NCBI GenBank assembly: GCA_963663165.1 | Contig: OY760175.1 | Coordinates: 1,760,001 to 1,824,000 of the forward strand | DNA from: an uncultured Desulfospira sp. | Lineage (GTDB): Bacteria > Desulfobacterota > Desulfobacteria > Desulfobacterales > Desulfobacteraceae | DNA length: 64,000 nt | Direction of reading: 5' to 3' | Part shown: piece by piece, positions 1 through 64,000 of the stretch | Layout of the letters: the number at the start of each line of letters is the position of its first letter | How positions within the stretch are numbered: position 1 is the first letter of the stretch | Notes under the pieces: model-generated | What the model was told of the DNA's origin: nothing | Database searches by the model: none | Seen by the model: only the letters and a program-made list of their open reading frames with translations | Translations under genes and position numbers: made by a program

Positions 1-657
1 GAAGATGGATTTAAGCTTATGGGCGGGTTTTCCTGCCCCATCCCCGGGCAGGATGATCCCCTTGAAGGGATTCGCGTGGCGCCGGGTGCTGAGGTTAACG
101 CCGTGGTGTCCACCAGCGGGCTGGCCCTGGCCGAGCGGATGTATACGGATTTTGGAATTCCCTTTGTGGCGGGCATGCCGGTCGGGCTTTCCGGACGTGA
201 TGCCTTTCTGGCCATGCTGCACGGACAACGGCCTGAGTTTCAGCTGCCAAAACAGGAAACAACCCCTTACCGGCACGCCCTGGTTATTGGCGAACCAATC
301 ATGGGATACGGGGTCCGGCATTGCCTGCGTTATGATTTCGGCCTGCCCCGGGTGGACGTGATCTCAGTAACCCCCAGTGAACCGCTTTTCCGGGAATCCA
401 AAGGCCGGACCGGCATCTTGGCCGAACAGGGACCCGCAGATATGGACACGGACGACGAGCAGCAGATCACAGAATTGATGAATGACCCGGATGTGGACCT
501 GATTGTAGCGGACCCCTTTTACCAGGCCCTGCTCACCAAAGAGGCAGCGTTCATCCCTTTACCCCATGTGGCCATGAGTGCCCGGATTCATTGGGACATG
601 GGTTACGAATACGCCGTGGACAAGGGGTACGCGTATCTGGCCTCACGTCTGCAATGA
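1..657 (+). CDS. Nitrogenase component 1-type oxidoreductase family protein, 5'-partial
   Basis: The frame is open from base 1. 'AEVNAVVSTSGLALAERMYTDFGIPFVAGMPVG' and 'DLIVADP' resemble NifD/K/E/N-like oxidoreductase C-termini. Confidence 0.6.
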   Translation, partial: EDGFKLMGGFSCPIPGQDDPLEGIRVAPGAEVNAVVSTSGLALAERMYTDFGIPFVAGMPVGLSGRDAFLAMLHGQRPEFQLPKQETTPYRHALVIGEPIMGYGVRHCLRYDFGLPRVDVISVTPSEPLFRESKGRTGILAEQGPADMDTDDEQQITELMNDPDVDLIVADPFYQALLTKEAAFIPLPHVAMSARIHWDMGYEYAVDKGYAYLASRLQ

Positions 658-679
658 AAATGAACTTTCCCCTCAAACA

Positions 680-2644
680 CTAATTTAATGTTGGCTTTTC
701 CTGATAATTTTGTAAGCTGGCATACAAATCATCCTGGTAAGCGATACTTCCCCACAGGGAATATGCCAGGGCTTTTTTGACCGTATCCCGGGACAGCGGA
801 GCATCGCTCAAGGTTTTGGTGTGGCGGTTATAGCGGAATGTCCGGGGCGGTTTATGGGGCTGGAAGGCCACCAGTTCATGGTTGGCACCCATCCATGCGA
901 ATGTTTTATCCCGTTGCATAATCGCACGTAGTTTGTCCATGGGGATATCTTTTGTCATATCATGGCCGATCATGGGCGTATAGGCACTGATGCCGGCCAG
1001 TGACAGCAACGTTACCGGCAAATCAAGCTGACTGGCAAGGCGATCATCCATTCGCGGCGCAATGCCGCCGCCGGTAATAACGGCAGGAATATGGAAGTGA
1101 GTAACCGGGACCATCTGATCCCCGTAAGTCCGGGCGTCATGGTCTGCAACCACCAGAAAAATGGTGTTTTCCCAGTAATTGGACTTCCTGGCCTTTTCAA
1201 AGAACCGCCCAATGGCATAGTCCGCATATTTTACCGCATTTTCACGGGTTGAAGCTGGTTCATTAACCGGGCTGATCCGCCCTTGCGGGTATTCAAAGGG
1301 GGAATGGTTTGAGGATGTGAACACCAGGCTGAAGAAAGGCTTATGCTCAGTGGCGAACCCGGTGAACTGCTGATGGGCTTTATTAAAAAGGTCTTCATCA
1401 CTTACCCCCCAGGAACCGACATATTCCGGATTGGAAAACGTGGGGGCATCCTGAATACGGTTAAAGCCATTGCCCAGAAAAAAGTGTTTCATGTTGTCAA
1501 AGTGGCTTTCACCGCCATAGATAAACTCGGTGACATACCCTTGTTTTTTTAATACATCCGCAATGGTGAAAAAATTGGCCTGGCTTTTGCCCAGCTTAAC
1601 TGTTGAACGGGCCGGCGTTGGCGGGAATCCGGCTGTAAGCGCTTCAATCCCCCGCACAGAGCGGGTTCCCGTTGCATATAAATTGGTAAATGCCCAGCCT
1701 GAGTGAATCAGATTATCCATGTTCGGTGACAAATCTTTTCCCCCCAGGGATTTCACAAACTGTGACCCATGGCTTTCCAAAAGAAGAATGACCATATTTT
1801 TTTTCTTTGTCCCTGTGGCTTTATGATAGGCAAGGGTCGGATATTGACCGGTAGCAAACGCATCCGGATTTAAATCCATTTGAGACCGGATGGTTTTGAT
1901 CACGTCAGCCTTATCCATTTTGGGATACAGGTCCACCGCACTGGCCTCACCCCCCATCTGGGTTATGGCAAACATAACCGAGTATGATGAATTTAAAACC
2001 AGATCATTAACCAGCGGGTCGGTGGAAAATGAGACCATAGAAGGATTCATGGGCCTGTGGTCGAGGCTGTTTCTTGCGCCAAAAACGCACAATGCCGTCA
2101 ACATCACCCCAATGGCCGGACGATAAATCCATTTGACGGGGGATGACAGGTTACTGGTCCACCGGCCCGTTGCTCGCCACAAGGCCCAGACGGTTAACAG
2201 GGAGACCCCAAGCCCCACCAAAAGTTCCGGCTTATAACCGGCCCACAACATGGCCAGGACTTCCCTGGGATAGATCAGGTATTCTACAAAGATACGGCCG
2301 GGCCGAAGGTCGTATTCCTGAACATAGGAAACCGTGGCCACTTCCATATAGACCAATATCCATCCGCCAACGGTAAGCCATATTCTGAGCACGGATTTCC
2401 ATATCCGGCCGGCCCGATGAGAACCAGATATTACACAATGAAGAAGTGCCGGAAGAACCAGAAAATAACTGAGGGTGGACATATCAACCCGCAATCCCCC
2501 CAAAAAAAGCCGGGCCAGGTCTGAGGCCCCATGCAGACGGTCCCATTGCCATAAGGACAGGCAAAGCCGCGAGGCTGACAGAAAAACCAGGGCCAGTATG
2601 AAAAAATTAACTATGGGCGTTAAATAATGACGCTGTTTCATCAT
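680..2644 (-). CDS. LTA synthase family / sulfatase-like membrane protein
   Basis: N-terminal TM helices, then an alkaline-phosphatase-fold domain (LLESH, TRSVRG, TSSNHSPF, VADH). Start placed at MMKQ after a GGAGG RBS. Confidence 0.85.
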   Translation of the reverse strand: MMKQRHYLTPIVNFFILALVFLSASRLCLSLWQWDRLHGASDLARLFLGGLRVDMSTLSYFLVLPALLHCVISGSHRAGRIWKSVLRIWLTVGGWILVYMEVATVSYVQEYDLRPGRIFVEYLIYPREVLAMLWAGYKPELLVGLGVSLLTVWALWRATGRWTSNLSSPVKWIYRPAIGVMLTALCVFGARNSLDHRPMNPSMVSFSTDPLVNDLVLNSSYSVMFAITQMGGEASAVDLYPKMDKADVIKTIRSQMDLNPDAFATGQYPTLAYHKATGTKKKNMVILLLESHGSQFVKSLGGKDLSPNMDNLIHSGWAFTNLYATGTRSVRGIEALTAGFPPTPARSTVKLGKSQANFFTIADVLKKQGYVTEFIYGGESHFDNMKHFFLGNGFNRIQDAPTFSNPEYVGSWGVSDEDLFNKAHQQFTGFATEHKPFFSLVFTSSNHSPFEYPQGRISPVNEPASTRENAVKYADYAIGRFFEKARKSNYWENTIFLVVADHDARTYGDQMVPVTHFHIPAVITGGGIAPRMDDRLASQLDLPVTLLSLAGISAYTPMIGHDMTKDIPMDKLRAIMQRDKTFAWMGANHELVAFQPHKPPRTFRYNRHTKTLSDAPLSRDTVKKALAYSLWGSIAYQDDLYASLQNYQEKPTLN

Positions 2645-2800
2645 GGGGTCACATCCTCCAGGCTCCAAATAATTCGGGCTAAAGGATATCAGAGGATATA
2701 TGAAGAATTTATGAAGACGCCTCATTTTTCTCTTCACGGTTCCTTCATAGTGGTGGTGCTATCGTCCCTGAAACAAACCTAAAAAATTTTGGAGACCATC

Positions 2801-4486
2801 ATGAAGACAACCATGGACAGGAGACAATTTTTAAAATATACGGGTGTCAGCTTGGCCGGCCTGGGGCTGTCTTCCCTTAACCTGCCTTTTTTCCGTATGG
2901 GAAAGGCCCGTGCTGCCCTTGGCCGTGACGCCTGGTGTTTTGGCGTCATGGGCGATACCCAGTGGAAGACCGGCCTTTGGGAGACAGGGGGGCATATGTC
3001 CTGTGCCACAGGCATTATTGACGTCATCAACCAGCAGTTTATCGGGCATGGCTGCAAATTTGTGGTTCAGGTCGGGGACCTTGTGGGAGATGAATCCTAT
3101 ATGGGCAAACGGTGCCTGCCCACCCGGGCTGACCATGCCCGGGAACTTTACCATGAAGGCATCGGCTTTTTCCCGTTAAGGGGAAACCATGAATCCAGCT
3201 CAACCGCAGCCAATGAGTTTCCGGTTATTTTCCCCCAGACCCTGGGAAAAGGCCACAACCTTAACGGTGCCGCCCATTTCCAGGCATCGGATAATGAGCA
3301 GCTCAAAGGCCTGACCTATGCCTTTGACTACAATAATGTGCGCTGCGTCATGCTCGACCAGTTTGTCCGCAGGGACGGCAGCAACTACAACCCATCAGAC
3401 AAAGCCAGACAGGAGTACTCCAACAATATGGTGGATCAGGTGGACTGGACAGACAGGGTTTTATCTTCCACGCCTGACGGATACCATTCCTTTGTTTTTT
3501 CCCATAAGAATCTCATCGGCCAGAACCACAAGGACAATCTGTTCGGCGACAGCCTGACATCCAATGCCCATGCCAGAGATAAATTTCTGACCAGCCTCCA
3601 CCACAACGGCACCGGCTATTATATCAGCGGCCATGATCACATGCACCACCGCTCCCTGGTATCCACCAGCGATGGATCTGCCATGGTGCCCCAGATGATT
3701 ACCGCTTCCAACAGTTATAAATTTTATACCCCCCGAACCGGTGATGATAAGAGAGAGACCCCCCTTGGCCAGGAATTGTATACCATCGGATATTACATTG
3801 TGACCGTAGAAGGCCCCAGGGTCACCGTGGATTTTTACTCTGCCAGCCACGGCAGAAAATTCACCCGGGTCACCCGCGAAAGCCTTGATTCTATTCCATC
3901 TTCCTTTGCCTTTTTCTTAAGGGAACGGTTTGGTTACAGCCTGAACGGCCGGCAGTTTGAAATCCCCCAGGAAGGGGCTTACATTGATGTGACGGACAAT
4001 TATCGGGGCACCACGGCCAAAATCCTGGCCGGGACAAACAAGGATACCAAAACCGATTACCTGAACCGCAATCTGACCAAAACCGTAAATACCGGCTGGG
4101 CTGATTCCAATAATACGGATGATGCTGTCAGTGACATCTTTACCCTGTGGGGAATGGCAGATAACTTAAGCCTTTATTCAGGTGCTGGCCTGCTGCCGGC
4201 TTCAGACAGGGTTCAGGTTACCGATGAATACGTTCTTTCCATGTCTTACAACAGCAAGAAAACAGGGGCTTTTGAACTTTCCAACGGCAAGGTATGCATT
4301 GCCGCCAGAAATAAAGACGACCAGTGGGTCAATGCCGTGAAGCTGAACCATGGCGGCACCACAGCTTTCAAAAAAGGCCCATATAAATCCACTTATGGTC
4401 TGGGCACCTATGGCATTGACCCTGACACCAGGACCGTCTGGGCAGTGATGAATCATGAAGGAGACTTTGTGGCCAAACTGATTTAA
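2801..4486 (+). CDS. Tat-exported calcineurin-like metallophosphoesterase
   Basis: Twin-arginine signal DRRQFLK; motifs GDTQ, GDLV, GNHE, GHDH. GGAG RBS before ATG 2801. Confidence 0.85.
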   Translation: MKTTMDRRQFLKYTGVSLAGLGLSSLNLPFFRMGKARAALGRDAWCFGVMGDTQWKTGLWETGGHMSCATGIIDVINQQFIGHGCKFVVQVGDLVGDESYMGKRCLPTRADHARELYHEGIGFFPLRGNHESSSTAANEFPVIFPQTLGKGHNLNGAAHFQASDNEQLKGLTYAFDYNNVRCVMLDQFVRRDGSNYNPSDKARQEYSNNMVDQVDWTDRVLSSTPDGYHSFVFSHKNLIGQNHKDNLFGDSLTSNAHARDKFLTSLHHNGTGYYISGHDHMHHRSLVSTSDGSAMVPQMITASNSYKFYTPRTGDDKRETPLGQELYTIGYYIVTVEGPRVTVDFYSASHGRKFTRVTRESLDSIPSSFAFFLRERFGYSLNGRQFEIPQEGAYIDVTDNYRGTTAKILAGTNKDTKTDYLNRNLTKTVNTGWADSNNTDDAVSDIFTLWGMADNLSLYSGAGLLPASDRVQVTDEYVLSMSYNSKKTGAFELSNGKVCIAARNKDDQWVNAVKLNHGGTTAFKKGPYKSTYGLGTYGIDPDTRTVWAVMNHEGDFVAKLI

Positions 4487-4499
4487 AGAAAATGGACAG

Positions 4500-5216
4500 T
4501 TAAAGAAATAATTCTACCGGCACCGGGCGGTTCAGGCAGATCCGCTCAAGATCAATGGATACGTCCCGGGTTATGATCCGAACCCCGTTGGCCGCTGCAT
4601 TCTTAAGTTTGTCAGCATATGCCGGATCAATATGGGAGGCCGGGGAAAATTGTCTGGCATCCATGCGCTGGATCAAATAGAAAATCACCCCCATGTCTCC
4701 TTCTTTGACCAGGCGGACCAGTTCATCAAGATGCTTTTGCCCCCGGGTGGTCACGGCATCGGGGAACATGGCCCTTCCCTGCTCCACCAGGGTGCAGTTT
4801 TTGATTTCCACAAAGCAAAGCTTTCCGGAAGGGCTTTCCAGCTTCAGGTCCAGGCGGGTGTGATCGCTTGTTTTTACCTCTGATGTTACCTTTTTAAAGG
4901 CAGCCAACTCCTCAACCAGGCCGGCTTTAATCGAGTCCCGGACCAGTCTGTTGGGCACCTGGGTATTGATGCCGACCATGGACTCGGGCATCCGGATCAG
5001 TTCCCAGGTGTATTTGAGCTTTCGTTTTGGATTGTCACTCTGGGAAATCCAGACCGGGGCATCGTTCAGGGCACACCCGGTCATGGCTCCGGAGTTGGGA
5101 CAATGGGCCGTAACGGTCTGCCCGTTTTCAAGGATCACATCCGCCAGAAACCGTTTATACCGCTTAACCAGCCGGCCGGCAATCAGCGGCGGCAGCTCAT
5201 ATCCGTTATATGTCAC
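4500..5216 (-). CDS. sfsA: DNA/RNA nuclease SfsA
   Basis: RYKRFLADV, AHCPNSGAM, VEIKNCTL and FPDAVTTRGQKHL are SfsA signatures. Confidence 0.93.
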   Translation of the reverse strand: MTYNGYELPPLIAGRLVKRYKRFLADVILENGQTVTAHCPNSGAMTGCALNDAPVWISQSDNPKRKLKYTWELIRMPESMVGINTQVPNRLVRDSIKAGLVEELAAFKKVTSEVKTSDHTRLDLKLESPSGKLCFVEIKNCTLVEQGRAMFPDAVTTRGQKHLDELVRLVKEGDMGVIFYLIQRMDARQFSPASHIDPAYADKLKNAAANGVRIITRDVSIDLERICLNRPVPVELFL

Positions 5217-5219
5217 CGG

Positions 5220-5660
5220 TTACTTGCCGTTTCCCTGGCCGGTCATATAAAGCCGCAACGCTTCCTGAACGGTTCCGGCGGCAAGGTAGGCGCAATGTTC
5301 CTCATCTTTGGGCATTTCCCCGAGTTTGGACAAGATCAGCTCCCCGGTTATATCGGCCAGCTCTTCCACCTGTTTTCCAATGCTCAGTTCTGCGGCAAAT
5401 GATCCGCACACGTTGCTGGACCCGCACCCGTCGGTCACGTATGAAGCACTTTTGACCCTTTCCCCCTCAAGTTCAAGAAAAATATCCATGGAATCCCCGC
5501 AGTCTCCCACGGTATGGGCATGAACATCGCAGTGTTCCATGACCCCCCTGAATTTGGGATTCTGCCACCGGTCAAAACCGGCATCCCCTAAAACGGTCCT
5601 TGCCTCATCAAATATCTGACCTTGAAGGTCATCCAAAAACTTATCCAGGTTGTCCGCCAT
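5220..5660 (-). CDS. NifU/IscU-like Fe-S cluster scaffold protein
   Basis: GDCGDSM, DGCGSS and EEHCA give the three conserved cysteines of the NifU_N domain. Confidence 0.85.
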   Translation of the reverse strand: MADNLDKFLDDLQGQIFDEARTVLGDAGFDRWQNPKFRGVMEHCDVHAHTVGDCGDSMDIFLELEGERVKSASYVTDGCGSSNVCGSFAAELSIGKQVEELADITGELILSKLGEMPKDEEHCAYLAAGTVQEALRLYMTGQGNGK

Positions 5661-6447
5661 TATTATGGTCCTTTCATTTTATATTATCTTGATCATGTTA
5701 ATCATGATCTACCCTTCGTAAACCCCCTAATAATTGATTTCCCAGGGCATTCCCGTGAAAAAACATCAAGAATCGGCCTAACCGTCAACTGCTCAATTGT
5801 GAAAAATAGGTCTCTATAGAAACAGGCAAATACAGCCAGGGTGAATATAACATAATATGCGAAATATCATCATATTTCCTGACGAACATTTGTAAGGATT
5901 GCAGATGAAATAACTTGATCAAAATTGCGCCGAACTTTGGCTCATATACAAGGCGCATCAAAGGTTTAATAGCAGGCCTATTCAGCCTTTGATGCAACGC
6001 TGTAGATGAGTCAAAGGGCAAGTAATTTTGTTCAAGTTATAAAATTTGCAATCCTAAGGAAGCGAAACGGTTCACTCTGTCATGAAAAAGGATCTGACTG
6101 TAGGAACATTGCCGTCAAGAGAAATTGCAGCATGGTGGTGGATAATGATCCCGGTTTTAAATCTGAACCAGATGCCGTGGATTTGGATCTTGACATCTAA
6201 TTGCGAAGTTGGTAAGCGAATTATGAAGTATAGAAAAAAAAGCTAAACTGTTTCAAAATAATATAGCGCTTACATTGAAGGATAATCCATTCTTTGTTTA
6301 CGGAATTATCTGTTTTCATAAAGCGTTTTACGGCTCAACAATGGGTCAAATGCATTTAGAAATAAGTACTCAGCCCATTTAAGGGTCATTTGGTTTAGAA
6401 ACCATCGTTGTTCCATAACAAAGTATCTTTGAGTCCGGAGGCTGCGT

Positions 6448-9165
6448 ATGAATTTCTTATCAGGCAGATTTCTATTGTCAATTTGTATCTATCTTTTCTG
6501 TGGACTTATCGCAACAACATCCTTTGCTGCTAACGTGAGCGATAAGTTAAAACTAACCAAATCAACCATAAATTATGACTCTCAAACCCAAACCGGAACC
6601 ATAGAGGTCAAACTGCAAAATACCGGCGCCGAGGATTTGAGTTATCCCATCAAAGTTGCGGTCATGGAAATTTTTTATTCCCTGGACAATGCCGACCTGG
6701 ACGGGGACGGGGATGTGGACGGCCAGGACCTGGCATATGTCATCCGTCTGGCCGGTACGCCCGATGAAATTGCTTTAACGGATTTAATAGGACATTACGG
6801 ACGCACGGATATTCTATCAGCTACAGGAACAAACCTTTCGGATTTTCAGATAACCAACCGTGTTGGCACCACCCCTGAAGGATTGCCATACCTGATCTAC
6901 ACTCAGGAGGCAGGCCAGGTATTGTCCCCGGGAGAAGAAACCGATCCTATTGCCTGGCAAGTCCATATCCCCGTTGATGCGTTTCAGGCCGACCGGACAT
7001 TTCATTTCAGGGTAAAAGCGTTCTCAGGGGAAGACGTCACCCTGCCGGATCTTGATATTATTGAACCCGCTGAAGGTGCCAACTTAGAAACAGTCCGGCC
7101 CACGGTCAGGGTTGCTTTCCAGGATGAAGAATCGGACATCGACACAACGTCCCTGATCGTTGAAGTCAACGGCGTTGCTGTCAGCACTTCCGGTTTTACC
7201 GTCACCTCTGCCGGGGCCACCGGCGAAGTTCCCAACGATCTTCCCTTTAATGATAATACCATTACGGTAAGCATTGCCGATACTGCCGGAAATATAAAAG
7301 AAGCAACTGTGAACTTCCTGGTACAACCGGATACGGATACAGACGCTGACGGCATCCCGGACTGGTGGGAAACATTGCATTTCTCAAGTTTAGATGCTGA
7401 TTCGGATTCTGACGGGGACGGGATTTCCAACTATGATGAATACCTTGCCAATACCGATCCCAATAATTCGGATATCCAGGCACCTGAAGTTTTAAGCCAG
7501 TATCCCCCTGCCGGTACAAGTTCAGTGGCTACCCAGGGCAATCCTTTTGAAATGGTCGTCACTTTCACGGACAGTGGGTCCGGCATTGCCTCGGTTGTCC
7601 TTTTAGATGAAAACGGGGTGGACATATCCGGCCAGGCGGTTATTACCGGGAACTCTATCATCTTTACCCTGGATAATCCGGAAAACAGGGCATACCAATA
7701 CCAGTTAATCCTCATAGATGAGGCCGGGAACAAAACCATTGTGAATTTTTCTTTCACAATAGACAGCATCCTTCCTTTTGTCACGCCCAGTATAGCCGCA
7801 GGGCATTATGAGTCTGCGTTCACAGTAGACTTAACCTGCTCGGAAACAGCAGACATCTATTATTCCACAGACGGATACCCGCCTTTTGAAGGCGCGGCCA
7901 ACACAACCGTGCAAACCGCTACCCTGGCCGTAACAGGGATAAACATAGATAAAACCACCCACCTTCAATATTTTGCAATAGACGAGGCCGGTAATACCGG
8001 CCCCACAGAAAGCGCCGTCTATCACCTTGATTCTACTATCCCTGTGACACAGATCCAGGCACAGCAGGGAGAAAATGATTATGTCACCCTTTCCTGGACA
8101 TCTGTTGCCCAGGCTGCAAGTTACCACATCTACCGGGTGGTGAACCCGGTTGACAAACAGATTCTGGACGACTGCGTTGCCAACGGTATTGCTCCTCCGT
8201 CCCGGTTAAGGCTTCTTGGCAGCGTCACCGGAGAAACACAAACCGATGACCAGGTTATTCCCGGCACCACATACTATTACGGGATAACCATAAACACCCA
8301 GGAAGCATTGGAAGGCCCTCTGTCTGAATTAGCCTCAATTGAGTTTTTAGGCTCATCAACAGCCGTGGATAAGGATGAGGCCATTCAAAGAGCCAAAACC
8401 TGGCTTAAGGCAAACCAAACCACCCTTGGTTTCTGGGGCAATGAAAAAAACAAACTCCTTGTAACAAGCCAGGTGCTTAACGCATTCAACTCTTTAGAAG
8501 AGGATGATGCAGCCGTAAGAAAAGGTGTTTTCTTCTTAAGAGGGAACTATGCGGACAACAATGATTTTCTTGGACGGCAAATCAACACGCTCTATGATTT
8601 TGACCAAAATGTTGATTATCTTGTGGCTAAACTGATCGCTCAGTCCTACATCGTAGAATCCGGTGAAACATCATACATTACGGGTTGGGGGACCAGACCG
8701 GGATATTACCCTGATCCTGTCTGTACGGCTGTAGGGGCTTCCACTGTAGCAAAAACAACAAAGAGTACCTCATTAGTCAATTATAGTTTTACGGCCTTAA
8801 AAACCAATTGGTCCAGTCTCTTTTACAGCTCGGAGAACTATCGTTTCGGCTGGATCGCTGGTGGAGATGCAAGCGTCTATGTTTCAAGCCTGATTTACCA
8901 TATTCTTGCAGACAATTTCTCTGCCTCATCCCTGACAAACTTCACCAGTGACTGGATCATTAACACTCAGACGGATAACGGAGACGGATCATTCGGCAAC
9001 GGAGTGATCGACACAGCTGCCGTCCTTTTATGGCTGGACATCCCTGAAACCAACAAAATAAATGCCGTCAGTTACCTTGTAAATCAGCAAAACCCCGACG
9101 GTTCCTGGTTAAACGATCCTTATGTCACCGGCTTATGCCTTAAAGCACTTTCAAATATAGACTGA
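6448..9165 (+). CDS. Large secreted multidomain protein (Ca-binding loops, Ig/FN3-like domains, C-terminal prenyltransferase/squalene-cyclase-like repeats); probable Rhs partner
   Basis: Signal peptide; DLDGDGDVDGQDL dockerin/EF-hand-like loop; DTDADGIPDWWE and DSDGDGISNYDE TSP3-like repeats; IYYSTDG Fn3-associated motif; WLKANQTTLGFW and YLVNQQNPDGSW QW-like repeats. Lies 48 bp upstream of Rhs1. Confidence 0.7.
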   Translation: MNFLSGRFLLSICIYLFCGLIATTSFAANVSDKLKLTKSTINYDSQTQTGTIEVKLQNTGAEDLSYPIKVAVMEIFYSLDNADLDGDGDVDGQDLAYVIRLAGTPDEIALTDLIGHYGRTDILSATGTNLSDFQITNRVGTTPEGLPYLIYTQEAGQVLSPGEETDPIAWQVHIPVDAFQADRTFHFRVKAFSGEDVTLPDLDIIEPAEGANLETVRPTVRVAFQDEESDIDTTSLIVEVNGVAVSTSGFTVTSAGATGEVPNDLPFNDNTITVSIADTAGNIKEATVNFLVQPDTDTDADGIPDWWETLHFSSLDADSDSDGDGISNYDEYLANTDPNNSDIQAPEVLSQYPPAGTSSVATQGNPFEMVVTFTDSGSGIASVVLLDENGVDISGQAVITGNSIIFTLDNPENRAYQYQLILIDEAGNKTIVNFSFTIDSILPFVTPSIAAGHYESAFTVDLTCSETADIYYSTDGYPPFEGAANTTVQTATLAVTGINIDKTTHLQYFAIDEAGNTGPTESAVYHLDSTIPVTQIQAQQGENDYVTLSWTSVAQAASYHIYRVVNPVDKQILDDCVANGIAPPSRLRLLGSVTGETQTDDQVIPGTTYYYGITINTQEALEGPLSELASIEFLGSSTAVDKDEAIQRAKTWLKANQTTLGFWGNEKNKLLVTSQVLNAFNSLEEDDAAVRKGVFFLRGNYADNNDFLGRQINTLYDFDQNVDYLVAKLIAQSYIVESGETSYITGWGTRPGYYPDPVCTAVGASTVAKTTKSTSLVNYSFTALKTNWSSLFYSSENYRFGWIAGGDASVYVSSLIYHILADNFSASSLTNFTSDWIINTQTDNGDGSFGNGVIDTAAVLLWLDIPETNKINAVSYLVNQQNPDGSWLNDPYVTGLCLKALSNID

Positions 9166-9213
9166 GCCGCTAAAAAATGAATCAAACACTTTGTCGATAA
9201 AAGGGGAATACCA

Positions 9214-12200
9214 ATGAGATACCCGAAACACATTCGAATTTTTAGATTCATCATCCCGGTAATATTGTTCACCATTCTCAGTATAACACCCGCTTTTGGA
9301 ACAGACCTTCCCACAGACGATGATCTGGCCCAGACCATGGAGTGTGAATGGGCGACAATTGAAGATCCGGAAAATCCCGGAGAAGAAATCAATGATCCCA
9401 ATGACAAGTTAGTCGCCCTTGCGGCCAGCCTGGATAATGACCCGGTTAAAATTTACAACTGGGTTTATAAGAATATTTATTCTCCCCAGTTTATTTACTC
9501 TCAGCTTGAGAATGGCTCCTGGAAGTATGATTATACGAAATCCAGGTTGGGGGCAAGAGGGGCATATCTATCAAAAAGAGGAAATTCATGGGACCAGTCT
9601 TCCTTATTAATTGCACTTTTAAGGATATCCAATATTCCGGCTCGTTATGTTCAACTGGGGTCATATCATCTGGTTTATGTTGAAGCCTGGCTGGATCTGG
9701 ACAATTATCATGGAATAGCTGATAGCAGCCAGAAAGGATGGGTCCCTCTTTTTCCCTGGCTCAAAGAGAACAATTTCATTGAAGGCCTGGATCTGTTTGT
9801 AACGGACGGGTCGATAACAGACCCGGTACCGGACGGTTTGGAATTTGATTTTAAAGACTACCTTTCTTCACCGGACGAAAATGGAAGCGTTGTAAAGCAT
9901 GAGACAACACTTGAAAAATATGAAGAAAAACTCCAGAATATTTTAAACACAAACCATCCAGGGAAATCATTAAAAGATATTCCCTTCAATGAAGACTTAA
10001 TCGACAACACGGCCCTGGTTCTGCCCAGATCTTTTCCGTCAAAACTTAAACTATTTTTATCAGTCACCAAGAACCGGTTCAGCGAAGTTGACCCTTCAAA
10101 CCGGGAATACATCCGGCTGGTAATAAGAAATTACAGCAGCACCGGCACCAGCCTCCTTGATTACACCCTTTACATGCCAAAAGCTGCCGGTAAAAGGTTT
10201 TGCCTGGACTGGAATTATTCAGGCTCTTCTTTTCAGCCGGTATTCAAATTAGATGGTGAGTCTGTCCAGACAAGCTCCTACACATTGGGGGCTGATGATA
10301 ATTTTTATATCGTGTATCAGGTTGCTGGTCAAAGTTCGGTTCTCCGCGATCAAAAACGGGCCGCAGGCACTTTCATGCAGATCGGTTTTGACCCTTTAAG
10401 TGCTTCTCAGATCACCATTGAAAAAGCCAAACAAGAATTACAAACCGTTGATGCCAGCAACGTCCTTGATCCGTCTACCCACGAAGAATATCTCGGACTC
10501 ATGGGGCAGGTTTTATCGGAAACTTTTTTATACCGGCTATATGAAAATGCCAGGAAAACCACCAGTTATTTCTATGGGATAAAATACTGGGGCCTTAGTC
10601 CAACGTTTATTTACACAGATTATAATTCTGACGACCATCCTATCCCGACAGACCCGGAATCCAAATTTTATTATCATCCACAATGGAAAATTGACGCTCA
10701 ATCTTCAGCTTCCATGATTAAATGGGACAGTTCAGGACAGCAACTGGTTACCTACTCTACCGACCCTGATCATAACAACTGGGATGCGCCGATAAACGTG
10801 ACCTCAAAAAGGATTTCAGGGTTTGTCGCGTCATTTAACGAAGGCAGAATCTTTGAAGACTGGATGGATACTCCGGGGGCCAGCACCATCAAAGGGCTGA
10901 TGATAGCCAATGAAGACCCTGACAATACCGGCAACCATATGGTGGAATTAACGAGTGACAGCATTGTTAGCGAAACTCAGACAACAACATCTTCCTTTGA
11001 AAGTGTTCCTCTTTCCGGTGAACAGCCTACATGGTCTACTGGTGCGGCGATAAATGATCTTTATAAAGTAGATTACGATGAAGCTTATGATGGTTTTCAA
11101 CTTAATGGTGCTTTAAGGGTTCCTGATAGCTGGGTACTGGTTGATCCTAACAGCAACTCCTTTCCTTTGGATGCAGATGCAATTGATGGTAGCTACGGAG
11201 TTGTTGTTTGGCCTAACGCATACATCACAAGAGGATCAAAATTTGACCTGAAAACATTTAAGTACGCCAGTCTGGGTAATGGGGCTAAGTATAAAGTTGT
11301 TGGTTATCGTAGAGATTCCAATGGTAATTTAGTTTCTGTCAGTGGGTATGAAAAAAATCTAACGGCAAATCAAAGTCCACAAATAGCGACTTTCAATTGG
11401 ACGGATGTTCATCAAATTTATATTGTACGAACAACAGCGGCAACTACATTTTATGACCCGCTTATTATTGATAATCTCCAGTATATCCGCAAAGAATACG
11501 TTTCCGACCTTGAAAATCAAACAGAAGGATATCTCGGCACCAAAACCGTTTGGGACATTATCCAATTGCTTGACCAAGGTGACACCGTTGTAACACCGGT
11601 CCAAATCGTTGAACATGACGGCATGACGGGCAATATCCGCATTGTTTACGGAGCAGATGGAAGCGACCAGTATTCCTTTGGCATGGATAACGGCGGATCT
11701 TCTTCAAAAGAAACAACAACAAACGAGTCCTATACAGATACGAATACAATCTCGCTGGACTCAGGCACTTTAAGCTCTACTACCCAGACCGACTGGAAAG
11801 ATAAATACACCACCCTGGTCAATGGTGTAGAAACAACCATTAAAAAAGCCTCAGAAACCATGAATGCGGCAAAGACCGCCCTGGGCGACCCGGTAGACAT
11901 GGTAAGCGGCGAGTTCTACACGGAAGAAACCCCGGATTTCCTGATCAAGTCCCGGGGGCTCGATTTATCCATTATCCGTAAATACAGAAGCCAGCTGATC
12001 TACAACGGCCCGTTCGGATACGGCTGGACCTGGAATCATGCAGAGCGTATCCTGCCCTTGGCCGGTGGTGATGTCCTTTATTACAATAACGACGGGGATG
12101 CCCTGGAACTCACCTCTAACGGTGACGGGACATATACCTGTCCTTTGGGGTCGCAATTTGTTCTGGCCATAGAATCCGGCCAATACGTCATCACCCAAAA

Positions 12201-15200
12201 CCGGACCCGGCAAAAATCCTATTTTTCCGACCAGGGGTATCTGGTCAGGAAAGAGGACCGGTTCGGCAATACCCTGACATTTGGATATGGCAATACCAGC
12301 TATCCGGGTCAAATTACCGCCATAACGGACGGCCTTGGCAGATCCCTTACCCTGGCCTATAACTCAAACGGTAAAGTCATCAGTATCACGGACTTTGAGG
12401 GCCGGTCCTGTTCCTACCTTTACAGTGACATAAGTTCCGGAGACGGGCTTGGAGACGACCTGATTGAGTTCAGAGGCCTTGATTACCAAACCAGCCTTGA
12501 TAACGCCACCCGGTACGAATATTTGTCCAATCAGGAAAACGTATACCTGAACCATAACATGACCAAGTACACCCTGCCGGGCGGGGATTATCTTGAGATC
12601 GGGTATTATAAAAACGACCAGGCGGCCTATCATACCAACGCCAAGGGCGAGACCTTCAACTTCATGTACAGCCGGTTGAACCGGTATGCAGAAACCTGGA
12701 ACGAAGAGGGGTATTACCGGAAGGTCTTTTTCAACGAAGCCAATGACGTTATCCGGGTCGCCAATGAGGACGGCACCATTGAACAGATGGCGTATGATGA
12801 ATACGGCCATCATAATAAGATTTCTCATACGGATGGCAATGGATACACCACCACGTTCCAATACTATCCTGACGGCGCAGCCGATCCGGAAGCTTATGTC
12901 AAAAAACGGAATCTGTATCTTAAAACCGATGCCCTGGGCTGCACCTGGGCTTATCAGTACGATGATACGAATAACGCCTATGCACCGTCTCAAGCAACAG
13001 ACCCTGCCGGTAACATCACTCAGTTTGAATATGATACCAACGGCAGTCTCTATAAAAAAATTCAGGCTCCGGGTTACGCCTTTGATGGTAACCAAGATCT
13101 GGTGGCGGACGCAAACGCCACGGGATTCGAAACCGTATACGAGTATGACGCTTACGGGAATATCACCAGAATCACGGACCCGTTAAGCCGGTATGAAGAA
13201 CGGATCTACGATACAAACAGCCTGTATCTTGTCACTAAAAAGGACAAGCTGGGCAACGAGACCCGGTACCAGTATTACAAAGACTTCGTGGAAAACATGC
13301 CCATAGGGGCGGTTAAATCCGTAACGGTTGTATCCGGAACCAATGAATACACCACCACTTATGAATATGACCAACTGGGCCGGAAAACCAAAGAAACAGA
13401 TCCGCTATCCCAGGCAACCCAATACCAGTACACCCTTGACGGGAAGCTTGAAAAAATCACTAAGCCCAACGGTGCCGTAACCCAACATATCTATGACACG
13501 GCCAGGGACATCGTGTCCGGAGCCCAGATCATAGAAACCATAGATCCGCTGGGTAACTCCGTTCATTTTTCCTATGATGCCACAGGCAAGCTGATTAAAA
13601 AGCAGGATAAAAACGGGAACATCTTCACCTTTGCCTATGACAAAATGGGCCGCCTCGCCAAAGAGGTTGATCCGTTCAGAACCGTCAAAAATTATGTTTA
13701 TGACGGCAACGGCAATAAAACCTCAATCAAACTTTATAATCAGGCTGGAGTTCTGCTCAAGGAAACCAAATTCACCTATAACGCCGCCAACCAGCTGGTG
13801 GAAAAAACCATCCCCTGCGACTTTGAAGAAGATGGTTGTGAAAAAACGGTTCAGTACCAATACACCCTTGACGGTAAACCACAGAGCCAGACCATTGTTT
13901 TTCCGGAAGGGGACGATTTAGTCACCTGGTATGAATACAATGCCCTGGGCCGGTTAAAACAGGAAACCAAAGGATACGGAACTGATGACGCCCGGGCCAC
14001 CCAATACAGATATGACGCCCTGGGCCGGTTGACCCGGACCATATTCCCCTTAGGCAATTCTGAGGTCCGTGAATATGATGCCAACGGCAATGTAACTGCC
14101 GTAAAACTCTATGACCAGGCCGGGACCCTGATGGAAGAGACTGGAAACATTTATGATGCCCGTAATCTTCTGGTTGAAACCGTTAATCCTCTGGGAAACA
14201 GCACATACTACACCTATGACGCCCTTGGAAGAAAAACGGAACAATTTCAATTCCTGACCGAATCCGGGGATATGATCCAGTACCAGTGGCAGTATGATGC
14301 CGTGGGCAACCTGGTCCAGGAAACCGACCCCCTGGGCCGGCTGACCCGGCACGGATATGACCTGAACAACCAAAAGGCCAAAACTGTTGACGCCCTGGGC
14401 CAGACCACTGCATTTGAATACGATCCCAACGGCAACCTGGTGGCCGTCACCTATCCGGACTTGAGCCGGACTGTTACCTATTATGACGCCCTGAACCGAA
14501 AAATCGGTGTTGAAGATGAACTGGGCTATATTCAGACCCTTGACTATGATGAAGACTCCAACCTGGTGTCCCACCTGGATGCCCGGAAGGGGATCTCCAC
14601 CTTTGAATATGATGCGGCCAAGCGGTTGAGAAGAAAAACCAATGCCCTTGGATATACTGAAGAGACCGAATACGACCCGGCAGACCGGGTAATTCAGACA
14701 ACAGACGCCAGGGGGATTATAACCCTGCTTTCATATGATGCCGCAAGCAACCTGGTCAGCCAAACCCTGGCTTCCGGCACAGATGATCAAACCGTTACCC
14801 AATTTGAATATGACCTCAACAACCGGAAAATCAGAGAGATCCATGAGACAACCCAAGGGGACCAGATTACAGCCTTCGAATATGACGACCGGGGCTTGCT
14901 GACCCACAGGAAAAACGGATTCCACACCGGTTCCCCGGAAATCTGGGAATATGAATATGATAAAGCCAGGCAACTGGTGGCGACCATTGATCCCAACGGT
15001 AACACCATCCAGGTGTTTTATGATGCCGTTGGCCGCAAAAAAGCCCAGACCCAGGCCCAGGGCCTGGTGAAATATTACTGGGAGTACGACCTGGCCGGAA
15101 ACGTCACCCTTGAAAGAAAACCCGAGGGAGAGGAAATCCAGAACGCCTATGATGCCCTTAACCGCCTGGTTCTGGAAACCAGGGGGGGCGACCAGCGCCG

Positions 15201-17511
15201 GTTTGAATATGACAGCCGGGGGCATCTTACCCGGGAAGAGAATTTTAACGGGGATGCCACGCAATACCAATATGATTTAGCCGGCAGAATGACCCAAAAA
15301 ACAGAAGCCGCCGGTACGGTCGATGAAGCCGTAAGCAAGTATGAATATGATGAAAACGGTAACCTGGTTGCTATCACCAATCCTTTGCTTAAAACCGTGT
15401 CCTTTGAATATGATGCGCTGAATCAGCGGATTACAGAAACCGACAGTGATCTCACTGTCAAAACCATCACCTATGATGAAAACGGTAATACCCTGTCCAT
15501 TGAAAAAAAGGACGGCACAGACATCGAGTTTGTATGGGATAACCTGAACCGGAAGGAAGCAACAAAGGTTGATACGGTAATCCGGCAGACCTTTGATTAT
15601 GATGTGCTTTCCAGGCTGGTATCTGCCACGGACACCAACCAGGGCACCGTAACCCACACCGCCACCTTTGATTACAACGACTACGGCCGCCTGGAAACCG
15701 AGGCCCAGGACTCGTATACAATCGGAAAACTCTATGACAACAACGGCAATAAAATCCAAATCACCTATCCTTCGGGCCGGGTGGTGGATAAGACCTACAA
15801 TGAAAACAACGCCCTGACCCAGATCCTTTACCAGGGGAACACCATTGCCGATCTTACCCGTGACCGAAACAACCGGCTGACAGCCGCATCCTTCGGAAAC
15901 GGCACAGGCCTTGCCCTGGACTATGACACCCGGGAACGGGAAACTTTAAGAACATACACGGATACTTTATTCTCCCAGGAAACAGGATATGATGCCCAAA
16001 GCAACATCCTTGAAGAGACGTTAGCCCTGAACGGCACCACCCGGGAAAAAGAGTACACCTACGACCACCAGGACAGGCTGGTCACAGCCACACCATCAAC
16101 GACCTGGGACTATGACAGCGTGGGCAACTGGCTTTCTACCAACCAGAACGGCACAGCCGAATCAAGAACCGCCAACGATGACAATGAATACACCCTTGTT
16201 GACGGCACCGCCTTCATCCATGACCCCAACGGCAACCTGACCTCAGACGGTGAAAAAGACTATGTCTACGACTGGGCAAACCGGCTTATCCAGGTGGAGG
16301 AAAGCGGTCAGGTCCTGGCCGAGTACACCTATGACGCGGTGAACCGCAGGGTTACCAAAACGGTGGGAACGACAGTGACCACCTATGTCTATGACGAAAC
16401 AGAGGTCATTGAAGAATACACCGGCGGCACATTAAGCCGGTCATATGTTTACTCAAGCAGCATTGATAAACCAATCCTCCTGGAAACCGGCAGCCAATTT
16501 TACTACTACATTGCCGACCGCCAGGGAAGTGTATGGGGATTCACGGATAACACCGGAACCCTGGTGGAGTCCTATGAATACACTCCCTTTGGCCTTATGA
16601 CCATCTACGACAGCCAGGGCCAGGATATCACCGCAACCGGCTCCGCCATCGGCAATCCGTTCGGCTATACCGGCAGAAGATGGGATAGTGAATCAGGCCT
16701 GTGGTACTACCGCAACCGGATGTACTCTGCCGAACTAGGCCGGTTCCTCCAGCGCGACCCGGCTGGTTATGTGGATGGGCTTAACCTGTATCAATATACC
16801 TTGAACAATCCACTGCGGTACATTGATCCTATGGGGTTGACCTCAAGGGAAAACGATTTTTCATACAGCCTTCCAATTATCAATCTGAACGCTGATTATC
16901 AAAAACAACAGCAAGACTGGGAACAGCGTCAATTAATTGGTGCATACATTCAAGAAAAACAAGAAAAAATTTTCGTATCAACAACTTTGGACTTTACGCC
17001 AGGTGTAGGAGATGCAAAGGGAATTGGAGAGGGGCTATATAACGTATATGAAAATCCGGCCAGAAAAAGTGCATGGGGTTCATTAGGAGTTGGAATAGCA
17101 ACTGTATTGCCTATTACAGATATAGTTAAGCTTCCTAAAATAGTTGACAAATTTTCTGAAATAAGTGAAACAGCAGAACGTTTGGTAGATATGGTCTCAA
17201 AGCAGGGAGGACGCTATGGGGACTTAGTTACCGACGGTGCGCATCGTCACCATATGCCAGCAAAACAGGCTACCCCTCTTACAGAAGCCGATGGACCAGC
17301 TATTCGAATGAGTCCTTCAGACCATCGTAAAACTGCGAGTTATGGTGGGAGGAAAGGATCAGCACAACAGGCATATAGAGACAAACAGGCAGATCTGATT
17401 CAACAAGGGAAGTTTGATGATGCATTTTTGATGGACGTTGATGACATTCAGTCAAAGTTTGGGAATAAATATGATGACGCAATTTTGGAAGCTATGGATG
17501 CGCTTCCATAG
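9214..17511 (+). CDS. Rhs1: Rhs/YD-repeat polymorphic toxin with signal peptide, degenerate transglutaminase-like N-domain, and HNH-like nuclease CT
   Basis: LLIALLRISNIPARYV (TGase-like); GDPVDM (DUF6531-type start); YD repeats; core end RFLQRDPAG...NNPLRYIDPMG; pre-toxin LDFTPGVGDAKG; CT HRHHMPA...DHRKTASYG. Confidence 0.9.
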   Translation: MRYPKHIRIFRFIIPVILFTILSITPAFGTDLPTDDDLAQTMECEWATIEDPENPGEEINDPNDKLVALAASLDNDPVKIYNWVYKNIYSPQFIYSQLENGSWKYDYTKSRLGARGAYLSKRGNSWDQSSLLIALLRISNIPARYVQLGSYHLVYVEAWLDLDNYHGIADSSQKGWVPLFPWLKENNFIEGLDLFVTDGSITDPVPDGLEFDFKDYLSSPDENGSVVKHETTLEKYEEKLQNILNTNHPGKSLKDIPFNEDLIDNTALVLPRSFPSKLKLFLSVTKNRFSEVDPSNREYIRLVIRNYSSTGTSLLDYTLYMPKAAGKRFCLDWNYSGSSFQPVFKLDGESVQTSSYTLGADDNFYIVYQVAGQSSVLRDQKRAAGTFMQIGFDPLSASQITIEKAKQELQTVDASNVLDPSTHEEYLGLMGQVLSETFLYRLYENARKTTSYFYGIKYWGLSPTFIYTDYNSDDHPIPTDPESKFYYHPQWKIDAQSSASMIKWDSSGQQLVTYSTDPDHNNWDAPINVTSKRISGFVASFNEGRIFEDWMDTPGASTIKGLMIANEDPDNTGNHMVELTSDSIVSETQTTTSSFESVPLSGEQPTWSTGAAINDLYKVDYDEAYDGFQLNGALRVPDSWVLVDPNSNSFPLDADAIDGSYGVVVWPNAYITRGSKFDLKTFKYASLGNGAKYKVVGYRRDSNGNLVSVSGYEKNLTANQSPQIATFNWTDVHQIYIVRTTAATTFYDPLIIDNLQYIRKEYVSDLENQTEGYLGTKTVWDIIQLLDQGDTVVTPVQIVEHDGMTGNIRIVYGADGSDQYSFGMDNGGSSSKETTTNESYTDTNTISLDSGTLSSTTQTDWKDKYTTLVNGVETTIKKASETMNAAKTALGDPVDMVSGEFYTEETPDFLIKSRGLDLSIIRKYRSQLIYNGPFGYGWTWNHAERILPLAGGDVLYYNNDGDALELTSNGDGTYTCPLGSQFVLAIESGQYVITQNRTRQKSYFSDQGYLVRKEDRFGNTLTFGYGNTSYPGQITAITDGLGRSLTLAYNSNGKVISITDFEGRSCSYLYSDISSGDGLGDDLIEFRGLDYQTSLDNATRYEYLSNQENVYLNHNMTKYTLPGGDYLEIGYYKNDQAAYHTNAKGETFNFMYSRLNRYAETWNEEGYYRKVFFNEANDVIRVANEDGTIEQMAYDEYGHHNKISHTDGNGYTTTFQYYPDGAADPEAYVKKRNLYLKTDALGCTWAYQYDDTNNAYAPSQATDPAGNITQFEYDTNGSLYKKIQAPGYAFDGNQDLVADANATGFETVYEYDAYGNITRITDPLSRYEERIYDTNSLYLVTKKDKLGNETRYQYYKDFVENMPIGAVKSVTVVSGTNEYTTTYEYDQLGRKTKETDPLSQATQYQYTLDGKLEKITKPNGAVTQHIYDTARDIVSGAQIIETIDPLGNSVHFSYDATGKLIKKQDKNGNIFTFAYDKMGRLAKEVDPFRTVKNYVYDGNGNKTSIKLYNQAGVLLKETKFTYNAANQLVEKTIPCDFEEDGCEKTVQYQYTLDGKPQSQTIVFPEGDDLVTWYEYNALGRLKQETKGYGTDDARATQYRYDALGRLTRTIFPLGNSEVREYDANGNVTAVKLYDQAGTLMEETGNIYDARNLLVETVNPLGNSTYYTYDALGRKTEQFQFLTESGDMIQYQWQYDAVGNLVQETDPLGRLTRHGYDLNNQKAKTVDALGQTTAFEYDPNGNLVAVTYPDLSRTVTYYDALNRKIGVEDELGYIQTLDYDEDSNLVSHLDARKGISTFEYDAAKRLRRKTNALGYTEETEYDPADRVIQTTDARGIITLLSYDAASNLVSQTLASGTDDQTVTQFEYDLNNRKIREIHETTQGDQITAFEYDDRGLLTHRKNGFHTGSPEIWEYEYDKARQLVATIDPNGNTIQVFYDAVGRKKAQTQAQGLVKYYWEYDLAGNVTLERKPEGEEIQNAYDALNRLVLETRGGDQRRFEYDSRGHLTREENFNGDATQYQYDLAGRMTQKTEAAGTVDEAVSKYEYDENGNLVAITNPLLKTVSFEYDALNQRITETDSDLTVKTITYDENGNTLSIEKKDGTDIEFVWDNLNRKEATKVDTVIRQTFDYDVLSRLVSATDTNQGTVTHTATFDYNDYGRLETEAQDSYTIGKLYDNNGNKIQITYPSGRVVDKTYNENNALTQILYQGNTIADLTRDRNNRLTAASFGNGTGLALDYDTRERETLRTYTDTLFSQETGYDAQSNILEETLALNGTTREKEYTYDHQDRLVTATPSTTWDYDSVGNWLSTNQNGTAESRTANDDNEYTLVDGTAFIHDPNGNLTSDGEKDYVYDWANRLIQVEESGQVLAEYTYDAVNRRVTKTVGTTVTTYVYDETEVIEEYTGGTLSRSYVYSSSIDKPILLETGSQFYYYIADRQGSVWGFTDNTGTLVESYEYTPFGLMTIYDSQGQDITATGSAIGNPFGYTGRRWDSESGLWYYRNRMYSAELGRFLQRDPAGYVDGLNLYQYTLNNPLRYIDPMGLTSRENDFSYSLPIINLNADYQKQQQDWEQRQLIGAYIQEKQEKIFVSTTLDFTPGVGDAKGIGEGLYNVYENPARKSAWGSLGVGIATVLPITDIVKLPKIVDKFSEISETAERLVDMVSKQGGRYGDLVTDGAHRHHMPAKQATPLTEADGPAIRMSPSDHRKTASYGGRKGSAQQAYRDKQADLIQQGKFDDAFLMDVDDIQSKFGNKYDDAILEAMDALP

Positions 17512-17527
17512 AATGGAGAATTGATAA

Positions 17528-17920
17528 ATGCAATGGAAGATAGATGATAATGGAATAACTGGCCCTATTGATTTTGATATGCAGATCGAGAATGTAAAAT
17601 CTCTATTGGGAGAGCCAACCGACTCGTTTAAAAGGACAAAAGATTCGAATGATGTGGTTATTGCCTATGAGGATGAAGGAATTCATCTGAATGTAAATGA
17701 TGAGGGCATATTGACTCAATTAACCATCTTTCCTGATAACGAGGTATTTCTTGGCAATATTCAGCTAATCAACAAACCAATTGATTCTATTTATGCAGAA
17801 TTTCAAACTCTCGGTATTGCAGTTGTTCGTGAGGATTCAGGATTGTGGTGTGAGGAGCAGAAAGTGTTTCTTGTTGATGTGGAAGGGATAGTGGATGGTG
17901 TAGAAATATACCGTGATTAA
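17528..17920 (+). CDS. Putative immunity protein for Rhs1 CT
   Basis: Small acidic, AT-rich ORF directly downstream of the toxin. Confidence 0.7.
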   Translation: MQWKIDDNGITGPIDFDMQIENVKSLLGEPTDSFKRTKDSNDVVIAYEDEGIHLNVNDEGILTQLTIFPDNEVFLGNIQLINKPIDSIYAEFQTLGIAVVREDSGLWCEEQKVFLVDVEGIVDGVEIYRD

Positions 17921-17990
17921 GCATGAATACCTCAAAGAACTTAGCAGACCCGTGGAGATCAGGAGGTCAGGTCAGATCAAAGATCAAGAG

Positions 17991-18359
17991 TCGGGCCGAG
18001 TTAACCATAAGGAATCAAACGACTAATTGTTTTAGACGGGGCTTAAAACCATCTTAAACAACCGTTTTTGGTCCCCAAATAACCATTTTAAGAAAATCGA
18101 TGCTATAAAAAGCCCATTCGGTTTCATTTCCTTTTGCCAAAAACGATTGGACGATTGGGCGATTGGGGATTGGGTGGGGATTGGGGGTCGGGCCAAGCCA
18201 ATCATCTAATATTAAAAGGGGAACGCCCCCAAAATGGGCTTAAAACAAGCTTAAATCAATGTTTTTGGCCCCCAAATGCCCACTTTAAGAAAACCGATGT
18301 TATAAAAGCCCATCCGGTTTCATTTCCTTTTGCAAAAAAAGAGTGATAGGGAAAGATGT
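17991..18359 (+). repeat. Two tandem copies of the Rhs 5' leader repeat (first copy truncated at a stutter site)
   Basis: 'tttaagaaaa.cgatg.tataaaa(a)gcccat.cggtttcatttccttttgc.aaaa' occurs at about 18086-18143 and 18285-18340. 17991-18143 is nearly identical to about 42312-42463. Confidence 0.85.
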
Positions 18360-21300
18360 ATGAATTATATTGCCAGAAACGGATGGACTTTTCATATTGC
18401 CGCTATCATTATTATGATCTCGGCTTGTTTGTGTTTCCAGCCTTTCTCTTCTGTTCTTGGCAGCGCAGCATCTTTTTCAACTATTGCAGCCGCTGATTGT
18501 GTCGATACCGGCATCATCTCCTTTGATACTTGCAAGTTAAGCTCCACTACCCAGGCCGACTGGAAAGATAAATACACCACCCTGGTCAACGGTGTAGAAA
18601 CAACCGTTAAAAAAGCCTCAGAAACCATCAACGCGGCTAAAACCTACCTGGGCGACCCCGTAGACATGGTAACCGGGGAGTTCTACACGGAAGAAACCCC
18701 GGATTTTCAGATCAAAGGCCGAGGCCTTGATCTGTCCATTGCCCGAAAATACAAAAGCAAGACCATCTACAACGGCCCGTTCGGCTACGGCTGGACCTGG
18801 AACCACGGGGAACGCATTCTGCCCCTGACCGGGGGCGATGTCCTTTATTATGATAATGACGGGGATGCCCAGGAGATTAATTCCAATGGCGACGGGACTT
18901 ATACATATCCTAAGGGATCTCAGTTTGTTTTGACCATGGAATCCGGGGAATATGTGATTACCCGGAACCGGACCCGGCTAAGATCCTTTTTTTCCGGCCA
19001 GGGATATCTGATCAGGAAGGCGGACCGGTTCGGCAATACCCTGACATTTGAATACAACAATGCCGGCCACCCGGAGCAGCTTACCCACATCAAAGACAAC
19101 CTGCTGGTGAACGGACAACCCCGGTCCCTGGAGCTGACCTACAACTCAAGCGGCAAAGTTACCAGTGTGACGGATTTTGAAGGCCGGACCTGCTCCTATC
19201 ATTACCTTGGGGATGATCTGATCGAATTCAGGGGTCTTGATTACCAGGCCTCACCCGGCAATGCCACCCGGTACGAATACCTGTCCGGCCAGGCAAACGA
19301 GTTTCTGAACCACAACATGACAAAGTACACCCTGCCGGGCGGGGATTATCTTGAAATCGGGTATTATAAAAACGACCAGGCAGCTTTTCACCGCAACGCC
19401 AAGGGCGAGACCTTCAACTTCATGTACAGCCGGCTGAACCGGTACGCCGAGACCTGGAACGAAGAGGGGTATTACCGTAAACTATTTTTCAACGAAGCCA
19501 ATGACGTTATCCGGATCGCCAACGAGGACGGCACCATTGAACAGATGGCCTATGATGAATACGGCCATCACAACAAGATTTCCCATACAGACGGCAACGG
19601 GTACACAACCACGTTTCAATATTACCCCGAAGGCACTGCGGAACCAGCCCGGGAAGCCTTTGTCAAAAACCGTAACCTGTATCTTAAGACCGACGCCCTG
19701 GGCCGCACCTGGAAGTACCGGTACGATGATGCAAACAACCCTTATGCACCGTCACAGGCAACGGACCCTGCAGACCATATTACCCGGTTTGAGTATTATA
19801 CCAACGGCAGCCTGCATAAAAAAATCCAGGCCCCGGGTTACAAATTTGATGATGACGGGGGTCTGGTTGAAGATGCAACCGCGCAGGGTTTTGTAACCGC
19901 ATACGAATATGACGCTTACGGCCATACCATCAAAATCACGGACCCGCTGAACAAATTTGAGGAACGGATCTATGATACAGCCAACAACCTGTATCTGATG
20001 GTGCTCAAAGATAAGCGGGGCAATGAGACCCGATACCAGTATTATGAAGATTTTTCGGAAAACATGCCCATAGGGGCTCTGAAATCCAAAACCGTCATAT
20101 CCGGGACAAAGGAGTACACTACAACATACCAATATGATCCGCTGGGCCGAAAGACCAGGGAAACAGATCCCCTTTTACAGGAGACGGAATACCAGTACAC
20201 CCTTGACGGCAAGCTTAAAAAAATCATCAAACCCAACCAGGCTGTCACCGAACACATCTACGACACCGCCCGGGACATCGTATCCGGGGCACAGATAATA
20301 GAAACCATTGACCCCTTGGGCAACAGCGAGCATTTTTCTTACGACGCCACAGGCAAACTGATTAAAAAACAGGATAAAAACGGGAACACCTACACGTTTT
20401 CCTATGATGCCATGGGACGGCTTGCCAAAGAAGTTGACCCGTTCAGAACCATCAGGATGTACACCTATGACGGCAACGGCAATAAAACATCCGTCCGGCT
20501 TTATGACCAGGCAGGCGAACTGCTCAAGGAAACCCGGTTCACCTATGACGCGGCCAACCAGCTGGTGGAGAAAACCATACCCTGCCAGTTTGAGGAAGAT
20601 GCTTGTGAAAAGGTTATCCAGTATCAGTACTCCCTTGACGGCAAACCGGAAAAAGAGACCATCCTGTTCCCGGATGAAGAAGCGGACCTGGTCTCCTTTT
20701 ATGAATACAATGCCCTGGGCCACCTGAAACAGTCAACCACAGGATATGGCACCGATGACGCCCGGACAACCCAATACCGGCACGATGCCTTAGGCCGGCT
20801 GACCCGGACCATACTTCCCTTAGGCAATTCAAAACAGAACGAATACGATGCCAACGGCAATGTAACCGAAATACGATTTTTTGACCGGAACGGGAACCTG
20901 CTGGAAGAGACCTCCCATCTGTATGATGCCAGAAACCTTTTGGAAGGAACCGTCAATCCACTGGGGGACAGTATCTATTATTCCCATGACGCCCTGGGAA
21001 GAAAAGACAGTCAATCGCAGGTTCTTGCCTCCGGTGATGTAATCGAATATCAATGGCAGTATGACGAGGTTGGCAATGTAATCCAGGAGACAGATCCATT
21101 AGGCCGGCTGACCCGGCACGGGTACGACCTGAACGGCCGGAAAACCAGGACCGTGGATGCCCTTGGCCAGACAGTTGCCTTTGAATACGACCCCAACGGC
21201 AACCAGACCGCCGTTACCTGGCCGGACCAAAGCCGAACCACGACCTATTATGATGCCCTGAACCGGAAAATCGGCGTTGAAGACGAGCTGGGCCATGTCC

Positions 21301-24300
21301 AGGTCTTTGACTATGATGAAGCCTCCAACCTGGTAACCCTTCAGGATGCCCGGGGCAACATCACTAATTTTGAATATGACGCAGCCAACCGGCTGAGAAG
21401 AAAAACCAATGCATTGGGGAATACTGAGGAAACCGGATATGATCCGGCGGACCGGGTGAGAGAAAAAACAGATGCCCGGGGGATCACCACCCTGCTTGAT
21501 TATGATACAGCCGGCAACCTGACCTGCCGGACCCTGGCCGCAGACACGGAAGATGAGACCGTTATCCGGTTTGAATACGACCTGAACAATCAAAAAGAAC
21601 GGGAGATCCATGAAACAGATGGTACAGACCTGATAACGGCGTTCCAATATGACGACCGGGGCCTGTTAACCCACAGAAAAGAGGGGTTCCAGACCGGCGC
21701 CCCGGAAATATGGACCTACGGCTACGACGAGGCCAGGCAGCTTGTCTCCACCACAGACCCCAACGGCAACACCACCCGGGTCTTTTATGATACCGCCGGT
21801 CGCAAGAGCGCACAAACCCAGGCCCAGGGTATGATTGAATACTATTGGGAATATGACCTGGCCGGCAACGTTACCCTTGAAAGAAAACCCGAAGGCGAGG
21901 AGGTCTTAAGCGCCTATGACGCCCTGAACCGCCTGGTTCTGGAAACCAGGGGCGACGACCAGCGCCGATTTGAATATGACAGCCGGGGGCGTCTCACCCG
22001 GGAGGAGAATTTTAACGGGGATGCTACGGAGTACCTGTATGACCAGGCCGGCAGGATGATCCAGGAAACCAAAGCCACAGGCTCTGTGGATGAAGCCGTA
22101 AGCATCTATGATTATGATCAGAACGGCAACCTGATTGCCATCACCAATCCCCTGTCTAAAATAGTGGCATTTGAATATGACGAGCTGAACCAGCGGATCA
22201 AGGAGGCTGACAGCGATACTTCCAGGTTCAAAACCATCACCTATGATGAAAACGGTAATATAAAAACCGTTAAGAAAAGGGACGGCACAGACATCGAGTT
22301 TGTATGGGATAACCTGAACCGGAAGGAAGCAACAAAGGTTGATACGGTAATCCGGCAGACCTTTGATTATGATGTGCTTTCCAGGCTGGTATCTGCCACG
22401 GACACCAACCAGGGCACCGTAACCCACACCGCCACCTTTGATTACAACGACTACGGCCGCCTGGAAACCGAGGCCCAGGACTCGTATACAATCGGAAAAC
22501 TCTATGACAACAACGGCAATAAAATCCAAATCACCTATCCTTCTGGCCGGGTGGTGGATAAGACCTACAATGAAAACAATGCCCTGACCCAAATTCTTTA
22601 CCAGGGAACCACCATTGCCAACCTCACCCGTGACCGGAACAGCCGGCTGACAGCCGCATCCTTCGGAAACGGCACAGGCCTTGCCCTGGACTATGACACC
22701 CGGGAACGGGAAACTTTAAGAACATACACGGATACTTTATTCTCCCAGGAAACAGGATATGATGCCCAAAGCAACATCCTTGAAGAGACGTTAGCCCTGA
22801 ACGGCACCACCCGGGAAAAAGAGTACACCTACGACCACCAGGACAGGCTGGTCACAGCCACACCATCAACGACCTGGGACTATGACAGCGTGGGCAACTG
22901 GCTTTCTACCAACCAGAACGGCACAGCCGAATCAAGAACCGCCAACGATGACAATGAATACACCCTTGTTGACGGCACCGCCTTCATCCATGACCCCAAC
23001 GGCAACCTGACCTCAGACGGTGAAAAAGACTATGTCTACGACTGGGCAAACCGGCTTATCCAGGTGGAGGAAAGCGGTCAGGTCCTGGCCGAGTACACCT
23101 ATGACGCGGTGAACCGCAGGGTTACCAAAACGGTGGGAACGACAGTGACCACCTATGTCTATGACGAAACAGAGGTCATTGAAGAATACACCGGCGGCAC
23201 ATTAAGCCGGTCATATGTTTACTCAAGCAGCATTGATAAACCAATCCTCCTGGAAACCGGCAGCCAATTTTACTACTACATTGCCGACCGCCAGGGAAGC
23301 GTATGGGGCCTCACGGATAACACCGGAAGCCTGGTGGAGTCCTATGAATACACTCCCTTTGGCCTGATGACCATCTACGACAGTCAGGGTCTGGACATCA
23401 CTGCCACCGGCTCCGCCATCGGCAATCCGTTTGGCTTTACCGGCAGAAGATGGGATAGTGAATCAGGACTCTGGTACTACCGCAACCGGATGTACTCCGC
23501 CGAGCTGGGCCGGTTCCTCCAGCGCGACCCGGCTGGTTATGTGGATGGGCTTAACCTGTATCAATATTGTCTAAATAACCCTCTGCGTTATACCGACCCG
23601 GATGGGTTAATGGCAAAGGCTGCTTATGATTGGACTTCAGAAAATGTTCTTGATCCCTCATCTGCGTATGTGTCTGAAGCGGTAACGTATTATGATAACA
23701 AGTGGAATAACGATTATATTGACACGAGTTCTATAATTTATACTAGTGAAAATATAACGAAAAATTCTATTATAGCAAGCAGCCGTAGTTTACTTGAACT
23801 TACTCGGACTATTACCGGGACAATAGCTGTTACTGGCGAACGCTTAGGCTCTGGTTTGAAAGCAAGTTTTCAAAGGAATGAATTATATGAAAATCCAACA
23901 TCTTTTAAAGAATTTTTGTCTGTAGGAAAAGATAGTGGAATAAATCTTGTTTCATATAGTGCCACAGGAAGTTTAGAATCAATTGAGACTGGGCTATTTT
24001 TGGGTGAGATAACTGCTGAAATAGGAACTAATATCATTAATGCAGAAACCGGAGAAAATTATGAAGGTATTGCTACAGACCTACGACAATGTAGAATTAT
24101 AACGAACGCTATCTCAACAGAAGTTTTGGACCAAACAAACAATCTGATTATGGGTAAAGGGCAAGACGTTCCATTCTTCACTTCTGCAAGAAAAGATATT
24201 AGCTCAAGAAGCACCTTGAATCGAACAGAAATATCTACGTTATTTGGTGATATTGCTTATGATTCAATAATATTCATGAAACAATGGCATAATCTGAATA

Positions 24301-24308
24301 AGAAATAG
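18360..24308 (+). CDS. Rhs2: signal-peptide Rhs toxin with CT of unrecognised type
   Basis: Start MNYIARNGW follows the leader repeat; hydrophobic signal; GDPVDM; YD repeats; NNPLRYTDPDG; AT-rich variable tail. Confidence 0.9.
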   Translation: MNYIARNGWTFHIAAIIIMISACLCFQPFSSVLGSAASFSTIAAADCVDTGIISFDTCKLSSTTQADWKDKYTTLVNGVETTVKKASETINAAKTYLGDPVDMVTGEFYTEETPDFQIKGRGLDLSIARKYKSKTIYNGPFGYGWTWNHGERILPLTGGDVLYYDNDGDAQEINSNGDGTYTYPKGSQFVLTMESGEYVITRNRTRLRSFFSGQGYLIRKADRFGNTLTFEYNNAGHPEQLTHIKDNLLVNGQPRSLELTYNSSGKVTSVTDFEGRTCSYHYLGDDLIEFRGLDYQASPGNATRYEYLSGQANEFLNHNMTKYTLPGGDYLEIGYYKNDQAAFHRNAKGETFNFMYSRLNRYAETWNEEGYYRKLFFNEANDVIRIANEDGTIEQMAYDEYGHHNKISHTDGNGYTTTFQYYPEGTAEPAREAFVKNRNLYLKTDALGRTWKYRYDDANNPYAPSQATDPADHITRFEYYTNGSLHKKIQAPGYKFDDDGGLVEDATAQGFVTAYEYDAYGHTIKITDPLNKFEERIYDTANNLYLMVLKDKRGNETRYQYYEDFSENMPIGALKSKTVISGTKEYTTTYQYDPLGRKTRETDPLLQETEYQYTLDGKLKKIIKPNQAVTEHIYDTARDIVSGAQIIETIDPLGNSEHFSYDATGKLIKKQDKNGNTYTFSYDAMGRLAKEVDPFRTIRMYTYDGNGNKTSVRLYDQAGELLKETRFTYDAANQLVEKTIPCQFEEDACEKVIQYQYSLDGKPEKETILFPDEEADLVSFYEYNALGHLKQSTTGYGTDDARTTQYRHDALGRLTRTILPLGNSKQNEYDANGNVTEIRFFDRNGNLLEETSHLYDARNLLEGTVNPLGDSIYYSHDALGRKDSQSQVLASGDVIEYQWQYDEVGNVIQETDPLGRLTRHGYDLNGRKTRTVDALGQTVAFEYDPNGNQTAVTWPDQSRTTTYYDALNRKIGVEDELGHVQVFDYDEASNLVTLQDARGNITNFEYDAANRLRRKTNALGNTEETGYDPADRVREKTDARGITTLLDYDTAGNLTCRTLAADTEDETVIRFEYDLNNQKEREIHETDGTDLITAFQYDDRGLLTHRKEGFQTGAPEIWTYGYDEARQLVSTTDPNGNTTRVFYDTAGRKSAQTQAQGMIEYYWEYDLAGNVTLERKPEGEEVLSAYDALNRLVLETRGDDQRRFEYDSRGRLTREENFNGDATEYLYDQAGRMIQETKATGSVDEAVSIYDYDQNGNLIAITNPLSKIVAFEYDELNQRIKEADSDTSRFKTITYDENGNIKTVKKRDGTDIEFVWDNLNRKEATKVDTVIRQTFDYDVLSRLVSATDTNQGTVTHTATFDYNDYGRLETEAQDSYTIGKLYDNNGNKIQITYPSGRVVDKTYNENNALTQILYQGTTIANLTRDRNSRLTAASFGNGTGLALDYDTRERETLRTYTDTLFSQETGYDAQSNILEETLALNGTTREKEYTYDHQDRLVTATPSTTWDYDSVGNWLSTNQNGTAESRTANDDNEYTLVDGTAFIHDPNGNLTSDGEKDYVYDWANRLIQVEESGQVLAEYTYDAVNRRVTKTVGTTVTTYVYDETEVIEEYTGGTLSRSYVYSSSIDKPILLETGSQFYYYIADRQGSVWGLTDNTGSLVESYEYTPFGLMTIYDSQGLDITATGSAIGNPFGFTGRRWDSESGLWYYRNRMYSAELGRFLQRDPAGYVDGLNLYQYCLNNPLRYTDPDGLMAKAAYDWTSENVLDPSSAYVSEAVTYYDNKWNNDYIDTSSIIYTSENITKNSIIASSRSLLELTRTITGTIAVTGERLGSGLKASFQRNELYENPTSFKEFLSVGKDSGINLVSYSATGSLESIETGLFLGEITAEIGTNIINAETGENYEGIATDLRQCRIITNAISTEVLDQTNNLIMGKGQDVPFFTSARKDISSRSTLNRTEISTLFGDIAYDSIIFMKQWHNLNKK

Positions 24309-24321
24309 AGGTAAAACCATT

Positions 24322-24711
24322 TTGGAAAAAATAGATTATTTATTCATATATGTCATTGGACCGGTGATACTTTTATGTTTGATTGGCCTAAAAATATATT
24401 ACCGATTTTATAAAAACAAAAAGCTGCGTAGAGGGCTGTTTTTCAAAAAAAAATGTCCTTACTGTCATAACGAAGTAAAAAAGAATGATAAATTTTGTAT
24501 GAGCTGCGATAAACAAATAGCAGCTATTAACAAAAACGAACTCTTTTGTGATTATTGTGGGGAAATTAATGATATTTATTACTATATAACTTATTGGGAA
24601 TTTTGGATAACGTTCTCCTTGCTGGGTTTAATTGGTATCTTTCCAGGTATAGTCTACATTTTTTTACATTATGACAAAAAAATATGTAAAAAATGTAATC
24701 AGTTCTTATGA
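24322..24711 (+). CDS. Membrane protein with zinc-ribbon CxxC pairs; putative immunity for Rhs2 CT
   Basis: Two hydrophobic segments plus CPYC, CMSC, CDYC and CKKC; directly downstream of Rhs2. Confidence 0.6.
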   Translation: MEKIDYLFIYVIGPVILLCLIGLKIYYRFYKNKKLRRGLFFKKKCPYCHNEVKKNDKFCMSCDKQIAAINKNELFCDYCGEINDIYYYITYWEFWITFSLLGLIGIFPGIVYIFLHYDKKICKKCNQFL

Positions 24712-25035
24712 ATGGGGGGCGTATAGAATTCGGGGGACATACTTAATTATTGTTAATCTCAATTGAGCTGGGGTCGGACCAAGCTAATAGGCTGATATCA
24801 TAACAAAAACCATCGAAAACCACCCCCAAAACAGGGCTATATTGCACTTTTGGGGGCCAAAAAGAGCAATATAGAAAAATAACATGAAAGAATGCGGGGT
24901 CAGGTGTTACTGGCCAAAATCCTGTCAAGTCCGGCAAGTCCGGGGTCGGACCAGGAATAATAAAATGGAGCTGGGGTCGGACCAGGAATAATACAATAAA
25001 TTAAGTCGATTAAGACCCAAAAACACCCTTAAAAT

Positions 25036-25147
25036 GGGGCTATATTGTGTTTTTTGGCCCCAAAATGTCCATTTTAAGAAAAACGATGTTATAAAAGCCC
25101 ATCCGGTTTCATTTCCTTTTGCAAAAAAGAGTGATAGGGAAAGATGT
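25036..25147 (+). repeat. Rhs 5' leader repeat copy
   Basis: Same consensus as 18236-18359, ending gatagggaaagatgt-ATG. Confidence 0.85.
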
Positions 25148-28100
25148 ATGAATTATATTGCCAGAAACGGATGGGCTTTACATATTGCCGCTATCATTAT
25201 TATGATCTCGGCTTGTTTGTCTTTCTATCCTTACTTTCCTGCTCTTGGCAACACAGCATTTTTTTCAACTATTGCCGTCGCTGATTGTGTCGATACCGAC
25301 ACCACCTCCTTTGATGCAGTCAACTTAAACACTTCAATCCAAGACGCCTGGAAAGATAAATACACCACCGTAGTCAAAGGTGTTGAAATAACCGTTAAAA
25401 AGACGTCCGAAACAGTCAATGCCGCCACAATTTCCCTTGGCGACCCCGTAGACATGGTAACCGGAGAATTCTACACGGAAGCCCCACCTGATTTCAAGGT
25501 CAAAGGCCGTGGCGTTGACCTGTCCATTGTCCGCAAATATAAAAGCAAAACTATATACAACGGCCCTTTTGGTTACGGCTGGACCTGGAACCACGGGGAA
25601 CGCATTCTGCCTTTGACCGGAAACGATCTTAAATACTATAACAACGACGGGGACGCTCTGGAGATTACGTCCAACGGCGACGGGACATATACCTATCCCC
25701 GGGGGGCGCAGTTTGTTTTGACCATAGAATCCGGGGAATACGTCATCACCCAAAACCGGACCGGCTTAAAATCCTATTTTTCCGACCAGGGGGATCTGGT
25801 CAGAAAAGAGGACAGGTTCGGCAATACCCTGACATTTGAACACAGTGACACCAGTTATCCGGGCCGGATTACCGCCATAACGGACGGCTTAGGCCGGTCC
25901 CTGACCCTGGACTACAACTCAAGCGGCAAGGTCACCAGCGTAACGGACTTTGAAGGCCGGTCCTGTTCCTACCATTACAATGATATCACTTCCGGAGACG
26001 GACTCGGGGACGACCTGATTGAATTCAGGGGGCTGGATTACCAGGCAGCCCTTGATAACGCCACCCGGTACGAATATTTGTCCAATCAGGAAAACGTATA
26101 CCTGAACCATAACATGACCAAGTACACCCTGCCGGGCGGGGATTATCTTGAGATCGGGTATTATAAAAACGACCAGGCGGCCTATCATACCAACACCAAG
26201 GGCGAGACCTTCAACTTCATGTACAGCCGGTTGAACCGGTATGCAGAAACCTGGAACGAAGAGGGGTATTACCGGAAGGTCTTTTTCAACGAAGCCAATG
26301 ACGTTATCCGGGTCGCCAATGAGGACGGCACCATTGAACAGATGGAGTATGATGAATACGGCCATCATAATAAGATTTCCCATACGGACGGCAATGGCTA
26401 CACAACCACATTTGATTATTACCCGGACGGCGCAACTGATCCTGAAGCTTATGTCAAAAAACGGAATTTGTATCTCAAAACCGATGCTCTGAATCGCACC
26501 TGGGCTTACCAGTATAATGATACAAATAACGCCTATGCGCCGTCCCAGGTAACAGACCCTGCCGGAAATATCACAAAGTTCGAATATAGTTCCAACGGCA
26601 GCCTGTCTAAGAAAATCCAGGCACCGGGGTACACTTATGATGCCGGCGGTGATCTGGTCGCGGACTCAAATGCTACCGGATTCGAAACCGTATACGACTA
26701 TGACGATTACGGAAATATCACCAAAATCACAGACTCTTTAGGCCAGTATGAAGAACGGACCTATGATGCAAACAGCCTCTATCTTGTGGCCCAAAAAGAT
26801 AAGCTGGGCAACGAAACCCAATACCTGTATTACGAAGACATTACGGAAAATATGCCAATAGGGGCGGTAAAATCCGTAACAGTTGTATCCGGAACCAATG
26901 AATACACCACGACCTATGAGTATGACCAACTGGGCCGGAAAACCAAGGAAACAAACGCCCTTAATCAGGAGACCGAATATCAATACACCCTTGACGGCAA
27001 GCTTGAAAAAACAATTAAACCCAATGGTGCCGTAACCCGGCATGTCTATGATGTGGCCCGGGACATCGTGTCCGGAGCCCAGATCATAGAAACCATAGAT
27101 CCGTTGGGGAATTCGGTTCATTTTTCCTATGACGCCACAGGCAAGCTGGTTAAAAAGCAGGATAAGAACGGGAATATCTTCACGTTTAGCTACGACAAAA
27201 TGGGCCGCCTTGCCAAGGAGGTTGACCCGTTCAGAACCGTCAAGAATTCTGTTTATGACGGCAACGGCAACAAAACCGCTATTAAGCTTTATAACCAGGC
27301 AGGCGAACTGCTCAAGGAAACTCTATTTACCTATAACGCCGCCAACCAACTGGTGAGAACAACCATCCCCTGCGATTTTGAAGAAGATGGTTGTGAAAAA
27401 ACAATTCAGTATCAGTACACCCTTGACGGCAAACCACAGAGCCAGACCATTGTTTTTCCGGAAGGAGACGATTTAGTCACCTATTATCAATACAATGCCC
27501 TGGGCCTATTAATACAGGAAACCAAAGGATACGGAACCGCTGACGCCCGGGCAACCCAATACAGATATGATGCCATGGGCCGGTTAACCCAGACCATATT
27601 TGCGCTGGGCAATTCTGAAATCCGTGAATACGATGCCAACGGCAATGTAATCGCCGTAAAGCTCTATGACCAGTCCGGCACCCTGCTGGAAGAGACTGAA
27701 AACATTTATGATGCCCGTAATCTTTTAGTTGAAACCGTTAATCCTCTGGGAAACAGCACATACTACACCTATGACGCCCTGGGAAGAAAGACGGAACAAT
27801 CACAGTTCCTGACCGAATCCGGGGATATTATTCAATACCAGTGGACGTATGACAGCGTGGGTAACGTAATCCAGTTGACTGACCCTTTGAATCGGTTGAC
27901 CCGGCACGGATATGACCTGAACAACCGGAAAACCAAAACCGTTGACGCCCTGGGCCAAACCACAGCCTTTGAATACGACCCCAATGGCAATCTGGTGGCC
28001 GTCACCTATCCGGACTTGAGTCGGACTGTTACCTATTATGACGCCCTGAACCGAAAAATCGGTGTTGAAGATGAACTGGGCTATATTCAGACCTTTGACT

Positions 28101-31003
28101 ATGATGAAGACTCCAACCTGGTGTCCCACCTGGATGCCCGGAAGGGGATCTCCACCTTTGAATATGATGCGGCCAAGCGGTTGAGAAGAAAAACCAATGC
28201 CCTTGGATATACTGAAGAGACCGAATACGACCCGGCAGACCGGGTAATTCAGACAACAGACGCCAGGGGGATTATAACCCTGCTTTCATATGATGCCGCA
28301 AGCAACCTGGTCAGCCAGACCCTGGCTTCCGGCACAGATGATCAAACCGTTACCCAATTTGAATATGACCTCAACAACCGGAAAATCAGAGAGATCCATG
28401 AGACAACCCAAGGGGACCAGATTACAGCCTTCGAATATGACGACCGGGGCTTGCTGACCCACAGGAAAAACGGATTCCACACCGGTTCCCCGGAAATCTG
28501 GGAATATGAATATGATAAAGCCAGGCAACTGGTGGCGACCATTGATCCCAACGGTAACACCATCCAGGTGTTTTATGATGCCGTTGGCCGCAAAAAAGCC
28601 CAGACCCAGGCCCAGGGCCTGGTGAAATATTACTGGGAGTACGACCTGGCCGGAAACGTCACCCTTGAAAGAAAACCCGAGGGAGAGGAAATCCAGAACG
28701 CCTATGATGCCCTTAACCGCCTGGTTCTGGAAACCAGGGGGGGCGACCAGCGCCGGTTTGAATATGACAGCCGGGGGCATCTTACCCGGGAAGAGAATTT
28801 TAACGGGGATGCCACGCAATACCAATATGATTTAGCCGGCAGAATGACCCAAAAAACAGAAGCCGCCGGTACGGTCGATGAAGCCGTAAGCACCTATGAA
28901 TATGATGAAAACGGCAACCTGGTTGCTATCACCAATCCTTTGCTTAAAACCGTGTCCTTTGAATATGATGCGCTGAATCAGCGGATTACAGAAACCGACA
29001 GTGATCTCACTGTCAAAACCATCACCTATGATGAAAACGGTAATACCCTGTCCATTGAAAAAAAGGACGGCACAGACATAGAGTTTGTCTGGGATAATCT
29101 GAACCGGAAGATTGAGGTTATTGCTGACAACACCACTCAGCAAACCTTTGGTTATGACGAGCTTTCCAGACTGGTTACTGCAACGGACAGCACTCACACA
29201 ACCACGTTCGCTTACAACGACTACGGATGCCTTATAACAGAAACCCAAGGGTCTTATGAAGTTGCAAAACTCTACGATGCCAACGGAAACAAAACCCAAA
29301 TTACCTATCCATCAGGCCGGGTAGTTGAAAAAAATTACAACGAAAACGACGCACTGACGAAAATCATTTACCAGGGCAGCTCTATAGCCAAACTTACCCA
29401 CGACCGTAATAACCGGCTGACAGCCGTATCTTATGGGAACGGGACAGGCCTTACCCTGGCCTATGATGACCGGGAACGTGAAGTCTCAAGGACTTATACG
29501 GGCTCTCTCTTTGCCCAGACAACGGGATATGACGCCCAGGGCAACATCCTCGAAGAGACGTTAGATCGGAACGGCACCAGCCAGACAAAGGATTACACGT
29601 ACGACCATTTGGACAGGTTGGTTGACGATACCACTTCAACAACCTGGGACCATGACGGAGTGGGCAACTGGCTGGCAACCAACCAAAACGGCGAGGCTGA
29701 AACAAGAACCCCCAACGATGATAACGAATACGCTTCCGTCAACGGTGTTGCTTATTCTTATGACAACAACGGGAACCTGACCTCGGATGGTACGAAAGAT
29801 TACACTTACGACTGGGCAGACCGGCTTATCCAGGTTGAAAACAGCGGCCAGGTCCTGGCTGCGTATACTTATGATGCTTTGAACCGCAGGGTTACCCGGG
29901 TTGTCGGGACCGAAGCAACAACCTTTGTTTATGACGGATCAGATGTCATTGAAGAATACACGGATGGCGTATTCGACCGATCCTTTGTTTACGGCAGTAC
30001 CATTGATGAACCGATCCTTTTGGAAACCGGCGGCCTGCTTTATTATTATGTTGCCGGTCGCCAGGGAAGTGTCCGGGTGATTGCTGATGATGCCGGGGCA
30101 TTGGTGGAATCATATGAATACAGTCCGTTCGGCCTGATGTCCATCTACGACAGCCTGGAGCAGGATATCACTTCAACAGGTTCCTCCATCGGTAACCCGT
30201 TCGGATATACCGGCAGAAGATGGGATATTGAATCCGGACTGTGGCATTACCGGAACCGGACTTATTCTGCTGAACTGGGGCGGTTCCTGCAACGGGACCC
30301 TGCCGGGTATGTGGATGGATTGAATCTTTATGTTGCATGCTTGAATAATCCCTTGCGGTACACTGACCCTGATGGGTTGATGGCACGGACCGCTTGGGAT
30401 TATACCGAAAGATCAGGCGAACAGCTTCTTTTGGGAAATTATTCGGATGAAGTGACCCTGTTGGGGACAGGAGCTCAGATTGTAACCGGCCTTTTTGATC
30501 TTGACCTTCCTGGTGACATAAGGGACATAACTTATGATATTCAGAATTGGGAGTGGTCATGGTCGCATGCGGGGCAGACTGCCATTGATACAGTAGGGCT
30601 TTTACCAATAATCGGTGCGATAAAATACACTGATGAGACCAAAACACTTATTAAGGGACTGGATAACGTTGATGAAGTTTCAAACAGTGGATTGAAAGCT
30701 TTATCCAAAGCAGATGACTTTGGTATACAATCATACAATAACCTTAAAAAATTGACAAAAGGTACTAATCTTCAATCACACCATTTAATAGAGAAACGTT
30801 TTGCTGATATTATGGGGATAAAACCGGGAGAGATGGATGCTATAGCTGTCACCAAAACTGAACATCAAGCCTTTACAAATGCCTGGAGAAAGGCAATACC
30901 CTACGGAGAAGGCACTGCTAACGCCACTCAACAACAAATCCAAAACGCTGCGAGGCAAATATACAAGGAATATCCAGAGGTAATAAAGGCTCTGGGGCTT
31001 TAG
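25148..31003 (+). CDS. Rhs3: signal-peptide Rhs toxin with HNH/EndoVII-like CT (SHH signature)
   Basis: MNYIARNGW start; Rhs core; NNPLRYTDPDG; CT LQSHHLIEKRFA...AIAVTKTEHQAFTNAW. Confidence 0.9.
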   Translation: MNYIARNGWALHIAAIIIMISACLSFYPYFPALGNTAFFSTIAVADCVDTDTTSFDAVNLNTSIQDAWKDKYTTVVKGVEITVKKTSETVNAATISLGDPVDMVTGEFYTEAPPDFKVKGRGVDLSIVRKYKSKTIYNGPFGYGWTWNHGERILPLTGNDLKYYNNDGDALEITSNGDGTYTYPRGAQFVLTIESGEYVITQNRTGLKSYFSDQGDLVRKEDRFGNTLTFEHSDTSYPGRITAITDGLGRSLTLDYNSSGKVTSVTDFEGRSCSYHYNDITSGDGLGDDLIEFRGLDYQAALDNATRYEYLSNQENVYLNHNMTKYTLPGGDYLEIGYYKNDQAAYHTNTKGETFNFMYSRLNRYAETWNEEGYYRKVFFNEANDVIRVANEDGTIEQMEYDEYGHHNKISHTDGNGYTTTFDYYPDGATDPEAYVKKRNLYLKTDALNRTWAYQYNDTNNAYAPSQVTDPAGNITKFEYSSNGSLSKKIQAPGYTYDAGGDLVADSNATGFETVYDYDDYGNITKITDSLGQYEERTYDANSLYLVAQKDKLGNETQYLYYEDITENMPIGAVKSVTVVSGTNEYTTTYEYDQLGRKTKETNALNQETEYQYTLDGKLEKTIKPNGAVTRHVYDVARDIVSGAQIIETIDPLGNSVHFSYDATGKLVKKQDKNGNIFTFSYDKMGRLAKEVDPFRTVKNSVYDGNGNKTAIKLYNQAGELLKETLFTYNAANQLVRTTIPCDFEEDGCEKTIQYQYTLDGKPQSQTIVFPEGDDLVTYYQYNALGLLIQETKGYGTADARATQYRYDAMGRLTQTIFALGNSEIREYDANGNVIAVKLYDQSGTLLEETENIYDARNLLVETVNPLGNSTYYTYDALGRKTEQSQFLTESGDIIQYQWTYDSVGNVIQLTDPLNRLTRHGYDLNNRKTKTVDALGQTTAFEYDPNGNLVAVTYPDLSRTVTYYDALNRKIGVEDELGYIQTFDYDEDSNLVSHLDARKGISTFEYDAAKRLRRKTNALGYTEETEYDPADRVIQTTDARGIITLLSYDAASNLVSQTLASGTDDQTVTQFEYDLNNRKIREIHETTQGDQITAFEYDDRGLLTHRKNGFHTGSPEIWEYEYDKARQLVATIDPNGNTIQVFYDAVGRKKAQTQAQGLVKYYWEYDLAGNVTLERKPEGEEIQNAYDALNRLVLETRGGDQRRFEYDSRGHLTREENFNGDATQYQYDLAGRMTQKTEAAGTVDEAVSTYEYDENGNLVAITNPLLKTVSFEYDALNQRITETDSDLTVKTITYDENGNTLSIEKKDGTDIEFVWDNLNRKIEVIADNTTQQTFGYDELSRLVTATDSTHTTTFAYNDYGCLITETQGSYEVAKLYDANGNKTQITYPSGRVVEKNYNENDALTKIIYQGSSIAKLTHDRNNRLTAVSYGNGTGLTLAYDDREREVSRTYTGSLFAQTTGYDAQGNILEETLDRNGTSQTKDYTYDHLDRLVDDTTSTTWDHDGVGNWLATNQNGEAETRTPNDDNEYASVNGVAYSYDNNGNLTSDGTKDYTYDWADRLIQVENSGQVLAAYTYDALNRRVTRVVGTEATTFVYDGSDVIEEYTDGVFDRSFVYGSTIDEPILLETGGLLYYYVAGRQGSVRVIADDAGALVESYEYSPFGLMSIYDSLEQDITSTGSSIGNPFGYTGRRWDIESGLWHYRNRTYSAELGRFLQRDPAGYVDGLNLYVACLNNPLRYTDPDGLMARTAWDYTERSGEQLLLGNYSDEVTLLGTGAQIVTGLFDLDLPGDIRDITYDIQNWEWSWSHAGQTAIDTVGLLPIIGAIKYTDETKTLIKGLDNVDEVSNSGLKALSKADDFGIQSYNNLKKLTKGTNLQSHHLIEKRFADIMGIKPGEMDAIAVTKTEHQAFTNAWRKAIPYGEGTANATQQQIQNAARQIYKEYPEVIKALGL

Positions 31004-31012
31004 GAAGATACA

Positions 31013-31798
31013 ATGAAGATAACACACAAAATATCTTTATCTGTTGATAAAAAAATAAAGAAGACACTATCAAACCTTGGAATAGACGTTCAACTCGGTT
31101 TTGAGAGTTTTGAAATTGATGAAAGTCTTTCAGCTTGGTCTGAGCTTGAGCCTTTAATACAAGACTGGCAGGCTGTTGATGTAGTCAAAACAAAGTTTAC
31201 CAAATCTGAACTTGATAATGCAAAATATCTTAAATTATCTGCTGACTGGCATTGGGGCTACCCACAACCAGATGAGGATTTTGGATATCTTGATAAAAGT
31301 TATGATTTGTCAACATATTCTAAACATTCAGGAATTGGCAAGGTACAAAAAGCTCCTATCAGAATCAAGGGAGAGCCAAGATGGGGCAAGAAAAATATTT
31401 TGCAACTAAATTGGCTTTATGATCTTTTTTTTATCCAACCCAATATTTGGGAATCAATATTCAAACCATTAAATGTTGAAAACATGCCTGTTATAGATCA
31501 TAAAAAGAATACAATTGCCAAAACGATTCTACAACTCGTACCACAGGGAATGGCTGAATTAAAGCTTTCGGGATACCCAAGTAAAACTTGTCCTGATACT
31601 TGCGTTGAAAAATATTTACCTATCACCAAGGGTTTCTTCCCCTCTATTCAAAACGATGATGGTTTAGATTTTATACAAAGCAAAGAATTTTTTGGGAGTG
31701 GTCATTCAGCTTTCCAAGCAACTATTATTTCGGCTTCTTTGTATAAAAAATTGATCAATTATAAAATTAAAGGGATAAAGTTTACTCCGCTGCAATAA
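31013..31798 (+). CDS. Putative immunity protein for Rhs3 CT
   Basis: AT-rich ORF starting 9 bp after the toxin stop. Confidence 0.7.
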   Translation: MKITHKISLSVDKKIKKTLSNLGIDVQLGFESFEIDESLSAWSELEPLIQDWQAVDVVKTKFTKSELDNAKYLKLSADWHWGYPQPDEDFGYLDKSYDLSTYSKHSGIGKVQKAPIRIKGEPRWGKKNILQLNWLYDLFFIQPNIWESIFKPLNVENMPVIDHKKNTIAKTILQLVPQGMAELKLSGYPSKTCPDTCVEKYLPITKGFFPSIQNDDGLDFIQSKEFFGSGHSAFQATIISASLYKKLINYKIKGIKFTPLQ

Positions 31799-31834
31799 TA
31801 TTGAGCCTCCCCATAGCTAAAGCTATGGGAACGA

Positions 31835-31948
31835 GGACTGGATCTGCAATACGATCTATATGTAAGACCAACGACAAAGTTGTCCGGGCCTTTGCAAGAA
31901 GCTATTAAAGAAGGATCAATCAATTTAAAAATAATTCCAGGGATGTAA
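31835..31948 (+). pseudogene. Remnant 3' end of a Tox-REase-7-like toxin
   Basis: Translates as GLDLQYDLYVRPTTKLSGPLQEAIKEGSINLKIIPGM*, matching the C-terminal pattern I recognise for Tox-REase-7. Abuts the next gene. Confidence 0.6.
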
Positions 31949-31949
31949 A

Positions 31950-32561
31950 ATGAGCAAAACGGCAGCCGAGCTATTAGCTGAGCTATCAAAAGATAAAAAA
32001 TGTCAGTTAAAAAAAGAAGCTCGTGCAAAACAAATATGAATTCGTGCAAAAAGGTTAAGTGCTGATGAAAAACCACTCATAAAAGCGCTATCTAAAGCCA
32101 ATGTGAGGGTATCCTCGGTTTGGGATTTAGTTAATTCTAATAAATCTTATAAAAATGCCATCCCAATTTTGATAGAGCATGTTAAAAAAGAGTATCATCC
32201 TAAAATACTGGCGGGTATAGCCAGAGCCTTAGCCTCGCCAGAAACAAACGATTTTGAGGGGGGGGGGGGAGTGCTTTATTGGAATTGTATAAAAATACAG
32301 AGCCTGATGAATCAATAAATGAACCGGAATTAAGAGGGTTTAAAGAAGGATTAGCTGTTGCGCTTTCGTTTTTATGCAATTCTGGAAGAGTGAAAGATAT
32401 ATTTTTTTTAATTGATGAAAAAAAAGCACGGCAATAGTAGGGTATTATTAGTAGACGGATTATCAAAATTTAAAGATGATCTTGAAGCAAGAAACATCCT
32501 GGAGTCGCTTTTTAACGATAAAGAATTGGGGGAGATAGCAAAAAAAGTTTGCAGAAATTAA
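31950..32561 (+). pseudogene. Disrupted helical/HEAT-like immunity gene
   Basis: MSKTAAELLAELSKD..., in-frame TGA at codon 30, then SVWDLVNSNKSYKNAIPILIEH. Frameshifts occur at the G12 tract (32258-32269) and near the A-run at about 32420. Confidence 0.65.
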
Positions 32562-32618
32562 GGCGGGTACAGTGCTGGTGATGAGATCAGAATATTTATT
32601 TAGACAACGAAATATTAG

Positions 32619-34118
32619 GCCCAAGGCAACATCCTCAAGGAGACGTTAGACCGGAACAGCACCAGCCAGACAAAAGAATACACCTACGATCACTTGGACA
32701 GACTGGTTGATGACACCGCTTCAACGACCTGGGGTTATGATGAAGTGGGGAACTGGCTGTCAACCAACCAGAACGGTGCGGCTGAAATCAGGGTCCCCAA
32801 TGATGATAATGAATACGCTTCCGTTGACGGCACGGCCTATACCTACGACAACAACGGTAACCTGACCTCGGATGGAATAAAGGACTATATTTACGACTGG
32901 GCAGACCGGCTTATCCAGGTTGAAAACAGCGGCCAGGTCCTGGCTGCGTATACTTATGATGCTTTGAACCGCAGGGTTACCCGGGTTGTCGGGACCGAAG
33001 CAACAACCTTTGTTTATGACGGATCAGATGTCATTGAAGAATACACGGATGGCGTATTCGACCGATCCTTTGTTTACGGCAGTACCATTGATGAACCGAT
33101 CCTTTTGGAAACCGGCGGCCTGCTTTATTATTATGTTGCCGGTCGCCAGGGAAGTGTCCGGGTGATTGCTGATGACACCGGCGCCCTGGTGGAATCGTAT
33201 GAATACAGTCCGTTCGGCCTGATGACCATCTATGACAACCAGGACCAGGACATCACGGTCACCGGCTCCACCATCGACAACCCGTTCGGATATACAGCCA
33301 GAAGATGGGATGCAGAATCAGGTCTATGGCATTATCGGAACCGCACGTATTCTGCTGAACTGGGCAGATTCTTGCAACGAGACCCGGCCGGGTATGTGGA
33401 TGGATTGAATCTTTATGTTGCATGCTTGAATAATCCCTTGCGGTACACTGACCCTGATGGGTTAATGGCACGGACCGCTTGGGATTATACCGAAAGATCA
33501 GGCGAACAGCTTCTTTTGGGAAATTATTCGGATGAAGTGACCCTGTTGGGGACGGGAGCCCAGATTGGGACCGGCCTTTTAGGTATTGATCTTCTGGGTG
33601 ATATAAGGGATATAAGTTATGATATTCAGAATTGGGAATGGTCATGGTCACATATAGGCCAAACTGCCCTTGATGTCGCAGGGGTTTTACCATTAGTCGG
33701 TGCCATAAAATACACTGATGAGACCAAAACACTTATTAAGGGACTGGATAACGTTGATGAAGTTGCTGATGTTTCAAAGAGATTGCCACAAGATATAAAA
33801 GTAAACTCAAATGCCCCAGACTCTTTGCCTACAAACAGACCTATTGGAAAGAGTACTACTCAAAACGCAGCAGCGCAAGCAAAGATAAAGGAACTTGAGG
33901 CAGCTGGTTACACTGACATTCGAGTAAATCAACAGCAGGTAAATGCTGGGGGAGAAAGGGTTGGCATCAATAGGCCTGATATCCAAGCTACAACACCAAG
34001 TGGTCAAAGGGTTTATATCGAATATGATACCTCACTTTCAAATAGAGGTCCTTTACATGAACAAAGAATAAACGCAAATGACCCATCAGGAACAGTTGAA
34101 TTATATAAGGTTGATTAA
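32619..34118 (+). CDS. Orphan Rhs module (3' core fragment + restriction-endonuclease-fold CT)
   Basis: Core homology starts abruptly at about 32619 (AQGNIL.ETLDRN); annotated ORF from 32694. CT has NRPDIQ...VYIEYD, a PD-(D/E)xK-like pattern. Confidence 0.8.
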   Translation, partial: AQGNILKETLDRNSTSQTKEYTYDHLDRLVDDTASTTWGYDEVGNWLSTNQNGAAEIRVPNDDNEYASVDGTAYTYDNNGNLTSDGIKDYIYDWADRLIQVENSGQVLAAYTYDALNRRVTRVVGTEATTFVYDGSDVIEEYTDGVFDRSFVYGSTIDEPILLETGGLLYYYVAGRQGSVRVIADDTGALVESYEYSPFGLMTIYDNQDQDITVTGSTIDNPFGYTARRWDAESGLWHYRNRTYSAELGRFLQRDPAGYVDGLNLYVACLNNPLRYTDPDGLMARTAWDYTERSGEQLLLGNYSDEVTLLGTGAQIGTGLLGIDLLGDIRDISYDIQNWEWSWSHIGQTALDVAGVLPLVGAIKYTDETKTLIKGLDNVDEVADVSKRLPQDIKVNSNAPDSLPTNRPIGKSTTQNAAAQAKIKELEAAGYTDIRVNQQQVNAGGERVGINRPDIQATTPSGQRVYIEYDTSLSNRGPLHEQRINANDPSGTVELYKVD

Positions 34119-34846
34119 TGAATTTTTTATTTAATAATACTATTTCACCAATAACATCACGTATTGGCTTTCTTGAAATTGGCCTTGAAGCCTCAGTGAC
34201 AGCGTATGAAGAGTGGATGGTCCCCATTTTGAAAGATTATGGATTTGAATTAGATAGAAAGATAATGAATTTGAATTTTAAGGAGACTCTACTGAAATTA
34301 CAGCCATTGGTGTCTCCAATTCGAACGAAATTTCTTTTCATTCCAACCGATAGTAACTGGACAGCTTTTTTAGATAACGGCTGGAGAGGTGCTGATGCAT
34401 CTCCCCCTATAAAGGTTCTTTCGAATAGGCTAAATTGTAAAGGGCTTGTATTCACAGCTATCCCACATACAATGCCAGCAAAGGTTGAAAATGAAACAAA
34501 AGGTCGTTATGGCTCGACAATTATGGAGGTTTATGGACCCGATGGCGACTTCCTCCGTACGATTTATTCTTCCAATGATGGAGGTAAATGGGTTTTTGGA
34601 GAAAGTGGTACCCCTTTTGATTTTGAAAATTTAACACTCTATAAGGCAAAAAAAATTTGTGATCGTTTCACTCCAGAAATTCTTGAAGAATATTTAATGA
34701 AGTTGGGAATTGAGGCTTTTAATGAGAGTTTTTATCTTCCTGATTCTTCTGATGTCTCAATTATGTTGACGAAAAGAGGCCCACTTCCAGCAAGTCATAA
34801 GGAATATTCATTGCATGAGGTTAGAGAAATGATGGGGGAAAATTAA
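34118..34846 (+). CDS. Putative immunity protein for orphan CT
   Basis: TAATG stop/start overlap with the toxin; AT-rich. Confidence 0.72.
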   Translation: MNFLFNNTISPITSRIGFLEIGLEASVTAYEEWMVPILKDYGFELDRKIMNLNFKETLLKLQPLVSPIRTKFLFIPTDSNWTAFLDNGWRGADASPPIKVLSNRLNCKGLVFTAIPHTMPAKVENETKGRYGSTIMEVYGPDGDFLRTIYSSNDGGKWVFGESGTPFDFENLTLYKAKKICDRFTPEILEEYLMKLGIEAFNESFYLPDSSDVSIMLTKRGPLPASHKEYSLHEVREMMGEN

Positions 34847-34944
34847 ATTTGTCGGTGGTCGGGGGGCGGCCCAAGCACATTTTTATAACCACTTGTTAAT
34901 AAACATTTTTTTTAAAATGAGGTAAAAACGACTCTTAGAAGTAC

Positions 34945-35043
34945 CATTTTAATACCCAAACTGCCATTTTAAGAAAACCGATGATATAAAAAGCCCATCC
35001 GGTTTCATTTCTTTTTGCCAAAAAGAATGATAGGGAAAAATCT
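34945..35043 (+). repeat. Rhs 5' leader repeat copy
   Basis: cattttaagaaaaccgatgatataaaaagcccatccggtttcatttc...gatagggaaaaatct-ATG. Confidence 0.8.
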
Positions 35044-38000
35044 ATGAATGCTGTTACCAGAAACGGATGGGCTTCACATTTTGCCGTTGTCATTATTATG
35101 ATATCGGCCTGTTTGTGTTTCCTGCCTTATTCTTCTTCTTTTAGCAGCGAAGCATCCCCTTCAATCATCACATCCCCTGATTATGTCGATACCGGCCCCA
35201 TCTCTCTGGATACGGGCAGCTTAAGCGCCACAACCCAGACCGACTGGCGGGCCACCTACACCATAGAAACCGATGAAACCGGCAATACCGCCACATTCAT
35301 CCAAAAAGCTTCGGAAGCCGTCAACGCAGCCATATCCGCCATTGGCGATCCGGTAGACATGGCAAGCGGTGAGTTCTACACGGAAGAAAATCCCGATTTC
35401 CTGATCAAATCCCGGGGGCTTGATTTATCCATTATCCGTAAATACAGAAGCCAATTGATCTACAACGGCCCCTTTGGGTATGGCTGGACCTGGAAGCATG
35501 CAGAGCGCATCCTGCCCCTGAGCGGGGGGGACGTCAAGTATTATAAAAACAACGGTGACGCCCTGGATCTAACCTCCAACGGGAACGGGACATATACCTA
35601 TCCTCCGGGGTCCGAGTTTATTCTGGCCATAGAATCCGGCCAATACGTCATCACCCAAAACCGGACCCGGCAAAAATCCTATTTTTCCGACCAGGGGTAT
35701 CTGGTCAGGAAAGAGGACCGGTTCGGCAATACCCTGACATTTGGATATGGCAATACCAGCTATCCGGGTCAAATTACCGCCATAACGGACGGCCTTGGCA
35801 GATCCCTTACCCTGGCCTATAACTCAAACGGTAAAGTCATCAGTATCACGGACTTTGAGGGCCGGTCCTGTTCCTACCTTTACAGTGACATAAGTTCCGG
35901 AGACGGGCTTGGAGACGACCTGATTGAGTTCAGAGGCCTTGATTACCAAACCAGCCTTGATAACGCCACCCGGTACGAATATTTGTCCAATCAGGAAAAC
36001 GTATACCTGAACCATAACATGACCAAGTACACCCTGCCGGGCGGGGATTATCTTGAGATCGGGTATTATAAAAACGACCAGGCGGCCTATCATACCAACG
36101 CCAAGGGCGAGACCTTCAACTTCATGTACAGCCGGTTGAACCGGTATGCAGAAACCTGGAACGAAGAGGGGTATTACCGGAAGGTCTTTTTCAACGAAGC
36201 CAATGACGTTATCCGGGTCGCCAATGAGGACGGCACCATTGAACAGATGGAGTATGATGAATACGGCCATCACAACAAGATTTCTCATACGGATGGCAAC
36301 GGCTATACCACCACGTTCCAATACTATCCAGACGGTGCAGCCGATCCGCAAGCTTATGTCAAAAAACGGAATCTGTATCTTAAAACCGATGCCATAGGCC
36401 GCGCCTGGACTTATCAGTACAATGATACAAACAACGTCTATGCACCGTCCCAGGCAACAGACCCTGCCGGTAATATCACCCGGTTTGAATATTATACCAA
36501 CGGCAGCCTGCACAAAAAAATCCAGGCACCGGGGTATGCCTTTGATGCCAATGGTGACCTTGTATCGAACACAAACGCCCCGGGTTTTGAAACCGTATAC
36601 GAGTATGACGCTTACGGGAATATCACCAGAATCACGGATCCGTCAGGCCAATATAAAGAACTGACCTACGATACAAACAGTCTTTATCTTGTGACCCAAA
36701 AAGATAAACGGGGCAACGAAACCCAATACCGGTACTACGAGGATTTTACGGAAAACATGCCCATAGGGGCGGTTAAATCCGTAACGGTCAAATCCGGAAC
36801 CAGTGAATACACCACCACCTATGAGTATGACCAGCTGGGCCGGAAAACCAAGGAAACAGATCCGCTATCCCAGGCAACCCAATACCAGTACACCCTTGAC
36901 GGGAAGCTTGAAAAAATCACTAAGCCCAACGGTGCCGTAACCCAACATATCTATGACACGGCCAGGGACATCGTGTCCGGAGCCCAGATCATAGAAACCA
37001 TAGATCCGTTGGGTAATTCCGTGCACTTTTCCTATGACGCCACAGGCAAGCCGATTAAAAAGCAGGATAAGAACGGGAACGTTTTCACCTTTGCCTATGA
37101 CAAAATGGGCCGCCTCGCCAAAGAGGTTGATCCATTCAGGGCCGTCAAACACTATGTTTATGACGGCAACGGCAACAAAACCGCTATTAAGCTTTATGAT
37201 CAGGCTGGAGTTCTGCTCAAGGAAACCCAATTCACCTATAACGCCGCCAACCAGCTAGTGGAAAAAACCATCCCCTGCGACTTTGAAGAAGATGGGTGTG
37301 AAAAGACGGTTCAGTACCAATACACCCTTGACGGTAAACCACAGAGCCAGACCATTGTTTTTCCGGAAGGGGACGATTTAGTCACCTATTATGAATACAA
37401 TGCCCTGGGCCAGTTAATACAGGAAACCAAAGGATACGGAACTGATGACGCCCGGGCCACCCAATACAGACATGACGCCCTGGGCCGGTTGACCCGGACC
37501 ATATTCCCCTTAGGCAATTCTGAGGTCCGTGAATATGATGCCAACGGCAATGTAACTGCCGTAAAGATCTATGACCAGTCCGGCACCCTGCTGGAAGAGA
37601 CTGAAAATATTTATGATGCCCGTAATCTTCTGGTTGAAACCGTCGATCCCCTGGAAAACAGCACATACTACACCTATGACGCCCTTGGAAGAAAAACGGA
37701 ACAATTTCAATTCCTGACCGAATCCGGGGATATGATCCAGTACCAGTGGCAGTATGATGCCGTGGGCAACCTGGCCCAGGAAACCGATCCCCTGGGCCGG
37801 CTGACCCGGCACGGATATGACCTGAACGACCAAAAGGCCAAAACCGTTGACGCCCTGGGCCAGACCACTGCATTTGAGTACGACCCCAACGGGAACCTGA
37901 CATCCGTTACCAATCCGGACCAAAGCCGGACCACAACCTATTATGATGCCCTGAACCGGAAAATCGGTGTTGAAGATGAGCTGGGCCATATCCAAACCTT

Positions 38001-40911
38001 TGATTACGATGAAGACTCCAACCTGGTGGCTCACCTGGATGCCCGGAAGGGGATCACCACCTTTGAATATGACGCAGCCAACCGGCTGAGAAGAAAAACC
38101 AATGCCCTGGGAAATACTGAAGAGACCGAATATGACCCGGCCGACCGGATCATCCGGAAAACAGACCCACGGGGAATTATAACCCTGCTTTCATATGATG
38201 CCGCAAGCAACCTGATCAGCCAAACCCTGGCTTCCGGCACAGATGATGAGACCGTCACCCAGTTTGAATATGACCTCAACAACCGGAAAACCCGGGAGAT
38301 CCATGTAATAACCGAAGGGAACCAGATTACGGCCTTTGAGTATGACGATCGGGGCTTGCTGACCCACAGGAAAAACGGGTTTCACACCGGTTCCCCGGAA
38401 ACCTGGGAGTATGAATATGACGAAGCCGGGCAACTGACGGCAACCACTGACCCCAACGGCAACACCACCCAGGTGTTCTATGATGCCGTTGGCCGCAAGA
38501 AAGCCCAAACCCAGGCCCAGGGCCTGGTGAAATATTACTGGGAGTACGACCTAGCCGGAAACGTCACCCTTGAAAGAAAACCCGAGGGAGAAGAAATCCA
38601 GAACGCCTATGATGCCCTCAACCGTCTTGTTCTGGAAACCAGGGGAGGCGACCAGCGCCGGTTTGAATATGACAGCAGGGGCCGTCTTACCCGTGAAGGA
38701 AACTTTAACGGGGATGCCACGCAATATCAATATGATTCAGCCGGCAGAATGATTCAAAAAACAGAAGCCGCCGGTACGGTCGATGAAGCCGTAAGTACGT
38801 ATGAATATGATGAAAACGGTAACCTGGTTGCTGTCACCAATCCTTTGCTCAAAACAGTGTCCTTTGAATATGATGCATTGAATCAGCGTATTACAGAAAC
38901 CGACAGTGACGGGGATTCAAAAACCATCACCTATGATGAAAACGGCAATGTCCTGGCCATTGAGAAAAAGGACGGCACAGACATAGAGTATGTCTGGGAT
39001 AATCTGAACCGGAAGACCGAGGTAATAGTTGGCAGCACCACTAAGCAAACCTTTGGTTATGACGAGCTTTCCAGGCTGGTTACTGCAACAGACAGCACCC
39101 ACACAACCACGTTCGCTTACAACGACTACGGACGCCTGGTAACAGAAACCCAAGGGTCTTATGAAGTTGCAAAGCTCTACGATGCCAACGGAAATAAAAC
39201 CCAAATTACCTATCCTTCAGGCCGGGTAGTTGAAAAAACCTACAATGAAAATGATGCCCTGTCAGAAATCCTATATCAGGGCAGTTCCATTGCAAGTCTT
39301 ACCCATGACCGGAACAACCGCCTGACAGCCGTGTCCTACGGAAACGGGACAGGCCTTGCCCTGGCATATGATGAACGGGAACGTGAAATCTCAAGAAGTT
39401 ATACAGGTTCCCTCTTTGCCCAGACAACGGAATATGACGCCCAGGGCAACATCCTCGAAGAGGCGTTAAATCGAAACGGCACCAGCCAGACAAAAGATTA
39501 CACCTACGACCATCTGGACAGGGTTGTCACAGCCACGCCTTTAACAACCTGGGATTATGATGCTGTGGGCAACTGGCTGTCTACCAACCAGAACGGTGCT
39601 GCCGAAACCAGAATGTCCAATGATGACAATGAATACACATCCATTGACGGTACGGCCTATACCCATGACGCCAACGGCAACCTGACCACGGACGGAACAA
39701 AAGACTATGTTTACGACTGGGCAGACCGGCTTATCCGGATAGAGGAGAGCTCCCAGATCCTGGCTGAGTACACTTATGATGCTGTGAACCGCAGGGTCAC
39801 CAAAACGGTGGGAACAACCGTAACCACCTTCATTTACGACGAAACAGATGTCATTGAAGAATACACCGACGGTGTATTTGACCGGGCCTTTGTTTACCGT
39901 AATACCATTGATAAACCAATCCTTCTGGAAACCGGCAGCCAGCTTTATTACTACATTACCGGGCGCCAGGGAAGCGTCCGGGCAATTGTTGATGACACCG
40001 GGACGTTGGTGGAATCGTACGAGTATACCCCCTTTGGCCTGATGACCATCTACGACAACCAGGGACAGGACATCACCGCAACCGGCTCCGCCATCAGCAA
40101 CCCGTTCGGATACACCGGCAGAAGATGGGATGGTGAATCCGGCCTGTGGTATTACCGAAACCGGATGTACTCTGCTGAATTAGGCCGGTTTCTCCAGCGG
40201 GACCCGGCCGGGTATGTCGATGGGCTTAATCTTTATATCTACGTCTCAAATAACCCTTTGCGGTTCACTGACCCTGACGGATTGATGGCGAAGGCTGCTT
40301 ATGACTATGTCAGCACTGATGTGTCAAATTGGTATGATAACAGTTTTTCATCAGTAATCTACGAAGATACCCCTGATAGAAAATACCTGCCGGTCATGAC
40401 GAATAATAATGACCTGCCTTTTTTAAGTGCTGCTATTCAAAATAACCTTCTTGCTCCTGCATGGAATACAGCAGCGAGCAGCCTCAATACTTTAAAGCAT
40501 GTTCAATCCGGCGTGCCGGTTTCTGAGTGGGAGCTTTTAGAAACTGCAGCTCTTATGGCACCTCTATCCAGAACTGTTACGAATAGTGCGAAGTATATTG
40601 GTTCTAAAATAGGCCCAAAGAGGGGAGTATTTCCCAAGAACGCAGATGATCTTCTATCCGAAATTCCAAGAAATAAAAAAGGACAAATTATCCCAAGTGA
40701 CAAGGTACGCATCCGTCCTGAGCAACACGCACTCAAACCTGGTGAAACATATGCACCACGGCACCATGGCCAACATTATCATGTCGAAATAAGAAAAAAC
40801 GTTAACAAAAGCTGGAATAATAAGAAAAACGTTATAAAAGTAAAGCCAGACAACTACGTTCAAGGTGAAGGAACTGGATTCTTGCCTGGTGAAAAATATC
40901 CGGGACTTTGA
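35044..40911 (+). CDS. Rhs4: signal-peptide Rhs toxin with basic His-rich CT (probable nuclease)
   Basis: MNAVTRNGW start; Rhs core; SNNPLRFTDPDG; CT RHHGQHYHVE. Confidence 0.9.
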   Translation: MNAVTRNGWASHFAVVIIMISACLCFLPYSSSFSSEASPSIITSPDYVDTGPISLDTGSLSATTQTDWRATYTIETDETGNTATFIQKASEAVNAAISAIGDPVDMASGEFYTEENPDFLIKSRGLDLSIIRKYRSQLIYNGPFGYGWTWKHAERILPLSGGDVKYYKNNGDALDLTSNGNGTYTYPPGSEFILAIESGQYVITQNRTRQKSYFSDQGYLVRKEDRFGNTLTFGYGNTSYPGQITAITDGLGRSLTLAYNSNGKVISITDFEGRSCSYLYSDISSGDGLGDDLIEFRGLDYQTSLDNATRYEYLSNQENVYLNHNMTKYTLPGGDYLEIGYYKNDQAAYHTNAKGETFNFMYSRLNRYAETWNEEGYYRKVFFNEANDVIRVANEDGTIEQMEYDEYGHHNKISHTDGNGYTTTFQYYPDGAADPQAYVKKRNLYLKTDAIGRAWTYQYNDTNNVYAPSQATDPAGNITRFEYYTNGSLHKKIQAPGYAFDANGDLVSNTNAPGFETVYEYDAYGNITRITDPSGQYKELTYDTNSLYLVTQKDKRGNETQYRYYEDFTENMPIGAVKSVTVKSGTSEYTTTYEYDQLGRKTKETDPLSQATQYQYTLDGKLEKITKPNGAVTQHIYDTARDIVSGAQIIETIDPLGNSVHFSYDATGKPIKKQDKNGNVFTFAYDKMGRLAKEVDPFRAVKHYVYDGNGNKTAIKLYDQAGVLLKETQFTYNAANQLVEKTIPCDFEEDGCEKTVQYQYTLDGKPQSQTIVFPEGDDLVTYYEYNALGQLIQETKGYGTDDARATQYRHDALGRLTRTIFPLGNSEVREYDANGNVTAVKIYDQSGTLLEETENIYDARNLLVETVDPLENSTYYTYDALGRKTEQFQFLTESGDMIQYQWQYDAVGNLAQETDPLGRLTRHGYDLNDQKAKTVDALGQTTAFEYDPNGNLTSVTNPDQSRTTTYYDALNRKIGVEDELGHIQTFDYDEDSNLVAHLDARKGITTFEYDAANRLRRKTNALGNTEETEYDPADRIIRKTDPRGIITLLSYDAASNLISQTLASGTDDETVTQFEYDLNNRKTREIHVITEGNQITAFEYDDRGLLTHRKNGFHTGSPETWEYEYDEAGQLTATTDPNGNTTQVFYDAVGRKKAQTQAQGLVKYYWEYDLAGNVTLERKPEGEEIQNAYDALNRLVLETRGGDQRRFEYDSRGRLTREGNFNGDATQYQYDSAGRMIQKTEAAGTVDEAVSTYEYDENGNLVAVTNPLLKTVSFEYDALNQRITETDSDGDSKTITYDENGNVLAIEKKDGTDIEYVWDNLNRKTEVIVGSTTKQTFGYDELSRLVTATDSTHTTTFAYNDYGRLVTETQGSYEVAKLYDANGNKTQITYPSGRVVEKTYNENDALSEILYQGSSIASLTHDRNNRLTAVSYGNGTGLALAYDEREREISRSYTGSLFAQTTEYDAQGNILEEALNRNGTSQTKDYTYDHLDRVVTATPLTTWDYDAVGNWLSTNQNGAAETRMSNDDNEYTSIDGTAYTHDANGNLTTDGTKDYVYDWADRLIRIEESSQILAEYTYDAVNRRVTKTVGTTVTTFIYDETDVIEEYTDGVFDRAFVYRNTIDKPILLETGSQLYYYITGRQGSVRAIVDDTGTLVESYEYTPFGLMTIYDNQGQDITATGSAISNPFGYTGRRWDGESGLWYYRNRMYSAELGRFLQRDPAGYVDGLNLYIYVSNNPLRFTDPDGLMAKAAYDYVSTDVSNWYDNSFSSVIYEDTPDRKYLPVMTNNNDLPFLSAAIQNNLLAPAWNTAASSLNTLKHVQSGVPVSEWELLETAALMAPLSRTVTNSAKYIGSKIGPKRGVFPKNADDLLSEIPRNKKGQIIPSDKVRIRPEQHALKPGETYAPRHHGQHYHVEIRKNVNKSWNNKKNVIKVKPDNYVQGEGTGFLPGEKYPGL

Positions 40912-41258
40912 TTATGATAAAAAGGGATTCAGTAAATTTTGAAATAGGTTTCGCTGATGGAGAAGTTATCTCGTATAATCGAAAAAACGATAATTTGATA
41001 ATATCGGTAAAAGCATGGAACGAGAAAACAATCTTGGTTCTTTGCAAAGATTTAATAGGTTTTTTTGATAAGGGTGCTTGGGATATCTCAGATTTTTGTG
41101 AAGTTAAATCTGAAACTAATTTGCTTAGGGAAGTATTGAATAGGCAATTTGAGAAGCCCCCCAAAGATCATGGATATAAAGTGTTTCAGTTTTTAGATAT
41201 CGATGATCAAGTAGTTATAGAAGTTATCTGCTCTGAGATAGAAATTAACATGGAATAA
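40908..41258 (+). CDS. Putative immunity protein for Rhs4 CT
   Basis: Overlaps the toxin stop; small and AT-rich. Confidence 0.7.
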   Translation: MIMIKRDSVNFEIGFADGEVISYNRKNDNLIISVKAWNEKTILVLCKDLIGFFDKGAWDISDFCEVKSETNLLREVLNRQFEKPPKDHGYKVFQFLDIDDQVVIEVICSEIEINME

Positions 41259-41347
41259 AAAGACAGGAGACAGGACGGACAGAGACAGGGGACAAATTAT
41301 GCCCTTTTAATTTTCCACCGTCTTTGCTACCCCACCGCCTGTCATAA

Positions 41348-41584
41348 TTCGAAGGAGATAATCTGGTAAGTCTTAAAACAGTTGATACCACAGGCAAAAC
41401 TTGGCTCAAAAGAATGCAAGACCATATTGATGACTTAGGAACAAGAGGAGCCACAGTTGATGGTCAGCAAGCAAATATGATTTTAGATTTACGAGTACAA
41501 CCTGGTGGTTCTTCAACCGCTCAGTCCTTAATTCAATATGGGCGTGAAAACAACGTAACTGTAATACTCAAGGAATTTAATTAA
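41348..41584 (+). pseudogene. Remnant toxin tip resembling CdiA EC869-type endonuclease toxins
   Basis: Start-less frame FEGDNLVSLKTVDTTGKTWLKRMQDHIDDLG...LIQYGRENNVTVILKEFN*; the stop is immediately followed by ATG 41585. Confidence 0.55.
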
Positions 41585-42304
41585 ATGTCATTAGCTGTAG
41601 AAATTATTTTTAAATATATGGCACTTGAGCCCGTTGTTATCTGGCAAAAGATTATGAAGGTGCATTCAAATATTTTTCCTTCAAATCATAAGGGGACATT
41701 TTATGATAGTGAGATTACCTTTTCTAACGTTGAAAAAGCTATAAAGAAAAAAAACAAACCACATTTTCTTATTGAATTTGATAATGCTGTATTTAGATAC
41801 AGTTCTGTTGGTAACCATGACCATTCTTTTTTAACAATCAAAAAATGTATTAAAAAGATAAACGATACCCATAACTGGGTAAGCCCATTTCTTGTTTGCG
41901 ACGCTTTTGTGCAGGCTCGGGTGTATAATAAGGAATACGAGTTTTGGCAAAATGCATCCGATCCATTAGAATATGAGTCGGCAGGAAGGAAATATGACCA
42001 TCTCCCTATGAAATCTAATGGTCTTCCACCTCCATTGGAGCAAATAATTATTGACACATCTGCAAATCCTGGACGGCGTATACTGCGTGATGGTTACGTT
42101 GAAGCTATCGGATCATTAATGTGGTTGGGAAAACAGTTTTGGCAGTTAACAGGGACAAAGCAAGAAACAGTATCAAATGTAGGTTGGATAAATTGCAAAC
42201 ATATATCATCTAATGTTTTACTCATTAAAGCCAAGGATGATCTCTTTTCAAGCAGTGAGGATGGCAAGCTTCAAGATAAGCTGCGGTCATTGCTTTTTCC
42301 GTGA
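41585..42304 (+). CDS. Putative (orphan) immunity protein
   Basis: Intact AT-rich ORF directly behind the toxin remnant. Confidence 0.65.
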   Translation: MSLAVEIIFKYMALEPVVIWQKIMKVHSNIFPSNHKGTFYDSEITFSNVEKAIKKKNKPHFLIEFDNAVFRYSSVGNHDHSFLTIKKCIKKINDTHNWVSPFLVCDAFVQARVYNKEYEFWQNASDPLEYESAGRKYDHLPMKSNGLPPPLEQIIIDTSANPGRRILRDGYVEAIGSLMWLGKQFWQLTGTKQETVSNVGWINCKHISSNVLLIKAKDDLFSSSEDGKLQDKLRSLLFP

Positions 42305-42311
42305 TTCGGGG

Positions 42312-42484
42312 CCGGTCCGAGCTAACCATAAGGAATCAAACGACTAATTGTTTTAGACGGGGCTTAAAACCATTTTAAACAACCGTTTTGGGCCCCCAAA
42401 TAACCATTTTAAGAAAATCGATGCCATAAAAAGCCCATTCGGTTTCATTTCCTTTTGCCAAAAAAGAATGACAGGGATAACCAT
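42312..42484 (+). repeat. Rhs 5' leader repeat copy
   Basis: Near-identical to 17991-18143 and continuing to the ATG at 42485. Confidence 0.85.
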
Positions 42485-42587
42485 ATGAACTTCCTTACCA
42501 GAAACGGATGGGCTTCACATTTTGCCGTTGTCATCGTTATGATATCGGCCTGTTTGTGTTTCCAGCCGTATTCTTTAGCTTTTGGTG
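42485..42587 (+). pseudogene. Truncated Rhs 5' end (signal peptide only)
   Basis: MNFLTRNGWASHFAVVIVMISACLCFQPYS matches the Rhs2/Rhs4 N-terminus, then breaks at the ggaact stutter. Confidence 0.8.
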
Positions 42588-42660
42588 GGTGGAACTGGTG
42601 GAACTGGGGTTGGAACTGCAGTGCGTGGGGTCAGGTCTTGAAATATAAGATTTTACCAAC

Positions 42661-42930
42661 CTAAGGAAAATACTTATAAATTTCACCCCGATGCAGGAAC
42701 CTGACAAAGCAGACGGTATCCTCTTCAATAACAAGGCCCAGGCGGTAGTCACCCATTCTGATACGGTAGTGGCTGCCCTGGGCCTTTAATTTTTTAAGGT
42801 TCCGGATCGCGTGGATGTCCGGGGCCTCTTCCACTTCCTGTATGATCTGCCGGACCCGGTCGAGCAACGGCCTGTCTGTTTTGCGTTTTTTTAAGTCCTT
42901 GGCAAAACTCTTTTTAAAATCGAGGATCAC
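42661..42930 (-). CDS. RelE/ParE family type II toxin
   Basis: KSFAKDLKK...YRIRMGDYRLG...HRGEIYKYFP. Confidence 0.88.
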   Translation of the reverse strand: MILDFKKSFAKDLKKRKTDRPLLDRVRQIIQEVEEAPDIHAIRNLKKLKAQGSHYRIRMGDYRLGLVIEEDTVCFVRFLHRGEIYKYFP

Positions 42931-43133
42931 GCCCGGCCTTCCAGTATATGAAATATCTCTTCTTTTGTGGCGGTGCCGGTGTTTTGCCCTTCCTGGATCG
43001 CCCGGCTCAGGGCAATGTCTTCCATGGCATCCACGATCATGTCATGGAAGATGTTCTGTTTTTCTTCGAGCATCTCGACAAGCGCTTCCTTGAAGACCTG
43101 TTTGAGCCTGCCCTCATCCATTACGGTCTGCAT
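42927..43133 (-). CDS. Putative antitoxin for RelE
   Basis: 68 aa acidic ORF overlapping the toxin start by 4 bp; EDIALSRAIQEG. Confidence 0.75.
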   Translation of the reverse strand: MQTVMDEGRLKQVFKEALVEMLEEKQNIFHDMIVDAMEDIALSRAIQEGQNTGTATKEEIFHILEGRA

Positions 43134-43152
43134 GGCGTCTCCTTACAAACAA

Positions 43153-43524
43153 TTAGGCCCGGGCCAGTTGTTCAAACTTATATTTTTTGATGAATGCATC
43201 CAGCAGGCTGGTCAGTACCTGCTGGTCTTCTTCGGGAAGCTGCTCTATCGCTTCGATATGCTTGAGAAGCTCCCGGCTTTTGATCTTGTTGATTGCCACG
43301 TTTGCTTCATCCCGCAGCAGGTAATCCAGGCTGACGTCAAACACGGAAGCAATTTTAACGACCATGTTGGTGGGCGGACAAACCACCCCCCGTTCGTATT
43401 TGGATATCAACTGGACATTCACGCCCAGTTTGTTGCCGAGCTGCCCCTGGGACAAGCCCCGGCCCTGGCGCAGTTTTTTTAACTTATCAGGCAATCCGGA
43501 TATAATGGCTTTGCTGTTATTCAT
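43153..43524 (-). CDS. Xre-family HTH repressor
   Basis: LKKLRQGRGLSQGQLG...ISKYERG...VSLDYLL; AAGGAGG RBS before ATG 43524; divergent from the primase operon. Confidence 0.88.
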   Translation of the reverse strand: MNNSKAIISGLPDKLKKLRQGRGLSQGQLGNKLGVNVQLISKYERGVVCPPTNMVVKIASVFDVSLDYLLRDEANVAINKIKSRELLKHIEAIEQLPEEDQQVLTSLLDAFIKKYKFEQLARA

Positions 43525-43684
43525 AAGCTCCTCCTTGCCTGTATTCTCTATAAATATGGGGCTGTGTGCAAACATATTTTTTCTTGACAATAACTTTAAA
43601 GGATACTAACTAAGCATATAAAGTTATGCTTTTTGTCGTAAAAAGCAAGTTTATTTTGATATCAGGGATGTTTTTAGAAAAGAA

Positions 43685-43726
43685 GGCCATCAACCCGAAC
43701 TCGCCAAAGTCAACCGGTTGATGGCC
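43685..43726. promoter_or_regulatory. Stem-loop in the Xre/primase divergent intergenic region
   Basis: ggccatcaacc-N20-ggttgatggcc, a perfect 11 bp stem. Confidence 0.5.
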
Positions 43727-43830
43727 GAAAAAAACAAATCACAAAAGGCAAAGCCCGTTTGTAACCGTTTTCTTTTTCTATCATATCTCCCGGTAAAAAT
43801 TCAATCTGTGTAATCAAGGGAGGTGAACCT

Positions 43831-44142
43831 GTGACATTTACCCAACGGTTCTACGAGATCGCCTGCATGTTCCCGGTGATGACCAGCAAAGGCGTACAGC
43901 AAGGCGATATCCCCGGCATCAGGAAGGATCGGTTCTGTGCTGATGACCTGGCCGGGTTTGTCTATGAGGGCGGCGGCAGGGCCTGGAGCACCGGAGAAAA
44001 GCTTGTATTAGAATTTCTGCTGAATCTGTACAACCCGGGAGCCTTTGACAAGTTCAACATCGGCTTTGCCATGAACGTATGGGACCCCACCCATATGAGA
44101 GCCTGTTTTAAGGCCATGGCAAGGATTTACAGCGGAGAGTGA
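43831..44142 (+). CDS. Hypothetical protein of the element
   Basis: Strong RBS (ggaggtg) before GTG; first gene of the primase operon. Confidence 0.7.
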   Translation: MTFTQRFYEIACMFPVMTSKGVQQGDIPGIRKDRFCADDLAGFVYEGGGRAWSTGEKLVLEFLLNLYNPGAFDKFNIGFAMNVWDPTHMRACFKAMARIYSGE

Positions 44143-44182
44143 CCCATGAACAGACAACGCCTTCGGAACAGCGGGATAAAAC

Positions 44183-46855
44183 ATGATAGAAAAAGAGACC
44201 ATAGAACGGATCAAAACATCTGTAGACCTTAAATCCCTGGTGGAGTCCAGGGGTATCGAACTCAAAAAAAACGGCAAGGGCTGGTTCGGCCTGTGCCCCT
44301 TCCATGATGACAAAACCCCGTCTTTATCCGTCACCCCGTCCAAAAACGAATGGCACTGCTTTGGTTGCGGTGCCGGAGGAGATGTGATCCGGTTTGTGGA
44401 GATGTTTGACCGGGTGGATTTTAAAGAGGCGGTTAGACGGCTTGGCGGTGATGAGGTAGAAAAAACCGCAGTTAAAATAAAAAAAGAGGACCCGGCCCCG
44501 AAACTGACACCCGGCCATATCAAGCTGTTCAACCGGGTTATTGAATTTTACCACGAAGCCTTTGCCGAAGATGGCCGGGCACGGCAGTACCTGAAAGGAC
44601 GGGGCATCACGGATAACTCCCTGCCTTCCGACCACCGGATCGGCTTTGCCAACGGCTCCCTGCTGAACGTGCTGCCCAATGATGCCAAAATCACAGGGCA
44701 GTTAAAAGATCTGGGCATCCTGAACGTCAACGGGAAGGAGCATTTTTACGGCTGTGCCGTGTTCCCGCTCTACGATTTTAACGGGAACCCTGCCGGGATG
44801 TATGGCCGCCGTATTGACGGCATGACCCAAGGCGCCGGCCATCTGTATCTTCCCGGCAGCCGGGAAGGTCTGTTCAACCGCCAGGCAGCCAAGGCCCACA
44901 AAAAGATTATCCTTACAGAATCCGTTCTGGACAGCCTGACCCTGATCAATGCCGGGTTTAAAAACACCATCCCGTGTTACGGCACCAACGGCCTGACCCA
45001 ATCCCATATCAAGTGGCTTACACAAACCCAGGTAGAAACCGTCTACATATGTTTTGACGCAGACGAGGCAGGCCAGGCCGCCACGCCTGTGGTTGGTGAG
45101 CACTTAACCCAAGCCGGGATCACCACGCACCCCATAACACTTCCCAACGGCCAGGACATCAATGATTTTTTTCTTTTAACCGCCAATCCCAAAGAGGGGT
45201 TCAACGCCCTGATTGGTCAGGCCAACCCTGCGGTTAAAAAAGAAAAGGACCTGAAAGTTACCAAAACAGATTTTGGCTTTACCATGGCGGTTGCCGACCG
45301 CAGATACGAGGTCCGGGGGATCAGCAAAAAAGGCGGCAAGCTTAAGGCCACGGTCAAGGGCATTGACCCTAAAAAACGCATGCACGTAGACACCGTGGAT
45401 TTTTACTCGGCACGGTCCAGGACCTTTCTTCTCAAGGGACTGGCTGACCTGTTCGGCGCAGACGAGGCTGCCGTTACCCAGGACCTTGCCAAGCTGACGG
45501 AACAGGCCGAACAAAACCAGGTTCCGGATCAGGACAACAAGGCTGCCACAGCCATGACGTTCCAGGACAAGACCGAAGCCTTGCGGTTCCTGGAGAACCC
45601 GGACATGTTCGCTGAGATCCTCACCGATTTTGAAACCCTTGGCTACACCGGAGAAGAGATGAACAAGCTGCTCTGCTACGTGGCGGCGATCTCCCGCAAG
45701 ATGGATCACCCCCTGTCGGTCATGATCCAGTCCAGGTCCGCCGCAGGCAAGTCCTATCTCCAGGACACGGCCCTGTCCCTTGTGCCCAAAGAAGATTATA
45801 TCAAGTACACCCGGCTGACGGACCAGGCCCTGTTTTACACGGGCAAGGAGAGTCTGAAGCACAAAATCCTTGCCATTGAAGAACTGGACGGCATGAACGG
45901 GGCCATCTACTCTATCCGCAGCATCCAAAGTTCCAAGGAGATCACCATTGCCTATACGGGCAAGGACAGTGCCACCGGCGAACAACGAACCATGGAGAAC
46001 AAGGTGGAAGGGCCGTTGATGGTCTTTATCACCACCACCCAGGTGGACATTGACGGAGAAACCGCATCCAGGTTCGTGTTCATCTCCATTGACGAATCCG
46101 AAGACATGACCAAAAAAGTCCTGGCCAAGCAGCGGCAGACCCACACCATGCAGGGCATGCTCAACAAGCTCAAATCAGAAGAGATTATTAAAAAGCACCA
46201 TAATGCCAACCGGATGATGCGGCCCCTTCATGTGTTCAACCCCTATGCCGAATTGCTGACCTTTACCAGCAGGTCTTTAAGGGCCAGAAGGGATCACACC
46301 AAATACCTGAACCTGATATCAGCCGTGGCCTACCTGTTCCAGTACCAGAAAAAGGTGCAGACCTTTGAATTTAAGGACCAGTCCATTGAATACGTGAACG
46401 TCACCCTGGCCGACATAGAAAAGGCCAACACCATTGCCAACTACGTTTTGGGCAGAAGCCTGGATGATCTAAGCCCCCCTTCAAGGAAACTGCTCATGCT
46501 GATCCGGCAGATGTGCCGGGACAAAAAAGAAGACTTCCATTTTAACCGCCGCCAGATCCGGGAGTACAGCGGATGGAGCGACTTCCAGGTCAGGACCCAT
46601 ATTCGGCAGCTTGAAGACCTGGAGTACATCTACTCGCTCATGGGCAAACGGGGCAAAGAATACGTTTACGAACTGGCCTACAACGGCGAAGGAGACGACG
46701 GTAAACCCTTTGTGATCGGGCTTACAGACATTAAGCAGTTAAAAGAAAAAGCCAAAGAAGCCGGTATCACCGATGACAACGAGGGGGAAAATTACAACTA
46801 CGAGCATGAAGGCGTTAACTACGAGGGTGGTTCAAGCCCCCATAGAGGGCACTAA
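44183..46855 (+). CDS. CHC2 zinc-finger/Toprim DNA primase fused to P-loop NTPase (primase-helicase)
   Basis: CPFHDD...CFGC zinc finger; TESVLD and FDAD Toprim motifs; SRSAAGKS Walker A-like; IEELD Walker B-like. Confidence 0.88.
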   Translation: MIEKETIERIKTSVDLKSLVESRGIELKKNGKGWFGLCPFHDDKTPSLSVTPSKNEWHCFGCGAGGDVIRFVEMFDRVDFKEAVRRLGGDEVEKTAVKIKKEDPAPKLTPGHIKLFNRVIEFYHEAFAEDGRARQYLKGRGITDNSLPSDHRIGFANGSLLNVLPNDAKITGQLKDLGILNVNGKEHFYGCAVFPLYDFNGNPAGMYGRRIDGMTQGAGHLYLPGSREGLFNRQAAKAHKKIILTESVLDSLTLINAGFKNTIPCYGTNGLTQSHIKWLTQTQVETVYICFDADEAGQAATPVVGEHLTQAGITTHPITLPNGQDINDFFLLTANPKEGFNALIGQANPAVKKEKDLKVTKTDFGFTMAVADRRYEVRGISKKGGKLKATVKGIDPKKRMHVDTVDFYSARSRTFLLKGLADLFGADEAAVTQDLAKLTEQAEQNQVPDQDNKAATAMTFQDKTEALRFLENPDMFAEILTDFETLGYTGEEMNKLLCYVAAISRKMDHPLSVMIQSRSAAGKSYLQDTALSLVPKEDYIKYTRLTDQALFYTGKESLKHKILAIEELDGMNGAIYSIRSIQSSKEITIAYTGKDSATGEQRTMENKVEGPLMVFITTTQVDIDGETASRFVFISIDESEDMTKKVLAKQRQTHTMQGMLNKLKSEEIIKKHHNANRMMRPLHVFNPYAELLTFTSRSLRARRDHTKYLNLISAVAYLFQYQKKVQTFEFKDQSIEYVNVTLADIEKANTIANYVLGRSLDDLSPPSRKLLMLIRQMCRDKKEDFHFNRRQIREYSGWSDFQVRTHIRQLEDLEYIYSLMGKRGKEYVYELAYNGEGDDGKPFVIGLTDIKQLKEKAKEAGITDDNEGENYNYEHEGVNYEGGSSPHRGH
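46775..46837 (+). repeat. Three 21-bp-spaced iteron-like repeats in the primase 3' end
   Basis: gacaacgag / aactacgag / aactacgag, with CGAG at 46780, 46801 and 46822. Confidence 0.45.
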
Positions 46856-46958
46856 GTGATTTTTCTTTTAACCGCTAAAAAGCCCTTATACCAAGGCATT
46901 GAAACGAATATACCCCCAAGTTCGAGGCAACCGGGGCAAAAGTAATTAAGGAGCAAGC

Positions 46959-47150
46959 ATGACATTTATAGAAGCCGTAAGGGAACTTGACCTGAAAGAT
47001 CCGTTGACCCGGGAGCCTGTACGCCCAAGTGAACTGATACGGATACTCAAGGAAGATGTTGTTCTGTCTGTGGAGCGGCCCGGCTCCTGGGAAGGGTCGA
47101 ATATGCTGGAGGTACTGACCAGCCACGGCTTTTTTACCCATCAGGATTGA
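46959..47150 (+). CDS. Small hypothetical protein
   Basis: AAGGAG RBS; fills the gap between the primase and the first recombinase. Confidence 0.6.
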   Translation: MTFIEAVRELDLKDPLTREPVRPSELIRILKEDVVLSVERPGSWEGSNMLEVLTSHGFFTHQD

Positions 47151-47161
47151 AAGGAGGGAAT

Positions 47162-48124
47162 ATGGTTAAAAACCTGTTGTTCCGGTTCCGGGAAAACCTC
47201 AGGGTGACAGGCAGAAGCCCGTCAACAGTAAAGGCATATGCCATGCACACAAGGGATTTTTTTGATGTCATGGAGATCAGGGCTGTTAAAAAGGTTACCA
47301 CGCCTGTTATAGAATCCTGGATCGCAGGGCTGCGTGACTCAAAGAGTGCCAAGGGCAAGCCTTACAGTGATGCAACCATCCAAATTAAGATACGCTCAAT
47401 CAAGCGGTTTTTTGAGTTTCTGGAGAGGACCAACATTATCTTTATCAATCCTGCAGAGTTTATCAAGGAATCCAAAGTAAAGACCCCGATCAAGCCGGCA
47501 CTGACTTTTGAAGAAGCGAAACGGATACTGGACCAGCCAAACTTAAGCACAATAACCGGCATCCGGGACCGGACCATACTGGAGGTTTTTTACACCACCG
47601 GGATACGGCTCAACGAGTTATGTTCCCTGACCATTTATGACGCAGATCTGCAGGGCGGTGTGCTGCGGATCAACAAGGGCAAAGGAGCCAGGGACCGGGT
47701 GGTGCCCTTAGGCAAACATGCAGTCAAGTTCCTGCGGGAGTATATCTCCAAGGTCAGGCCTAGGTTTGCCAAAAAAAACAGGACCTGCCGATCCCTGTTT
47801 ATGGGTTCTTTGGGCAAGCCCGTGTCCAAGGCGGTTGTAGCCTTCATGATCCTTAAAAACCGGAAAGCGGCTAAAATAAAAAAACAAGTTACTGCCCACA
47901 CGTTCCGCCACACCTTTGCAACGGTGCTGGTAAAAAACGGTGCGGACATCCGGGCGGTCCAGAAGATGCTGGGCCATGTGGATATCAGAACCACCCAAGG
48001 TTATATCCGGTCCCTGGGCCTGGATATTAAAAAGGAACACCGGAAAACCCATCCAAGGGAAAAGGACAAAGAAAACATCACCAACCCCAGGATAAAAGGG
48101 ATTATGGATCATCATGAAAGATAA
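47162..48124 (+). CDS. XerC/D-like tyrosine recombinase 1
   Basis: GIRLNE, HTFRH, LGH and TTQGY catalytic motifs; AAGGAGG RBS. Confidence 0.92.
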   Translation: MVKNLLFRFRENLRVTGRSPSTVKAYAMHTRDFFDVMEIRAVKKVTTPVIESWIAGLRDSKSAKGKPYSDATIQIKIRSIKRFFEFLERTNIIFINPAEFIKESKVKTPIKPALTFEEAKRILDQPNLSTITGIRDRTILEVFYTTGIRLNELCSLTIYDADLQGGVLRINKGKGARDRVVPLGKHAVKFLREYISKVRPRFAKKNRTCRSLFMGSLGKPVSKAVVAFMILKNRKAAKIKKQVTAHTFRHTFATVLVKNGADIRAVQKMLGHVDIRTTQGYIRSLGLDIKKEHRKTHPREKDKENITNPRIKGIMDHHER

Positions 48125-49049
48125 TCCGTTCAAGCCGTATATTGATCAGTTCCGGCTGGCCCTGAAGGTCCGGAACCTGACCGGCAAGACCATTGAACAA
48201 ATCTGTTGGAAGCTGGGCAGGTTCACGGCCTGGCTGATGGAAAGCCAGGTCTTGTCTGTTGACGCCATCACCAAGGATGCGGTCAGGTCCTACCAGGTGG
48301 AGCTTTACCAGGCAATCAATGCAAGAGGCAGGCAGAACGGCGTGGCCTATCAAAATTCTATGATGTCTGCGGTCCGGCAGTTCACAAGGTTCCTGTATGA
48401 AAGGGACTTTATCGTGTCTGACCCGGCAAGGGACATCCAGTATGCCAAAATACCTAAAGCCCTGCCCAAGGGGATATTGAGCCCGGCGGAAGCCAGAAAG
48501 ATCATCCATGCCCCTGATATTACCAGCGTAATCGGATACCGGGACCGGGTGATCCTGGAGGTGCTTTATACCAGCGGTATCCGCAAAGAGGAGCTAAACC
48601 ACCTGACCCTGGCCGATGTGGACTGCCATGACGGTTTTTTGAGGATAGACAACGGCAAAGGGCAAAAGGACCGGATCGTCCCCTTGGGCCGGATCGCCTG
48701 CCGGTATCTTGAAAATTATATCACATCCGTCCGTCCGGAACTGATCAGGGACCCGTACAACACCCACCTGTTCCTATCCCTGAGAGGCAACCGGCTGTCT
48801 AAAAACGTGGTATGGGCACTGGTGAAAAAATACGCCAAAAAGGCAAAGATACGAAAAAACGTCCATCCCCATACGTTCCGGCACTCCTGCGCAACCGGCA
48901 TGTTGAAAAACAAGGCGGATCTAAACACCATCCGCAAGCTTTTGGGCCATACATCATTGAATACCACACAGATCTATACCCACCTGAATATCACAGAGTT
49001 AAAGGCGGTTCACAAGCAATGCCATCCCCGGGAGAAAGACAGAGAGTAG
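48114..49049 (+). CDS. XerC/D-like tyrosine recombinase 2
   Basis: GIRKEE, HTFRH, LGH, TTQIY; overlaps recombinase 1; both end in HPREKD. Confidence 0.92.
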   Translation: MKDNPFKPYIDQFRLALKVRNLTGKTIEQICWKLGRFTAWLMESQVLSVDAITKDAVRSYQVELYQAINARGRQNGVAYQNSMMSAVRQFTRFLYERDFIVSDPARDIQYAKIPKALPKGILSPAEARKIIHAPDITSVIGYRDRVILEVLYTSGIRKEELNHLTLADVDCHDGFLRIDNGKGQKDRIVPLGRIACRYLENYITSVRPELIRDPYNTHLFLSLRGNRLSKNVVWALVKKYAKKAKIRKNVHPHTFRHSCATGMLKNKADLNTIRKLLGHTSLNTTQIYTHLNITELKAVHKQCHPREKDRE

Positions 49050-49052
49050 TTG

Positions 49053-49541
49053 TTTTTTCTTTTAACTGCGGTTTTTAAACAAGGATCGTCTCCGGTGCTC
49101 GGGCTTCACCCCTGGCGGGGTTCCGCTCCCTGCGCCCGGAGCCGGCCCTATTTTATGCCCACCCAACCACCCTTTAAATGCGGATGGCTGCGCCGCCTTA
49201 TTTTATATCCCCGCCCGCCCGGCGGAAGGGCTGTTCCGGCGCTACGGGCACGCCGGTCGCTCCACATTGCGTAAAGTCGTTGCGTTCGGCGTGTCCGATA
49301 AGGCGGCCTTATCAGACACGGCCGGTCCGTCACAGGTCTTGCAAACTGCCGCAATACCCGCGCCGGACCGCCTTCCCTCTCTACACTAGACATAACAAAC
49401 ATTATGTCTCCTTTGCGCAATGCTCCGCTTCCTTTGCGCCCTGCGCACCTCCACAACCCTTCCGCTCCCCTTAAAAAAGGATGAAACCCCATTTTATATG
49501 CCGGCTGACGCCAGCACCAAGCATGCAGTTAAAAGAAAAAA
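49053..49541. other. GC-rich non-coding segment closed by a perfect 17 bp inverted repeat
   Basis: ttttttcttttaactgc (49053-49069) / gcagttaaaagaaaaaa (49525-49541). Confidence 0.6.
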
Positions 49542-49728
49542 ACCATCCTCAATTTTATTTTTAACAGCCTGGGAAATCCTTTGATCAAAGGCTCAATCCA
49601 TAGTATGAATCACCAAAGAAGCAGTGGCAGAGTTTGGTTACGCTGAAATTAATTTTAGGTAAAAAACAGTTCTTTTACAACTTGGATAATCCGGATGGAA
49701 GGCTTGCCAATAAAGAGATTGCGCTTGG

Positions 49729-50619
49729 TTGGCAAAATCGTCTAATGGGATTATTTGTTCAAACAATCCATTGAGGTTCACAGATCCTGATGGCTTGATG
49801 GCGAAAAATACTGTTCAATGGATGTCTGATCATCCTATCCCTGGTCCGGACGACCTTTTATCGAGCGGCTTGCATTATCTATCAGATTCATTGGGGCAAC
49901 AAACAACTACAAATTGGGGGGATCAATTAGGGGCAACTATTTTAAAAACAACTGTTGATGTTGGCGCGGGTATTGTTGATTCTCCTGAAGCCTTGGCAAA
50001 TCAGACTTATGAATGGTCCAGAGATATTACAAATTGGAATAAATTACCAATATTGGGGACTAATGCTGTTGCTATGGCTAAGACAACCTCGGATTTTATT
50101 AATAATCCAAACTGGACAACAGGTTCTCAAATGGTTGGGGCATATTCTAGTGCGGTTTTATTAACTATAGGGGGAACGCAGCTCTTAAAAGGGCCTATTG
50201 GAAACATTGGGTCTAAAAATAAAGCAATAGGACTTGTTAAAAATGAATATCAAAATCTTATTTCTTCTGGGATGAGTCATCGAGAAATTGGCCCTGCCAT
50301 TTCAATCGCTCGAGATATGAAAGCTGGAAAATTTAGCCAAATTTATCGCAATGATTCGCTTGGCAACATGCCTTCAAATTTAAGCGATCCTATTGCCATC
50401 AGACTTTACAGTGCACCAGAGTATATAAAAACAAAAGGAATTGCTTCTCATTCTGAAATATATGCCGTAGATGAATTGCTAAAAGCAAGACCGAAAGCTG
50501 CGCTTGAAGATATCTCGGTGTTTACAATGGAGGTTAAAAAAGCATCATTACGCGGAACTTATAAACCTGCTTGTCCACATTGTGCTCATTTATTAGAAGG
50601 AGTTGACTACATTAAATAA
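49729..50619 (+). CDS. Orphan Rhs CT: YwqJ-like deaminase toxin
   Basis: Rhs homology begins at 49756 (CSNNPLRFTDPDGLMAK); zinc deaminase motifs HSE and PACPHC. Confidence 0.82.
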   Translation: MAKSSNGIICSNNPLRFTDPDGLMAKNTVQWMSDHPIPGPDDLLSSGLHYLSDSLGQQTTTNWGDQLGATILKTTVDVGAGIVDSPEALANQTYEWSRDITNWNKLPILGTNAVAMAKTTSDFINNPNWTTGSQMVGAYSSAVLLTIGGTQLLKGPIGNIGSKNKAIGLVKNEYQNLISSGMSHREIGPAISIARDMKAGKFSQIYRNDSLGNMPSNLSDPIAIRLYSAPEYIKTKGIASHSEIYAVDELLKARPKAALEDISVFTMEVKKASLRGTYKPACPHCAHLLEGVDYIK

Positions 50620-50634
50620 TATGGATTACAGACA

Positions 50635-51033
50635 ATGACAAATAGAGTTAATGAAAATTATTTGGATTTCGATGGTGACCAAAGTATTCTTGACGGGAAA
50701 CCATTTACAGGCATTGGTTTTCTTGAACATCCTGATCATTCTCTGAAAAGAGAGTTCAACTATTTAGATGGATTTGAACATGGCTTATGCCAAGAATGGT
50801 ACTCCAACGGGCAGCTAAAGCGCAAATGGACAGCAGTACGTGGACAAGCAAAAGGAACAGTATATCAGTGGCATGAAAACGGAGAAAAAAAATCGGTAGG
50901 AGAATACGATTTCGGCGTTGAGACAGCATATAAGGAATGGGATGAAAAAGGGGAATTAATTATCGATAGAAAAATCGATGAAAATTCAAATCTTTATAGC
51001 TATTTAATGGATATGAAGGAGAAGCGGGGTTAA
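50635..51033 (+). CDS. YwqK-family (MORN-variant repeat) immunity protein
   Basis: DGKPFTG, HGLCQEWYSNGQLK and WHENGEKK repeats; directly after the deaminase. Confidence 0.85.
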   Translation: MTNRVNENYLDFDGDQSILDGKPFTGIGFLEHPDHSLKREFNYLDGFEHGLCQEWYSNGQLKRKWTAVRGQAKGTVYQWHENGEKKSVGEYDFGVETAYKEWDEKGELIIDRKIDENSNLYSYLMDMKEKRG

Positions 51034-51050
51034 ATACGGTGAAAAATAAG

Positions 51051-51551
51051 TTATAAAGGGTTTTTGCTAATTTGATCAACGTGTTTTAAGAGAGTCGGGA
51101 TTCTATATTTTCCGTGCATTTGAGAAATATGTTTTGCGGCAAGTTGCTGATCAATACCTGCGGCCGTAATATAGAGGGGTTTTTTACTTTTCCCTCTAAC
51201 GATTTTATCAGCCATATCGGATTGTTTGAAGCTGTTTTTAGCAACTCCGATTATTGGGGTTTTTTGATTCAATTTATTGTATAGATGAGCTCCTAAGCCC
51301 GGAGATTGGTGGATATCTAACCATACATAGCCATCAATTAAAATAAACTCAGGTGATTCAGGGATAAGTTTTAAGACTTTAAGAATACACGGCAGCTCTC
51401 GGAGATAAAATTGCCCTGGGACATACGGTTCGATTTTAAAAACTGTTGTATGGAATTGAGCAGTAGGGCTTGAGTCAGTCCATTCTTTAAACAATATGCA
51501 TGCGGCAACTGCCTGGTGATCGTAATAATGAACGTCTACACAAGCTATCAT
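51051..51551 (-). CDS. Endonuclease V family protein
   Basis: CVDVHY, YVPGQFYLRELP, LIDGYV, GLGAHL, IGVAK, RIPTLLK. Confidence 0.85.
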   Translation of the reverse strand: MIACVDVHYYDHQAVAACILFKEWTDSSPTAQFHTTVFKIEPYVPGQFYLRELPCILKVLKLIPESPEFILIDGYVWLDIHQSPGLGAHLYNKLNQKTPIIGVAKNSFKQSDMADKIVRGKSKKPLYITAAGIDQQLAAKHISQMHGKYRIPTLLKHVDQISKNPL

Positions 51552-51620
51552 CAGGTCTTATTTACCTTTTTTGATTTTAGCGTTAATTCGGTCGGTTTTG
51601 TACCGGTCCCGGGTAACGCT

Positions 51621-51847
51621 AAATATAAGATTTTACCAACCTAAGGAAAATACTTATAAATTTCACCCCGATGCAGGAACCTGACAAAGCAGACGGTATC
51701 CTCTTCAATAACAAGGCCCAGGCGGTAGTCATCCATCCTGATACGGTAGTGGCTGCCCTGGGCCTTTAACTTTTTAAAGTTCCGGATCGCGTGGATGTCC
51801 GGGGCCTCTTCCACTCCCTGTATGATCTGCCGGACCCGGTCAAGCAA
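51621..51847 (-). pseudogene. 5'-truncated duplicate of relE
   Basis: Near-identical to 42641-42867 (offset 8980); lacks the N-terminal codons and the antitoxin. Confidence 0.85.
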
Positions 51848-51975
51848 TGTCATAGATTGGCCAGGATTGGGGGGCGGGCCAAGCCAATCATCTGATATTA
51901 AATGTTACGTGCCAAAATCCTGTCATACTTTTTACCAAATTACAGAGCACAATTAAAGGGTAAACGCCCAAAACA

Positions 51976-52101
51976 GGGGCTTAAAACAAGCTTAATTCAA
52001 TGTTTTTGGCCCCCAAATGTCCATTTTAAGAAAATCGATGTTATAAAAAGCCCATCCGGTTTCATTTCCTTTTGCAAAAAAAGAATGATAGGGAAAGATG
52101 T
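51976..52101 (+). repeat. Rhs 5' leader repeat copy
   Basis: Near-identical to 18236-18359. Confidence 0.85.
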
Positions 52102-52488
52102 ATGAATTCTACTGCCAGAAACGGATGGGCTTTTCATATTGCCGTTATCATCATGTTATCGGTCGTTTTATGGTGTTTGCCATGTTATTCCGGCACTTCC
52201 TGCGTGTGCCGCAGCGAGGCCGTATCCCCCTCAACTACCACCGTCGGCACCATCTCACTGGATACAAGCACTTTAAGCTCTACTACCCAGACCGACTGGA
52301 AAGATAAATACACCACCCTGGTCAATGGTGTAGAAACAATCGTTAAAAAAGCCTCAGAAACCATGAACGCGGCAAAGACCGCCCTGGGCGACCCGGTAGA
52401 CATGGTAAGCGGCGAGTTCTACACGGAAGAAACCCCCGATTTCCTGATTAAGTCCCGGGGGCTCGATTTATCCATTATCCGAAAATAC
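52102..52488 (+). pseudogene. Truncated Rhs 5' end
   Basis: Signal peptide plus TTQTDWKDKY...GDPVDM...SIIRKY, nearly identical to Rhs1 11770-11985; cut at a stutter site. Confidence 0.88.
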
Positions 52489-52881
52489 ACGCGACTTGGG
52501 GTCACACGCGACTTGGGGTCAGGTCTTGCGCGACTTGGGGTCAGGTCTTGAAATATAAGTTTTTGATTTGGGGTCCCGGTTTTATTTTTAACTGCCTTGA
52601 AAATCCCTTGAAGGGCACCATGTTGAGCGAAGCGAATAAACCATCGTTGAGCAGAGCGAATAAGGCAGGACGCAAAGTAGACCCCTTTAAAAAAGTGGGC
52701 CTACTTTGCATGTCCTGTCACCCTAACGCCCTATCTTTTTATGGCTTAACCTGATTTTTTATATTTGAATATAGTTAAAATATATTTTCGTATAATAGCC
52801 TATAGAAAAACAGAAAATGATATAATTATCTATATTAACAAACAATTATAGATAAGAGCAAGCCAAGGGCCAGGTCTAAAT

Positions 52882-53268
52882 TTACCAAATAACCTCCACC
52901 GGATATTTGGCAAACATGGCATCACTCGTGATCACAGGTATCTGCCCGGTTATGCCCTGGGCAATGATCAGGCGGTCAAAGGGATCTTTGTGATGAAACT
53001 CAAGGTTGATAACCTTTGAGAGGTGATCCAATTCGACAGGCAGTACATCGATAGCGTGTTCTTCAAGCTGGGCAGGCATGAGCCGGTCAAAAGAATCAAG
53101 CAGTTCAAGTTTGCCCAGGCTTGTTTTAATGGCAATTTCCCACAGGCTTGCGGCGCTTAAAACCAGATCATTGTTAAAATCGAGCATAATGTTGCGGGCG
53201 TTAAGGCTGAGCCGGTCGCTTCCGGAAATGAACCACAAGAAAGCACTTGTATCAAGCAAAACCCGCAT
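52882..53268 (-). CDS. vapC: VapC/PIN-domain toxin
   Basis: LLDTSAFLW, SLWEIAIK, HKDPFDRLIIAQ, ITSD. Confidence 0.9.
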   Translation of the reverse strand: MRVLLDTSAFLWFISGSDRLSLNARNIMLDFNNDLVLSAASLWEIAIKTSLGKLELLDSFDRLMPAQLEEHAIDVLPVELDHLSKVINLEFHHKDPFDRLIIAQGITGQIPVITSDAMFAKYPVEVIW

Positions 53269-53489
53269 TACATATATTCCTTAAAATCGTCCAGGGGGGC
53301 GTCGAAGTCGTCTGCCATTTTGATCAGCCCTTTTGCCGAACCGAACACCCGTTGTTTTTTCTTTCTGGGGATGCCGACAATTTTAGCAATCGGCAGTCCC
53401 TGCCTTGTAATGATAATGGCTTCTTCAATATTCTGTTCAAGAATTTGGGGAAGCTGCTGTGTAATCTGGCTGATATCTATATTTTGCAT
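53268..53489 (-). CDS. Phd/YefM-like antitoxin
   Basis: IIITRQGLPIAKIV...RVFGSAKG...DDFDAPL; coupled to vapC. Confidence 0.85.
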   Translation of the reverse strand: MQNIDISQITQQLPQILEQNIEEAIIITRQGLPIAKIVGIPRKKKQRVFGSAKGLIKMADDFDAPLDDFKEYM

Positions 53490-53516
53490 AATCTGCCTTC
53501 CTGTATAAATATGGTG

Positions 53517-53906
53517 TTATCTTGCATCGTCCATGGCCATAATGCCTTGCGTTCTGTTTTTAAGGATCATGCCGTCGAGTATCCTGATAACCGCCTCTTT
53601 ATCTTCGGCCTGGAATCGTTCAAGCTCCCTGAACCGCTTTGCCAGGCGGGTATCATTGAGGTTGCCCATGTCGCTGTGATCCCCGATTAGCAGATAGTCC
53701 AGAGTGGAGTCAAGCAGTTCAGCCAATTGTATGAGTTTTTCTAATGACGGGATATGCAATCCCATTTCATATTTATTGAACTGGCTGAATCCGATATCAA
53801 CCATGGCGGCCAACTCTTTTTGTGTCCATCCTTTTTGATTGCGAAGTCGTTTAAGGCGTTCTCCAAAAGCTTTTCTTACCTCTTTGTCCATCATGTCGAA
53901 AATCAT
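53517..53906 (-). CDS. Xre-family HTH repressor (paralogue of 43153-43524)
   Basis: FGERLKRLRNQKGWTQKELA...NKYEMG...TLDYLL. Confidence 0.88.
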   Translation of the reverse strand: MIFDMMDKEVRKAFGERLKRLRNQKGWTQKELAAMVDIGFSQFNKYEMGLHIPSLEKLIQLAELLDSTLDYLLIGDHSDMGNLNDTRLAKRFRELERFQAEDKEAVIRILDGMILKNRTQGIMAMDDAR

Positions 53907-54657
53907 CCTTATTTAAATTTTTGTTCTTGATTATAGCACGGGTTTGAAAAACGCCCTCGACAGCAATCTAATATTTAGATATCAAATATCCACAATAAGG
54001 ACAAGGTTTTTACTTGACAAGCTTTTTAAAAACGGAGAGCAATAGAAAAATGCCATCAGCCTTATGACTTTGGCGGGTCCCGGAATATGGACTGGTCGGG
54101 ACTGGTTCGGGACTGGGGTCGTGGTTCGGGACTGGCGGGACTGGGGTCGGGCCATGCTAACGAGCTGAATTAAAGGAAAATACTCTCAAAAGCACCCGTC
54201 TTTTTGGTCTTAAATCGATGTTTTTGGGGGCAAAAAGGGCTGTTTAAGGGGCAGTCAGGTTTTTTAGGGATTGATTTGGGGGGCAGACCAAGCAAACTTT
54301 TATAACCAACCGTTAATAAAAATAATTTTTTGAGGGCAAGGTAAAAAGCGGCTCTTAGCAGTCACATTTCGGTACCCCCAATAAATCATGTAAGGAGCAT
54401 TTATGATCAATTCAATCCAGATTTATCCGAAGAACATGGGAAACCATGGCACGCGCTAACCGACATTTGGTTCAAAAATCGGCCTCAGAAAGGCATATTA
54501 AATTCAGGCGGTGGATTTGGGGCTCACACCCTGTTTGATTTCTCCGCTTTAATGGGGTAAAGTACGCATTTCTTATTGTTTGATGCGTTTAACCCTAACC
54601 ATAGGATCAGCCAACCCCAGTGACTGTAACCCGTTCCTTTACAAAAGCAACCATCAA

Positions 54658-55752
54658 ATGACCCAAACCGGCCCCATCGGACAATCCCCGGATTTAACCG
54701 TTTTTCTTGTGCAAAAAAGCCTGGCAGACTGGTACCGAATAAACCAACGCCCCCTGCCCTGGCGGTCAACCAAAGACCCATATCATATCTGGGTATCGGA
54801 AGTCATGGCACAGCAAACCCAGATGAAAACCGTGATCCCCTATTACCTTAGATTTACGGAAAGGTTCCCCACGATCAGGGATCTGGCCAAGGCAGACCTT
54901 GATACGGTTCTCAAGCTATGGGAGGGGTTGGGGTATTATGCCCGGGCCAGAAATTTTCACCGGGCTTCCCGGGTTGTGGCGGACCATTTCCAGCACCGGA
55001 TTCCAGAGGACCTGGCAGAGTTTAAAACCCTTCCCGGGGTGGGAGAGTATATTGGTGCGGCGGTCCAGAGCATTGCCTTCGGCCATCCGGAGGCTGTGGT
55101 GGACGGCAATGTCAAACGGGTTCTGGCACGTCTTTTCCGCCTTGATTTTCCGGCCAACGGCCCGGCGTCTCACCGGCAGTTTCTCCCCTTTGCCCGAAAC
55201 CTTTTAGACAAAAATGATCCCGGCACCTTTAACCAGGCAATGATGGAGCTTGGCGCCCTGATCTGCACCCCGAAAGCCCCTGTCTGCCCTCAATGTCCGG
55301 TTTCATCCTATTGCTCAAGTTTTGTCCAAAACAGCGTCAACGACTATCCCAAACGGCTAAAGCCTAAAAAAGTGCCGGTAGTGAAGATTGCCGTGGGCAT
55401 TGTCAGAAAAAATGGAAAACTGCTGATCACCAAACGAAAACCGGATGGACTACTGGGCGGGCTATGGGAATTTCCAGGCGGCAAACTCAAAAACAATGAA
55501 GTCCCAAAGGCGGCCTGCATTCGGGAAATCAAAGAAGAAACCGGACTCACCGTTGAAATCACAAGCCACCTGACAACGGTCCGTCACGCCTATACCCACT
55601 TTAAAATCATCATGGAAGTATTTGACTGCACCTGGCAGTCCGGCAGGGTCCGGCTTAACGGGCCCGTGGATTATTGCTGGATCAGTCCTAAAGATATCAA
55701 CCGTTTTGCCTTTCCCAAAGCAAACTTAAAGTTTATCCCCATGATCCTTTAA
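54658..55752 (+). CDS. mutY: A/G-specific adenine glycosylase MutY with C-terminal NUDIX domain
   Basis: WVSEVMAQQT, LPGVG HhH, VDGNV, Fe-S cysteine cluster, NUDIX box. Start codon uncertain. Confidence 0.93.
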   Translation: MTQTGPIGQSPDLTVFLVQKSLADWYRINQRPLPWRSTKDPYHIWVSEVMAQQTQMKTVIPYYLRFTERFPTIRDLAKADLDTVLKLWEGLGYYARARNFHRASRVVADHFQHRIPEDLAEFKTLPGVGEYIGAAVQSIAFGHPEAVVDGNVKRVLARLFRLDFPANGPASHRQFLPFARNLLDKNDPGTFNQAMMELGALICTPKAPVCPQCPVSSYCSSFVQNSVNDYPKRLKPKKVPVVKIAVGIVRKNGKLLITKRKPDGLLGGLWEFPGGKLKNNEVPKAACIREIKEETGLTVEITSHLTTVRHAYTHFKIIMEVFDCTWQSGRVRLNGPVDYCWISPKDINRFAFPKANLKFIPMIL

Positions 55753-55766
55753 TAAATGGGATAAGG

Positions 55767-57554
55767 TTAGAATTTCCCATCATCCAGCCCCAATTCGGAA
55801 AGCCTGTCAATGGTATAATTATACCCGGCTTCGATGATCTCTTCGGCTCTCTGGTAGGCGGTTAAGGAAAAATTGGAAACCGGCGGTTCAAGGTAGTAAT
55901 CGGCCAGGTACATGATCCGCTTGCGCTGCGCCAGGCCGCCGATCTGATTGGCATGGGCCAGGATCCGTTTCAGGCCGGGAATTGTAGATGATTTTTTACT
56001 GAACCGGGATTTGATCACATCCCAGCTGTTAAGGGTGGTGATGCTCGGATCAACCGAAATGTCCTCTTTGATATCCACATCCAGGGCAATGATGGTCCCG
56101 TTTCCCCGCCGCCGTTCCAACGCGGTTCCAAGCCGTCCGCGCATGGCCTGGACCGGGACATTTTCCAGAATGGCCCCGTCCACCATCAATTCTCCGTTGT
56201 TCACCACCGGCGGAAACAGCCCTGCCGGGGAATTGCTGGCCAAAACGGCCTGCCAGAGGGGGCCTGAATCCATGACCGCCGTGTCGGCGCAGCTTAAATT
56301 ACAGGCTGCTGCAAAATAAGTAGTCCATAAGCACTGAACCTGTGTATCCCCAAAAGTCGTCCGGAGGGCCTTTTCAAAATTCTTGACGGAAAACAGGGAA
56401 ACCACGGGAAGATCAAGCTTGATCAGCCCCTTTATAAACCGGAGTATGGTGGTATGGATCTCCTGTCTTGGAATGCCGAAAATATAAGAAGCCCCGATCA
56501 AAGCGCCCATGCTGTTGCCGCCAAGCAGGTCAATGGGAATCTTTTTTTCCTCGAAAGCCTTTAATGCTCCTAAATGGGCAAACCCCCTGGCACCGCCCCC
56601 GCCAAGGACCACCCCCACAGCCCGGCCCACCAGAAAACGGGCAATTCTCCGGTAATCGGACAAATCATCAGGGCTTGCCGGATACACCCGTTCCACATCC
56701 CTTGGCCCCTGCCATTCCAGCTTGTCCTCACAACGGCTGGTTTTGTTCCGGTGAAGGACAATAAGATGTTTTCTCATCAGTTCAATGCCGGGTTTTTGGG
56801 TAAGATCCGCCTCAACCTTGGACAGGTCCTTTACCTGTTCCTGGCCGGCAACAAACAGAATCTGATCAGCATACTCTAGGCTTTCAGATGCCACCCTTGA
56901 ATCTGAATCATATGCCGGGGTCTGATAGATCAAAAAATCGTTTTCCGCCTCCATGAGATCAATATTTAATTGCCTGGCTGTGAATTCGTCTTCCAGCACA
57001 ATATGCCGGGCCCGGCCCATCTGGGAAAAGGCGTTGGTCAGATTACGGGCCACCCGACCGGCATCCACCCGGTCTAAGATGGGAATCACCACAAACGAAT
57101 GGGCCCGTTTCTGACGTTCCACCCGCTGGGTGTGGCGCAAATGATTGTAAATGGCCTGGGAAAACACCCGGTTTATCTCTATGGGATAAGTTTGGAGCAG
57201 CCGCTCAAAATCTTCCTTTGAAAAAATACCCAGAACCGAACTTCGCAGGGCGGTTATGTCCGCCGCCCTGGACTGATCCAGAATAACGCCGAGTTCGCCT
57301 ACGATTTCACCGGGAAGGATCTCGTTAAACAACATCAGGTTGCCGTCCTTTCCCTGCCGTGTCACCCGCAGCCGTCCTGAAACCAGAACAAACATGGATC
57401 TTATGTAATCACCTTCTGATATAATCTTGGTGCCGGCCGCCACCTCTTTGATCTCAAGACAGGCCACCAATTCTTCCAAAACCTTGTCTGGAAGCTGTTT
57501 GAATTCCACTCCGGCCCGGAGCAGCTCACCAATCTGATCTTTACTCACGCTCAT
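55767..57554 (-). CDS. cNMP-binding patatin-like phospholipase (NTE family)
   Basis: GELGV...RAAD cNMP domain; GGGGARG, GNSMG and DGA patatin motifs. Confidence 0.9.
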   Translation of the reverse strand: MSVSKDQIGELLRAGVEFKQLPDKVLEELVACLEIKEVAAGTKIISEGDYIRSMFVLVSGRLRVTRQGKDGNLMLFNEILPGEIVGELGVILDQSRAADITALRSSVLGIFSKEDFERLLQTYPIEINRVFSQAIYNHLRHTQRVERQKRAHSFVVIPILDRVDAGRVARNLTNAFSQMGRARHIVLEDEFTARQLNIDLMEAENDFLIYQTPAYDSDSRVASESLEYADQILFVAGQEQVKDLSKVEADLTQKPGIELMRKHLIVLHRNKTSRCEDKLEWQGPRDVERVYPASPDDLSDYRRIARFLVGRAVGVVLGGGGARGFAHLGALKAFEEKKIPIDLLGGNSMGALIGASYIFGIPRQEIHTTILRFIKGLIKLDLPVVSLFSVKNFEKALRTTFGDTQVQCLWTTYFAAACNLSCADTAVMDSGPLWQAVLASNSPAGLFPPVVNNGELMVDGAILENVPVQAMRGRLGTALERRRGNGTIIALDVDIKEDISVDPSITTLNSWDVIKSRFSKKSSTIPGLKRILAHANQIGGLAQRKRIMYLADYYLEPPVSNFSLTAYQRAEEIIEAGYNYTIDRLSELGLDDGKF

Positions 57555-57900
57555 TTGAACCCCTTAAAGAACATCATGATCCAGCCTGCCGTTTGACGGC
57601 AAAACAAATTTTTTACATAAAATAACAGACGATCAGTTGACTACTTGTACCCGGTTATCGTAGAATTCGCTTTAAGACACCCTGCGATTTACCGGATTGT
57701 TTAATTTCGACTGGAACGACCTGAACCGTCTCCATTCGAAGAAAACCACTTGGGCGATTTCCCTGCATAACTTCATCACGCCCAGAGTGCCATGAATTGT
57801 ATCATATATTTAAATAAAGATGAACCAGACTAAATTTTTCTTAACGCCGTATATTGAACACCCGTATAAGGGCATCTTTCGGGGAAAAAGAGGAGCTTTC

Positions 57901-58920
57901 ATGACCATGAGGACCGCCTGGATCTGGCCCGTACTGTTATTGGGATTTATGGTCTGGGCCTTTTTGCGATACGATTTCTCGCAGGCAGTAAACGCATTTC
58001 ACGGGATTGACTGGCGGCTGATGGGCCTGTCCTTTGGGTTTAATATCGGCATTCTCTACTTTCGGGTAATCAAATGGGCCCTTGTTTTTAAGCCCATAAA
58101 TCGGGTGTTCTCTCATTTTAACCTGTGCCTGGCCTTATTTGCCGGCTGTCTGGTCAACATGGTTATTCCGGCACGGGCCGGGGGGCTGGTTCAGGCCTGG
58201 ATTATCGGTAAAAAAGAAAACTTCCCGGTCAGCACGGCATTGGGCACCGTCACCCTGGTCAGGCTGTTTGACAGTATCATGCTTATTTTTTTGGCCGTTG
58301 TGACCTTAATTTTGTTCCATATCCCCAAAGGCAGCGATGAATACTTTAAGTCCGTGTTCAAAACCGCCGGAACGGCCGGTTTTTTCTTGTGTGTTCTGGC
58401 CGTGATTCTCTTTGTTTTCACCCAAAACCAACAAGCCATGGACCGGCTTTTACACATTTTGCTCAAGGGGGTGCCGGCCCGGTTCAAGCCTTCGGCCAAA
58501 GAGGCGGCCACAGGGTTCCGGCAGGGGTTAACCGGCCTTAACTCAGCCTTTTATGTCGCTTTCAGCCTTCTGTTGAGCCTTATGTTCTGGCTGCTTTGCG
58601 CAGTCAATGTATGGATCCTGATCAAAGCGCTGGGCCTCGGGTTAAGGGGATTGTTCCCCCCTGTCCTGATGCTCCTGGCCCAGGCCTTTTCCATGGGAAT
58701 TCCAGCCCCTGCCACGGCAGGCCCCTACCATGCGGCCACGGTAAGCATTCTGATGTTTTACGGCATATCCTCCCCATCCGCATTGTATGCCGCGGTGATC
58801 ATGCATGGGATGATGTTTATCTCCAATACATTTCCCGGCCTGCTGTACCTGTGGTTGGATAAACCTTCGCTCTCTGTAATGTTGAAAGGAATCAAAGATG
58901 CCCGCTCAAATCTGCGCTAA
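57901..58920 (+). CDS. Lysylphosphatidylglycerol synthase TM / UPF0104 flippase-like membrane protein
   Basis: Multi-TM; NMVIPARAG, RLFD, GPYH; AGGAG RBS before 57901. Confidence 0.8.
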   Translation: MTMRTAWIWPVLLLGFMVWAFLRYDFSQAVNAFHGIDWRLMGLSFGFNIGILYFRVIKWALVFKPINRVFSHFNLCLALFAGCLVNMVIPARAGGLVQAWIIGKKENFPVSTALGTVTLVRLFDSIMLIFLAVVTLILFHIPKGSDEYFKSVFKTAGTAGFFLCVLAVILFVFTQNQQAMDRLLHILLKGVPARFKPSAKEAATGFRQGLTGLNSAFYVAFSLLLSLMFWLLCAVNVWILIKALGLGLRGLFPPVLMLLAQAFSMGIPAPATAGPYHAATVSILMFYGISSPSALYAAVIMHGMMFISNTFPGLLYLWLDKPSLSVMLKGIKDARSNLR

Positions 58921-61900
58921 CACCCATCCGCTCACTTTAGTTCAAGAAGACATCTGGCTGTCTCAAATGATCCATAACTCAGTCCCCCTGTTTAACATCG
59001 GCGGCAACGTTAAAATCAATGGTTTCATTGACACTGATGCATTTATTGAAACCCATCGCCTGGTTACTGAACAGAATGATGCCTTCAGGATGGTGTTTCA
59101 TCAAGGGTGTGCCCTGCCCCGATTTTCATTTTCCGACACCGCCAAAAAAATTGAACTCAAAGATTTTTCAGGTCATGGGAATCCGGACAAGGCCGCCATG
59201 CAATGGTGGAAAGAAGAATTTTGCAGGCCCTTTCAAATCCACGACGCCCAGATGTCCCGGTATTACCTGTTAAAGACCTCCCAAAAAAGTTTTTATTATG
59301 CGGTATGTGCCCACCACCTGACCATGGATGGATACTGTTTTGCCATTCTCAACCAGCGGCTGCTGGAAAACTACAACTTTCTGGTCACAGGAACAGGCCA
59401 GACCGGTAATAAGCCCTCCTATGCCGACTTTATTGCCAATGATCAGGAATACCGGAAGTCGGATGAATTCGCCCGGGCCAAAGCCTTCTGGGCCCAGAAA
59501 TTTGAGACCATTCCCCGGCCCATGATTCCCCGCCGGTATACGGCCGGTTTCAAACAGACGGCCACGCCCAGTGCCTTTTCCCATATCTGGCTGACCCCTG
59601 ACTTTTACTACCAGCTGATCCGGTATTCAAAAGAACGGGAAGGCAACGTCTTCTTCCTTATGGCCGCTATTTTGTATACCTATTTTTTGCGGACAACCGA
59701 TATTAAAACCTTTGTCTTTTCCCTGCCGCTGCTCAACCGCCCCACCCTGGAATTTATGGACACCATGGGCCCGTTTGTGAATGTGGTGCCGGTCTGTCTT
59801 GATTTCGGGCTTAACATGAATATTCGAACCTTTTTTAACCGGTTAAAGGACGAATTAAAAGACTCCTTTCCCCATCAGCGATTTCCATTGGGCGAAATCA
59901 ACCGGGCCGCAAAACTGAAAAAATCCGGCCGGACCCAGCTGTTTGACGTGAGCCTGTCCTACGAAAAATTCAACTACGATGTGATGGACTATAACGGCAC
60001 CAAGTTTGAAATCAACACCATGCACAACGGCTGGGACCAGACCCCCTTGACCCTGGCCATCAAGGAGTACCAGAAAAAAACCGGCGTAAAGCTCGAATTT
60101 TATTATAACCTGGCCGCATATAAACCCGGCGAGATTGATTTTTTAATGGAGCGGATACGGTACATGTTGGAACAGGTTATAAACACACCCGACATTCCGT
60201 TAAGCCAGCTTAAAATCTTGCCGGAGAGAGAATCTCAAAAGCTTTTAGTAGAATTCAACCAGAAGGCCCGCACGGCTGCGCCCCCTTTCAAAAACATCTG
60301 CGAAATTTTCAGGACTGTTGCCAAAGCCCGCTTCGACCATACGGCCGTTCAGTTCGGCAGCCGGACGAGCCGGCAGAAAATGACATATCAAATGCTCAAT
60401 GACCGGTCTGACCGGTTATCATCCTATCTTAAGTCCCGGTTTGACGGGCCGGCGCCCCTTGTCGCGTTCTACGGGTATCGGTCCATTGAAATGGTCCTCG
60501 GGATTCTTTCGGTGTTAAAAGCGGGAGGGGCCTATGTTCCCCTGGATCCCGACTATCCCCAAGAAAGAATAAACTTCATGCTTGAGGATTCCGGGGTCCG
60601 GATCATTTTGACCCAAAAAATTCTAAAATCCAGACTGGCCGTCAAAGCAGACCAGACCATTATCCCCATAGACGATTTCCCCTACGATAACATTGATATT
60701 GCCCCCCATGATACCGGCATCACCGCTGACAGCCTTGCCTATGTGATCTATACATCCGGCACCACAGGGCAGCCCAAAGGTGTCATGTGCACCCATGGCG
60801 GGCTTGCCAACCTTGCGGCTTCCCAGAACAACATATTCAGCATCACGCCGGAAAGCCGGGTCCTGCAATTTGCCTCCCTGTGTTTTGATGCCTCTGTCTC
60901 AGAAATATTTACCACTTTAACGGCTGGCGCCACCCTGGTTCTGGCCTCAAAAGACGATTTAATGCCGGGGCCGACGCTGCTGGACACCCTTCAAAGAGAA
61001 CGCATCTCCCATGTCACCCTTCCGCCTTCTTCACTGGCCGTCATGGATTCTTTGCCCCTGCCGGATCTATCCACCCTGGTTACCGCAGGAGAACCCTGTC
61101 CCTCAAAATTATTCGAAAAATGGGGGGGACATCGCCGGTTCATTAACGCCTACGGGCCGACCGAGGCCACGGTCTGCGCCTCGGCTCACCTGTGCAAAGC
61201 CCAGGATATAGATCAGCTGCCCATGGGAACGCCCATCGACAATGTAAGCCTCTATGTTTTAAACGATGCCCTTGAACCCATGCCCATCGGCGTCCCGGGC
61301 CAGCTGTATATCGGAGGAGCCGGCGTGGCCAAAGGGTATCTGAACCAACCCGATCTCACCCGGGAAAAATTTATAGCCAATCCCTTTGAGCATGAAAACG
61401 GGCATGACCGGCTTTACCGGACCGGGGATATGGTCCGGTTTCTGGCCGATGCCAGCCTGATGTTCATGGGACGGTTCGATCATCAGGTCAAGGTCAGGGG
61501 ATACCGGATCGAACCCGAAGAGGTCGAAAAGGTGATCGCAAGCCACCCCAAAATATCGGAAGCCGCGGTCATTACAAAGAAAACATCCTCATCGGACAAC
61601 ACCCTTGTCCTGTTTTTCTCAGGCGGTGACAATGGGGGTGCCCATGCCCTGGCCGCCGAAATCCGGCAGTTTGCCAAACAGAAACTGCCGGACTACATGA
61701 TCCCATCCCGTTTCATTCCCATGGACGCAATGCCCCATACGCCCAGCGGCAAATTGGACCGGCGTATTTTAGAACAGACCCAGCCCCCAGAACCGTCTTG
61801 CCAAAGCCATGGAACGTCACCGGAAACTGAAACTCAAAAACAGCTGTCAGACCTTTTCGCAAAGGCCATGAATGTGGAGACCATTTCCATTGGCAGACAC

Positions 61901-62803
61901 GACGACTTTTTTGAATCCGGCATGGACTCCCTTTCAGCGGTAAGATTTATCAGTCTTCTGGAAAAGGCCTTTAACCAGCGGCTTTTATTTTCAGACCTCA
62001 TGGCCAACAGCACCATTCACACCCTTGCCAGACGGTTTACCCCCCATGGGCACTCCCCTGGCCTGGTCGACCGCCGGATGCTGGTCCCCATTTCAAACAG
62101 CGGCTCCAAACCCCCTTTCTTCTGCATTACAGCAGGGTACGGGGATGTGGTCAAAATGCAGCAGCTGTCCCGCCATCTGGGCAAGGAACAGCCGTTTTTC
62201 ATGCTGCAGCCCGATAACATCAGCACCCGTGCCAAAGCAAAGGAACTGGCACAGGGGTATATGGACCAGATTTTAAGCCGGGTTCCCAATGGCCCTTACC
62301 GGCTCGGCGGCTACAGTGCCGGCGGCCTGATGGCCTACGAAACCGCCCGGCTGCTCATCGAACAGGGCAGCACCGTTGAACTTTTAGCCATGATTGGTGC
62401 GCCGCGCAGCTACAGCCGGATAACCCGCCTGGTAAACCAAAAAATCCGGTATCTGGTGTTGACCCTGCTGCCCGGGTCTGAACAAAAAATTTCTTCAAAT
62501 ATGCTGGAAATTTTACGGGCCGTTTTTCTGGACGCAGGGCTCCAGTATCACCTGGAAACTTTGACCGACTACCGCCCCAAAGCGTACAAGGGAAAAATCG
62601 ACTATTTCCAGGGCAAATGGGCCATGTCCAGGTTCCTGGGCACCCACCGGACCTGGATGAAAAATGCCAAAGGCCCCTTTGAGCTGCACATGCTTCCGGG
62701 CAACCATGACAGTTTTATGAAAGAGCCCCATGTGGCTTCACTTGCCTTGCGGCTCAAGCAATGCATCAATGAAGTTGACCAAAAGAAAGGCATGATTCAA
62801 TGA
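58898..62803 (+). CDS. Single-module NRPS (C-A-T-TE)
   Basis: HHLTMDG (C); YTSGTTGQPKG, NAYGPTE, YRTGD (A); GMDSL (T); GYSAGG (TE). Confidence 0.93.
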   Translation: MPAQICANTHPLTLVQEDIWLSQMIHNSVPLFNIGGNVKINGFIDTDAFIETHRLVTEQNDAFRMVFHQGCALPRFSFSDTAKKIELKDFSGHGNPDKAAMQWWKEEFCRPFQIHDAQMSRYYLLKTSQKSFYYAVCAHHLTMDGYCFAILNQRLLENYNFLVTGTGQTGNKPSYADFIANDQEYRKSDEFARAKAFWAQKFETIPRPMIPRRYTAGFKQTATPSAFSHIWLTPDFYYQLIRYSKEREGNVFFLMAAILYTYFLRTTDIKTFVFSLPLLNRPTLEFMDTMGPFVNVVPVCLDFGLNMNIRTFFNRLKDELKDSFPHQRFPLGEINRAAKLKKSGRTQLFDVSLSYEKFNYDVMDYNGTKFEINTMHNGWDQTPLTLAIKEYQKKTGVKLEFYYNLAAYKPGEIDFLMERIRYMLEQVINTPDIPLSQLKILPERESQKLLVEFNQKARTAAPPFKNICEIFRTVAKARFDHTAVQFGSRTSRQKMTYQMLNDRSDRLSSYLKSRFDGPAPLVAFYGYRSIEMVLGILSVLKAGGAYVPLDPDYPQERINFMLEDSGVRIILTQKILKSRLAVKADQTIIPIDDFPYDNIDIAPHDTGITADSLAYVIYTSGTTGQPKGVMCTHGGLANLAASQNNIFSITPESRVLQFASLCFDASVSEIFTTLTAGATLVLASKDDLMPGPTLLDTLQRERISHVTLPPSSLAVMDSLPLPDLSTLVTAGEPCPSKLFEKWGGHRRFINAYGPTEATVCASAHLCKAQDIDQLPMGTPIDNVSLYVLNDALEPMPIGVPGQLYIGGAGVAKGYLNQPDLTREKFIANPFEHENGHDRLYRTGDMVRFLADASLMFMGRFDHQVKVRGYRIEPEEVEKVIASHPKISEAAVITKKTSSSDNTLVLFFSGGDNGGAHALAAEIRQFAKQKLPDYMIPSRFIPMDAMPHTPSGKLDRRILEQTQPPEPSCQSHGTSPETETQKQLSDLFAKAMNVETISIGRHDDFFESGMDSLSAVRFISLLEKAFNQRLLFSDLMANSTIHTLARRFTPHGHSPGLVDRRMLVPISNSGSKPPFFCITAGYGDVVKMQQLSRHLGKEQPFFMLQPDNISTRAKAKELAQGYMDQILSRVPNGPYRLGGYSAGGLMAYETARLLIEQGSTVELLAMIGAPRSYSRITRLVNQKIRYLVLTLLPGSEQKISSNMLEILRAVFLDAGLQYHLETLTDYRPKAYKGKIDYFQGKWAMSRFLGTHRTWMKNAKGPFELHMLPGNHDSFMKEPHVASLALRLKQCINEVDQKKGMIQ

Positions 62804-64000
62804 ATATTACAATTGCTGCATTAGGATCCAGTGGTGACGTATATCCGTCCCTTGCCCTTGGGTTAGGGTTAAAAAAAGCCGGCTGCCGGGTCAGTCTGGC
62901 GGCCAACCCTGTTTTTGAATCCGATGTCCGGAACCGGGGCGTGGATTTTTTCCCCATCCGGACCATGCTGCGACAGTCCCTGGCCGACAGCCCGACCAGC
63001 CTTTATCCGGCCAAATCCCTTGCCCCCTTTCATTTTCTCCGATTGAAAAAAAGCCATATTGCGCCCATCTTGGAAACCATTGTCGCAGACATCGAAAACG
63101 CCTGTGAGCATGCCAATTTAATTTTGTACAACATGCTGGGCCTGCCGGCCTACCATTTTGCAAAGCAGATGGGGGTTAAGGCCTATCCCTTATGCCTTCA
63201 GCCGCTGGGGCGGACCAATGGGTTTCCAAGCCCGGTGATTTCCTCTAATATTTATGTCCCCAAAATGCTCAATGCCGCAAGCTACCGGATTGTTGAAAAA
63301 TGCATGGGCCTGTTTTTGAGCAACTGCGATCAGTTAAAAGGCAAGGCCTCTTTTCAGGATTTTTTTCATCAGGTGTATGCGGATCATATCCCGGTGCTCC
63401 ACGGATTCAGTTCCTGGGTGCTGCCAAAGCCTTCAGACTGGTCAGACAGCATGCACATCACGGGCTACTGGTTTTTAGATCCCCCTGACGACTGGGTTCC
63501 GCCAGAAGCGCTTCTAAAATTTCTTAAGCAGGGGCCGCCGCCGGTCTGTGTGGGGTTTGGTTCCATGAATGACCCGGATACCCGGACCATCATCAAAATA
63601 GCGGTAAAAGGGGTCCTTAAGGCCGGCCACCGGGTGATCCTCTTGACCGGCTGGAGCGGACAGGCCTTTGAAGATCTTTCCTGCCCCGACCTTTATGTGG
63701 CCAAGAGCATTCCCCATGCCTGGCTTTTTCCCAAAGTATCGGCCGTGGTCCATCATGGGGGCGCCGGCACCACGGGGGCTGCCGTAAAGGCAGGCATCCC
63801 GTCGGTGATCATTCCCTTCTTTTTTGACCAGGGCTTCTGGGCCGACCGGATGGAAAAACTGGGGGCCGGCCCGCCGCTTCTGCCCAAAAAAGCCCTGACC
63901 CCGGATGCCATGGCCGCCTGGATCAACAAGGTTTTGAACGATAAAGGCATCCGTGAAACCCTTAACCGGCTCAGCTTTCAGGTCAACACGGAAAACGGCA
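62800..64000 (+). CDS. GT1-family glycosyltransferase, 3'-partial
   Basis: ATG 62800 overlaps the NRPS stop; MNITIAALGSSGDVYP...; in-frame HHGGAGTT...PFFFDQ. Not in the ORF track because it runs off the window. Confidence 0.88.
   Translation, partial: MNITIAALGSSGDVYPSLALGLGLKKAGCRVSLAANPVFESDVRNRGVDFFPIRTMLRQSLADSPTSLYPAKSLAPFHFLRLKKSHIAPILETIVADIENACEHANLILYNMLGLPAYHFAKQMGVKAYPLCLQPLGRTNGFPSPVISSNIYVPKMLNAASYRIVEKCMGLFLSNCDQLKGKASFQDFFHQVYADHIPVLHGFSSWVLPKPSDWSDSMHITGYWFLDPPDDWVPPEALLKFLKQGPPPVCVGFGSMNDPDTRTIIKIAVKGVLKAGHRVILLTGWSGQAFEDLSCPDLYVAKSIPHAWLFPKVSAVVHHGGAGTTGAAVKAGIPSVIIPFFFDQGFWADRMEKLGAGPPLLPKKALTPDAMAAWINKVLNDKGIRETLNRLSFQVNTENG

Follow-up and report, generated by a model that had tools for sequence, protein, structure and literature searches.

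The window, meaning the whole 64,000-nucleotide stretch of DNA analyzed here, comes from an uncultured Desulfospira sp. (genome G000) and contains an island in which a main Rhs gene is followed by further Rhs modules, truncated Rhs heads, putative immunity genes and an element with a primase and two tyrosine recombinases (Table 1). The Rhs cores of the array are 77-88% identical, and downstream tips sit on core fragments of the same clade, one of them the orphan fragment at 32602, as is typical of an Rhs displacement array. Six module heads have in common a leader and the inner half of a transposon-like end, within which crossovers seem to have occurred. The leader piece at 17955-18143 is cut off at 18143. 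The primase element is separate, with a left boundary of its own, and is cargo here, outside the system of terminal repeats described below.

Table 1. Features of the island, with positions in the window.
Feature	Coordinates	Strand	Remark
Main Rhs gene, 2765 aa	9214..17511	+	Transglutaminase-like domain, DUF6531, RHS repeats
Putative immunity gene after main Rhs	17528-17920	+	
Short ladder, degenerate A-type end (17988), Rhs leader	17955..18143	+	95% like 42313-42470
GATTG-unit ladder, A-type end from 18184	18144..18295	+	Heads Rhs module 18330-24308
Small gene of Rhs module 18330-24308	24322-24711	+	
G-type end GGGGACATACTTAATT	24733..24752	+	22 nt past 24711 stop
Complete A-type left end, running to ATG 24884-24886	24765..24886	+	ATG 114 nt from GGGG
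B-like tip 24896, ladder 24926-24941, A-type tips 24942 and 24973	24896..25085	+	At head of Rhs module 25034-31003
Orphan Rhs C-terminal fragment, putative immunity gene	32602..34846	+	Classical displaced tip; no end at its head
Degenerate A-type end	34851..34960	+	About 15 nt past 34846 stop; heads Rhs module 35044-40911
AGACAG ladder, GGGGAC tip with no family assigned	41261..41300	+	2 nt past 41258 stop
Degenerate A-type end at 42304 stop, Rhs head	42305..42583	+	Head cut off at 42583
GGAACT ladder, B-type end (42627)	42584..42654	+	
Primase and two tyrosine recombinase element	42657..49787	+	Multi-copy in G001
Copy of 42641-42867	51621..51847	+	Inner B end and primase-element head; cut 7 nt ahead of next ladder
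GATTG ladder, A-type end (51870), Rhs head	51855..52489	+	Head cut off at 52489
Ladder with units longer toward end, B-type end (52537)	52487..52564	+	
Weak degenerate B-like site (52866)	52855..52885	+	
GGACTG ladder, A-type end (54143)	54089..54255	+	
Degenerate A-type end, right edge of island	54272..54377	+	76% like 34861-34957

Nine spacers of the island, 4244 nt in all, contain 18 matches to GGGG[ATG]C[AG] on the plus strand and one on the minus strand, compared with means of 3.3 and 1.1 and maxima of 9 and 5 in 300 dinucleotide shuffles, the 18 matches not being independent, since some are ladder copies of one site. The initial annotation had described a co-oriented GGGGTC/GGGGAC motif with stutter repeats at almost every module boundary; every stretch that it listed reads as claimed, and the motif is indeed enriched and strand-biased in the spacers. 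Most joints carry it, but none lies at the boundary 31799-32693 or directly after 51033, and what was described as one motif is an outer tip shared by several end families of differing sequence: an A family (GGGGTCGG[AG]CC, approximately 105 nt long), a B family (GGGGTCAGGTCTTGAA) and a G type, to which the end at 24733 (GGGGACATACTTAATT) belongs by likeness only, its score lying under the profile threshold. The tip at 41288 occurs only once in the genome. The stutters are ladders, one-sided series in which part of the tip is copied from a start 5-8 nt outside GGGG. A strict parser, by which units must cover the 4 nt preceding GGGG, counted several units at 18184, 41288, 52537 and 54143 and one each at 17988, 24942, 34862 and 51870; it detected no unit at 24733, 24770, 24896, 24973, 42308, 42627 and 52866. 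The GGAACT ladder at 42627 is genuine, but its unit is unlike the bases presently adjoining the motif, and at 54279 both 4-nt matches lie far upstream of the motif.

Judged by its sequence, the motif is the outer tip of the terminal inverted repeats (TIRs) of TIRYT/TIRtron transposases, which are Y1 (HUH) enzymes, and the island sites are gene-less (orphan) TIRYT ends whose transposase genes lie elsewhere in the genome. The accessible text of Di Nocera, De Gregorio and Rocco (2013, PMC3733652) describes the TIRtron/TIRYT elements and the TIR repeat families, and TIRYT is probably the TnpA-Y1 subclass 2.1 of Quentin et al. (2018, PMC6006769), as far as the available part of that paper goes. In G000, inverted GGGG[AT]C ends lie on both sides of Y1 genes and have their ladders on the outer side, and the C- to F-type ends flank such genes as inverted pairs. 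A survey of relatives of the transposase P0001 (80 loci, 68 unique) located A-type ends on the left at 42 of 53 and on the right at 48 of 57 metagenome loci, and on both sides of related transposase genes at 33 of the 45 that were evaluable; B-type ends enclose a Y1 gene at L168 of another genome, G002, and at L172 and L173 such an end precedes a Y1 gene. There are 197 end-profile matches genome-wide, at thresholds set to approximately two false matches per strand per family. Copies away from genes occur singly, paired or grouped, with gene-less inverted pairs all over the genome, and the B- to G-type ends are mostly inverted pairs that are likewise scattered. Intact elements lack a target-site duplication, their left and right outer bases being unlike each other.

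The cognate genes match Y1_Tnp or NF047646. Subclass 2.1 is marked by NHxH, W[EQ]/FQ and Y---NP motifs together with a C-terminal helix-turn-helix (HTH). The genes of the D, E and F types encode these motifs (YIEQNP, YIHRNP), with DnaA-like or sigma-like HTH matches in E and F, and the A-family enzymes have NH[IV]H, W[EQ]DRY and YIDLNM and no HTH match; P0001 carries R at a position where W is found in 71 of 73 relatives. Sequence comparison found no solved relative of P0001. In G000 the second A-type copy is split by an IS200, a frameshift disrupts the C-type gene, and a B-type gene was not detected. The D-type gene of G000 lies at 4421577-4422263, and G001 encodes an intact A-type enzyme (L244). 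The A-type enzymes of G000 look impaired, and the activity of A-type ends in this genome may be historical. The window itself encodes no Y1 transposase, as had been stated, six tblastn queries having detected neither a Y1 gene nor a remnant within it, and the proposed link to a RAYT-like Y1/HUH transposase encoded outside the window is borne out by the inverted ends that bracket Y1 genes elsewhere. REP/BIME repeats are short hairpins with a GT[AG]G guide at the foot; the ends here lack a GTAG tag, and six of them when folded gave z values of +0.5 to -2.4 and no tip hairpin in common. A 50-nt stretch of the A-type end at 24765-24886 matches, at 84% identity, the left end of a TIRYT gene at 4.911 Mb of the genome (E 4e-8), and positions 24770-24886 align end-to-end with the left end of P0001 as far as the ATG of that gene. 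Supported by comparison of its spacing to the ATG with the loci of relatives, this segment is read as a putative TIRtron remnant from which the gene was cut away.

Ladders of at least two partial copies accompany 34 of 116 strong innermost ends (29%) versus 126 of 3000 control GGGG[AT]C sites (4%), and the inner side of the same ends has them in just 5 of 116; at 52 of the 116 the ladder is absent. Ends flanking TIRYT genes in unrelated metagenomes have at least two ladder units in 23 of 88 cases. Most units (113 of 137) begin between -5 and -8. From one unit to the next the copy extends further 37 times, less far 18 times and equally far 17 times (sign test p 0.014). Among 34 pairs of near-identical ends, common sequence extends 0-10 nt outside GGGG, never beyond, with a mode of 5-7. 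These one-sided partial copies support the reiterated copying at the tip that the initial annotation had suggested. The contigs, from which rare variants are dropped, contained no ladder-length variants and no tip-to-tip joints.

The predicted breakpoints just 5' of the motif are found in the window, where three truncated Rhs heads (18143, 42583, 52489) abut the first ladder unit exactly and a ladder or end lies at most 35 nt after five of seven post-Rhs genes, and in cassette differences from the sister species G001. Of 40 G001 ends, 23 have a stringent end-spanning match in G000; 16 of these matches start at -8 to +1, many of them marking merely the repeat's own edge, none starts at -13 to -60, and seven run through the end, six in a recently shared block and one where the motif falls inside a gene by chance. 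The two genomes differ at one orthologous locus, where G000 alone has an AAA/DUF4143 cassette and G001 alone a TumE toxin-antitoxin cassette, both bounded at tips or tip ladders, and where long units of approximately 100 and 184 nt bridge stutters and cassettes. One cassette is flanked by a repeat of core flank plus end. A DUF4258 cassette occupies two G000 loci and the front of the G001 array; the copies differ in how far they extend on the 3' side, and here too the limit is a tip. A G000 block at 3.514 Mb breaks with G001 at the inner side of an A end rather than at its tip, most joints of one scrambled toxin-antitoxin array lie at other repeat families, and four of the eight locus comparisons gave no informative tip junction; in two of them the variable block is missing or has its ends away from catalogued sites. 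A replication-strand bias was rejected: 37 of 58 orphan ends are on the C-rich strand (p 0.048), yet by clusters the count is 18 versus 12 (p 0.36).

In G000, 8 of 16 Rhs cores have a co-oriented end at most 2.5 kb downstream and one has an opposite end, compared with a mean of 0.38 and a maximum of 6 in 2000 circular shifts. The G001 ortholog has an end of another type 20 nt after the immunity gene, and the same post-immunity position holds different end families in G000, G001 and another genus. Among loci chosen by the B motif alone in 10 other genomes, 4 of 11 adjoin Rhs DNA, each in the same orientation as the Rhs sequence. In the phylum sample a convincing end is missing from most Rhs arrays, and a phylum-wide association scored by a loose 7-mer was rejected: the motif follows Rhs ends in 15 of 48 cases on the same strand and in four on the opposite strand, with 14 of 43 in controls, and closer Rhs relatives (n = 18) have five on each strand. 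A general link between Rhs genes and ends is thus not established, the phylum counts being no higher than controls and the strands even in relatives.

We think it probable that a TIRYT enzyme, likely supplied in trans, nicks the GGGG strand 5-8 nt outside GGGG, strand and position being read from the polarity of ladders and sequence alone, and that this is the likely source of stutters and junctions. The nick would leave the enzyme bound to the 5' side, comprising tip and interior, while the flank would end in a free 3'-OH. A host polymerase might extend this 3'-OH over the tip for a variable length before the strand is rejoined, leaving a partial tip copy with fixed start and variable stop, and repeated cycles would build a ladder. 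If the enzyme-bound tip were joined instead to another 3'-OH, the DNA outside the tip would be deleted or replaced, or, alternatively, an end and its downstream cargo block would be placed ahead of another tip; either would produce units that point the same way, uniform at the head and ragged at the tail. Selection would stop outward erosion at genes essential to keep, so that tips would come to lie just behind immunity genes, and homologous recombination between shared leaders and Rhs cores probably reshuffles modules as well. Nicking, 3'-OH extension and attack on a Tyr-5'P end constitute model 7B for the E. coli TnpA-REP in the accessible text of Ton-Hoang et al. (2012, PMC3333891), which gives the proposed steps a chemical precedent.

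The ends could instead be passengers, TIRYT miniature ends that insert in AT-rich spacers, where they are tolerated, and form stutters on the spot, the Rhs array itself growing by homologous recombination (C-terminal displacement) that copies an end in the ancestral leader. The shared heads with their in-end crossovers, the end-less 32602 fragment, the genome-wide spread of mostly inverted B-G pairs and the lack of ends in most Rhs arrays of the phylum sample all agree with this, as does the account of Rhs arrays by recombination alone in the consulted portion of Jackson et al. (2009, PMC2935791). It is nevertheless unlikely, because it leaves unexplained four homology-free truncations 0-7 nt from a ladder, the strict co-orientation across different end families (18 versus 1) and the differing families at one post-immunity position.

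More doubtful still is a dedicated system, in which a host-kept TIRYT and co-oriented ends form an integron-like platform and circles of end plus cargo are reinserted at tips, renewing toxin, immunity and toxin-antitoxin modules. At several loci co-oriented A ends do separate Rhs, toxin-antitoxin, AAA/DUF4143 and Uma2 modules, with 12 neighboring pairs in the same orientation versus 2 opposite, and the tip-ended DUF4258 cassette and the cassette within a core-flank and end repeat fit as well. Against it stand the damaged cognate genes of G000, the patchy spread over the phylum, ragged tails, many broken modules and the lack of any circle or junction in contigs; outward deletion with selection would yield an identical map, and common leaders permit plain recombination. 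A promoter carried by the 18184 end was dropped, the scan giving two matches versus 1.3 expected, neither of them in the end, since both fall at the start of Rhs. The process dedicated to array assembly that the initial annotation envisaged is not shown: the motifs are ends of a family named in 2013, they are dispersed genome-wide, and most Rhs arrays of the phylum sample have no convincing one. Integrons contain co-oriented cassettes, an IntI integrase next to attI, and attC hairpins, and IS91/ISCR elements capture genes by one-ended rolling-circle transposition with a Y2 transposase and ori/ter ends. The island resembles the former in its co-oriented cassettes between repeated sites and the latter in a fixed end with a variable far end, but the likely enzyme here is Y1 rather than Y2 or IntI. 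The parent element has two inverted ends in place of ori/ter, the six folded ends do not resemble attC hairpins, and both tyrosine recombinases belong to the primase element. Capture by IS91/ISCR is mentioned in PMC3333891, in the part available.

It is very improbable that the scars have another maker, whether slippage during replication of G runs, end-joining by the host or the primase/two-integrase element nearby. G runs are slippery, and the primase-element edge lies 24-30 nt inside an end at two G000 loci, but control sites are seldom laddered, ladders are one-sided and they recur at TIRYT-gene ends of unrelated metagenomes; the edge was rejected as a TIR breakpoint, since it recurs without an end in G001 copies and read contigs. 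Long reads are error-prone at low-complexity G-rich repeats, but an assembly artefact is practically discounted by short-read contigs (from runs that possibly include the source sample) that span 23538-25113, 33735-35083, 40800-42352 and 52759-54963 with zero differences and reproduce the 18144-18177 ladder letter for letter, and by a 14-kb block elsewhere in the genome that is approximately 100% identical, ladders too, in the separately assembled G001.

By their ends, these sequences fall within a known element family. Like TIRtrons, they include Y1 genes with flanking inverted repeats starting GGGG[AT]C and single, paired and clustered dispersed copies, and they have no REP hairpin with GTAG guide. 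The outer consensus GGGG[AT][CG]A[CG] fits the B, C and D ends, whereas the A type (GGGGTCGG) and the G type of the window (GGGGACAT) match its first six bases and deviate later; according to the accessible text of PMC3733652, only some TIRs conform to it. P0001 has YIDLNM in place of the Y---NP of subclass 2.1, as described in the available part of PMC6006769, and no HTH match. Ladders, a cut 5-8 nt outside, co-oriented orphan arrays and the Rhs link go unmentioned for TIRtrons in the accessible portions of both papers, and no earlier paper on ladders at TIRs or on a TIRYT-Rhs link was found in a mostly open-access literature, where Figure 9 or the supplement of PMC3733652 may show ladders. 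From what is accessible of PMC3333891, the likeness to REPtrons, that is TnpA-REP (RAYT) with REP/BIME, is that dispersed repeats are served in trans by a Y1 enzyme of the HUH class. The ladders and cassettes are compatible with model 7A, in which a single-strand circle is excised, and with model 7B, in which a nick is followed by extension of the 3'-OH and rejoining; capture of neighboring genes was proposed there too. Unlike REPtron copies, the ends here are polar and non-palindromic with a nearly fixed unit start (-5 to -8), and the copies are partial and variable, with cargo of up to several kb. Set against the arrays in the consulted portion of PMC2935791, the island likewise has a series of further toxin tips and immunity genes behind its main Rhs gene, and the 32602 fragment fits C-terminal displacement, but three of its downstream modules are near full length and have a leader in common that begins with a transposase end, and its truncated pieces are heads rather than tips.

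The ladders predict strand and cut site precisely, namely the GGGG strand 5-8 nt outside, and the array places transposase ends where modules of interbacterial toxins meet. Should these joints be the work of the enzyme, this would be an unrecognized route for pruning and renewing toxin-immunity and toxin-antitoxin repertoires, with bearing on how Rhs circles arise, a point that the accessible part of PMC2935791 leaves open for the circles that it proposes. Subclass 2.1 Y1 transposases occur in approximately 15% of the strains sampled in PMC6006769, as given in its available text, and the literature search, in partly accessible sources, found no substrate chemistry or role for them. It is conceivable, if unlikely, that an HUH-driven, integrase-free cassette platform, with tip-to-tip single-strand circles and tip-targeted insertion, gave rise to the Rhs toxin-immunity and toxin-antitoxin arrays. 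Such a platform would supply the circular intermediates that the Rhs displacement model needs yet does not explain, and would give a widespread class of TIRYT enzymes a host function.

The motifs of the window are terminal inverted repeats (TIRs) of TIRtrons, Y1 (HUH) transposase elements flanked by such repeats (PMC3733652, available to us in part). The source genome, G000 (6.74 Mb, 50% GC; the window is C1:1760001-1824000), has 14 PF01797 matches, and several of its non-IS200 PF01797 genes lie between inverted GGGG[AT]C repeats, which have ladders, partial copies of the outer GGGG edge (the tip), on their outer side. End profiles for which every seed site lay beyond the window gave 197 matches in six families and recovered eight window sites as types A and B. 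The link to Y1 transposases proposed in the initial annotation was borne out for both types. Metagenome relatives of P0001, an A-type gene of G000, comprise 68 unique loci, and most of the left tips lie 104-125 nt upstream of the start; A-type ends flank the gene on both sides in 33 of the 45 loci evaluable for both. B-type ends bracket a Y1 gene in G002, another genome compared. As anticipated, the window encodes no Y1 gene; such genes lie elsewhere in the genome. TIRtron transposases probably correspond to TnpA-Y1 subclass 2.1, as far as the accessible part of PMC6006769 defines it. The system belongs to the TIRtron repeat class and would work like a REPtron, a RAYT with REP repeats, or a one-ended HUH system. 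The A-type genes of G000 look impaired, its C-type gene carries a frameshift, and a B-type gene was looked for in it without success; its D, E and F genes have open frames, and the sister species, G001, has an intact A-type gene.

Motifs and stutters were present on reading of the stretches where they had been described, and in the spacers the motif is enriched, with the strand polarity noted for it (18 on the + strand and 1 on the - strand; shuffle mean 3.3, maximum 9). Stutters form clear multi-unit ladders at four sites and a single unit at four, and a strict parser found none at several others listed; the motif lies at most module boundaries, but two lack an end. An assembly artefact is contradicted by short-read contigs, which reproduce motifs and stutters (the runs may include the source sample).

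Ladders have a definite polarity and start position. At least two partial copies lie outside the tip at 34 of 116 strong ends; the inner side of the ends has as many in only 5 of 116 cases, and control sites in 126 of 3000. The start of a unit falls 5-8 nt beyond GGGG for 113 of 137 units, with variable stops up to +29, and units tend to lengthen toward the motif, as originally noted (37 steps longer toward the end versus 18 shorter). Near-identical ends from different loci have at most 10 outer bases in common (mode 5-7), two element copies in G002, 95% identical to each other, match from 6 nt outside the left GGGG, and orthologous G000 and G001 ends can retain an identical outer 5-mer yet differ in ladder. 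Because the unit start is fixed and the stop variable, the ladders would fit a scheme in which the GGGG strand is nicked, the 3'-OH of the flank is extended and the strand is rejoined, as in model 7B, proposed for TnpA-REP in the part of PMC3333891 available. Ends showed no replichore bias at cluster level, and neither circles nor ladder-length variants were seen in read contigs, which cannot show rare ones.

The ends coincide with breakpoints and are associated locally with Rhs modules (an Rhs toxin core with its own leader). As claimed for cut-off points, three window Rhs heads break exactly at the first ladder unit; a fourth truncated fragment breaks 7 nt ahead of one. A ladder or end lies within 35 nt of the stop in 5 of 7 genes following window Rhs modules, and a co-oriented end follows within 2.5 kb for 8 of 16 G000 Rhs cores, of which three are in the window and five are spread over three further loci (null mean 0.38). 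Other A-end clusters separate toxin-antitoxin, AAA/DUF4143 and Uma2 modules. Records from Desulfobacterales and Syntrophales supply most of the closest Rhs relatives. The corresponding position in G001 is without the island, and its Rhs ortholog is located elsewhere. The 7.1-kb primase element is followed by a short toxin-tip/immunity-like pair with a YwqJ-like deaminase match; G001 carries it five times, partly as tandem copies, and in some runs its relatives reach a contig depth of ~1000-fold. The literature searched held no clear description of it.

Features of the island and of related loci (window positions unless a genome or locus is named)
Feature	Position	Remarks
Inverted-repeat element, ~165 nt	5893-6057	Left island edge; G000 and many relatives carry copies
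Main Rhs gene, three near full-length Rhs modules, fragments, small putative immunity genes, primase/two-recombinase block	9214-50619	
PIN gene and HTH gene	Downstream of the 9214-50619 block	
Entire left A-type end	24770-24886	Terminates at its ATG
Short piece CAAAATCCTGTC	24913-24926; 51910-51925	Within or just ahead of A-type ends; also at genome 1380540
AT-rich gene, frameshifted, 11-G run	31950-32562	Between immunity-like gene and orphan Rhs fragment
7.1-kb element: HTH, primase (CHC2/Toprim), two tyrosine recombinases	42657-49787	Left part also at 52575-52857
Two PEP-CTERM genes	L018:15306-16820; L019:3975-5637	Each enclosed by A-type tips facing the gene on both sides
E-type inverted pairs	G000 596421-596475; 597258-597312	Both arms carry identical 9-10 outer bases, differing between pairs, as if one arm had been copied from the other
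GGGACTT/GGGATAT heptamer repeat family	G000, ~25 sites, e.g. 471970	Dispersed; distinct from TIRs

Comparison with G001 agreed with the predicted breakpoints at one locus, which differs by two cassettes, both with limits at tips or at the ladders of tips; the locus also shows long units (~100 and 184 nt). At another, the array is shortened and re-ordered with joints at tips. One break lies at the inner side of an end. A D-type end lies 20 nt past the immunity gene of the G001 Rhs ortholog, and an inverted one follows an orphan module. Just inside that inverted end (L036:8845-9200), the orphan Rhs is cut by what looks like a group II intron's 3' terminus. A 14-kb block (L041:5995-20000; G000 1525502-1539505) is ~100% identical between two species otherwise ~90% alike, which suggests that an end-delimited toxin-antitoxin array was transferred recently. 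Toxin-antitoxin and small genes also make up a co-oriented, heavily scrambled array (L162:2400-13200, G000 550-561 kb; L154/L155 in G001) whose gene order differs wholesale between G000 and G001; its joints are mostly at GCGCCTTT-type repeats and at GTAG-tagged REP-like hairpins, and A ends are few.

Across the phylum the association of Rhs genes with ends is patchy. In 10 other genomes, selection on nothing but the B motif gave 11 loci. Four of them adjoin Rhs DNA, all co-oriented, these four coming from two genera only and so not independent; three adjoin a Y1 gene. Among 18 of 20 Rhs-relative loci mapped (L072 and L073 were omitted as short), a co-oriented end at or just past the Rhs or immunity stop was judged by eye in six, one a whole TIRtron, and an opposite end in one. 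In the phylum sample a loose motif was not commoner after Rhs genes (15/48) than in controls (14/43). G002 carries four co-oriented A-type TIRtron copies within 15 kb (72-88 kb; L255:6649-17508, L256), 80-95% alike and three broken, and their clustering suggests local hopping of the whole element.

Recombination could move modules with the ends as passengers, since module heads have 200-500 nt in common, and recombination has been proposed for Rhs arrays generally (PMC2935791, in the part available); we consider this unlikely as the main explanation. That the ends form a dedicated cassette platform is a doubtful reading, and other enzymes or artefact, taken jointly, are very improbable. The window system is not an IS91, and an integron identity is improbable for it. 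The literature searched held no description of ladders at TIRs or of a TIR-Rhs link, and the accessible parts of PMC5581495 and bioRxiv 2024.07.17.603846 describe neither ladders nor the Rhs link. Several results count against the transposase as maker of ladders and joints: the patchy spread across the phylum, the stretches shared by module heads, the scrambled array with most joints at other repeats, the break at an end's inner side, the state of the G000 genes, and the negative results on replichore bias, circles and ladder-length variants. We nevertheless regard as reasonably likely a model in which the enzyme would nick the GGGG strand, the flank 3'-OH would be extended and the strand rejoined, strand transfer would join ends to new flanks, and selection would park the tips behind immunity genes.

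Follow-up and report, generated by a model that had tools for sequence, protein, structure and literature searches.

Mobile elements of Desulfobacterota that probably exchange Rhs toxin tips at a conserved core-end site

The stretch of DNA analyzed (64,000 nt, the window) contains an element backbone with a relE/relB pair, an xre gene, a primase gene and two tandem tyrosine recombinase genes, followed by an Rhs toxin tip (Table 1). Open reading frame and family calls gave the same gene order and strands, from relE to a second relE, as a first-pass annotation of the window. The xre gene is found in the same place in nearly all relatives of the element. Two small ORFs match no family in Pfam, NCBIfam or PHROGs, and show 97% (103-aa ORF) and 100% (63-aa ORF) identity with their counterparts in L009, L010 and L011 (Desulfospira genome). 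The primase has 4733 relatives, many of them on contigs of 4-12 kb, and no close relative in the viral collection. It had been described as a primase-helicase; the DnaG-type primase holds, but no helicase match was obtained, as the C-terminal 500 residues match no family in Pfam, NCBIfam or PHROGs. Recombinase 2 shows 36% identity with recombinase 1, whose top NCBIfam matches are XerC/XerD models, all under their cut-offs. The element encodes no cell-to-cell transfer functions and carries no phage or satellite genes.

Table 1. Features of the element copy and its flanks in the window
Feature	Position	Strand	Remarks
Truncated Rhs 5' end (a)	42455..42583	+	start codon and ~40 codons; directly left of the element
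Junction J1	42584..42656	.	short stuttered repeats, one palindromic-repeat arm, 18 nt in common with J3
ParE/RelE-type toxin gene	42661..42930	-	PF05016, 34.8 bits, cut-off 23
RelB-like antitoxin gene	42927..43133	-	PF25734, 58.1 bits, cut-off 27
Xre-type HTH regulator	43153..43590	-	PF01381, 56.3 bits; divergent from replication/recombination genes
103-aa ORF	43831..44142	+	no known family; kept in closest relatives
DnaG-type primase	44183..46855	+	zinc ribbon, catalytic core, Toprim and long C-terminal part
63-aa ORF	46959..47150	+	overlaps the start of recombinase 1
Tyrosine recombinase 1, Xer-like	47147..48124	+	PF00589 (Phage_integrase), 144 bits
Tyrosine recombinase 2, Xer-like	48114..49049	+	PF00589 (Phage_integrase), 150 bits
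490-nt module	49053..49541	.	G+C-rich, strongly self-pairing; closed by perfect 17-nt inverted repeat I7
Spacer up to recombination site	49553..49747	+	start resembles segment B start (repeat D7)
attP-type core	49748..49769	+	8-nt arm, 6-nt spacer (C-S codons), 8-nt arm (N-N-P codons)
Rhs tip	49756..50619	+	core-end motif, entry/linker part, deaminase-like toxin domain
Immunity candidate, 132 aa	50635..51033	+	directly 3' of tip; MORN-variant repeats as in YwqK-type proteins
Endonuclease_5 (endonuclease V) gene	51051..51551	-	third cargo member; PF04493, 55.4 bits, cut-off 23.4
Stump of second element copy	51607..51847	-	junction J3 and 3' 211 nt of second relE
Second relE	51641..51853	-	5'-truncated
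Rhs upstream region and truncated Rhs 5' end (b)	51864..52491	+	~132 codons; DUF6531
Junction J2	52492..52574	.	three stuttered copies, one palindrome arm, terminator-like hairpin remnant
Segment B, 283 nt	52575..52857	+	detached in window; within element in relatives, between immunity gene and relE

Downstream of recombinase 2, 679 nt (49050-49728) are without a convincing gene, in agreement with the roughly 700 bp of non-coding DNA first annotated there. The 490-nt module in this region shows fold z values of -6.1 on the plus strand and -11.1 on the minus strand, and has no Rfam match. It is absent from some relatives, and a second copy with 91% identity is located at positions 1259579-1260041 of the genome.

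The tip ORF (49729-50619) reads C-S-N-N-P-L-R-F-T-D-P-D-G-L-M-A-K, with the cysteine codon at 49756. Likeness to Rhs cores was correctly said to start at this motif without any core upstream: the five Rhs core ends of the window resemble one another, and the 90 nt upstream of the tip motif show no likeness to them. The long core ascribed to the other orphan was also recovered, with ~230-250 core residues retained before its motif (32694-34118). Across 48% of the query, the tip shares 66-70% identity with the ends of RHS-repeat proteins (1161 and 1507 aa). Furthermore, the tip matches YwqJ-deaminase (PF14431; E 3.8e-5, 24.3 bits) under the cut-off of 25.9, and the immunity candidate matches MORN_2 (PF07661; E 5.4e-6), likewise under the Pfam cut-off. 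The EndoV gene has a G+C content as low as that of the tip. From its sequence, the cargo is a YwqJ/YwqK/EndoV-type triad of deaminase tip, immunity protein and repair nuclease. A toxin-immunity-EndoV triad is known from B. subtilis, where the available part of the report (PMC13648612) describes a deaminase toxin, its immunity gene and an endonuclease V gene in one cassette, the YwqJ-YwqK-EndoV operon; however, that toxin is an LXG protein of the type VIIb system on a Gram-positive chromosome, whereas the present one is an Rhs tip on a mobile element and its toxin and immunity assignments come from matches under the cut-offs.

The 22-nt site pattern at the start of the tip has its sole match in the window here, which is also the sole match in the 6.74-Mb genome. 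By alignment, the right arm of the site corresponds to the N-N/D-P codons of the conserved Rhs core end, and the left arm holds four near-invariant bases inside an otherwise non-coding spacer across 20 aligned element sites. In these 20 sites, 6-8 of the 8 left-arm positions agree with the inverted right arm, compared with only 1-4 of 8 in 13 host Rhs ends of the window's own genome (both counted by hand). A second clade, with recombinases ~41-43% identical, has its site at the P-G-Q-Y-Y-D codons, with 13-nt arms and a 6-nt spacer. Its arms match at 7-11 of 13 places in ten element-type sites and at 2-4 of 13 in three host-type sites; four of the seven loci scanned gave no match to the second-clade pattern.

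The window shares its backbone (42657-49780/49787) at ~90% identity with L009, L010 and L011; the likeness breaks off within the core-end motif and picks up again in segment B, which shows 94% identity with L009 (7470-7751), L010 and L011. Between the motif and segment B, the Desulfospira copies carry a different cargo, consisting of another tip (123 aa) and an immunity candidate of 158 aa. In L011, a 2010-aa ORF with RHS repeats crosses the junction in frame into the element tip. The L011 element has 8,391 nt, an 8,344-nt unit plus a 47-nt direct repeat present at both ends, and behind the right repeat lies a different, displaced tip whose relatives end RHS-repeat proteins. The three variants of the free form lie in the left repeat and the three others in the right one, which places the exchange within the first 29 nt. 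L010 has the same tip as L011, fused to a second Rhs paralogue. In L017, L044 and L012, an Rhs core end is fused in frame at the left junction, and the tip beyond the right junction bears a stub. G174, a second-clade locus with the P-G-Q-Y-Y-D motif, has an Rhs of 4093 aa fused at its left side and orphans at its right side, which brings the in-frame left-side fusions to six loci.

Short-stub tips were surveyed in 28 metagenome loci. Tips located 17-41 residues after a stop were found behind recombinase 2 in all ten loci with at least 700 nt of sequence there, in four of eight with 300-700 nt and in none of ten with less; L017 and L022 also have one. Rhs core-end likeness lies beside the element in 19 of 21 loci with flanks, L025 and L034 having no adjoining Rhs, and the genome of the window contains only 14 Rhs-type core ends in its 6.74 Mb. 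The short-stub and flank counts agree with the expectation of the first-pass annotation that the recombinase-distal end of homologous elements abuts Rhs codons. In the same genome, all four places with backbone sequence (the window, 1.25 Mb, 3.25 Mb and 4.42 Mb) adjoin Rhs tips, and a relE-relB-xre module stands alone at 4420399-4421531. Relatives in Acidobacteriota have one recombinase, and some of them carry long-stub orphans or other cargo. L046 contains two tips, each preceded by the same 172-nt spacer and site, and G067:C1 contains six. The elements that adjoin each other in L050 and L022 are distinct (81% and 61% alike, respectively), so that the apparent 6.8-kb period of L022 was rejected as a true repeat.

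These loci belong to a widespread family of 7-9 kb integrative elements of Desulfobacterota, whose gene set comprises Xre, often RelE/RelB, a DnaG-type primase and two Xer-like recombinases, followed by a promoterless Rhs tip and an immunity gene. We consider it likely that recombination takes place at the final conserved codons of Rhs genes, where the element adds its own tip and displaces the resident one; an in-frame swap of this kind, already proposed from the window, has apparent products in the integrated copies L011, L010, L017, L044, L012 and G174. The element tip starts with a short untranslatable stub holding the 22-nt site. When this site recombines with the corresponding codons of a chromosomal rhs gene, the whole element would come to lie behind the Rhs core, as in the finished products of relatives. 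The reading frame of the core would then continue into the tip as its new C-terminus, with the immunity gene of the tip arriving alongside, while the resident tip and immunity gene would be shifted behind the element as a stub-bearing orphan. Repeated integration would give arrays of elements and orphan tips. The exchange is presumably performed by the two recombinases, and we infer that the element replicates as a circle. The circular form postulated earlier was not recovered: none of 59 contigs has matching ends, and in run X7, the one that contains this stretch, the contigs lack the joint from ~51620 back to 42641, a weak result since contigs drop rare forms. No Rhs core is fused to any tip in the window, and the 6-nt spacer of the window site is not shared by any of the 13 further Rhs-type core ends in the genome, so that the suggested fusions of Rhs1-4 cores with the deaminase tip are not expected without a matching target.

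It is unlikely, in our estimate, that homologous recombination through the short conserved coding stretch places the element and that the recombinases serve otherwise, for example in multimer resolution. According to the available part of one report (PMC3967940), homologous recombination moves orphan Rhs tips, and junction identities of 47 nt in L011, 24 nt in L044 and 92 nt at 89% in G148 could support RecA-dependent exchange; however, those of L017 and G174 (19 nt each) and L012 (12 nt) are short. Homology-driven orphans would also grow their stub, which is minimal in all 20 first-clade sites. Furthermore, conservation extends to the non-coding left arm, which is inverted relative to the right one; the likeness between left and right junctions begins with the spacer's first base or the base before it (L011, L017 and L044); and in both clades, which differ in their sites, the site lies directly 3' of the recombinase genes. 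These features speak against placement by homologous recombination.

Clearly less probable is a generic element that landed in a recombination-prone Rhs array, without any swapping, where the tip at 49756 would be a host orphan whose core was lost by neighboring deletions. The window copy is indeed flanked by deletion junctions, stuttered repeats and truncated Rhs genes, and the solitary relE-relB-xre module fits such a history, but the sequence upstream of the tip is element sequence common to L009-L011 right up to the motif, and stub-bearing tips lie behind the recombinases in every relative with enough sequence. Together with the left and right junctions, including the in-frame fusions of six loci, this contradicts a trapped element at the level of the family. 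That the repeats and tandem copies are a misassembled multicopy plasmid and the Rhs link a chimeric join is scarcely credible: the arrays L009 and L010 lie at the start of a chromosome record and the end of a contig, and many relatives are on short contigs ending just past recombinase 2, but L011 is a lone copy bordered on both sides by 7 kb of unique sequence, the window comes from a one-contig genome and X7 contigs cover its junction regions without other letters, the tandem partners of L050 and L022 differ, and in-frame fusions are found in independent assemblies.

In the window copy itself, the backbone and the site are intact. The relE direct repeat (42641-42867 and 51621-51847; 227 nt, 97% identity) had been taken to delimit one circularly permuted unit; the repeat and its spacing of 8,980 nt stand, but the unit is better read as a complete copy with cargo followed by the 227-nt stump of a second, 97% identical copy. 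This order matches the tandem or serial arrays L009/L010, L050 and L022. The truncated Rhs 5' end (a) is preceded from 42313 by an Rhs upstream region with blastn matches to the upstream regions of Rhs2-4, and its translation resembles the Rhs2-4 N-termini (repeat family D19). To the right of the element, the truncated 5' end (b) itself occupies 52097-52491, and 29 nt of junction J1 recur at 52536-52564. The placement of segment B in relatives is given by the order in L011 and by a joint in run X9. Neither the truncated Rhs 5' ends on both flanks nor the detached segment B had been noticed before. Most likely, deletions reduced a serial or tandem insertion in one of the Rhs genes of this array to the window copy, which may be immobile here, given that it has no fused core, a detached segment B and no matching 6-nt spacer.

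Comparison with known systems draws on the available parts of the reports cited. P4-like satellites and tycheposons (10.1101/2020.12.28.424599) resemble the element in size, in a recombinase adjoining the attachment site, in a primase-type replication gene, in cargo behind the site and in tandem arrays at the target. However, they insert at tRNA or other genes and leave the gene end as it was, whereas this element has two Xer-like recombinases and targets a toxin-domain coding boundary, altering the protein. Orphan Rhs/CdiA cassettes (PMC3967940, PMC3482391) share the serial displacement of C-terminal toxin domains with their immunity genes and the silent tip arrays downstream; classical orphans keep hundreds of nucleotides of core and remain within one locus, in contrast to a stub of 12-41 residues, an inverted-repeat site, own recombinases and presence in several genera. 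The rAID of Bacteroidales (PMC12247911) and polyimmunity loci by XerC/D (PMC3482391) also show a tyrosine recombinase beside short cassette arrays related to polymorphic toxins, with conserved intergenic motifs, but they gather orphan immunity genes for defence, and a replication gene, fusion to an Rhs core and a defined in-gene site are not reported in the parts available. IMEX at dif (PMC10210955, dif sequences) use Xer-type enzymes and a short site with two arms around a 6-nt spacer; they rely on host XerCD and chromosomal dif, whereas this element has its own recombinase pair, under the XerC and XerD model cut-offs, and a coding motif as target. Integrons share promoterless cassettes, a tyrosine recombinase acting at a site by its gene, and cassette arrays (cf. 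L046 and G067:C1). Integron-integrase models give the two recombinases 123 and 113 bits (cut-off 265), and no attC-type sites are present in the element; unlike in integrons, the cassette is expressed as a protein fusion and not from a promoter, and the platform itself is mobile.

The element in the window contains a complete backbone, from relE to the second recombinase and its site, followed by an Rhs C-terminal toxin domain (tip). All the genes listed in the first-pass annotation were present, each on the strand assigned to it, and all backbone genes of this copy are open. Their order is shown in the table, together with the Rhs array that precedes the element and the places of the 6.74 Mb source genome that carry backbone sequence.

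Features of the window and related places of the source genome (window positions unless marked genome)
Feature	Position	Strand	Content
Rhs1	9214-17511		single 2765-aa ORF; N-terminus about 800 residues longer than in Rhs2-4
Rhs2	18330-24308		
Rhs3	25034-31003		
Orphan (tip without its own Rhs core)	32694-34118		
Rhs4	35044-40911		element region comes next
Truncated Rhs 5' end, left	42455 to about 42583		about 40 codons remain
Stuttered junction, left	42584-42649		
ParE/RelE-type toxin, RelB-like antitoxin, Xre regulator		minus	
103-aa ORF, DnaG-type primase with 500-residue C-terminal part, 63-aa ORF, recombinases 1 and 2 (tyrosine recombinases, predicted Xer-like)		divergent from relE/relB/xre	
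10-nt motif	44468, 44698, 45174, 45230, 46540, 46735, 46866, 47282, 49060, 49525, 49559, 52586	both	follows a T-run; some copies within the primase gene
490-nt module	49053-49541		G+C-rich; closed by a perfect 17-nt inverted repeat
Interval behind recombinase 2			679 nt; no convincing gene
22-nt site	49748-49769		
Core-end motif NNPxxxxDPxGL	49762-49797		residues identical to those of Rhs4
Tip ORF, immunity candidate, endonuclease V gene, 5'-truncated second relE			in this order
Truncated Rhs 5' end, right	52097-52491		
Stuttered junction, right	52483-52568		
Segment B	52575-52857		283 nt, detached from the element
PIN toxin, Phd/DUF2281-type antitoxin, second Xre-type gene	52882-53906	minus	right of segment B
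Backbone place 1	this window		
Backbone place 2 (1.25 Mb)	genome 1251314-1261171		degraded second-clade relative: Xre, primase shortened to 253 aa, recombinase gene interrupted by a block of three inserted ORFs, 349-aa ORF, copy of the 490-nt module (91% identical) and, after it, an orphan tip that begins at P-G-Q-Y-W-D codons, with an element-type left arm
Backbone place 3 (3.25 Mb)	genome 3245552-3254804		scar behind an Rhs gene: relE end (48 nt) and segment B, with an Rhs-immunity pair on one side and a long-core orphan on the other
Backbone place 4 (4.42 Mb)	genome 4404656-4421700		lone relE-relB-xre module, 94% identical, behind two tips; ORF after it, which we take to resemble an IS200/RAYT-type transposase; bracketed by another short repeat
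Stuttered junction elsewhere	genome 2879900-2880030		

The RelE/ParE-RelB pair shows both family domains in adjacent overlapping genes (PF05016 and PF25734, above cut-offs). The primase contains a zinc ribbon, a primase core and a Toprim domain (PF01807, PF08275 and PF13155), all above cut-offs, and scores below the equivalog cut-off of chromosomal dnaG. Its residues 400-890 matched no helicase family in Pfam or NCBIfam and two PHROGs of unknown function; PF27228 is the precomputed listing for relatives of this primase. Both recombinases belong to the tyrosine recombinase superfamily according to PF00589 (144 and 150 bits) and a SAM-like N-domain (PF02899/PF13495), and their catalytic residues were read by eye from the translations. 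Recombinases 1 and 2 score 236.5 and 251.6 against the NCBIfam equivalog cut-off of XerD (329.6) and 222.2 and 247.1 against that of XerC (335.2), and are predicted to be Xer-like proteins distinct from XerC/D. Neither reached the cut-off of the IntI-type integrases (TIGR02249, 123 and 113 bits, cut-off 265). By their position and by analogy with XerC/D, the two enzymes would catalyse the exchange of tips.

Relatives of the primase are found by the thousands, many of them on contigs of 4-12 kb. In a Desulfospira genome, the stretch 42657-49780/49787 recurs whole at about 90% identity in three loci (L009, L010 and L011), whose likeness to the window ends within the core-end motif and picks up again in segment B, which in relatives lies inside the element, between the immunity gene and relE. 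Between these two points the Desulfospira loci show a different tip, of 123 aa, and a 158-aa immunity candidate, so that the break in likeness coincides with the tip-immunity cassette.

The integrated form is seen in L011, a single copy with unique flanks. Its 2010-aa ORF shows nine RHS-repeat matches and continues in frame, through A-L-N-N-P-V-M-F-I-D-P-L-G-L, into the tip of the element; there follow the immunity gene, segment B, the genes from relE to recombinase 2, the spacer and, again, a 47-nt repeat. The length of the element is one unit of 8,344 nt plus this repeat. Behind the right repeat lie a different, displaced tip, whose relatives form the ends of RHS-repeat proteins, and further small ORFs. 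The three variants of the unit's own site stand in the left repeat and three different ones in the right, so the exchange lay within the first 29 nt. The tip that in L010 is fused to a second Rhs paralogue is the one of L011, and at least two tandem copies lie behind the fusion. Three other loci (L017, L044 and L012) show on the left an in-frame fusion of an Rhs core end with a tip and on the right a tip with a stub, a short remnant of core; the tracts identical at both junctions measure 19, 24 and 12 nt, respectively. The Rhs core of L017 contains one internal stop. In G174, which belongs to a second recombinase clade, the left side carries a fused Rhs of 4093 aa, and orphans lie behind recombinase 2. 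A core direct repeat of the attL/attR type, with host on one side and element on the other, is found in L011 (47 nt), L017 (19 nt), L044 (24 nt) and G174 (19 nt); in the window the element-side junction alone is present. Neighbours in tandem may differ (81% alike in L050 and 61% in L022), and such partners are different elements, as expected from serial integration. In addition, a contig of X12 (another sample of organism A) and a minor, low-depth contig of X7 (the read run that holds the window stretch), when aligned with 44907-49104, show the deletions 44907/45146, 45515/46566 and 47065/48818, the same as L012 of a Desulfobacterium genome; all three represent a degraded relative.

Alignment of 20 element-side junctions of the first clade defined a site of 22 nt, in which two 8-nt arms enclose a 6-nt spacer. 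The N-N/D-P codons form the right arm, of which the left arm is an imperfect inverse: counted by hand, the arms match at 8/8 positions in three sites, 7/8 in ten and 6/8 in seven, and in L039 one position pair is altered on both arms. Four left-arm bases show little or no variation, though the element stretch there is untranslated. At 13 chromosomal Rhs ends of the source genome, also counted by hand, the arms match at 1-4 of 8. In L011, L017 and L044 the left and right junctions become alike from the first spacer base or from the base before it. This anatomy is that of a tyrosine-recombinase core site, in which strand exchange would take place in the spacer. The window site is the sole match to the pattern in the window (0.12 expected) and in the source genome. 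A core site with inverted arms lies next to a recombinase gene in these 20 first-clade and in 10 second-clade sites. The second clade (G174, G148, G067 and the 1.25-Mb relic), with recombinases about 41-43% identical to those of the window, shows 13-nt arms and a 6-nt spacer, and its target is the P-G-Q-Y-Y-D codons, about 55 residues further up. Left arms of element type match there at 7-11 of 13 positions (10 sites) and those of host type at 2-4 of 13 (3 sites); in four of the seven loci scanned, the second-clade pattern gave no match.

The proposal that homologous elements consistently abut the end of an Rhs core came out positive in a check of 28 metagenome loci found with recombinase 2 (L065 was excluded, its gene running off the contig). 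Where at least 700 nt are available behind recombinase 2, a short-stub tip is present in 10 of 10 loci and begins 17-41 residues after a stop codon; it is present in four of eight loci with 300-700 nt and in none of the 10 with less. These tips all differ from one another and matched no Pfam family. Likeness to Rhs core ends adjoins the element in 19 of the 21 loci with flanks, the exceptions being L025 and L034. The whole source genome has 14 Rhs core ends, and all four of its places with backbone sequence adjoin Rhs tips. A tRNA scan of the window found none, so a tRNA target is absent. The Rhs at 3.25 Mb was considered as a carrier of the Desulfospira element's tip and rejected, the motif alone being shared and the remaining tip different.

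Distant relatives in Acidobacteriota (L023-L032), with a primase 33-40% identical and one longer recombinase, are arranged in tandem, with periods of 7.5-10.8 kb, and most of them adjoin Rhs core ends with long stubs; L025 carries other cargo, ORFs of 151 and 411 aa, without Rhs nearby. Tips without backbone between them were also observed, two in L046 (4289-6971) and six in G067:C1 (L124 and L125), each behind an element-type spacer and site; in L046 a 78-nt segment is present before the first cassette and again after the second. These arrays suggest that single cassettes can move or that backbones were lost.

The likeness of the window tip to Rhs cores starts, as annotated in the first pass, at the C-S-N-N-P codons (49756), and the preceding 90 nt show none. 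The tip sequence gave three matches, two of which, with 66-70% identity across 48% of the query, are the ends of RHS-repeat proteins 1161 and 1507 aa long; the shared part is the front half of the tip, so the likeness does not cover the deaminase part. The putative toxin domain resembles the YwqJ-deaminase family with an E-value of 3.8e-5 and 24.3 bits, just under the Pfam cut-off of 25.9, and H-x-E and P-C-x-x-C, which we take to be deaminase-type motifs, are visible in its translation. The 132-aa immunity candidate starts 16 nt behind the tip and scores 26.5 bits with MORN_2, below the cut-off of 29.6; endonuclease V, the third cargo gene, has a G+C content as low as that of the tip. This triad of deaminase-like tip, MORN-variant ORF and endonuclease V matches the YwqJ-YwqK-EndoV operon of B. 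subtilis, as described in the accessible part of a 2026 preprint (PMC13648612). The tip would stay silent until fused to an Rhs core.

The element had been taken for a circularly permuted unit of 8,980 nt. The relE direct repeat behind this reading is present (227 nt, 97% identical, 8,980 nt spacing), but the stretch is better read as a complete backbone, the site and the cargo, with a 227-nt stump of a second backbone behind them. Arrays elsewhere have the same internal order, and the cargo is therefore read, most simply, as the tip of a now-deleted downstream copy in front of which the complete copy was inserted. No Rhs core is fused to any tip in the window copy. Both truncated Rhs 5' ends, which the first-pass annotation had missed, finish in the same 29 nt, one arm of a palindromic repeat that the genome carries about ten times. 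Segment B is 9.9 kb away from its usual partner and stands behind another cut Rhs gene, and the 6-nt spacer of the window site is shared by none of the 13 other Rhs-type ends of the source genome. We read the window copy as intact in its parts and stranded by deletions. Beside the palindrome arm, the deletion-like junctions of the table and the inner letters of a joint in X7 (42464/51864) show three to five stuttered, progressively longer copies of the start of the arm, each with a locus-specific prefix, and look like templated, slipped repair synthesis at a broken palindrome.

We infer that a circular, primase-dependent form of the element exists. The predicted circles were not recovered from Logan contigs, from which runs X1-X6 (shares under 0.2) were left out: no circle joint was found in the contigs of X7, and none of 59 contigs of relatives has matching ends. 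Three candidates were rejected. The X7 joint of 42464 to 51864, considered as an excision product, is a paralogous region upstream of Rhs2; the joint of 52857 to 42657 in X9, a run of organism B, is the normal order of segment B and relE, as in L011; and L022, considered as a circle with a 6,823-nt period, has overlapping ends that are 61% alike and thus represents two elements in a row. A further joint, of 40264 to 51865, starts inside the Rhs4 core-end motif; with a depth of 6.4 and 32 nt on its shorter side, it is too weak to be interpreted. The element carries neither transfer nor capsid genes, and the viral collection gave weak Toprim matches alone and no close relative of the primase.

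Altogether, comparison among relatives supports, for the family, a model of integration that would swap Rhs tips: one backbone occurs with different tips, fusions are in frame, tips are displaced, direct repeats mark the junctions, and an inverted-arm site is conserved in two classes. Tip-swapping is probably not operating from the window copy. Judged on sequence, we rate the element as one that would combine an integrative element with polymorphic-toxin cassette exchange. Its backbone logic is that of small recombinase-primase elements, whose target differs. Its outcome is that of orphan Rhs cassettes, which lack both the vehicle and the minimal stub of window-type elements. In the accessible parts of their descriptions, rAID (PMC12247911) and polyimmunity loci (PMC3482391) join a tyrosine recombinase with toxin-related cassettes, but these are immunity genes only. 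Integrons share the cassette logic and differ in enzyme class and mode of expression. The literature search, outside of which most subscription journals fall, found no described element that replaces Rhs tips by site-specific integration.

A wider, integron-like reading is offered tentatively and, with all its parts taken jointly, we regard it as possible but rather doubtful. Rhs tips would be gene cassettes and the platform itself would be mobile; the recombinase pair would recombine any two sites with the same 6-nt spacer, whether in elements, Rhs genes or the fronts of orphan tips. Single tip-immunity cassettes and whole elements would move between Rhs genes, strains and genera, the enzyme pair would have written the stub-bearing orphan arrays as cassette arrays (six tips in G067:C1, two in L046), and at least two recombinase clades would independently target two different conserved Rhs coding motifs. 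Since the immunity gene arrives with the toxin, integration would make the host a killer of uninfected kin, and if this reading is true such killing drives the spread of the element.

To our knowledge, homologous recombination with orphan cassettes of unknown origin is the sole current explanation for the acquisition of new Rhs or polymorphic-toxin tips across species. A dedicated vehicle, with the conserved boundary of the toxin domain as its attachment site, would provide the missing source of tips, each with its immunity gene and even a repair gene, and would also account for the short-stub orphan arrays. As a mobile element that changes a host protein by replacing a domain in frame, it would be a clear example, and the 22-nt site with two small enzymes could give a tool for programmed C-terminal swapping.

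Two further features of the element were observed. The 490-nt module folds far better than shuffled sequences (z of -11 on the minus strand and -6 on the plus strand), and three copies of it are known, about 90% alike, one of them in the otherwise distant 1.25 Mb relic, while several relatives do not have it. An Rfam scan of 41000-54000 at E up to 1 gave no match, and the module could represent an RNA, a structured site in the DNA or a small insertion. All 12 copies of the 10-nt motif in the 64-kb window fall within 42000-53000, against a shuffle mean of 0.085, and the motif is found at corresponding places in L009, L013, L015, L017, L022 and L046. One inverted pair lies 190 nt upstream of the recombination site and one copy opens segment B; a regulator, an accessory factor or a replication protein may bind the motif.

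What the first reader, a model, noticed from the sequence alone, without database searches (positions are those of the whole stretch)
49730..49800. dif-like candidate att site fused in register to the Rhs core end
The junction reads aaatcgtcTAAtgggaTTAtttgttcaaacaatcca. The TAA-N5-TTA dyad resembles XerCD dif (TAA-N6-TTA), and its right arm runs directly into tgt-tca-aac-aat-cca (CSNNP). Rhs2 has tat-tgt-cta-aat-aac at the equivalent place, so exchange at 'ttgt' would keep the frame. Rhs4 shares the peptide SNNPLRFTDPDGLMAK but with many synonymous differences, so this is not a simple target duplication. An in-frame TTG at 49729 could also let the element express the tip itself (speculative).
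Basis: partly seen in the sequence, partly recalled or inferred. Interest (0 to 1): 0.75.

Follow-up and report, generated by a model that had tools for sequence, protein, structure and literature searches.

The report
Recombinase site inside Rhs toxin gene end

Summary
The letters quoted are there, but TAA-N5-TTA is chance level: 13 in the window, 1,497 in the genome. It is kept in only 2 of 11 homologous ends.

What is conserved is a 28-bp imperfect palindrome 10.5 nt to the right: ATGGGATTATT 49745-49755, TGTTCA 49756-49761, AACAATCCATT 49762-49772. Its right arm is the N-N-P-L codons of the Rhs core end.

It closes a 7.1-kb backbone (42657-49787: DnaG-like primase plus two tandem Xer-like tyrosine recombinases). 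That backbone is 90% identical in a same-genus genome, G001. Relatives occur in 40 other Desulfobacterota and metagenome loci. All 17 of 17 loci with at least 1,100 nt after the second recombinase carry such a site.

In G001 one 8.4-kb unit (tip, immunity, backbone) sits in two different Rhs genes. Identity jumps from 60-85% to 100% exactly at the left edge of the 6-nt centre.

Best reading (0.72): an integrative element that inserts in frame at Rhs core ends, supplies a new tip and pushes the old tip downstream.

The window's copy has no matching left site. No recombinase binding, circular form or empty site was shown.

The parts
42657..49787 (+). Conserved element backbone. Homology to the three copies in same-genus genome G001 ends inside the finding.
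   Evidence: blastn gives 89.5-89.8% identity over 6.6-7.1 kb to L004, L005 and L006. It stops at 49780-49787.
42967..43482 (+). Backbone ORF of 171 aa, no known family
   Evidence: 91% identical in G001 and weaker in L050 and L072. No Pfam or PHROG hit.
43831..44142 (+). Backbone ORF of 103 aa, no known family
   Evidence: 97% identical in G001. At 44-49% identity it lies after rec2 in L015, L021 and L055.
44183..46855 (+). DnaG-like primase of 890 aa (CHC2 zinc ribbon, Toprim, long C-terminal part)
   Evidence: Pfam, NCBIfam dnaG domain, PHROG primases. It sits upstream of rec1-rec2 in every locus with enough DNA.
47147..48124 (+). Tyrosine recombinase 1 (Xer-like, 325 aa)
   Evidence: Pfam Phage_integrase plus SAM-like domain. 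XerC/XerD models are hit below their cut-offs. The R, K, HxxR, H and Y motifs align with rec2.
48114..49049 (+). Tyrosine recombinase 2 (Xer-like, 311 aa). Overlaps rec1 by 11 nt.
   Evidence: Best solved relative is XerD 1a0p at 1.8e-45, with the catalytic motifs aligned.
49053..49568 (.). Conserved segment between rec2 and the site. It holds a 17-nt perfect inverted repeat (49053-49069 / 49525-49541) around 455 nt, and an AT-rich hairpin GCAGTTAAAAGAAAAAA...TTTTATTTTTAACAGC (49525-49568).
   Evidence: 91% identical to genome position 1259579-1260041. The hairpin is conserved in distant relatives. Function unknown.
49745..49755 (+). Predicted left arm of the core site (ATGGGATTATT).
   Evidence: 8 of 11 positions complementary to the right arm. 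Family consensus is ACCGGATnATT.
49756..49761 (+). Predicted 6-nt central (strand-exchange) region, TGTTCA
   Evidence: Geometry. In G001, L015 and L050 the identity between the Rhs side and the backbone side begins at the left edge of this centre, or one base before it.
49762..49772 (+). Predicted right arm (AACAATCCATT), which is codons N-N-P-L of the Rhs core end
49762..50619 (+). Rhs tip without a shell. It holds the core-end motif NNPLRFTDPDGL and then a toxin domain with a weak YwqJ-like deaminase match. Only 18 codons are open upstream.
   Evidence: (PF14431, 3.8e-05, below cut-off).
50635..51033 (+). Candidate immunity gene (132 aa, weak MORN-repeat match)
   Evidence: Position directly after the tip. 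Pfam hit is below cut-off.
51621..51847 (+). Second copy of the backbone's left end (97% to 42641-42867). Probably the remnant of a second, decayed tandem element to which the tip at 49762 belonged.
   Evidence: Tandem arrays with the same order occur in G001, L056, L060 and L065.
42313..42583 (+). Fragment of an Rhs 5' region directly left of the backbone. The element's left side is rearranged here.
   Evidence: 81-95% identical to the upstream and start regions of Rhs2, Rhs3 and Rhs5.
40246..40292 (+). Rhs5 core end, the only candidate left site in the window. Not a matching partner.
   Evidence: 47 nt at 83% identity to 49759-49805. Centre GTCTCA against TGTTCA, 3 of 6. Left-arm symmetry 1 of 11.
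52575..52857 (+). 283-nt segment 'B' with a terminator-like hairpin. In G001 it lies inside each element, between the immunity gene and the backbone.
   Evidence: 94% identical to L004, L005 and L006. Sequence context.

Best explanation
The finding is the right-end recombination site of an integrative element of about 8 kb.

The element encodes a DnaG-like primase and two tandem Xer-like tyrosine recombinases. It ends in a 28-bp, dif-like (11-6-11) imperfect palindrome. The right arm of that palindrome is the N-N-P-(L/V) codons found at the end of every Rhs core.

Proposed cycle:
1. The excised circle carries the site followed directly by the element's own promoterless tip and immunity genes.
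2. The recombinases exchange strands in the 6-nt centre with the same codons of a chromosomal Rhs gene.
3. The Rhs shell is thereby fused in frame to the element's tip.
4. The resident tip and its immunity gene end up behind the element's right end as an 'orphan'.

Shown here:
- the conserved gene module;
- the conserved palindrome in register with the codons;
- the same 8.4-kb unit in two different Rhs genes, with both boundaries inside the site;
- tandem arrays;
- tips that diverge right after the site.

Inferred:
- that rec1 and rec2 catalyse the exchange;
- that there is a circular, primase-replicated intermediate;
- that cleavage flanks the 6-nt centre;
- that the fused toxin is functional.

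In this window the copy has intact genes and an intact right site. Its left side is rearranged, and the tip at 49762 probably belonged to a second, decayed tandem copy.
For: 1. Homology between the window and three G001 copies runs from 42657 to 49780-49787 at about 90% and stops within the core-end codons. The tips differ after that point.

2. In G001 an 8,388-8,393-nt unit is 99.9% identical at two loci. Its order is core end, tip, immunity gene, segment B, backbone, core end. In L005 the unit begins inside a long Rhs ORF (2..4759) at 4370.

3. The two host Rhs genes are 60-85% identical per 100 nt upstream of the site and 100% identical downstream. The last mismatch is at -7, immediately left of the 6-nt centre GCCCTA. 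On the right, copies diverge 15 or 29 nt after the centre begins.

4. Two further lineages show the same pattern. In L050 the Rhs-side and backbone-side sites share 24 nt and are followed by different tips. In L015 the identity starts at the centre.

5. The symmetry scan over 11 sites gives 79 of 110 complementary pairs at one centre, against a mean of 28.6 (sd 9.6). L019 is a perfect 11-6-11 palindrome.

6. A site abutting NNP/NDP codons lies 236-1,394 nt after rec2 in 17 of 17 loci with at least 1,100 nt downstream, and in 7 of 25 shorter loci. The control found 2 sites in 234,290 nt.

7. The order primase, rec1, rec2 is conserved wherever DNA is available.

8. Both recombinases keep the R, K, HxxR, H and Y motifs.

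9. The element is sporadic. Among 60 relatives, only G001 has a close homologue. G002, of the same genus and 100% complete, has none above Xer-level similarity.

10. Of 14 Rhs-type core ends in this genome, only the finding's has the left arm: 8 of 11, against 1-4 of 11 for the others.
Against: - No recombinase binding, excised circle or restored empty site was seen. The only public runs are stored as assembled contigs and gave nothing on excision.
- No orthologous empty site with the displaced tip was found in this genome.
- In the window there is no matching left site. The Rhs5 centre matches 3 of 6 and the Rhs2 centre 4 of 6. An Rhs 5' fragment abuts the backbone.
- Rhs-side sites have no symmetric left arm: 0-3 of 10 positions complementary in the ten Rhs-side sites and 1-4 of 11 in this genome's 13 other core ends. 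The target would therefore be a half-site, which is unusual for Xer-type systems.
- In L015 the flanking repeat is 2,238 nt. Homologous recombination could explain that case.
- Centres differ between successive sites of the L056 and L060 arrays.
- Many of the 42 loci are related, so the counts overstate independence.
- The window's palindrome alone is not significant as a fold.
Confidence: 0.72

Rival explanations
1. Integron-like platform. The recombinases and the site stay put behind an Rhs locus and capture small tip-immunity cassettes, each carrying its own copy of the site. The whole 8-kb element does not move. Tips would reach the Rhs gene by a second exchange.
For: L052 has at least three successive cassettes after rec2. 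Each is preceded by the same roughly 136-170 nt plus the full palindrome, with no backbone between them. L021 has a backbone-less site copy at 19364. The roughly 200 nt upstream of the site are conserved.
Against: In G001 the unit that is identical at two Rhs genes includes the whole backbone. Arrays in G001, L056, L060 and L065 repeat the backbone too. NCBIfam integron-integrase scores are far below cut-off. The two readings are not exclusive: the small cassettes could be non-autonomous derivatives of the element.
Confidence: 0.15
2. An ordinary orphan Rhs tip left by RecA-dependent C-terminal displacement. The neighbouring primase and recombinase genes belong to an unrelated island that happens to lie next to it.
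For: Orphan tips with short core-end remnants are common in Rhs loci (passages in PMC5727410). The window has five Rhs copies to recombine with. L015's 2,238-nt repeat fits homologous exchange.
Against: The tip is linked to the recombinase pair in 17 of 17 testable loci. The backbone supplies a conserved left arm found at none of the 13 other core ends of this genome. Both boundaries of the G001 unit fall within 29 nt, which is very short for RecA.
Confidence: 0.08
3. A true dif-type site used by the host XerCD, as the TAA-N5-TTA reading implies. The element would then be an IMEX-like hitch-hiker on the chromosome dimer resolution system.
For: The site has 28-bp 11-6-11 geometry and the recombinases are Xer-like.
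Against: The element brings its own recombinase pair. By eye, the arms (ACCGGATnATT / AATnATCCGGT) do not resemble the dif arms quoted for Neisseria in PMC10210955. The targets are multi-copy Rhs genes, not a terminus site.
Confidence: 0.03

Closest known systems
Xer recombination at dif, and elements that integrate there (IMEX such as CTX-phi and the gonococcal genetic island; passages in PMC10210955 and abstract of PMC6744903)
   Same: Both involve a pair of Xer-type tyrosine recombinases and a 28-bp site with two 11-nt inverted arms and a 6-nt centre. Integration and excision would go through that site.
   Different: The recombinases are element-encoded paralogues scoring below the XerC/XerD equivalog cut-offs. 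The site sequence is unrelated to dif. The target is the coding end of Rhs genes, not the replication terminus. The target lacks one arm.
Rhs C-terminal displacement and orphan tips (Jackson 2009, seen only as a reference; Koskiniemi 2014, seen only as a reference; passages in Steele 2017, PMC5727410)
   Same: A new tip replaces the old one at the PxxxxDPxGL end of the core. The old tip and immunity gene accumulate downstream as orphans.
   Different: Displacement has been ascribed to homologous recombination through core homology. Here a dedicated mobile element with its own recombinases and a defined 28-bp site appears to do it. Steele 2017 noted integrase-like genes near Rhs loci without a site or mechanism. 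Kirchberger 2017 states there is no evidence for an integrase in effector-immunity insertion.
[quoted passage not shown]
   Same: A tyrosine recombinase lies next to arrays of polymorphic-toxin-related cassettes with conserved intergenic motifs.
   Different: rAID has one recombinase and arrays of orphan immunity genes, and no primase. Here each cassette begins with an in-frame toxin tip, and the site lies in the toxin gene's conserved codons.
Integrons
   Same: Recombinase gene(s) sit next to a site where cassettes stack, with older cassettes pushed away. L052 shows such stacking.
   Different: There is no IntI-type integrase. Sites are double-stranded palindromes in coding sequence rather than attC hairpins. 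The whole element, including the recombinase genes, is duplicated at new targets.
Islands and phages that integrate into the 3' end of a tRNA or protein gene and carry a replacement 3' end (general knowledge, recalled)
   Same: The attachment site overlaps the 3' part of a gene, and the element supplies a substitute end so that the gene stays intact.
   Different: Here the substitute end is deliberately different: a new toxin domain with its immunity gene. Integration therefore changes the gene's function instead of preserving it.

Membership tests
Xer-type tyrosine recombinases | Phage_integrase catalytic domain with an N-terminal SAM-like core-binding domain, about 300 aa, and no arm-binding domain | tested here: met
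   Pfam PF00589 with PF02899/PF13495 in both proteins, which are 325 and 311 aa.
Xer-type tyrosine recombinases | Catalytic R, K, HxxR, H/W and Y (the list of residues is recalled) | tested here: met
   rec2 aligned to XerD 1a0p shows ..GIRKEEL.., GKGQKDR, HTFRH, LLGH and QIYTH. rec1 aligned to rec2 keeps the same positions.
Housekeeping XerC / XerD (orthologues) | Score above the NCBIfam equivalog cut-off | tested here: not met
   TIGR02225 scores 236.5 and 251.6 against a cut-off of 329.6. TIGR02224 scores 222.2 and 247.1 against 335.15.
dif-type recombination site | 28 bp: two roughly 11-nt inverted arms around a 6-nt centre | tested here: met
   One symmetry centre gives 79 of 110 complementary pairs. 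Arm symmetry is 7-11 of 11 in the 24 sites found at 42 loci. The window scores 8 of 11.
The family arms ACCGGATnATT / AATnATCCGGT were compared by eye with the Neisseria dif sequences quoted in PMC10210955. No formal alignment was run, and the host's own dif was not identified.
dif-type recombination site | Single site at the replication terminus, used by host XerCD with FtsK | not tested
   The terminus was not mapped. The sites here lie in multi-copy Rhs loci.
Site-specific integrative mobile element | The same element at different chromosomal targets, bounded by short direct repeats of the attachment site | tested here: met
   In G001 an 8.4-kb unit, 99.9% identical, sits in two Rhs genes that are 60-85% identical. 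The boundaries lie within 15-29 nt. L050 has a 24-nt repeat.
Site-specific integrative mobile element | Intact attL and attR around the copy in this window | tested here: not met
   No second site with the centre TGTTCA exists in the window or the genome. The backbone's left side abuts an Rhs 5' fragment.
Site-specific integrative mobile element | Excised circular form, or an empty target site | not testable with these tools
   Public runs are held as contigs only. No orthologous empty site was found.
Rhs orphan (dissociated) tip-immunity module | Core-end motif PxxxxDPxGL followed by a unique tip and a small downstream gene, without the Rhs shell | tested here: met
   NNPLRFTDPDGL lies at 49762-49797. 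Only 18 codons are open upstream. A 132-aa ORF follows.
Integron | IntI-type integrase with attI/attC cassettes | tested here: not met
   Integron-integrase models score 113-123 bits against a cut-off of 265. Cassette-like stacking was seen only in L052.
rAID system | One tyrosine recombinase followed by an array of short orphan immunity genes, in Bacteroidales (definition from passages in PMC12247911) | tested here: not met
   Here there are two recombinases plus a primase. What follows is a toxin tip in frame with the site. The hosts are Desulfobacterota.

The most novel reading that the evidence does not exclude
Desulfobacterota harbour a family of self-replicating 'tip-swapping' elements. 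Their Xer-like recombinase pair recombines a 28-bp site embedded in the last conserved Rhs codons. A single integration would re-arm an Rhs toxin in frame, bring the matching immunity gene and archive the old tip downstream. Backbone-less cassettes carrying only the site, as in L052, would be moved in trans. That would make the system an integron analogue for polymorphic toxins and give a dedicated enzymatic mechanism for Rhs C-terminal displacement.
Probability: 0.55. Interest if true: 0.88.

Novelty: new variant of a known kind. Interest (0 to 1): 0.8.

Why it matters
How Rhs and other polymorphic toxins exchange their C-terminal tips has been ascribed to homologous recombination through the conserved core. 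Papers I could read state that no integrase has been tied to the process (PMC5361080 passage). One only notes integrase-like genes nearby (PMC5727410 passage).

A mobile element whose attachment site is the conserved end of the toxin's shell gene would give that process a defined enzyme, a defined site and a vehicle for horizontal spread of toxin-immunity pairs.

It is directly testable with a recombination assay. It could also serve as a tool for in-frame domain swapping.

My five literature searches found no description of such a site. Subscription-only papers were not searchable.

Tried and rejected
- **Public reads.** No RNA holder is listed. The four runs laid are Logan contigs. They showed only the G001-type internal joint (52857 to 42657 with 21 nt between) and joints explainable by paralogous Rhs sequence. 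Nothing bears on excision.
- **Empty site.** This genome's orthologue of the G001 array locus (3.25 Mb) has a different tip and only a 47-nt backbone scrap. The second G001 locus has no Rhs counterpart here.
- **DNA searches in same-genus genomes.** The orphan module (49788-51600) and the stretch 40293-42640 were searched in G001 and G002. Nothing useful came back.
- **Own expression of the tip from TTG 49729.** The start is not conserved. No plus-strand promoter-like site and no terminator-like site were found in 48900-49900.
- **Small backbone ORFs.** No Pfam or PHROG family matched.
- **Viral contigs.** No relative of rec2 was found.
- **More distant recombinase pairs.** Pairs at about 40% identity (G051, G031) and the decayed related copy at 1.25 Mb have no such palindrome.
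- **Fold of the window's site as single-stranded DNA.** Not significant.
- **Earlier notes of this scan.** Nothing was recorded near the place or by sequence. Four word hits concerned other genomes and did not bear on this finding.
- **Opposite-strand control.** It is not independent, because a palindrome matches on both strands (8 sites). I rely on the upstream-DNA control instead.

Full report
**1. What is in the window**

The window lies in a 6.74-Mb, 50% G+C genome. A same-genus relative carries the record title 'uncultured Desulfospira sp.'.

- It holds four full Rhs genes and one fragment. Their core ends (PxxxxDPxGL) lie at about 16.8, 23.6, 30.4, 33.4 and 40.3 kb.
- Downstream lie a DnaG-like primase (44183-46855) and two tandem tyrosine recombinases (47147-48124, 48114-49049).
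- Then comes a short ORF (49729-50619). After 18 open codons it reads NNPLRFTDPDGLMAK and continues into a tip with a weak YwqJ-deaminase match.
- A small MORN-like ORF follows, then an endonuclease V fragment on the other strand.

**2. The observation**

The quoted letters are correct: TAA 49743-45, TGGGA 49746-50, TTA 49751-53.

The dyad is at chance level. There are 13 TAA-N5-TTA in the window and 1,497 in the genome. At 11 homologous element ends the letters are kept in 2 of 11.

**3. What the junction is**

*Homology stops inside the finding.* A self-comparison and a search of 60 relatives led to G001 (same genus). G001 has three copies of the same element. Four matches were listed, but two contig ends overlap. 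Window-to-G001 homology runs from 42657 to 49780-49787 at about 90%. It ends inside the finding, within the NNP...DP codons. After that point every copy has a different tip.

*The repeat unit in G001.* The unit is 8,388-8,393 nt at 99.9% identity. Its order is core end, tip, immunity gene, a 283-nt segment B, backbone, core end. It occurs twice in tandem behind one Rhs gene and once inside another. In the second locus the unit starts inside the long Rhs ORF (L005 2..4759, from 4370). The element therefore supplies that gene's expressed tip, and a different tip follows the element's right end.

*The boundaries are sharp.* The two host Rhs genes are 60-85% identical per 100 nt up to the site and 100% identical beyond it. 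The last mismatch is at -7 from the first N codon. On the right, copies diverge 15 or 29 nt later. Both boundaries of an 8.4-kb insertion thus fall within 29 nt.

**4. The site**

Aligning 11 backbone-to-tip junctions showed one symmetry centre, 9.5 nt before the P codon. It gives 79 of 110 complementary pairs. The mean over 118 centres is 28.6 (sd 9.6) and the next best centre gives 50.

The best geometry is 11-6-11.
- L019 is perfect: ACCGGATCATT-GTCAGC-AATGATCCGGT.
- L015 scores 9 of 11.
- The window reads ATGGGATTATT-TGTTCA-AACAATCCATT (49745-49772), 8 of 11.

The right arm is always the N-(N/D)-P-(V/L) codons. The left arm is backbone DNA.

In G001 and L015 the identity between the Rhs side and the backbone side starts exactly at the first base of the 6-nt centre. 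In L050 it starts one base earlier. This is what conservative site-specific exchange predicts.

**5. How general it is**

Scans of genome and metagenome collections with rec2 gave 40 further loci at 55% identity or more. All are from Desulfobacterota or unnamed metagenome contigs.

Four loci were dropped before counting:
- L008-L010, which duplicate G001;
- L022, a partial fragment;
- L071, with no downstream DNA.

The order primase, rec1, rec2 holds wherever DNA is present.

I defined a site as arm symmetry of at least 7 of 11 abutting NNP/NDP codons.
- It lies 236-1,394 nt after rec2 in 17 of 17 loci with at least 1,100 nt downstream, counting the window and G001.
- It also lies there in 7 of 25 shorter loci.
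- The same detector found 2 sites in 234,290 nt of upstream DNA on both strands.

Many loci are related, so these counts are not independent.

Tandem arrays occur in G001, L056, L060 and L065. L052 has at least three backbone-less cassettes that each repeat about 170 nt including the site.

**6. The enzymes**

Both recombinases are Xer-like.
- The XerC and XerD models are the top hits but score below their equivalog cut-offs.
- XerD is the best solved relative.
- The catalytic motifs are intact in both.

Integron-integrase and invertase models score far lower.

**7. Mechanism proposed**

See Best explanation. The shown steps are the anatomy and the boundaries. The inferred steps are catalysis by rec1 and rec2, a circular primase-replicated intermediate, cleavage at the edges of the 6-nt centre, and function of the fused toxin.

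**8. What speaks against it, or is unresolved**

- Rhs-side sites have no symmetric left arm: 0-3 of 10 positions complementary in the ten Rhs-side sites and 1-4 of 11 in this genome's 13 other core ends. The chromosomal partner would therefore be a half-site.
- In the window no partner shares the centre TGTTCA. Rhs2 reads TGTCTA and Rhs5 reads GTCTCA.
- The backbone's left side abuts an Rhs 5' fragment.
- A 227-nt copy of the backbone's left end follows the orphan module. I read the orphan as the tip of a second, decayed tandem copy, but the history of 42.3-42.9 kb and 51.6-52.9 kb is not resolved.
- L015's 2,238-nt flanking repeat is compatible with homologous recombination.
- No circle, empty site or binding was shown.

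**9. Comparison with what is known**

The architecture matches Xer/dif. Membership as a dif site is not met (see Membership tests).

The biological outcome matches Rhs C-terminal displacement. For that process, the papers I could read give no enzyme:
- PMC5727410, passage: Rhs-associated integrase-like genes, role unknown;
- PMC3482391, passage: polyimmunity loci next to XerC/D;
- PMC12247911, abstract and passages: rAID.

Jackson 2009 and Koskiniemi 2014 were seen only as references. Five full-text searches found no description of a recombinase site in the Rhs core end. Subscription journals were not covered.

**10. Verdict**

- Its dyad is chance.
- Its idea is largely borne out: a dif-like attachment site in register with the Rhs core end, with exchange near 'ttgt'. 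The true site is shifted 10.5 nt to the right.
- The element family appears to be a new variant of an integrative element that swaps toxin tips.

Noticed in passing
window 44468, 45168, 46735, 46860, 49054, 49525, 49553, 52580: An AT-rich 16-17-nt motif, GC(A/G)GTTAAAA(G/T)AAAAA, recurs about eight times in both orientations inside the element. GCAGTTAAAAGAAAAA occurs only 4 times in the whole genome, 3 of them here. One pair is a perfect 17-nt inverted repeat around 455 nt just after rec2. Another pair forms a hairpin about 200 nt before the site, and that hairpin is conserved in distant relatives. It may be an origin for the primase or an accessory recombination site. It remains unexplained.
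   Followed up: partly
window 51051-51551 (-): A truncated endonuclease V gene (166 aa, profile positions 19-144 of 198) lies directly behind a deaminase-like Rhs tip and its candidate immunity gene. This may be a repair function linked to a deaminase toxin.
   Followed up: no
window 52575-52857; L005 5234-5612; L003 (genome 3252292-3252550): The 283-nt segment B starts with a perfect GC-rich hairpin plus a T run. In G001 it is bracketed by a 13-nt direct repeat, CATCA(A/G)C(C/T)TAA(G/C)G. It is absent from the backbone remnant at 4.42 Mb. It looks like a small insertion within the element.
   Followed up: partly
window 52483-52543: Three tandem 22-nt repeats (GGTCACACGCGACTTGGGGTCA-like) lie at the break between an Rhs 5' fragment and segment B. 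A related GGGGTCAGG motif also sits at 42626.
   Followed up: no
window 32694-34118: The Rhs fragment (474 aa) has the same core end and tip start as Rhs3 (25034-31003). It is a partial duplicate rather than a distinct gene.
   Followed up: no
L001 (genome 1246001-1266000): This is a decayed relative of the element. It holds a truncated primase, one recombinase at 41% identity to rec2, an IS21-like insertion (rve plus AAA), a RepB-type primase, a Fic protein, and the 460-nt post-rec2 segment at 91% identity. All lie a few kb upstream of another Rhs gene. No palindromic site was found there.
   Followed up: partly
L002 (genome 4417234, 4418611, 4420399-4421531): Two Rhs-core fragments with tips are followed 1.8 kb later by a 1.1-kb remnant of the backbone's left part (94% identity). 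This is a second decayed copy in the same genome, in the order tip, then backbone.
   Followed up: partly
L052 4361-4532, 5495-5666, 6894-6971: At least three successive tip cassettes after rec2 each repeat about 170 nt including the full palindrome, with no backbone between them. They may be non-autonomous mini-elements or an integron-like array.
   Followed up: partly
L021 1102, 17574, 18430, 19364: Desulfosarcina alkanivorans PL12 carries several orphan tips around one element. One of them (19364) keeps the element-type left arm without a backbone.
   Followed up: no
window 9214-17511: Rhs1 is unusually long (2,765 aa). It has an N-terminal transglutaminase-like domain ahead of DUF6531 and the RHS repeats.
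   Followed up: no
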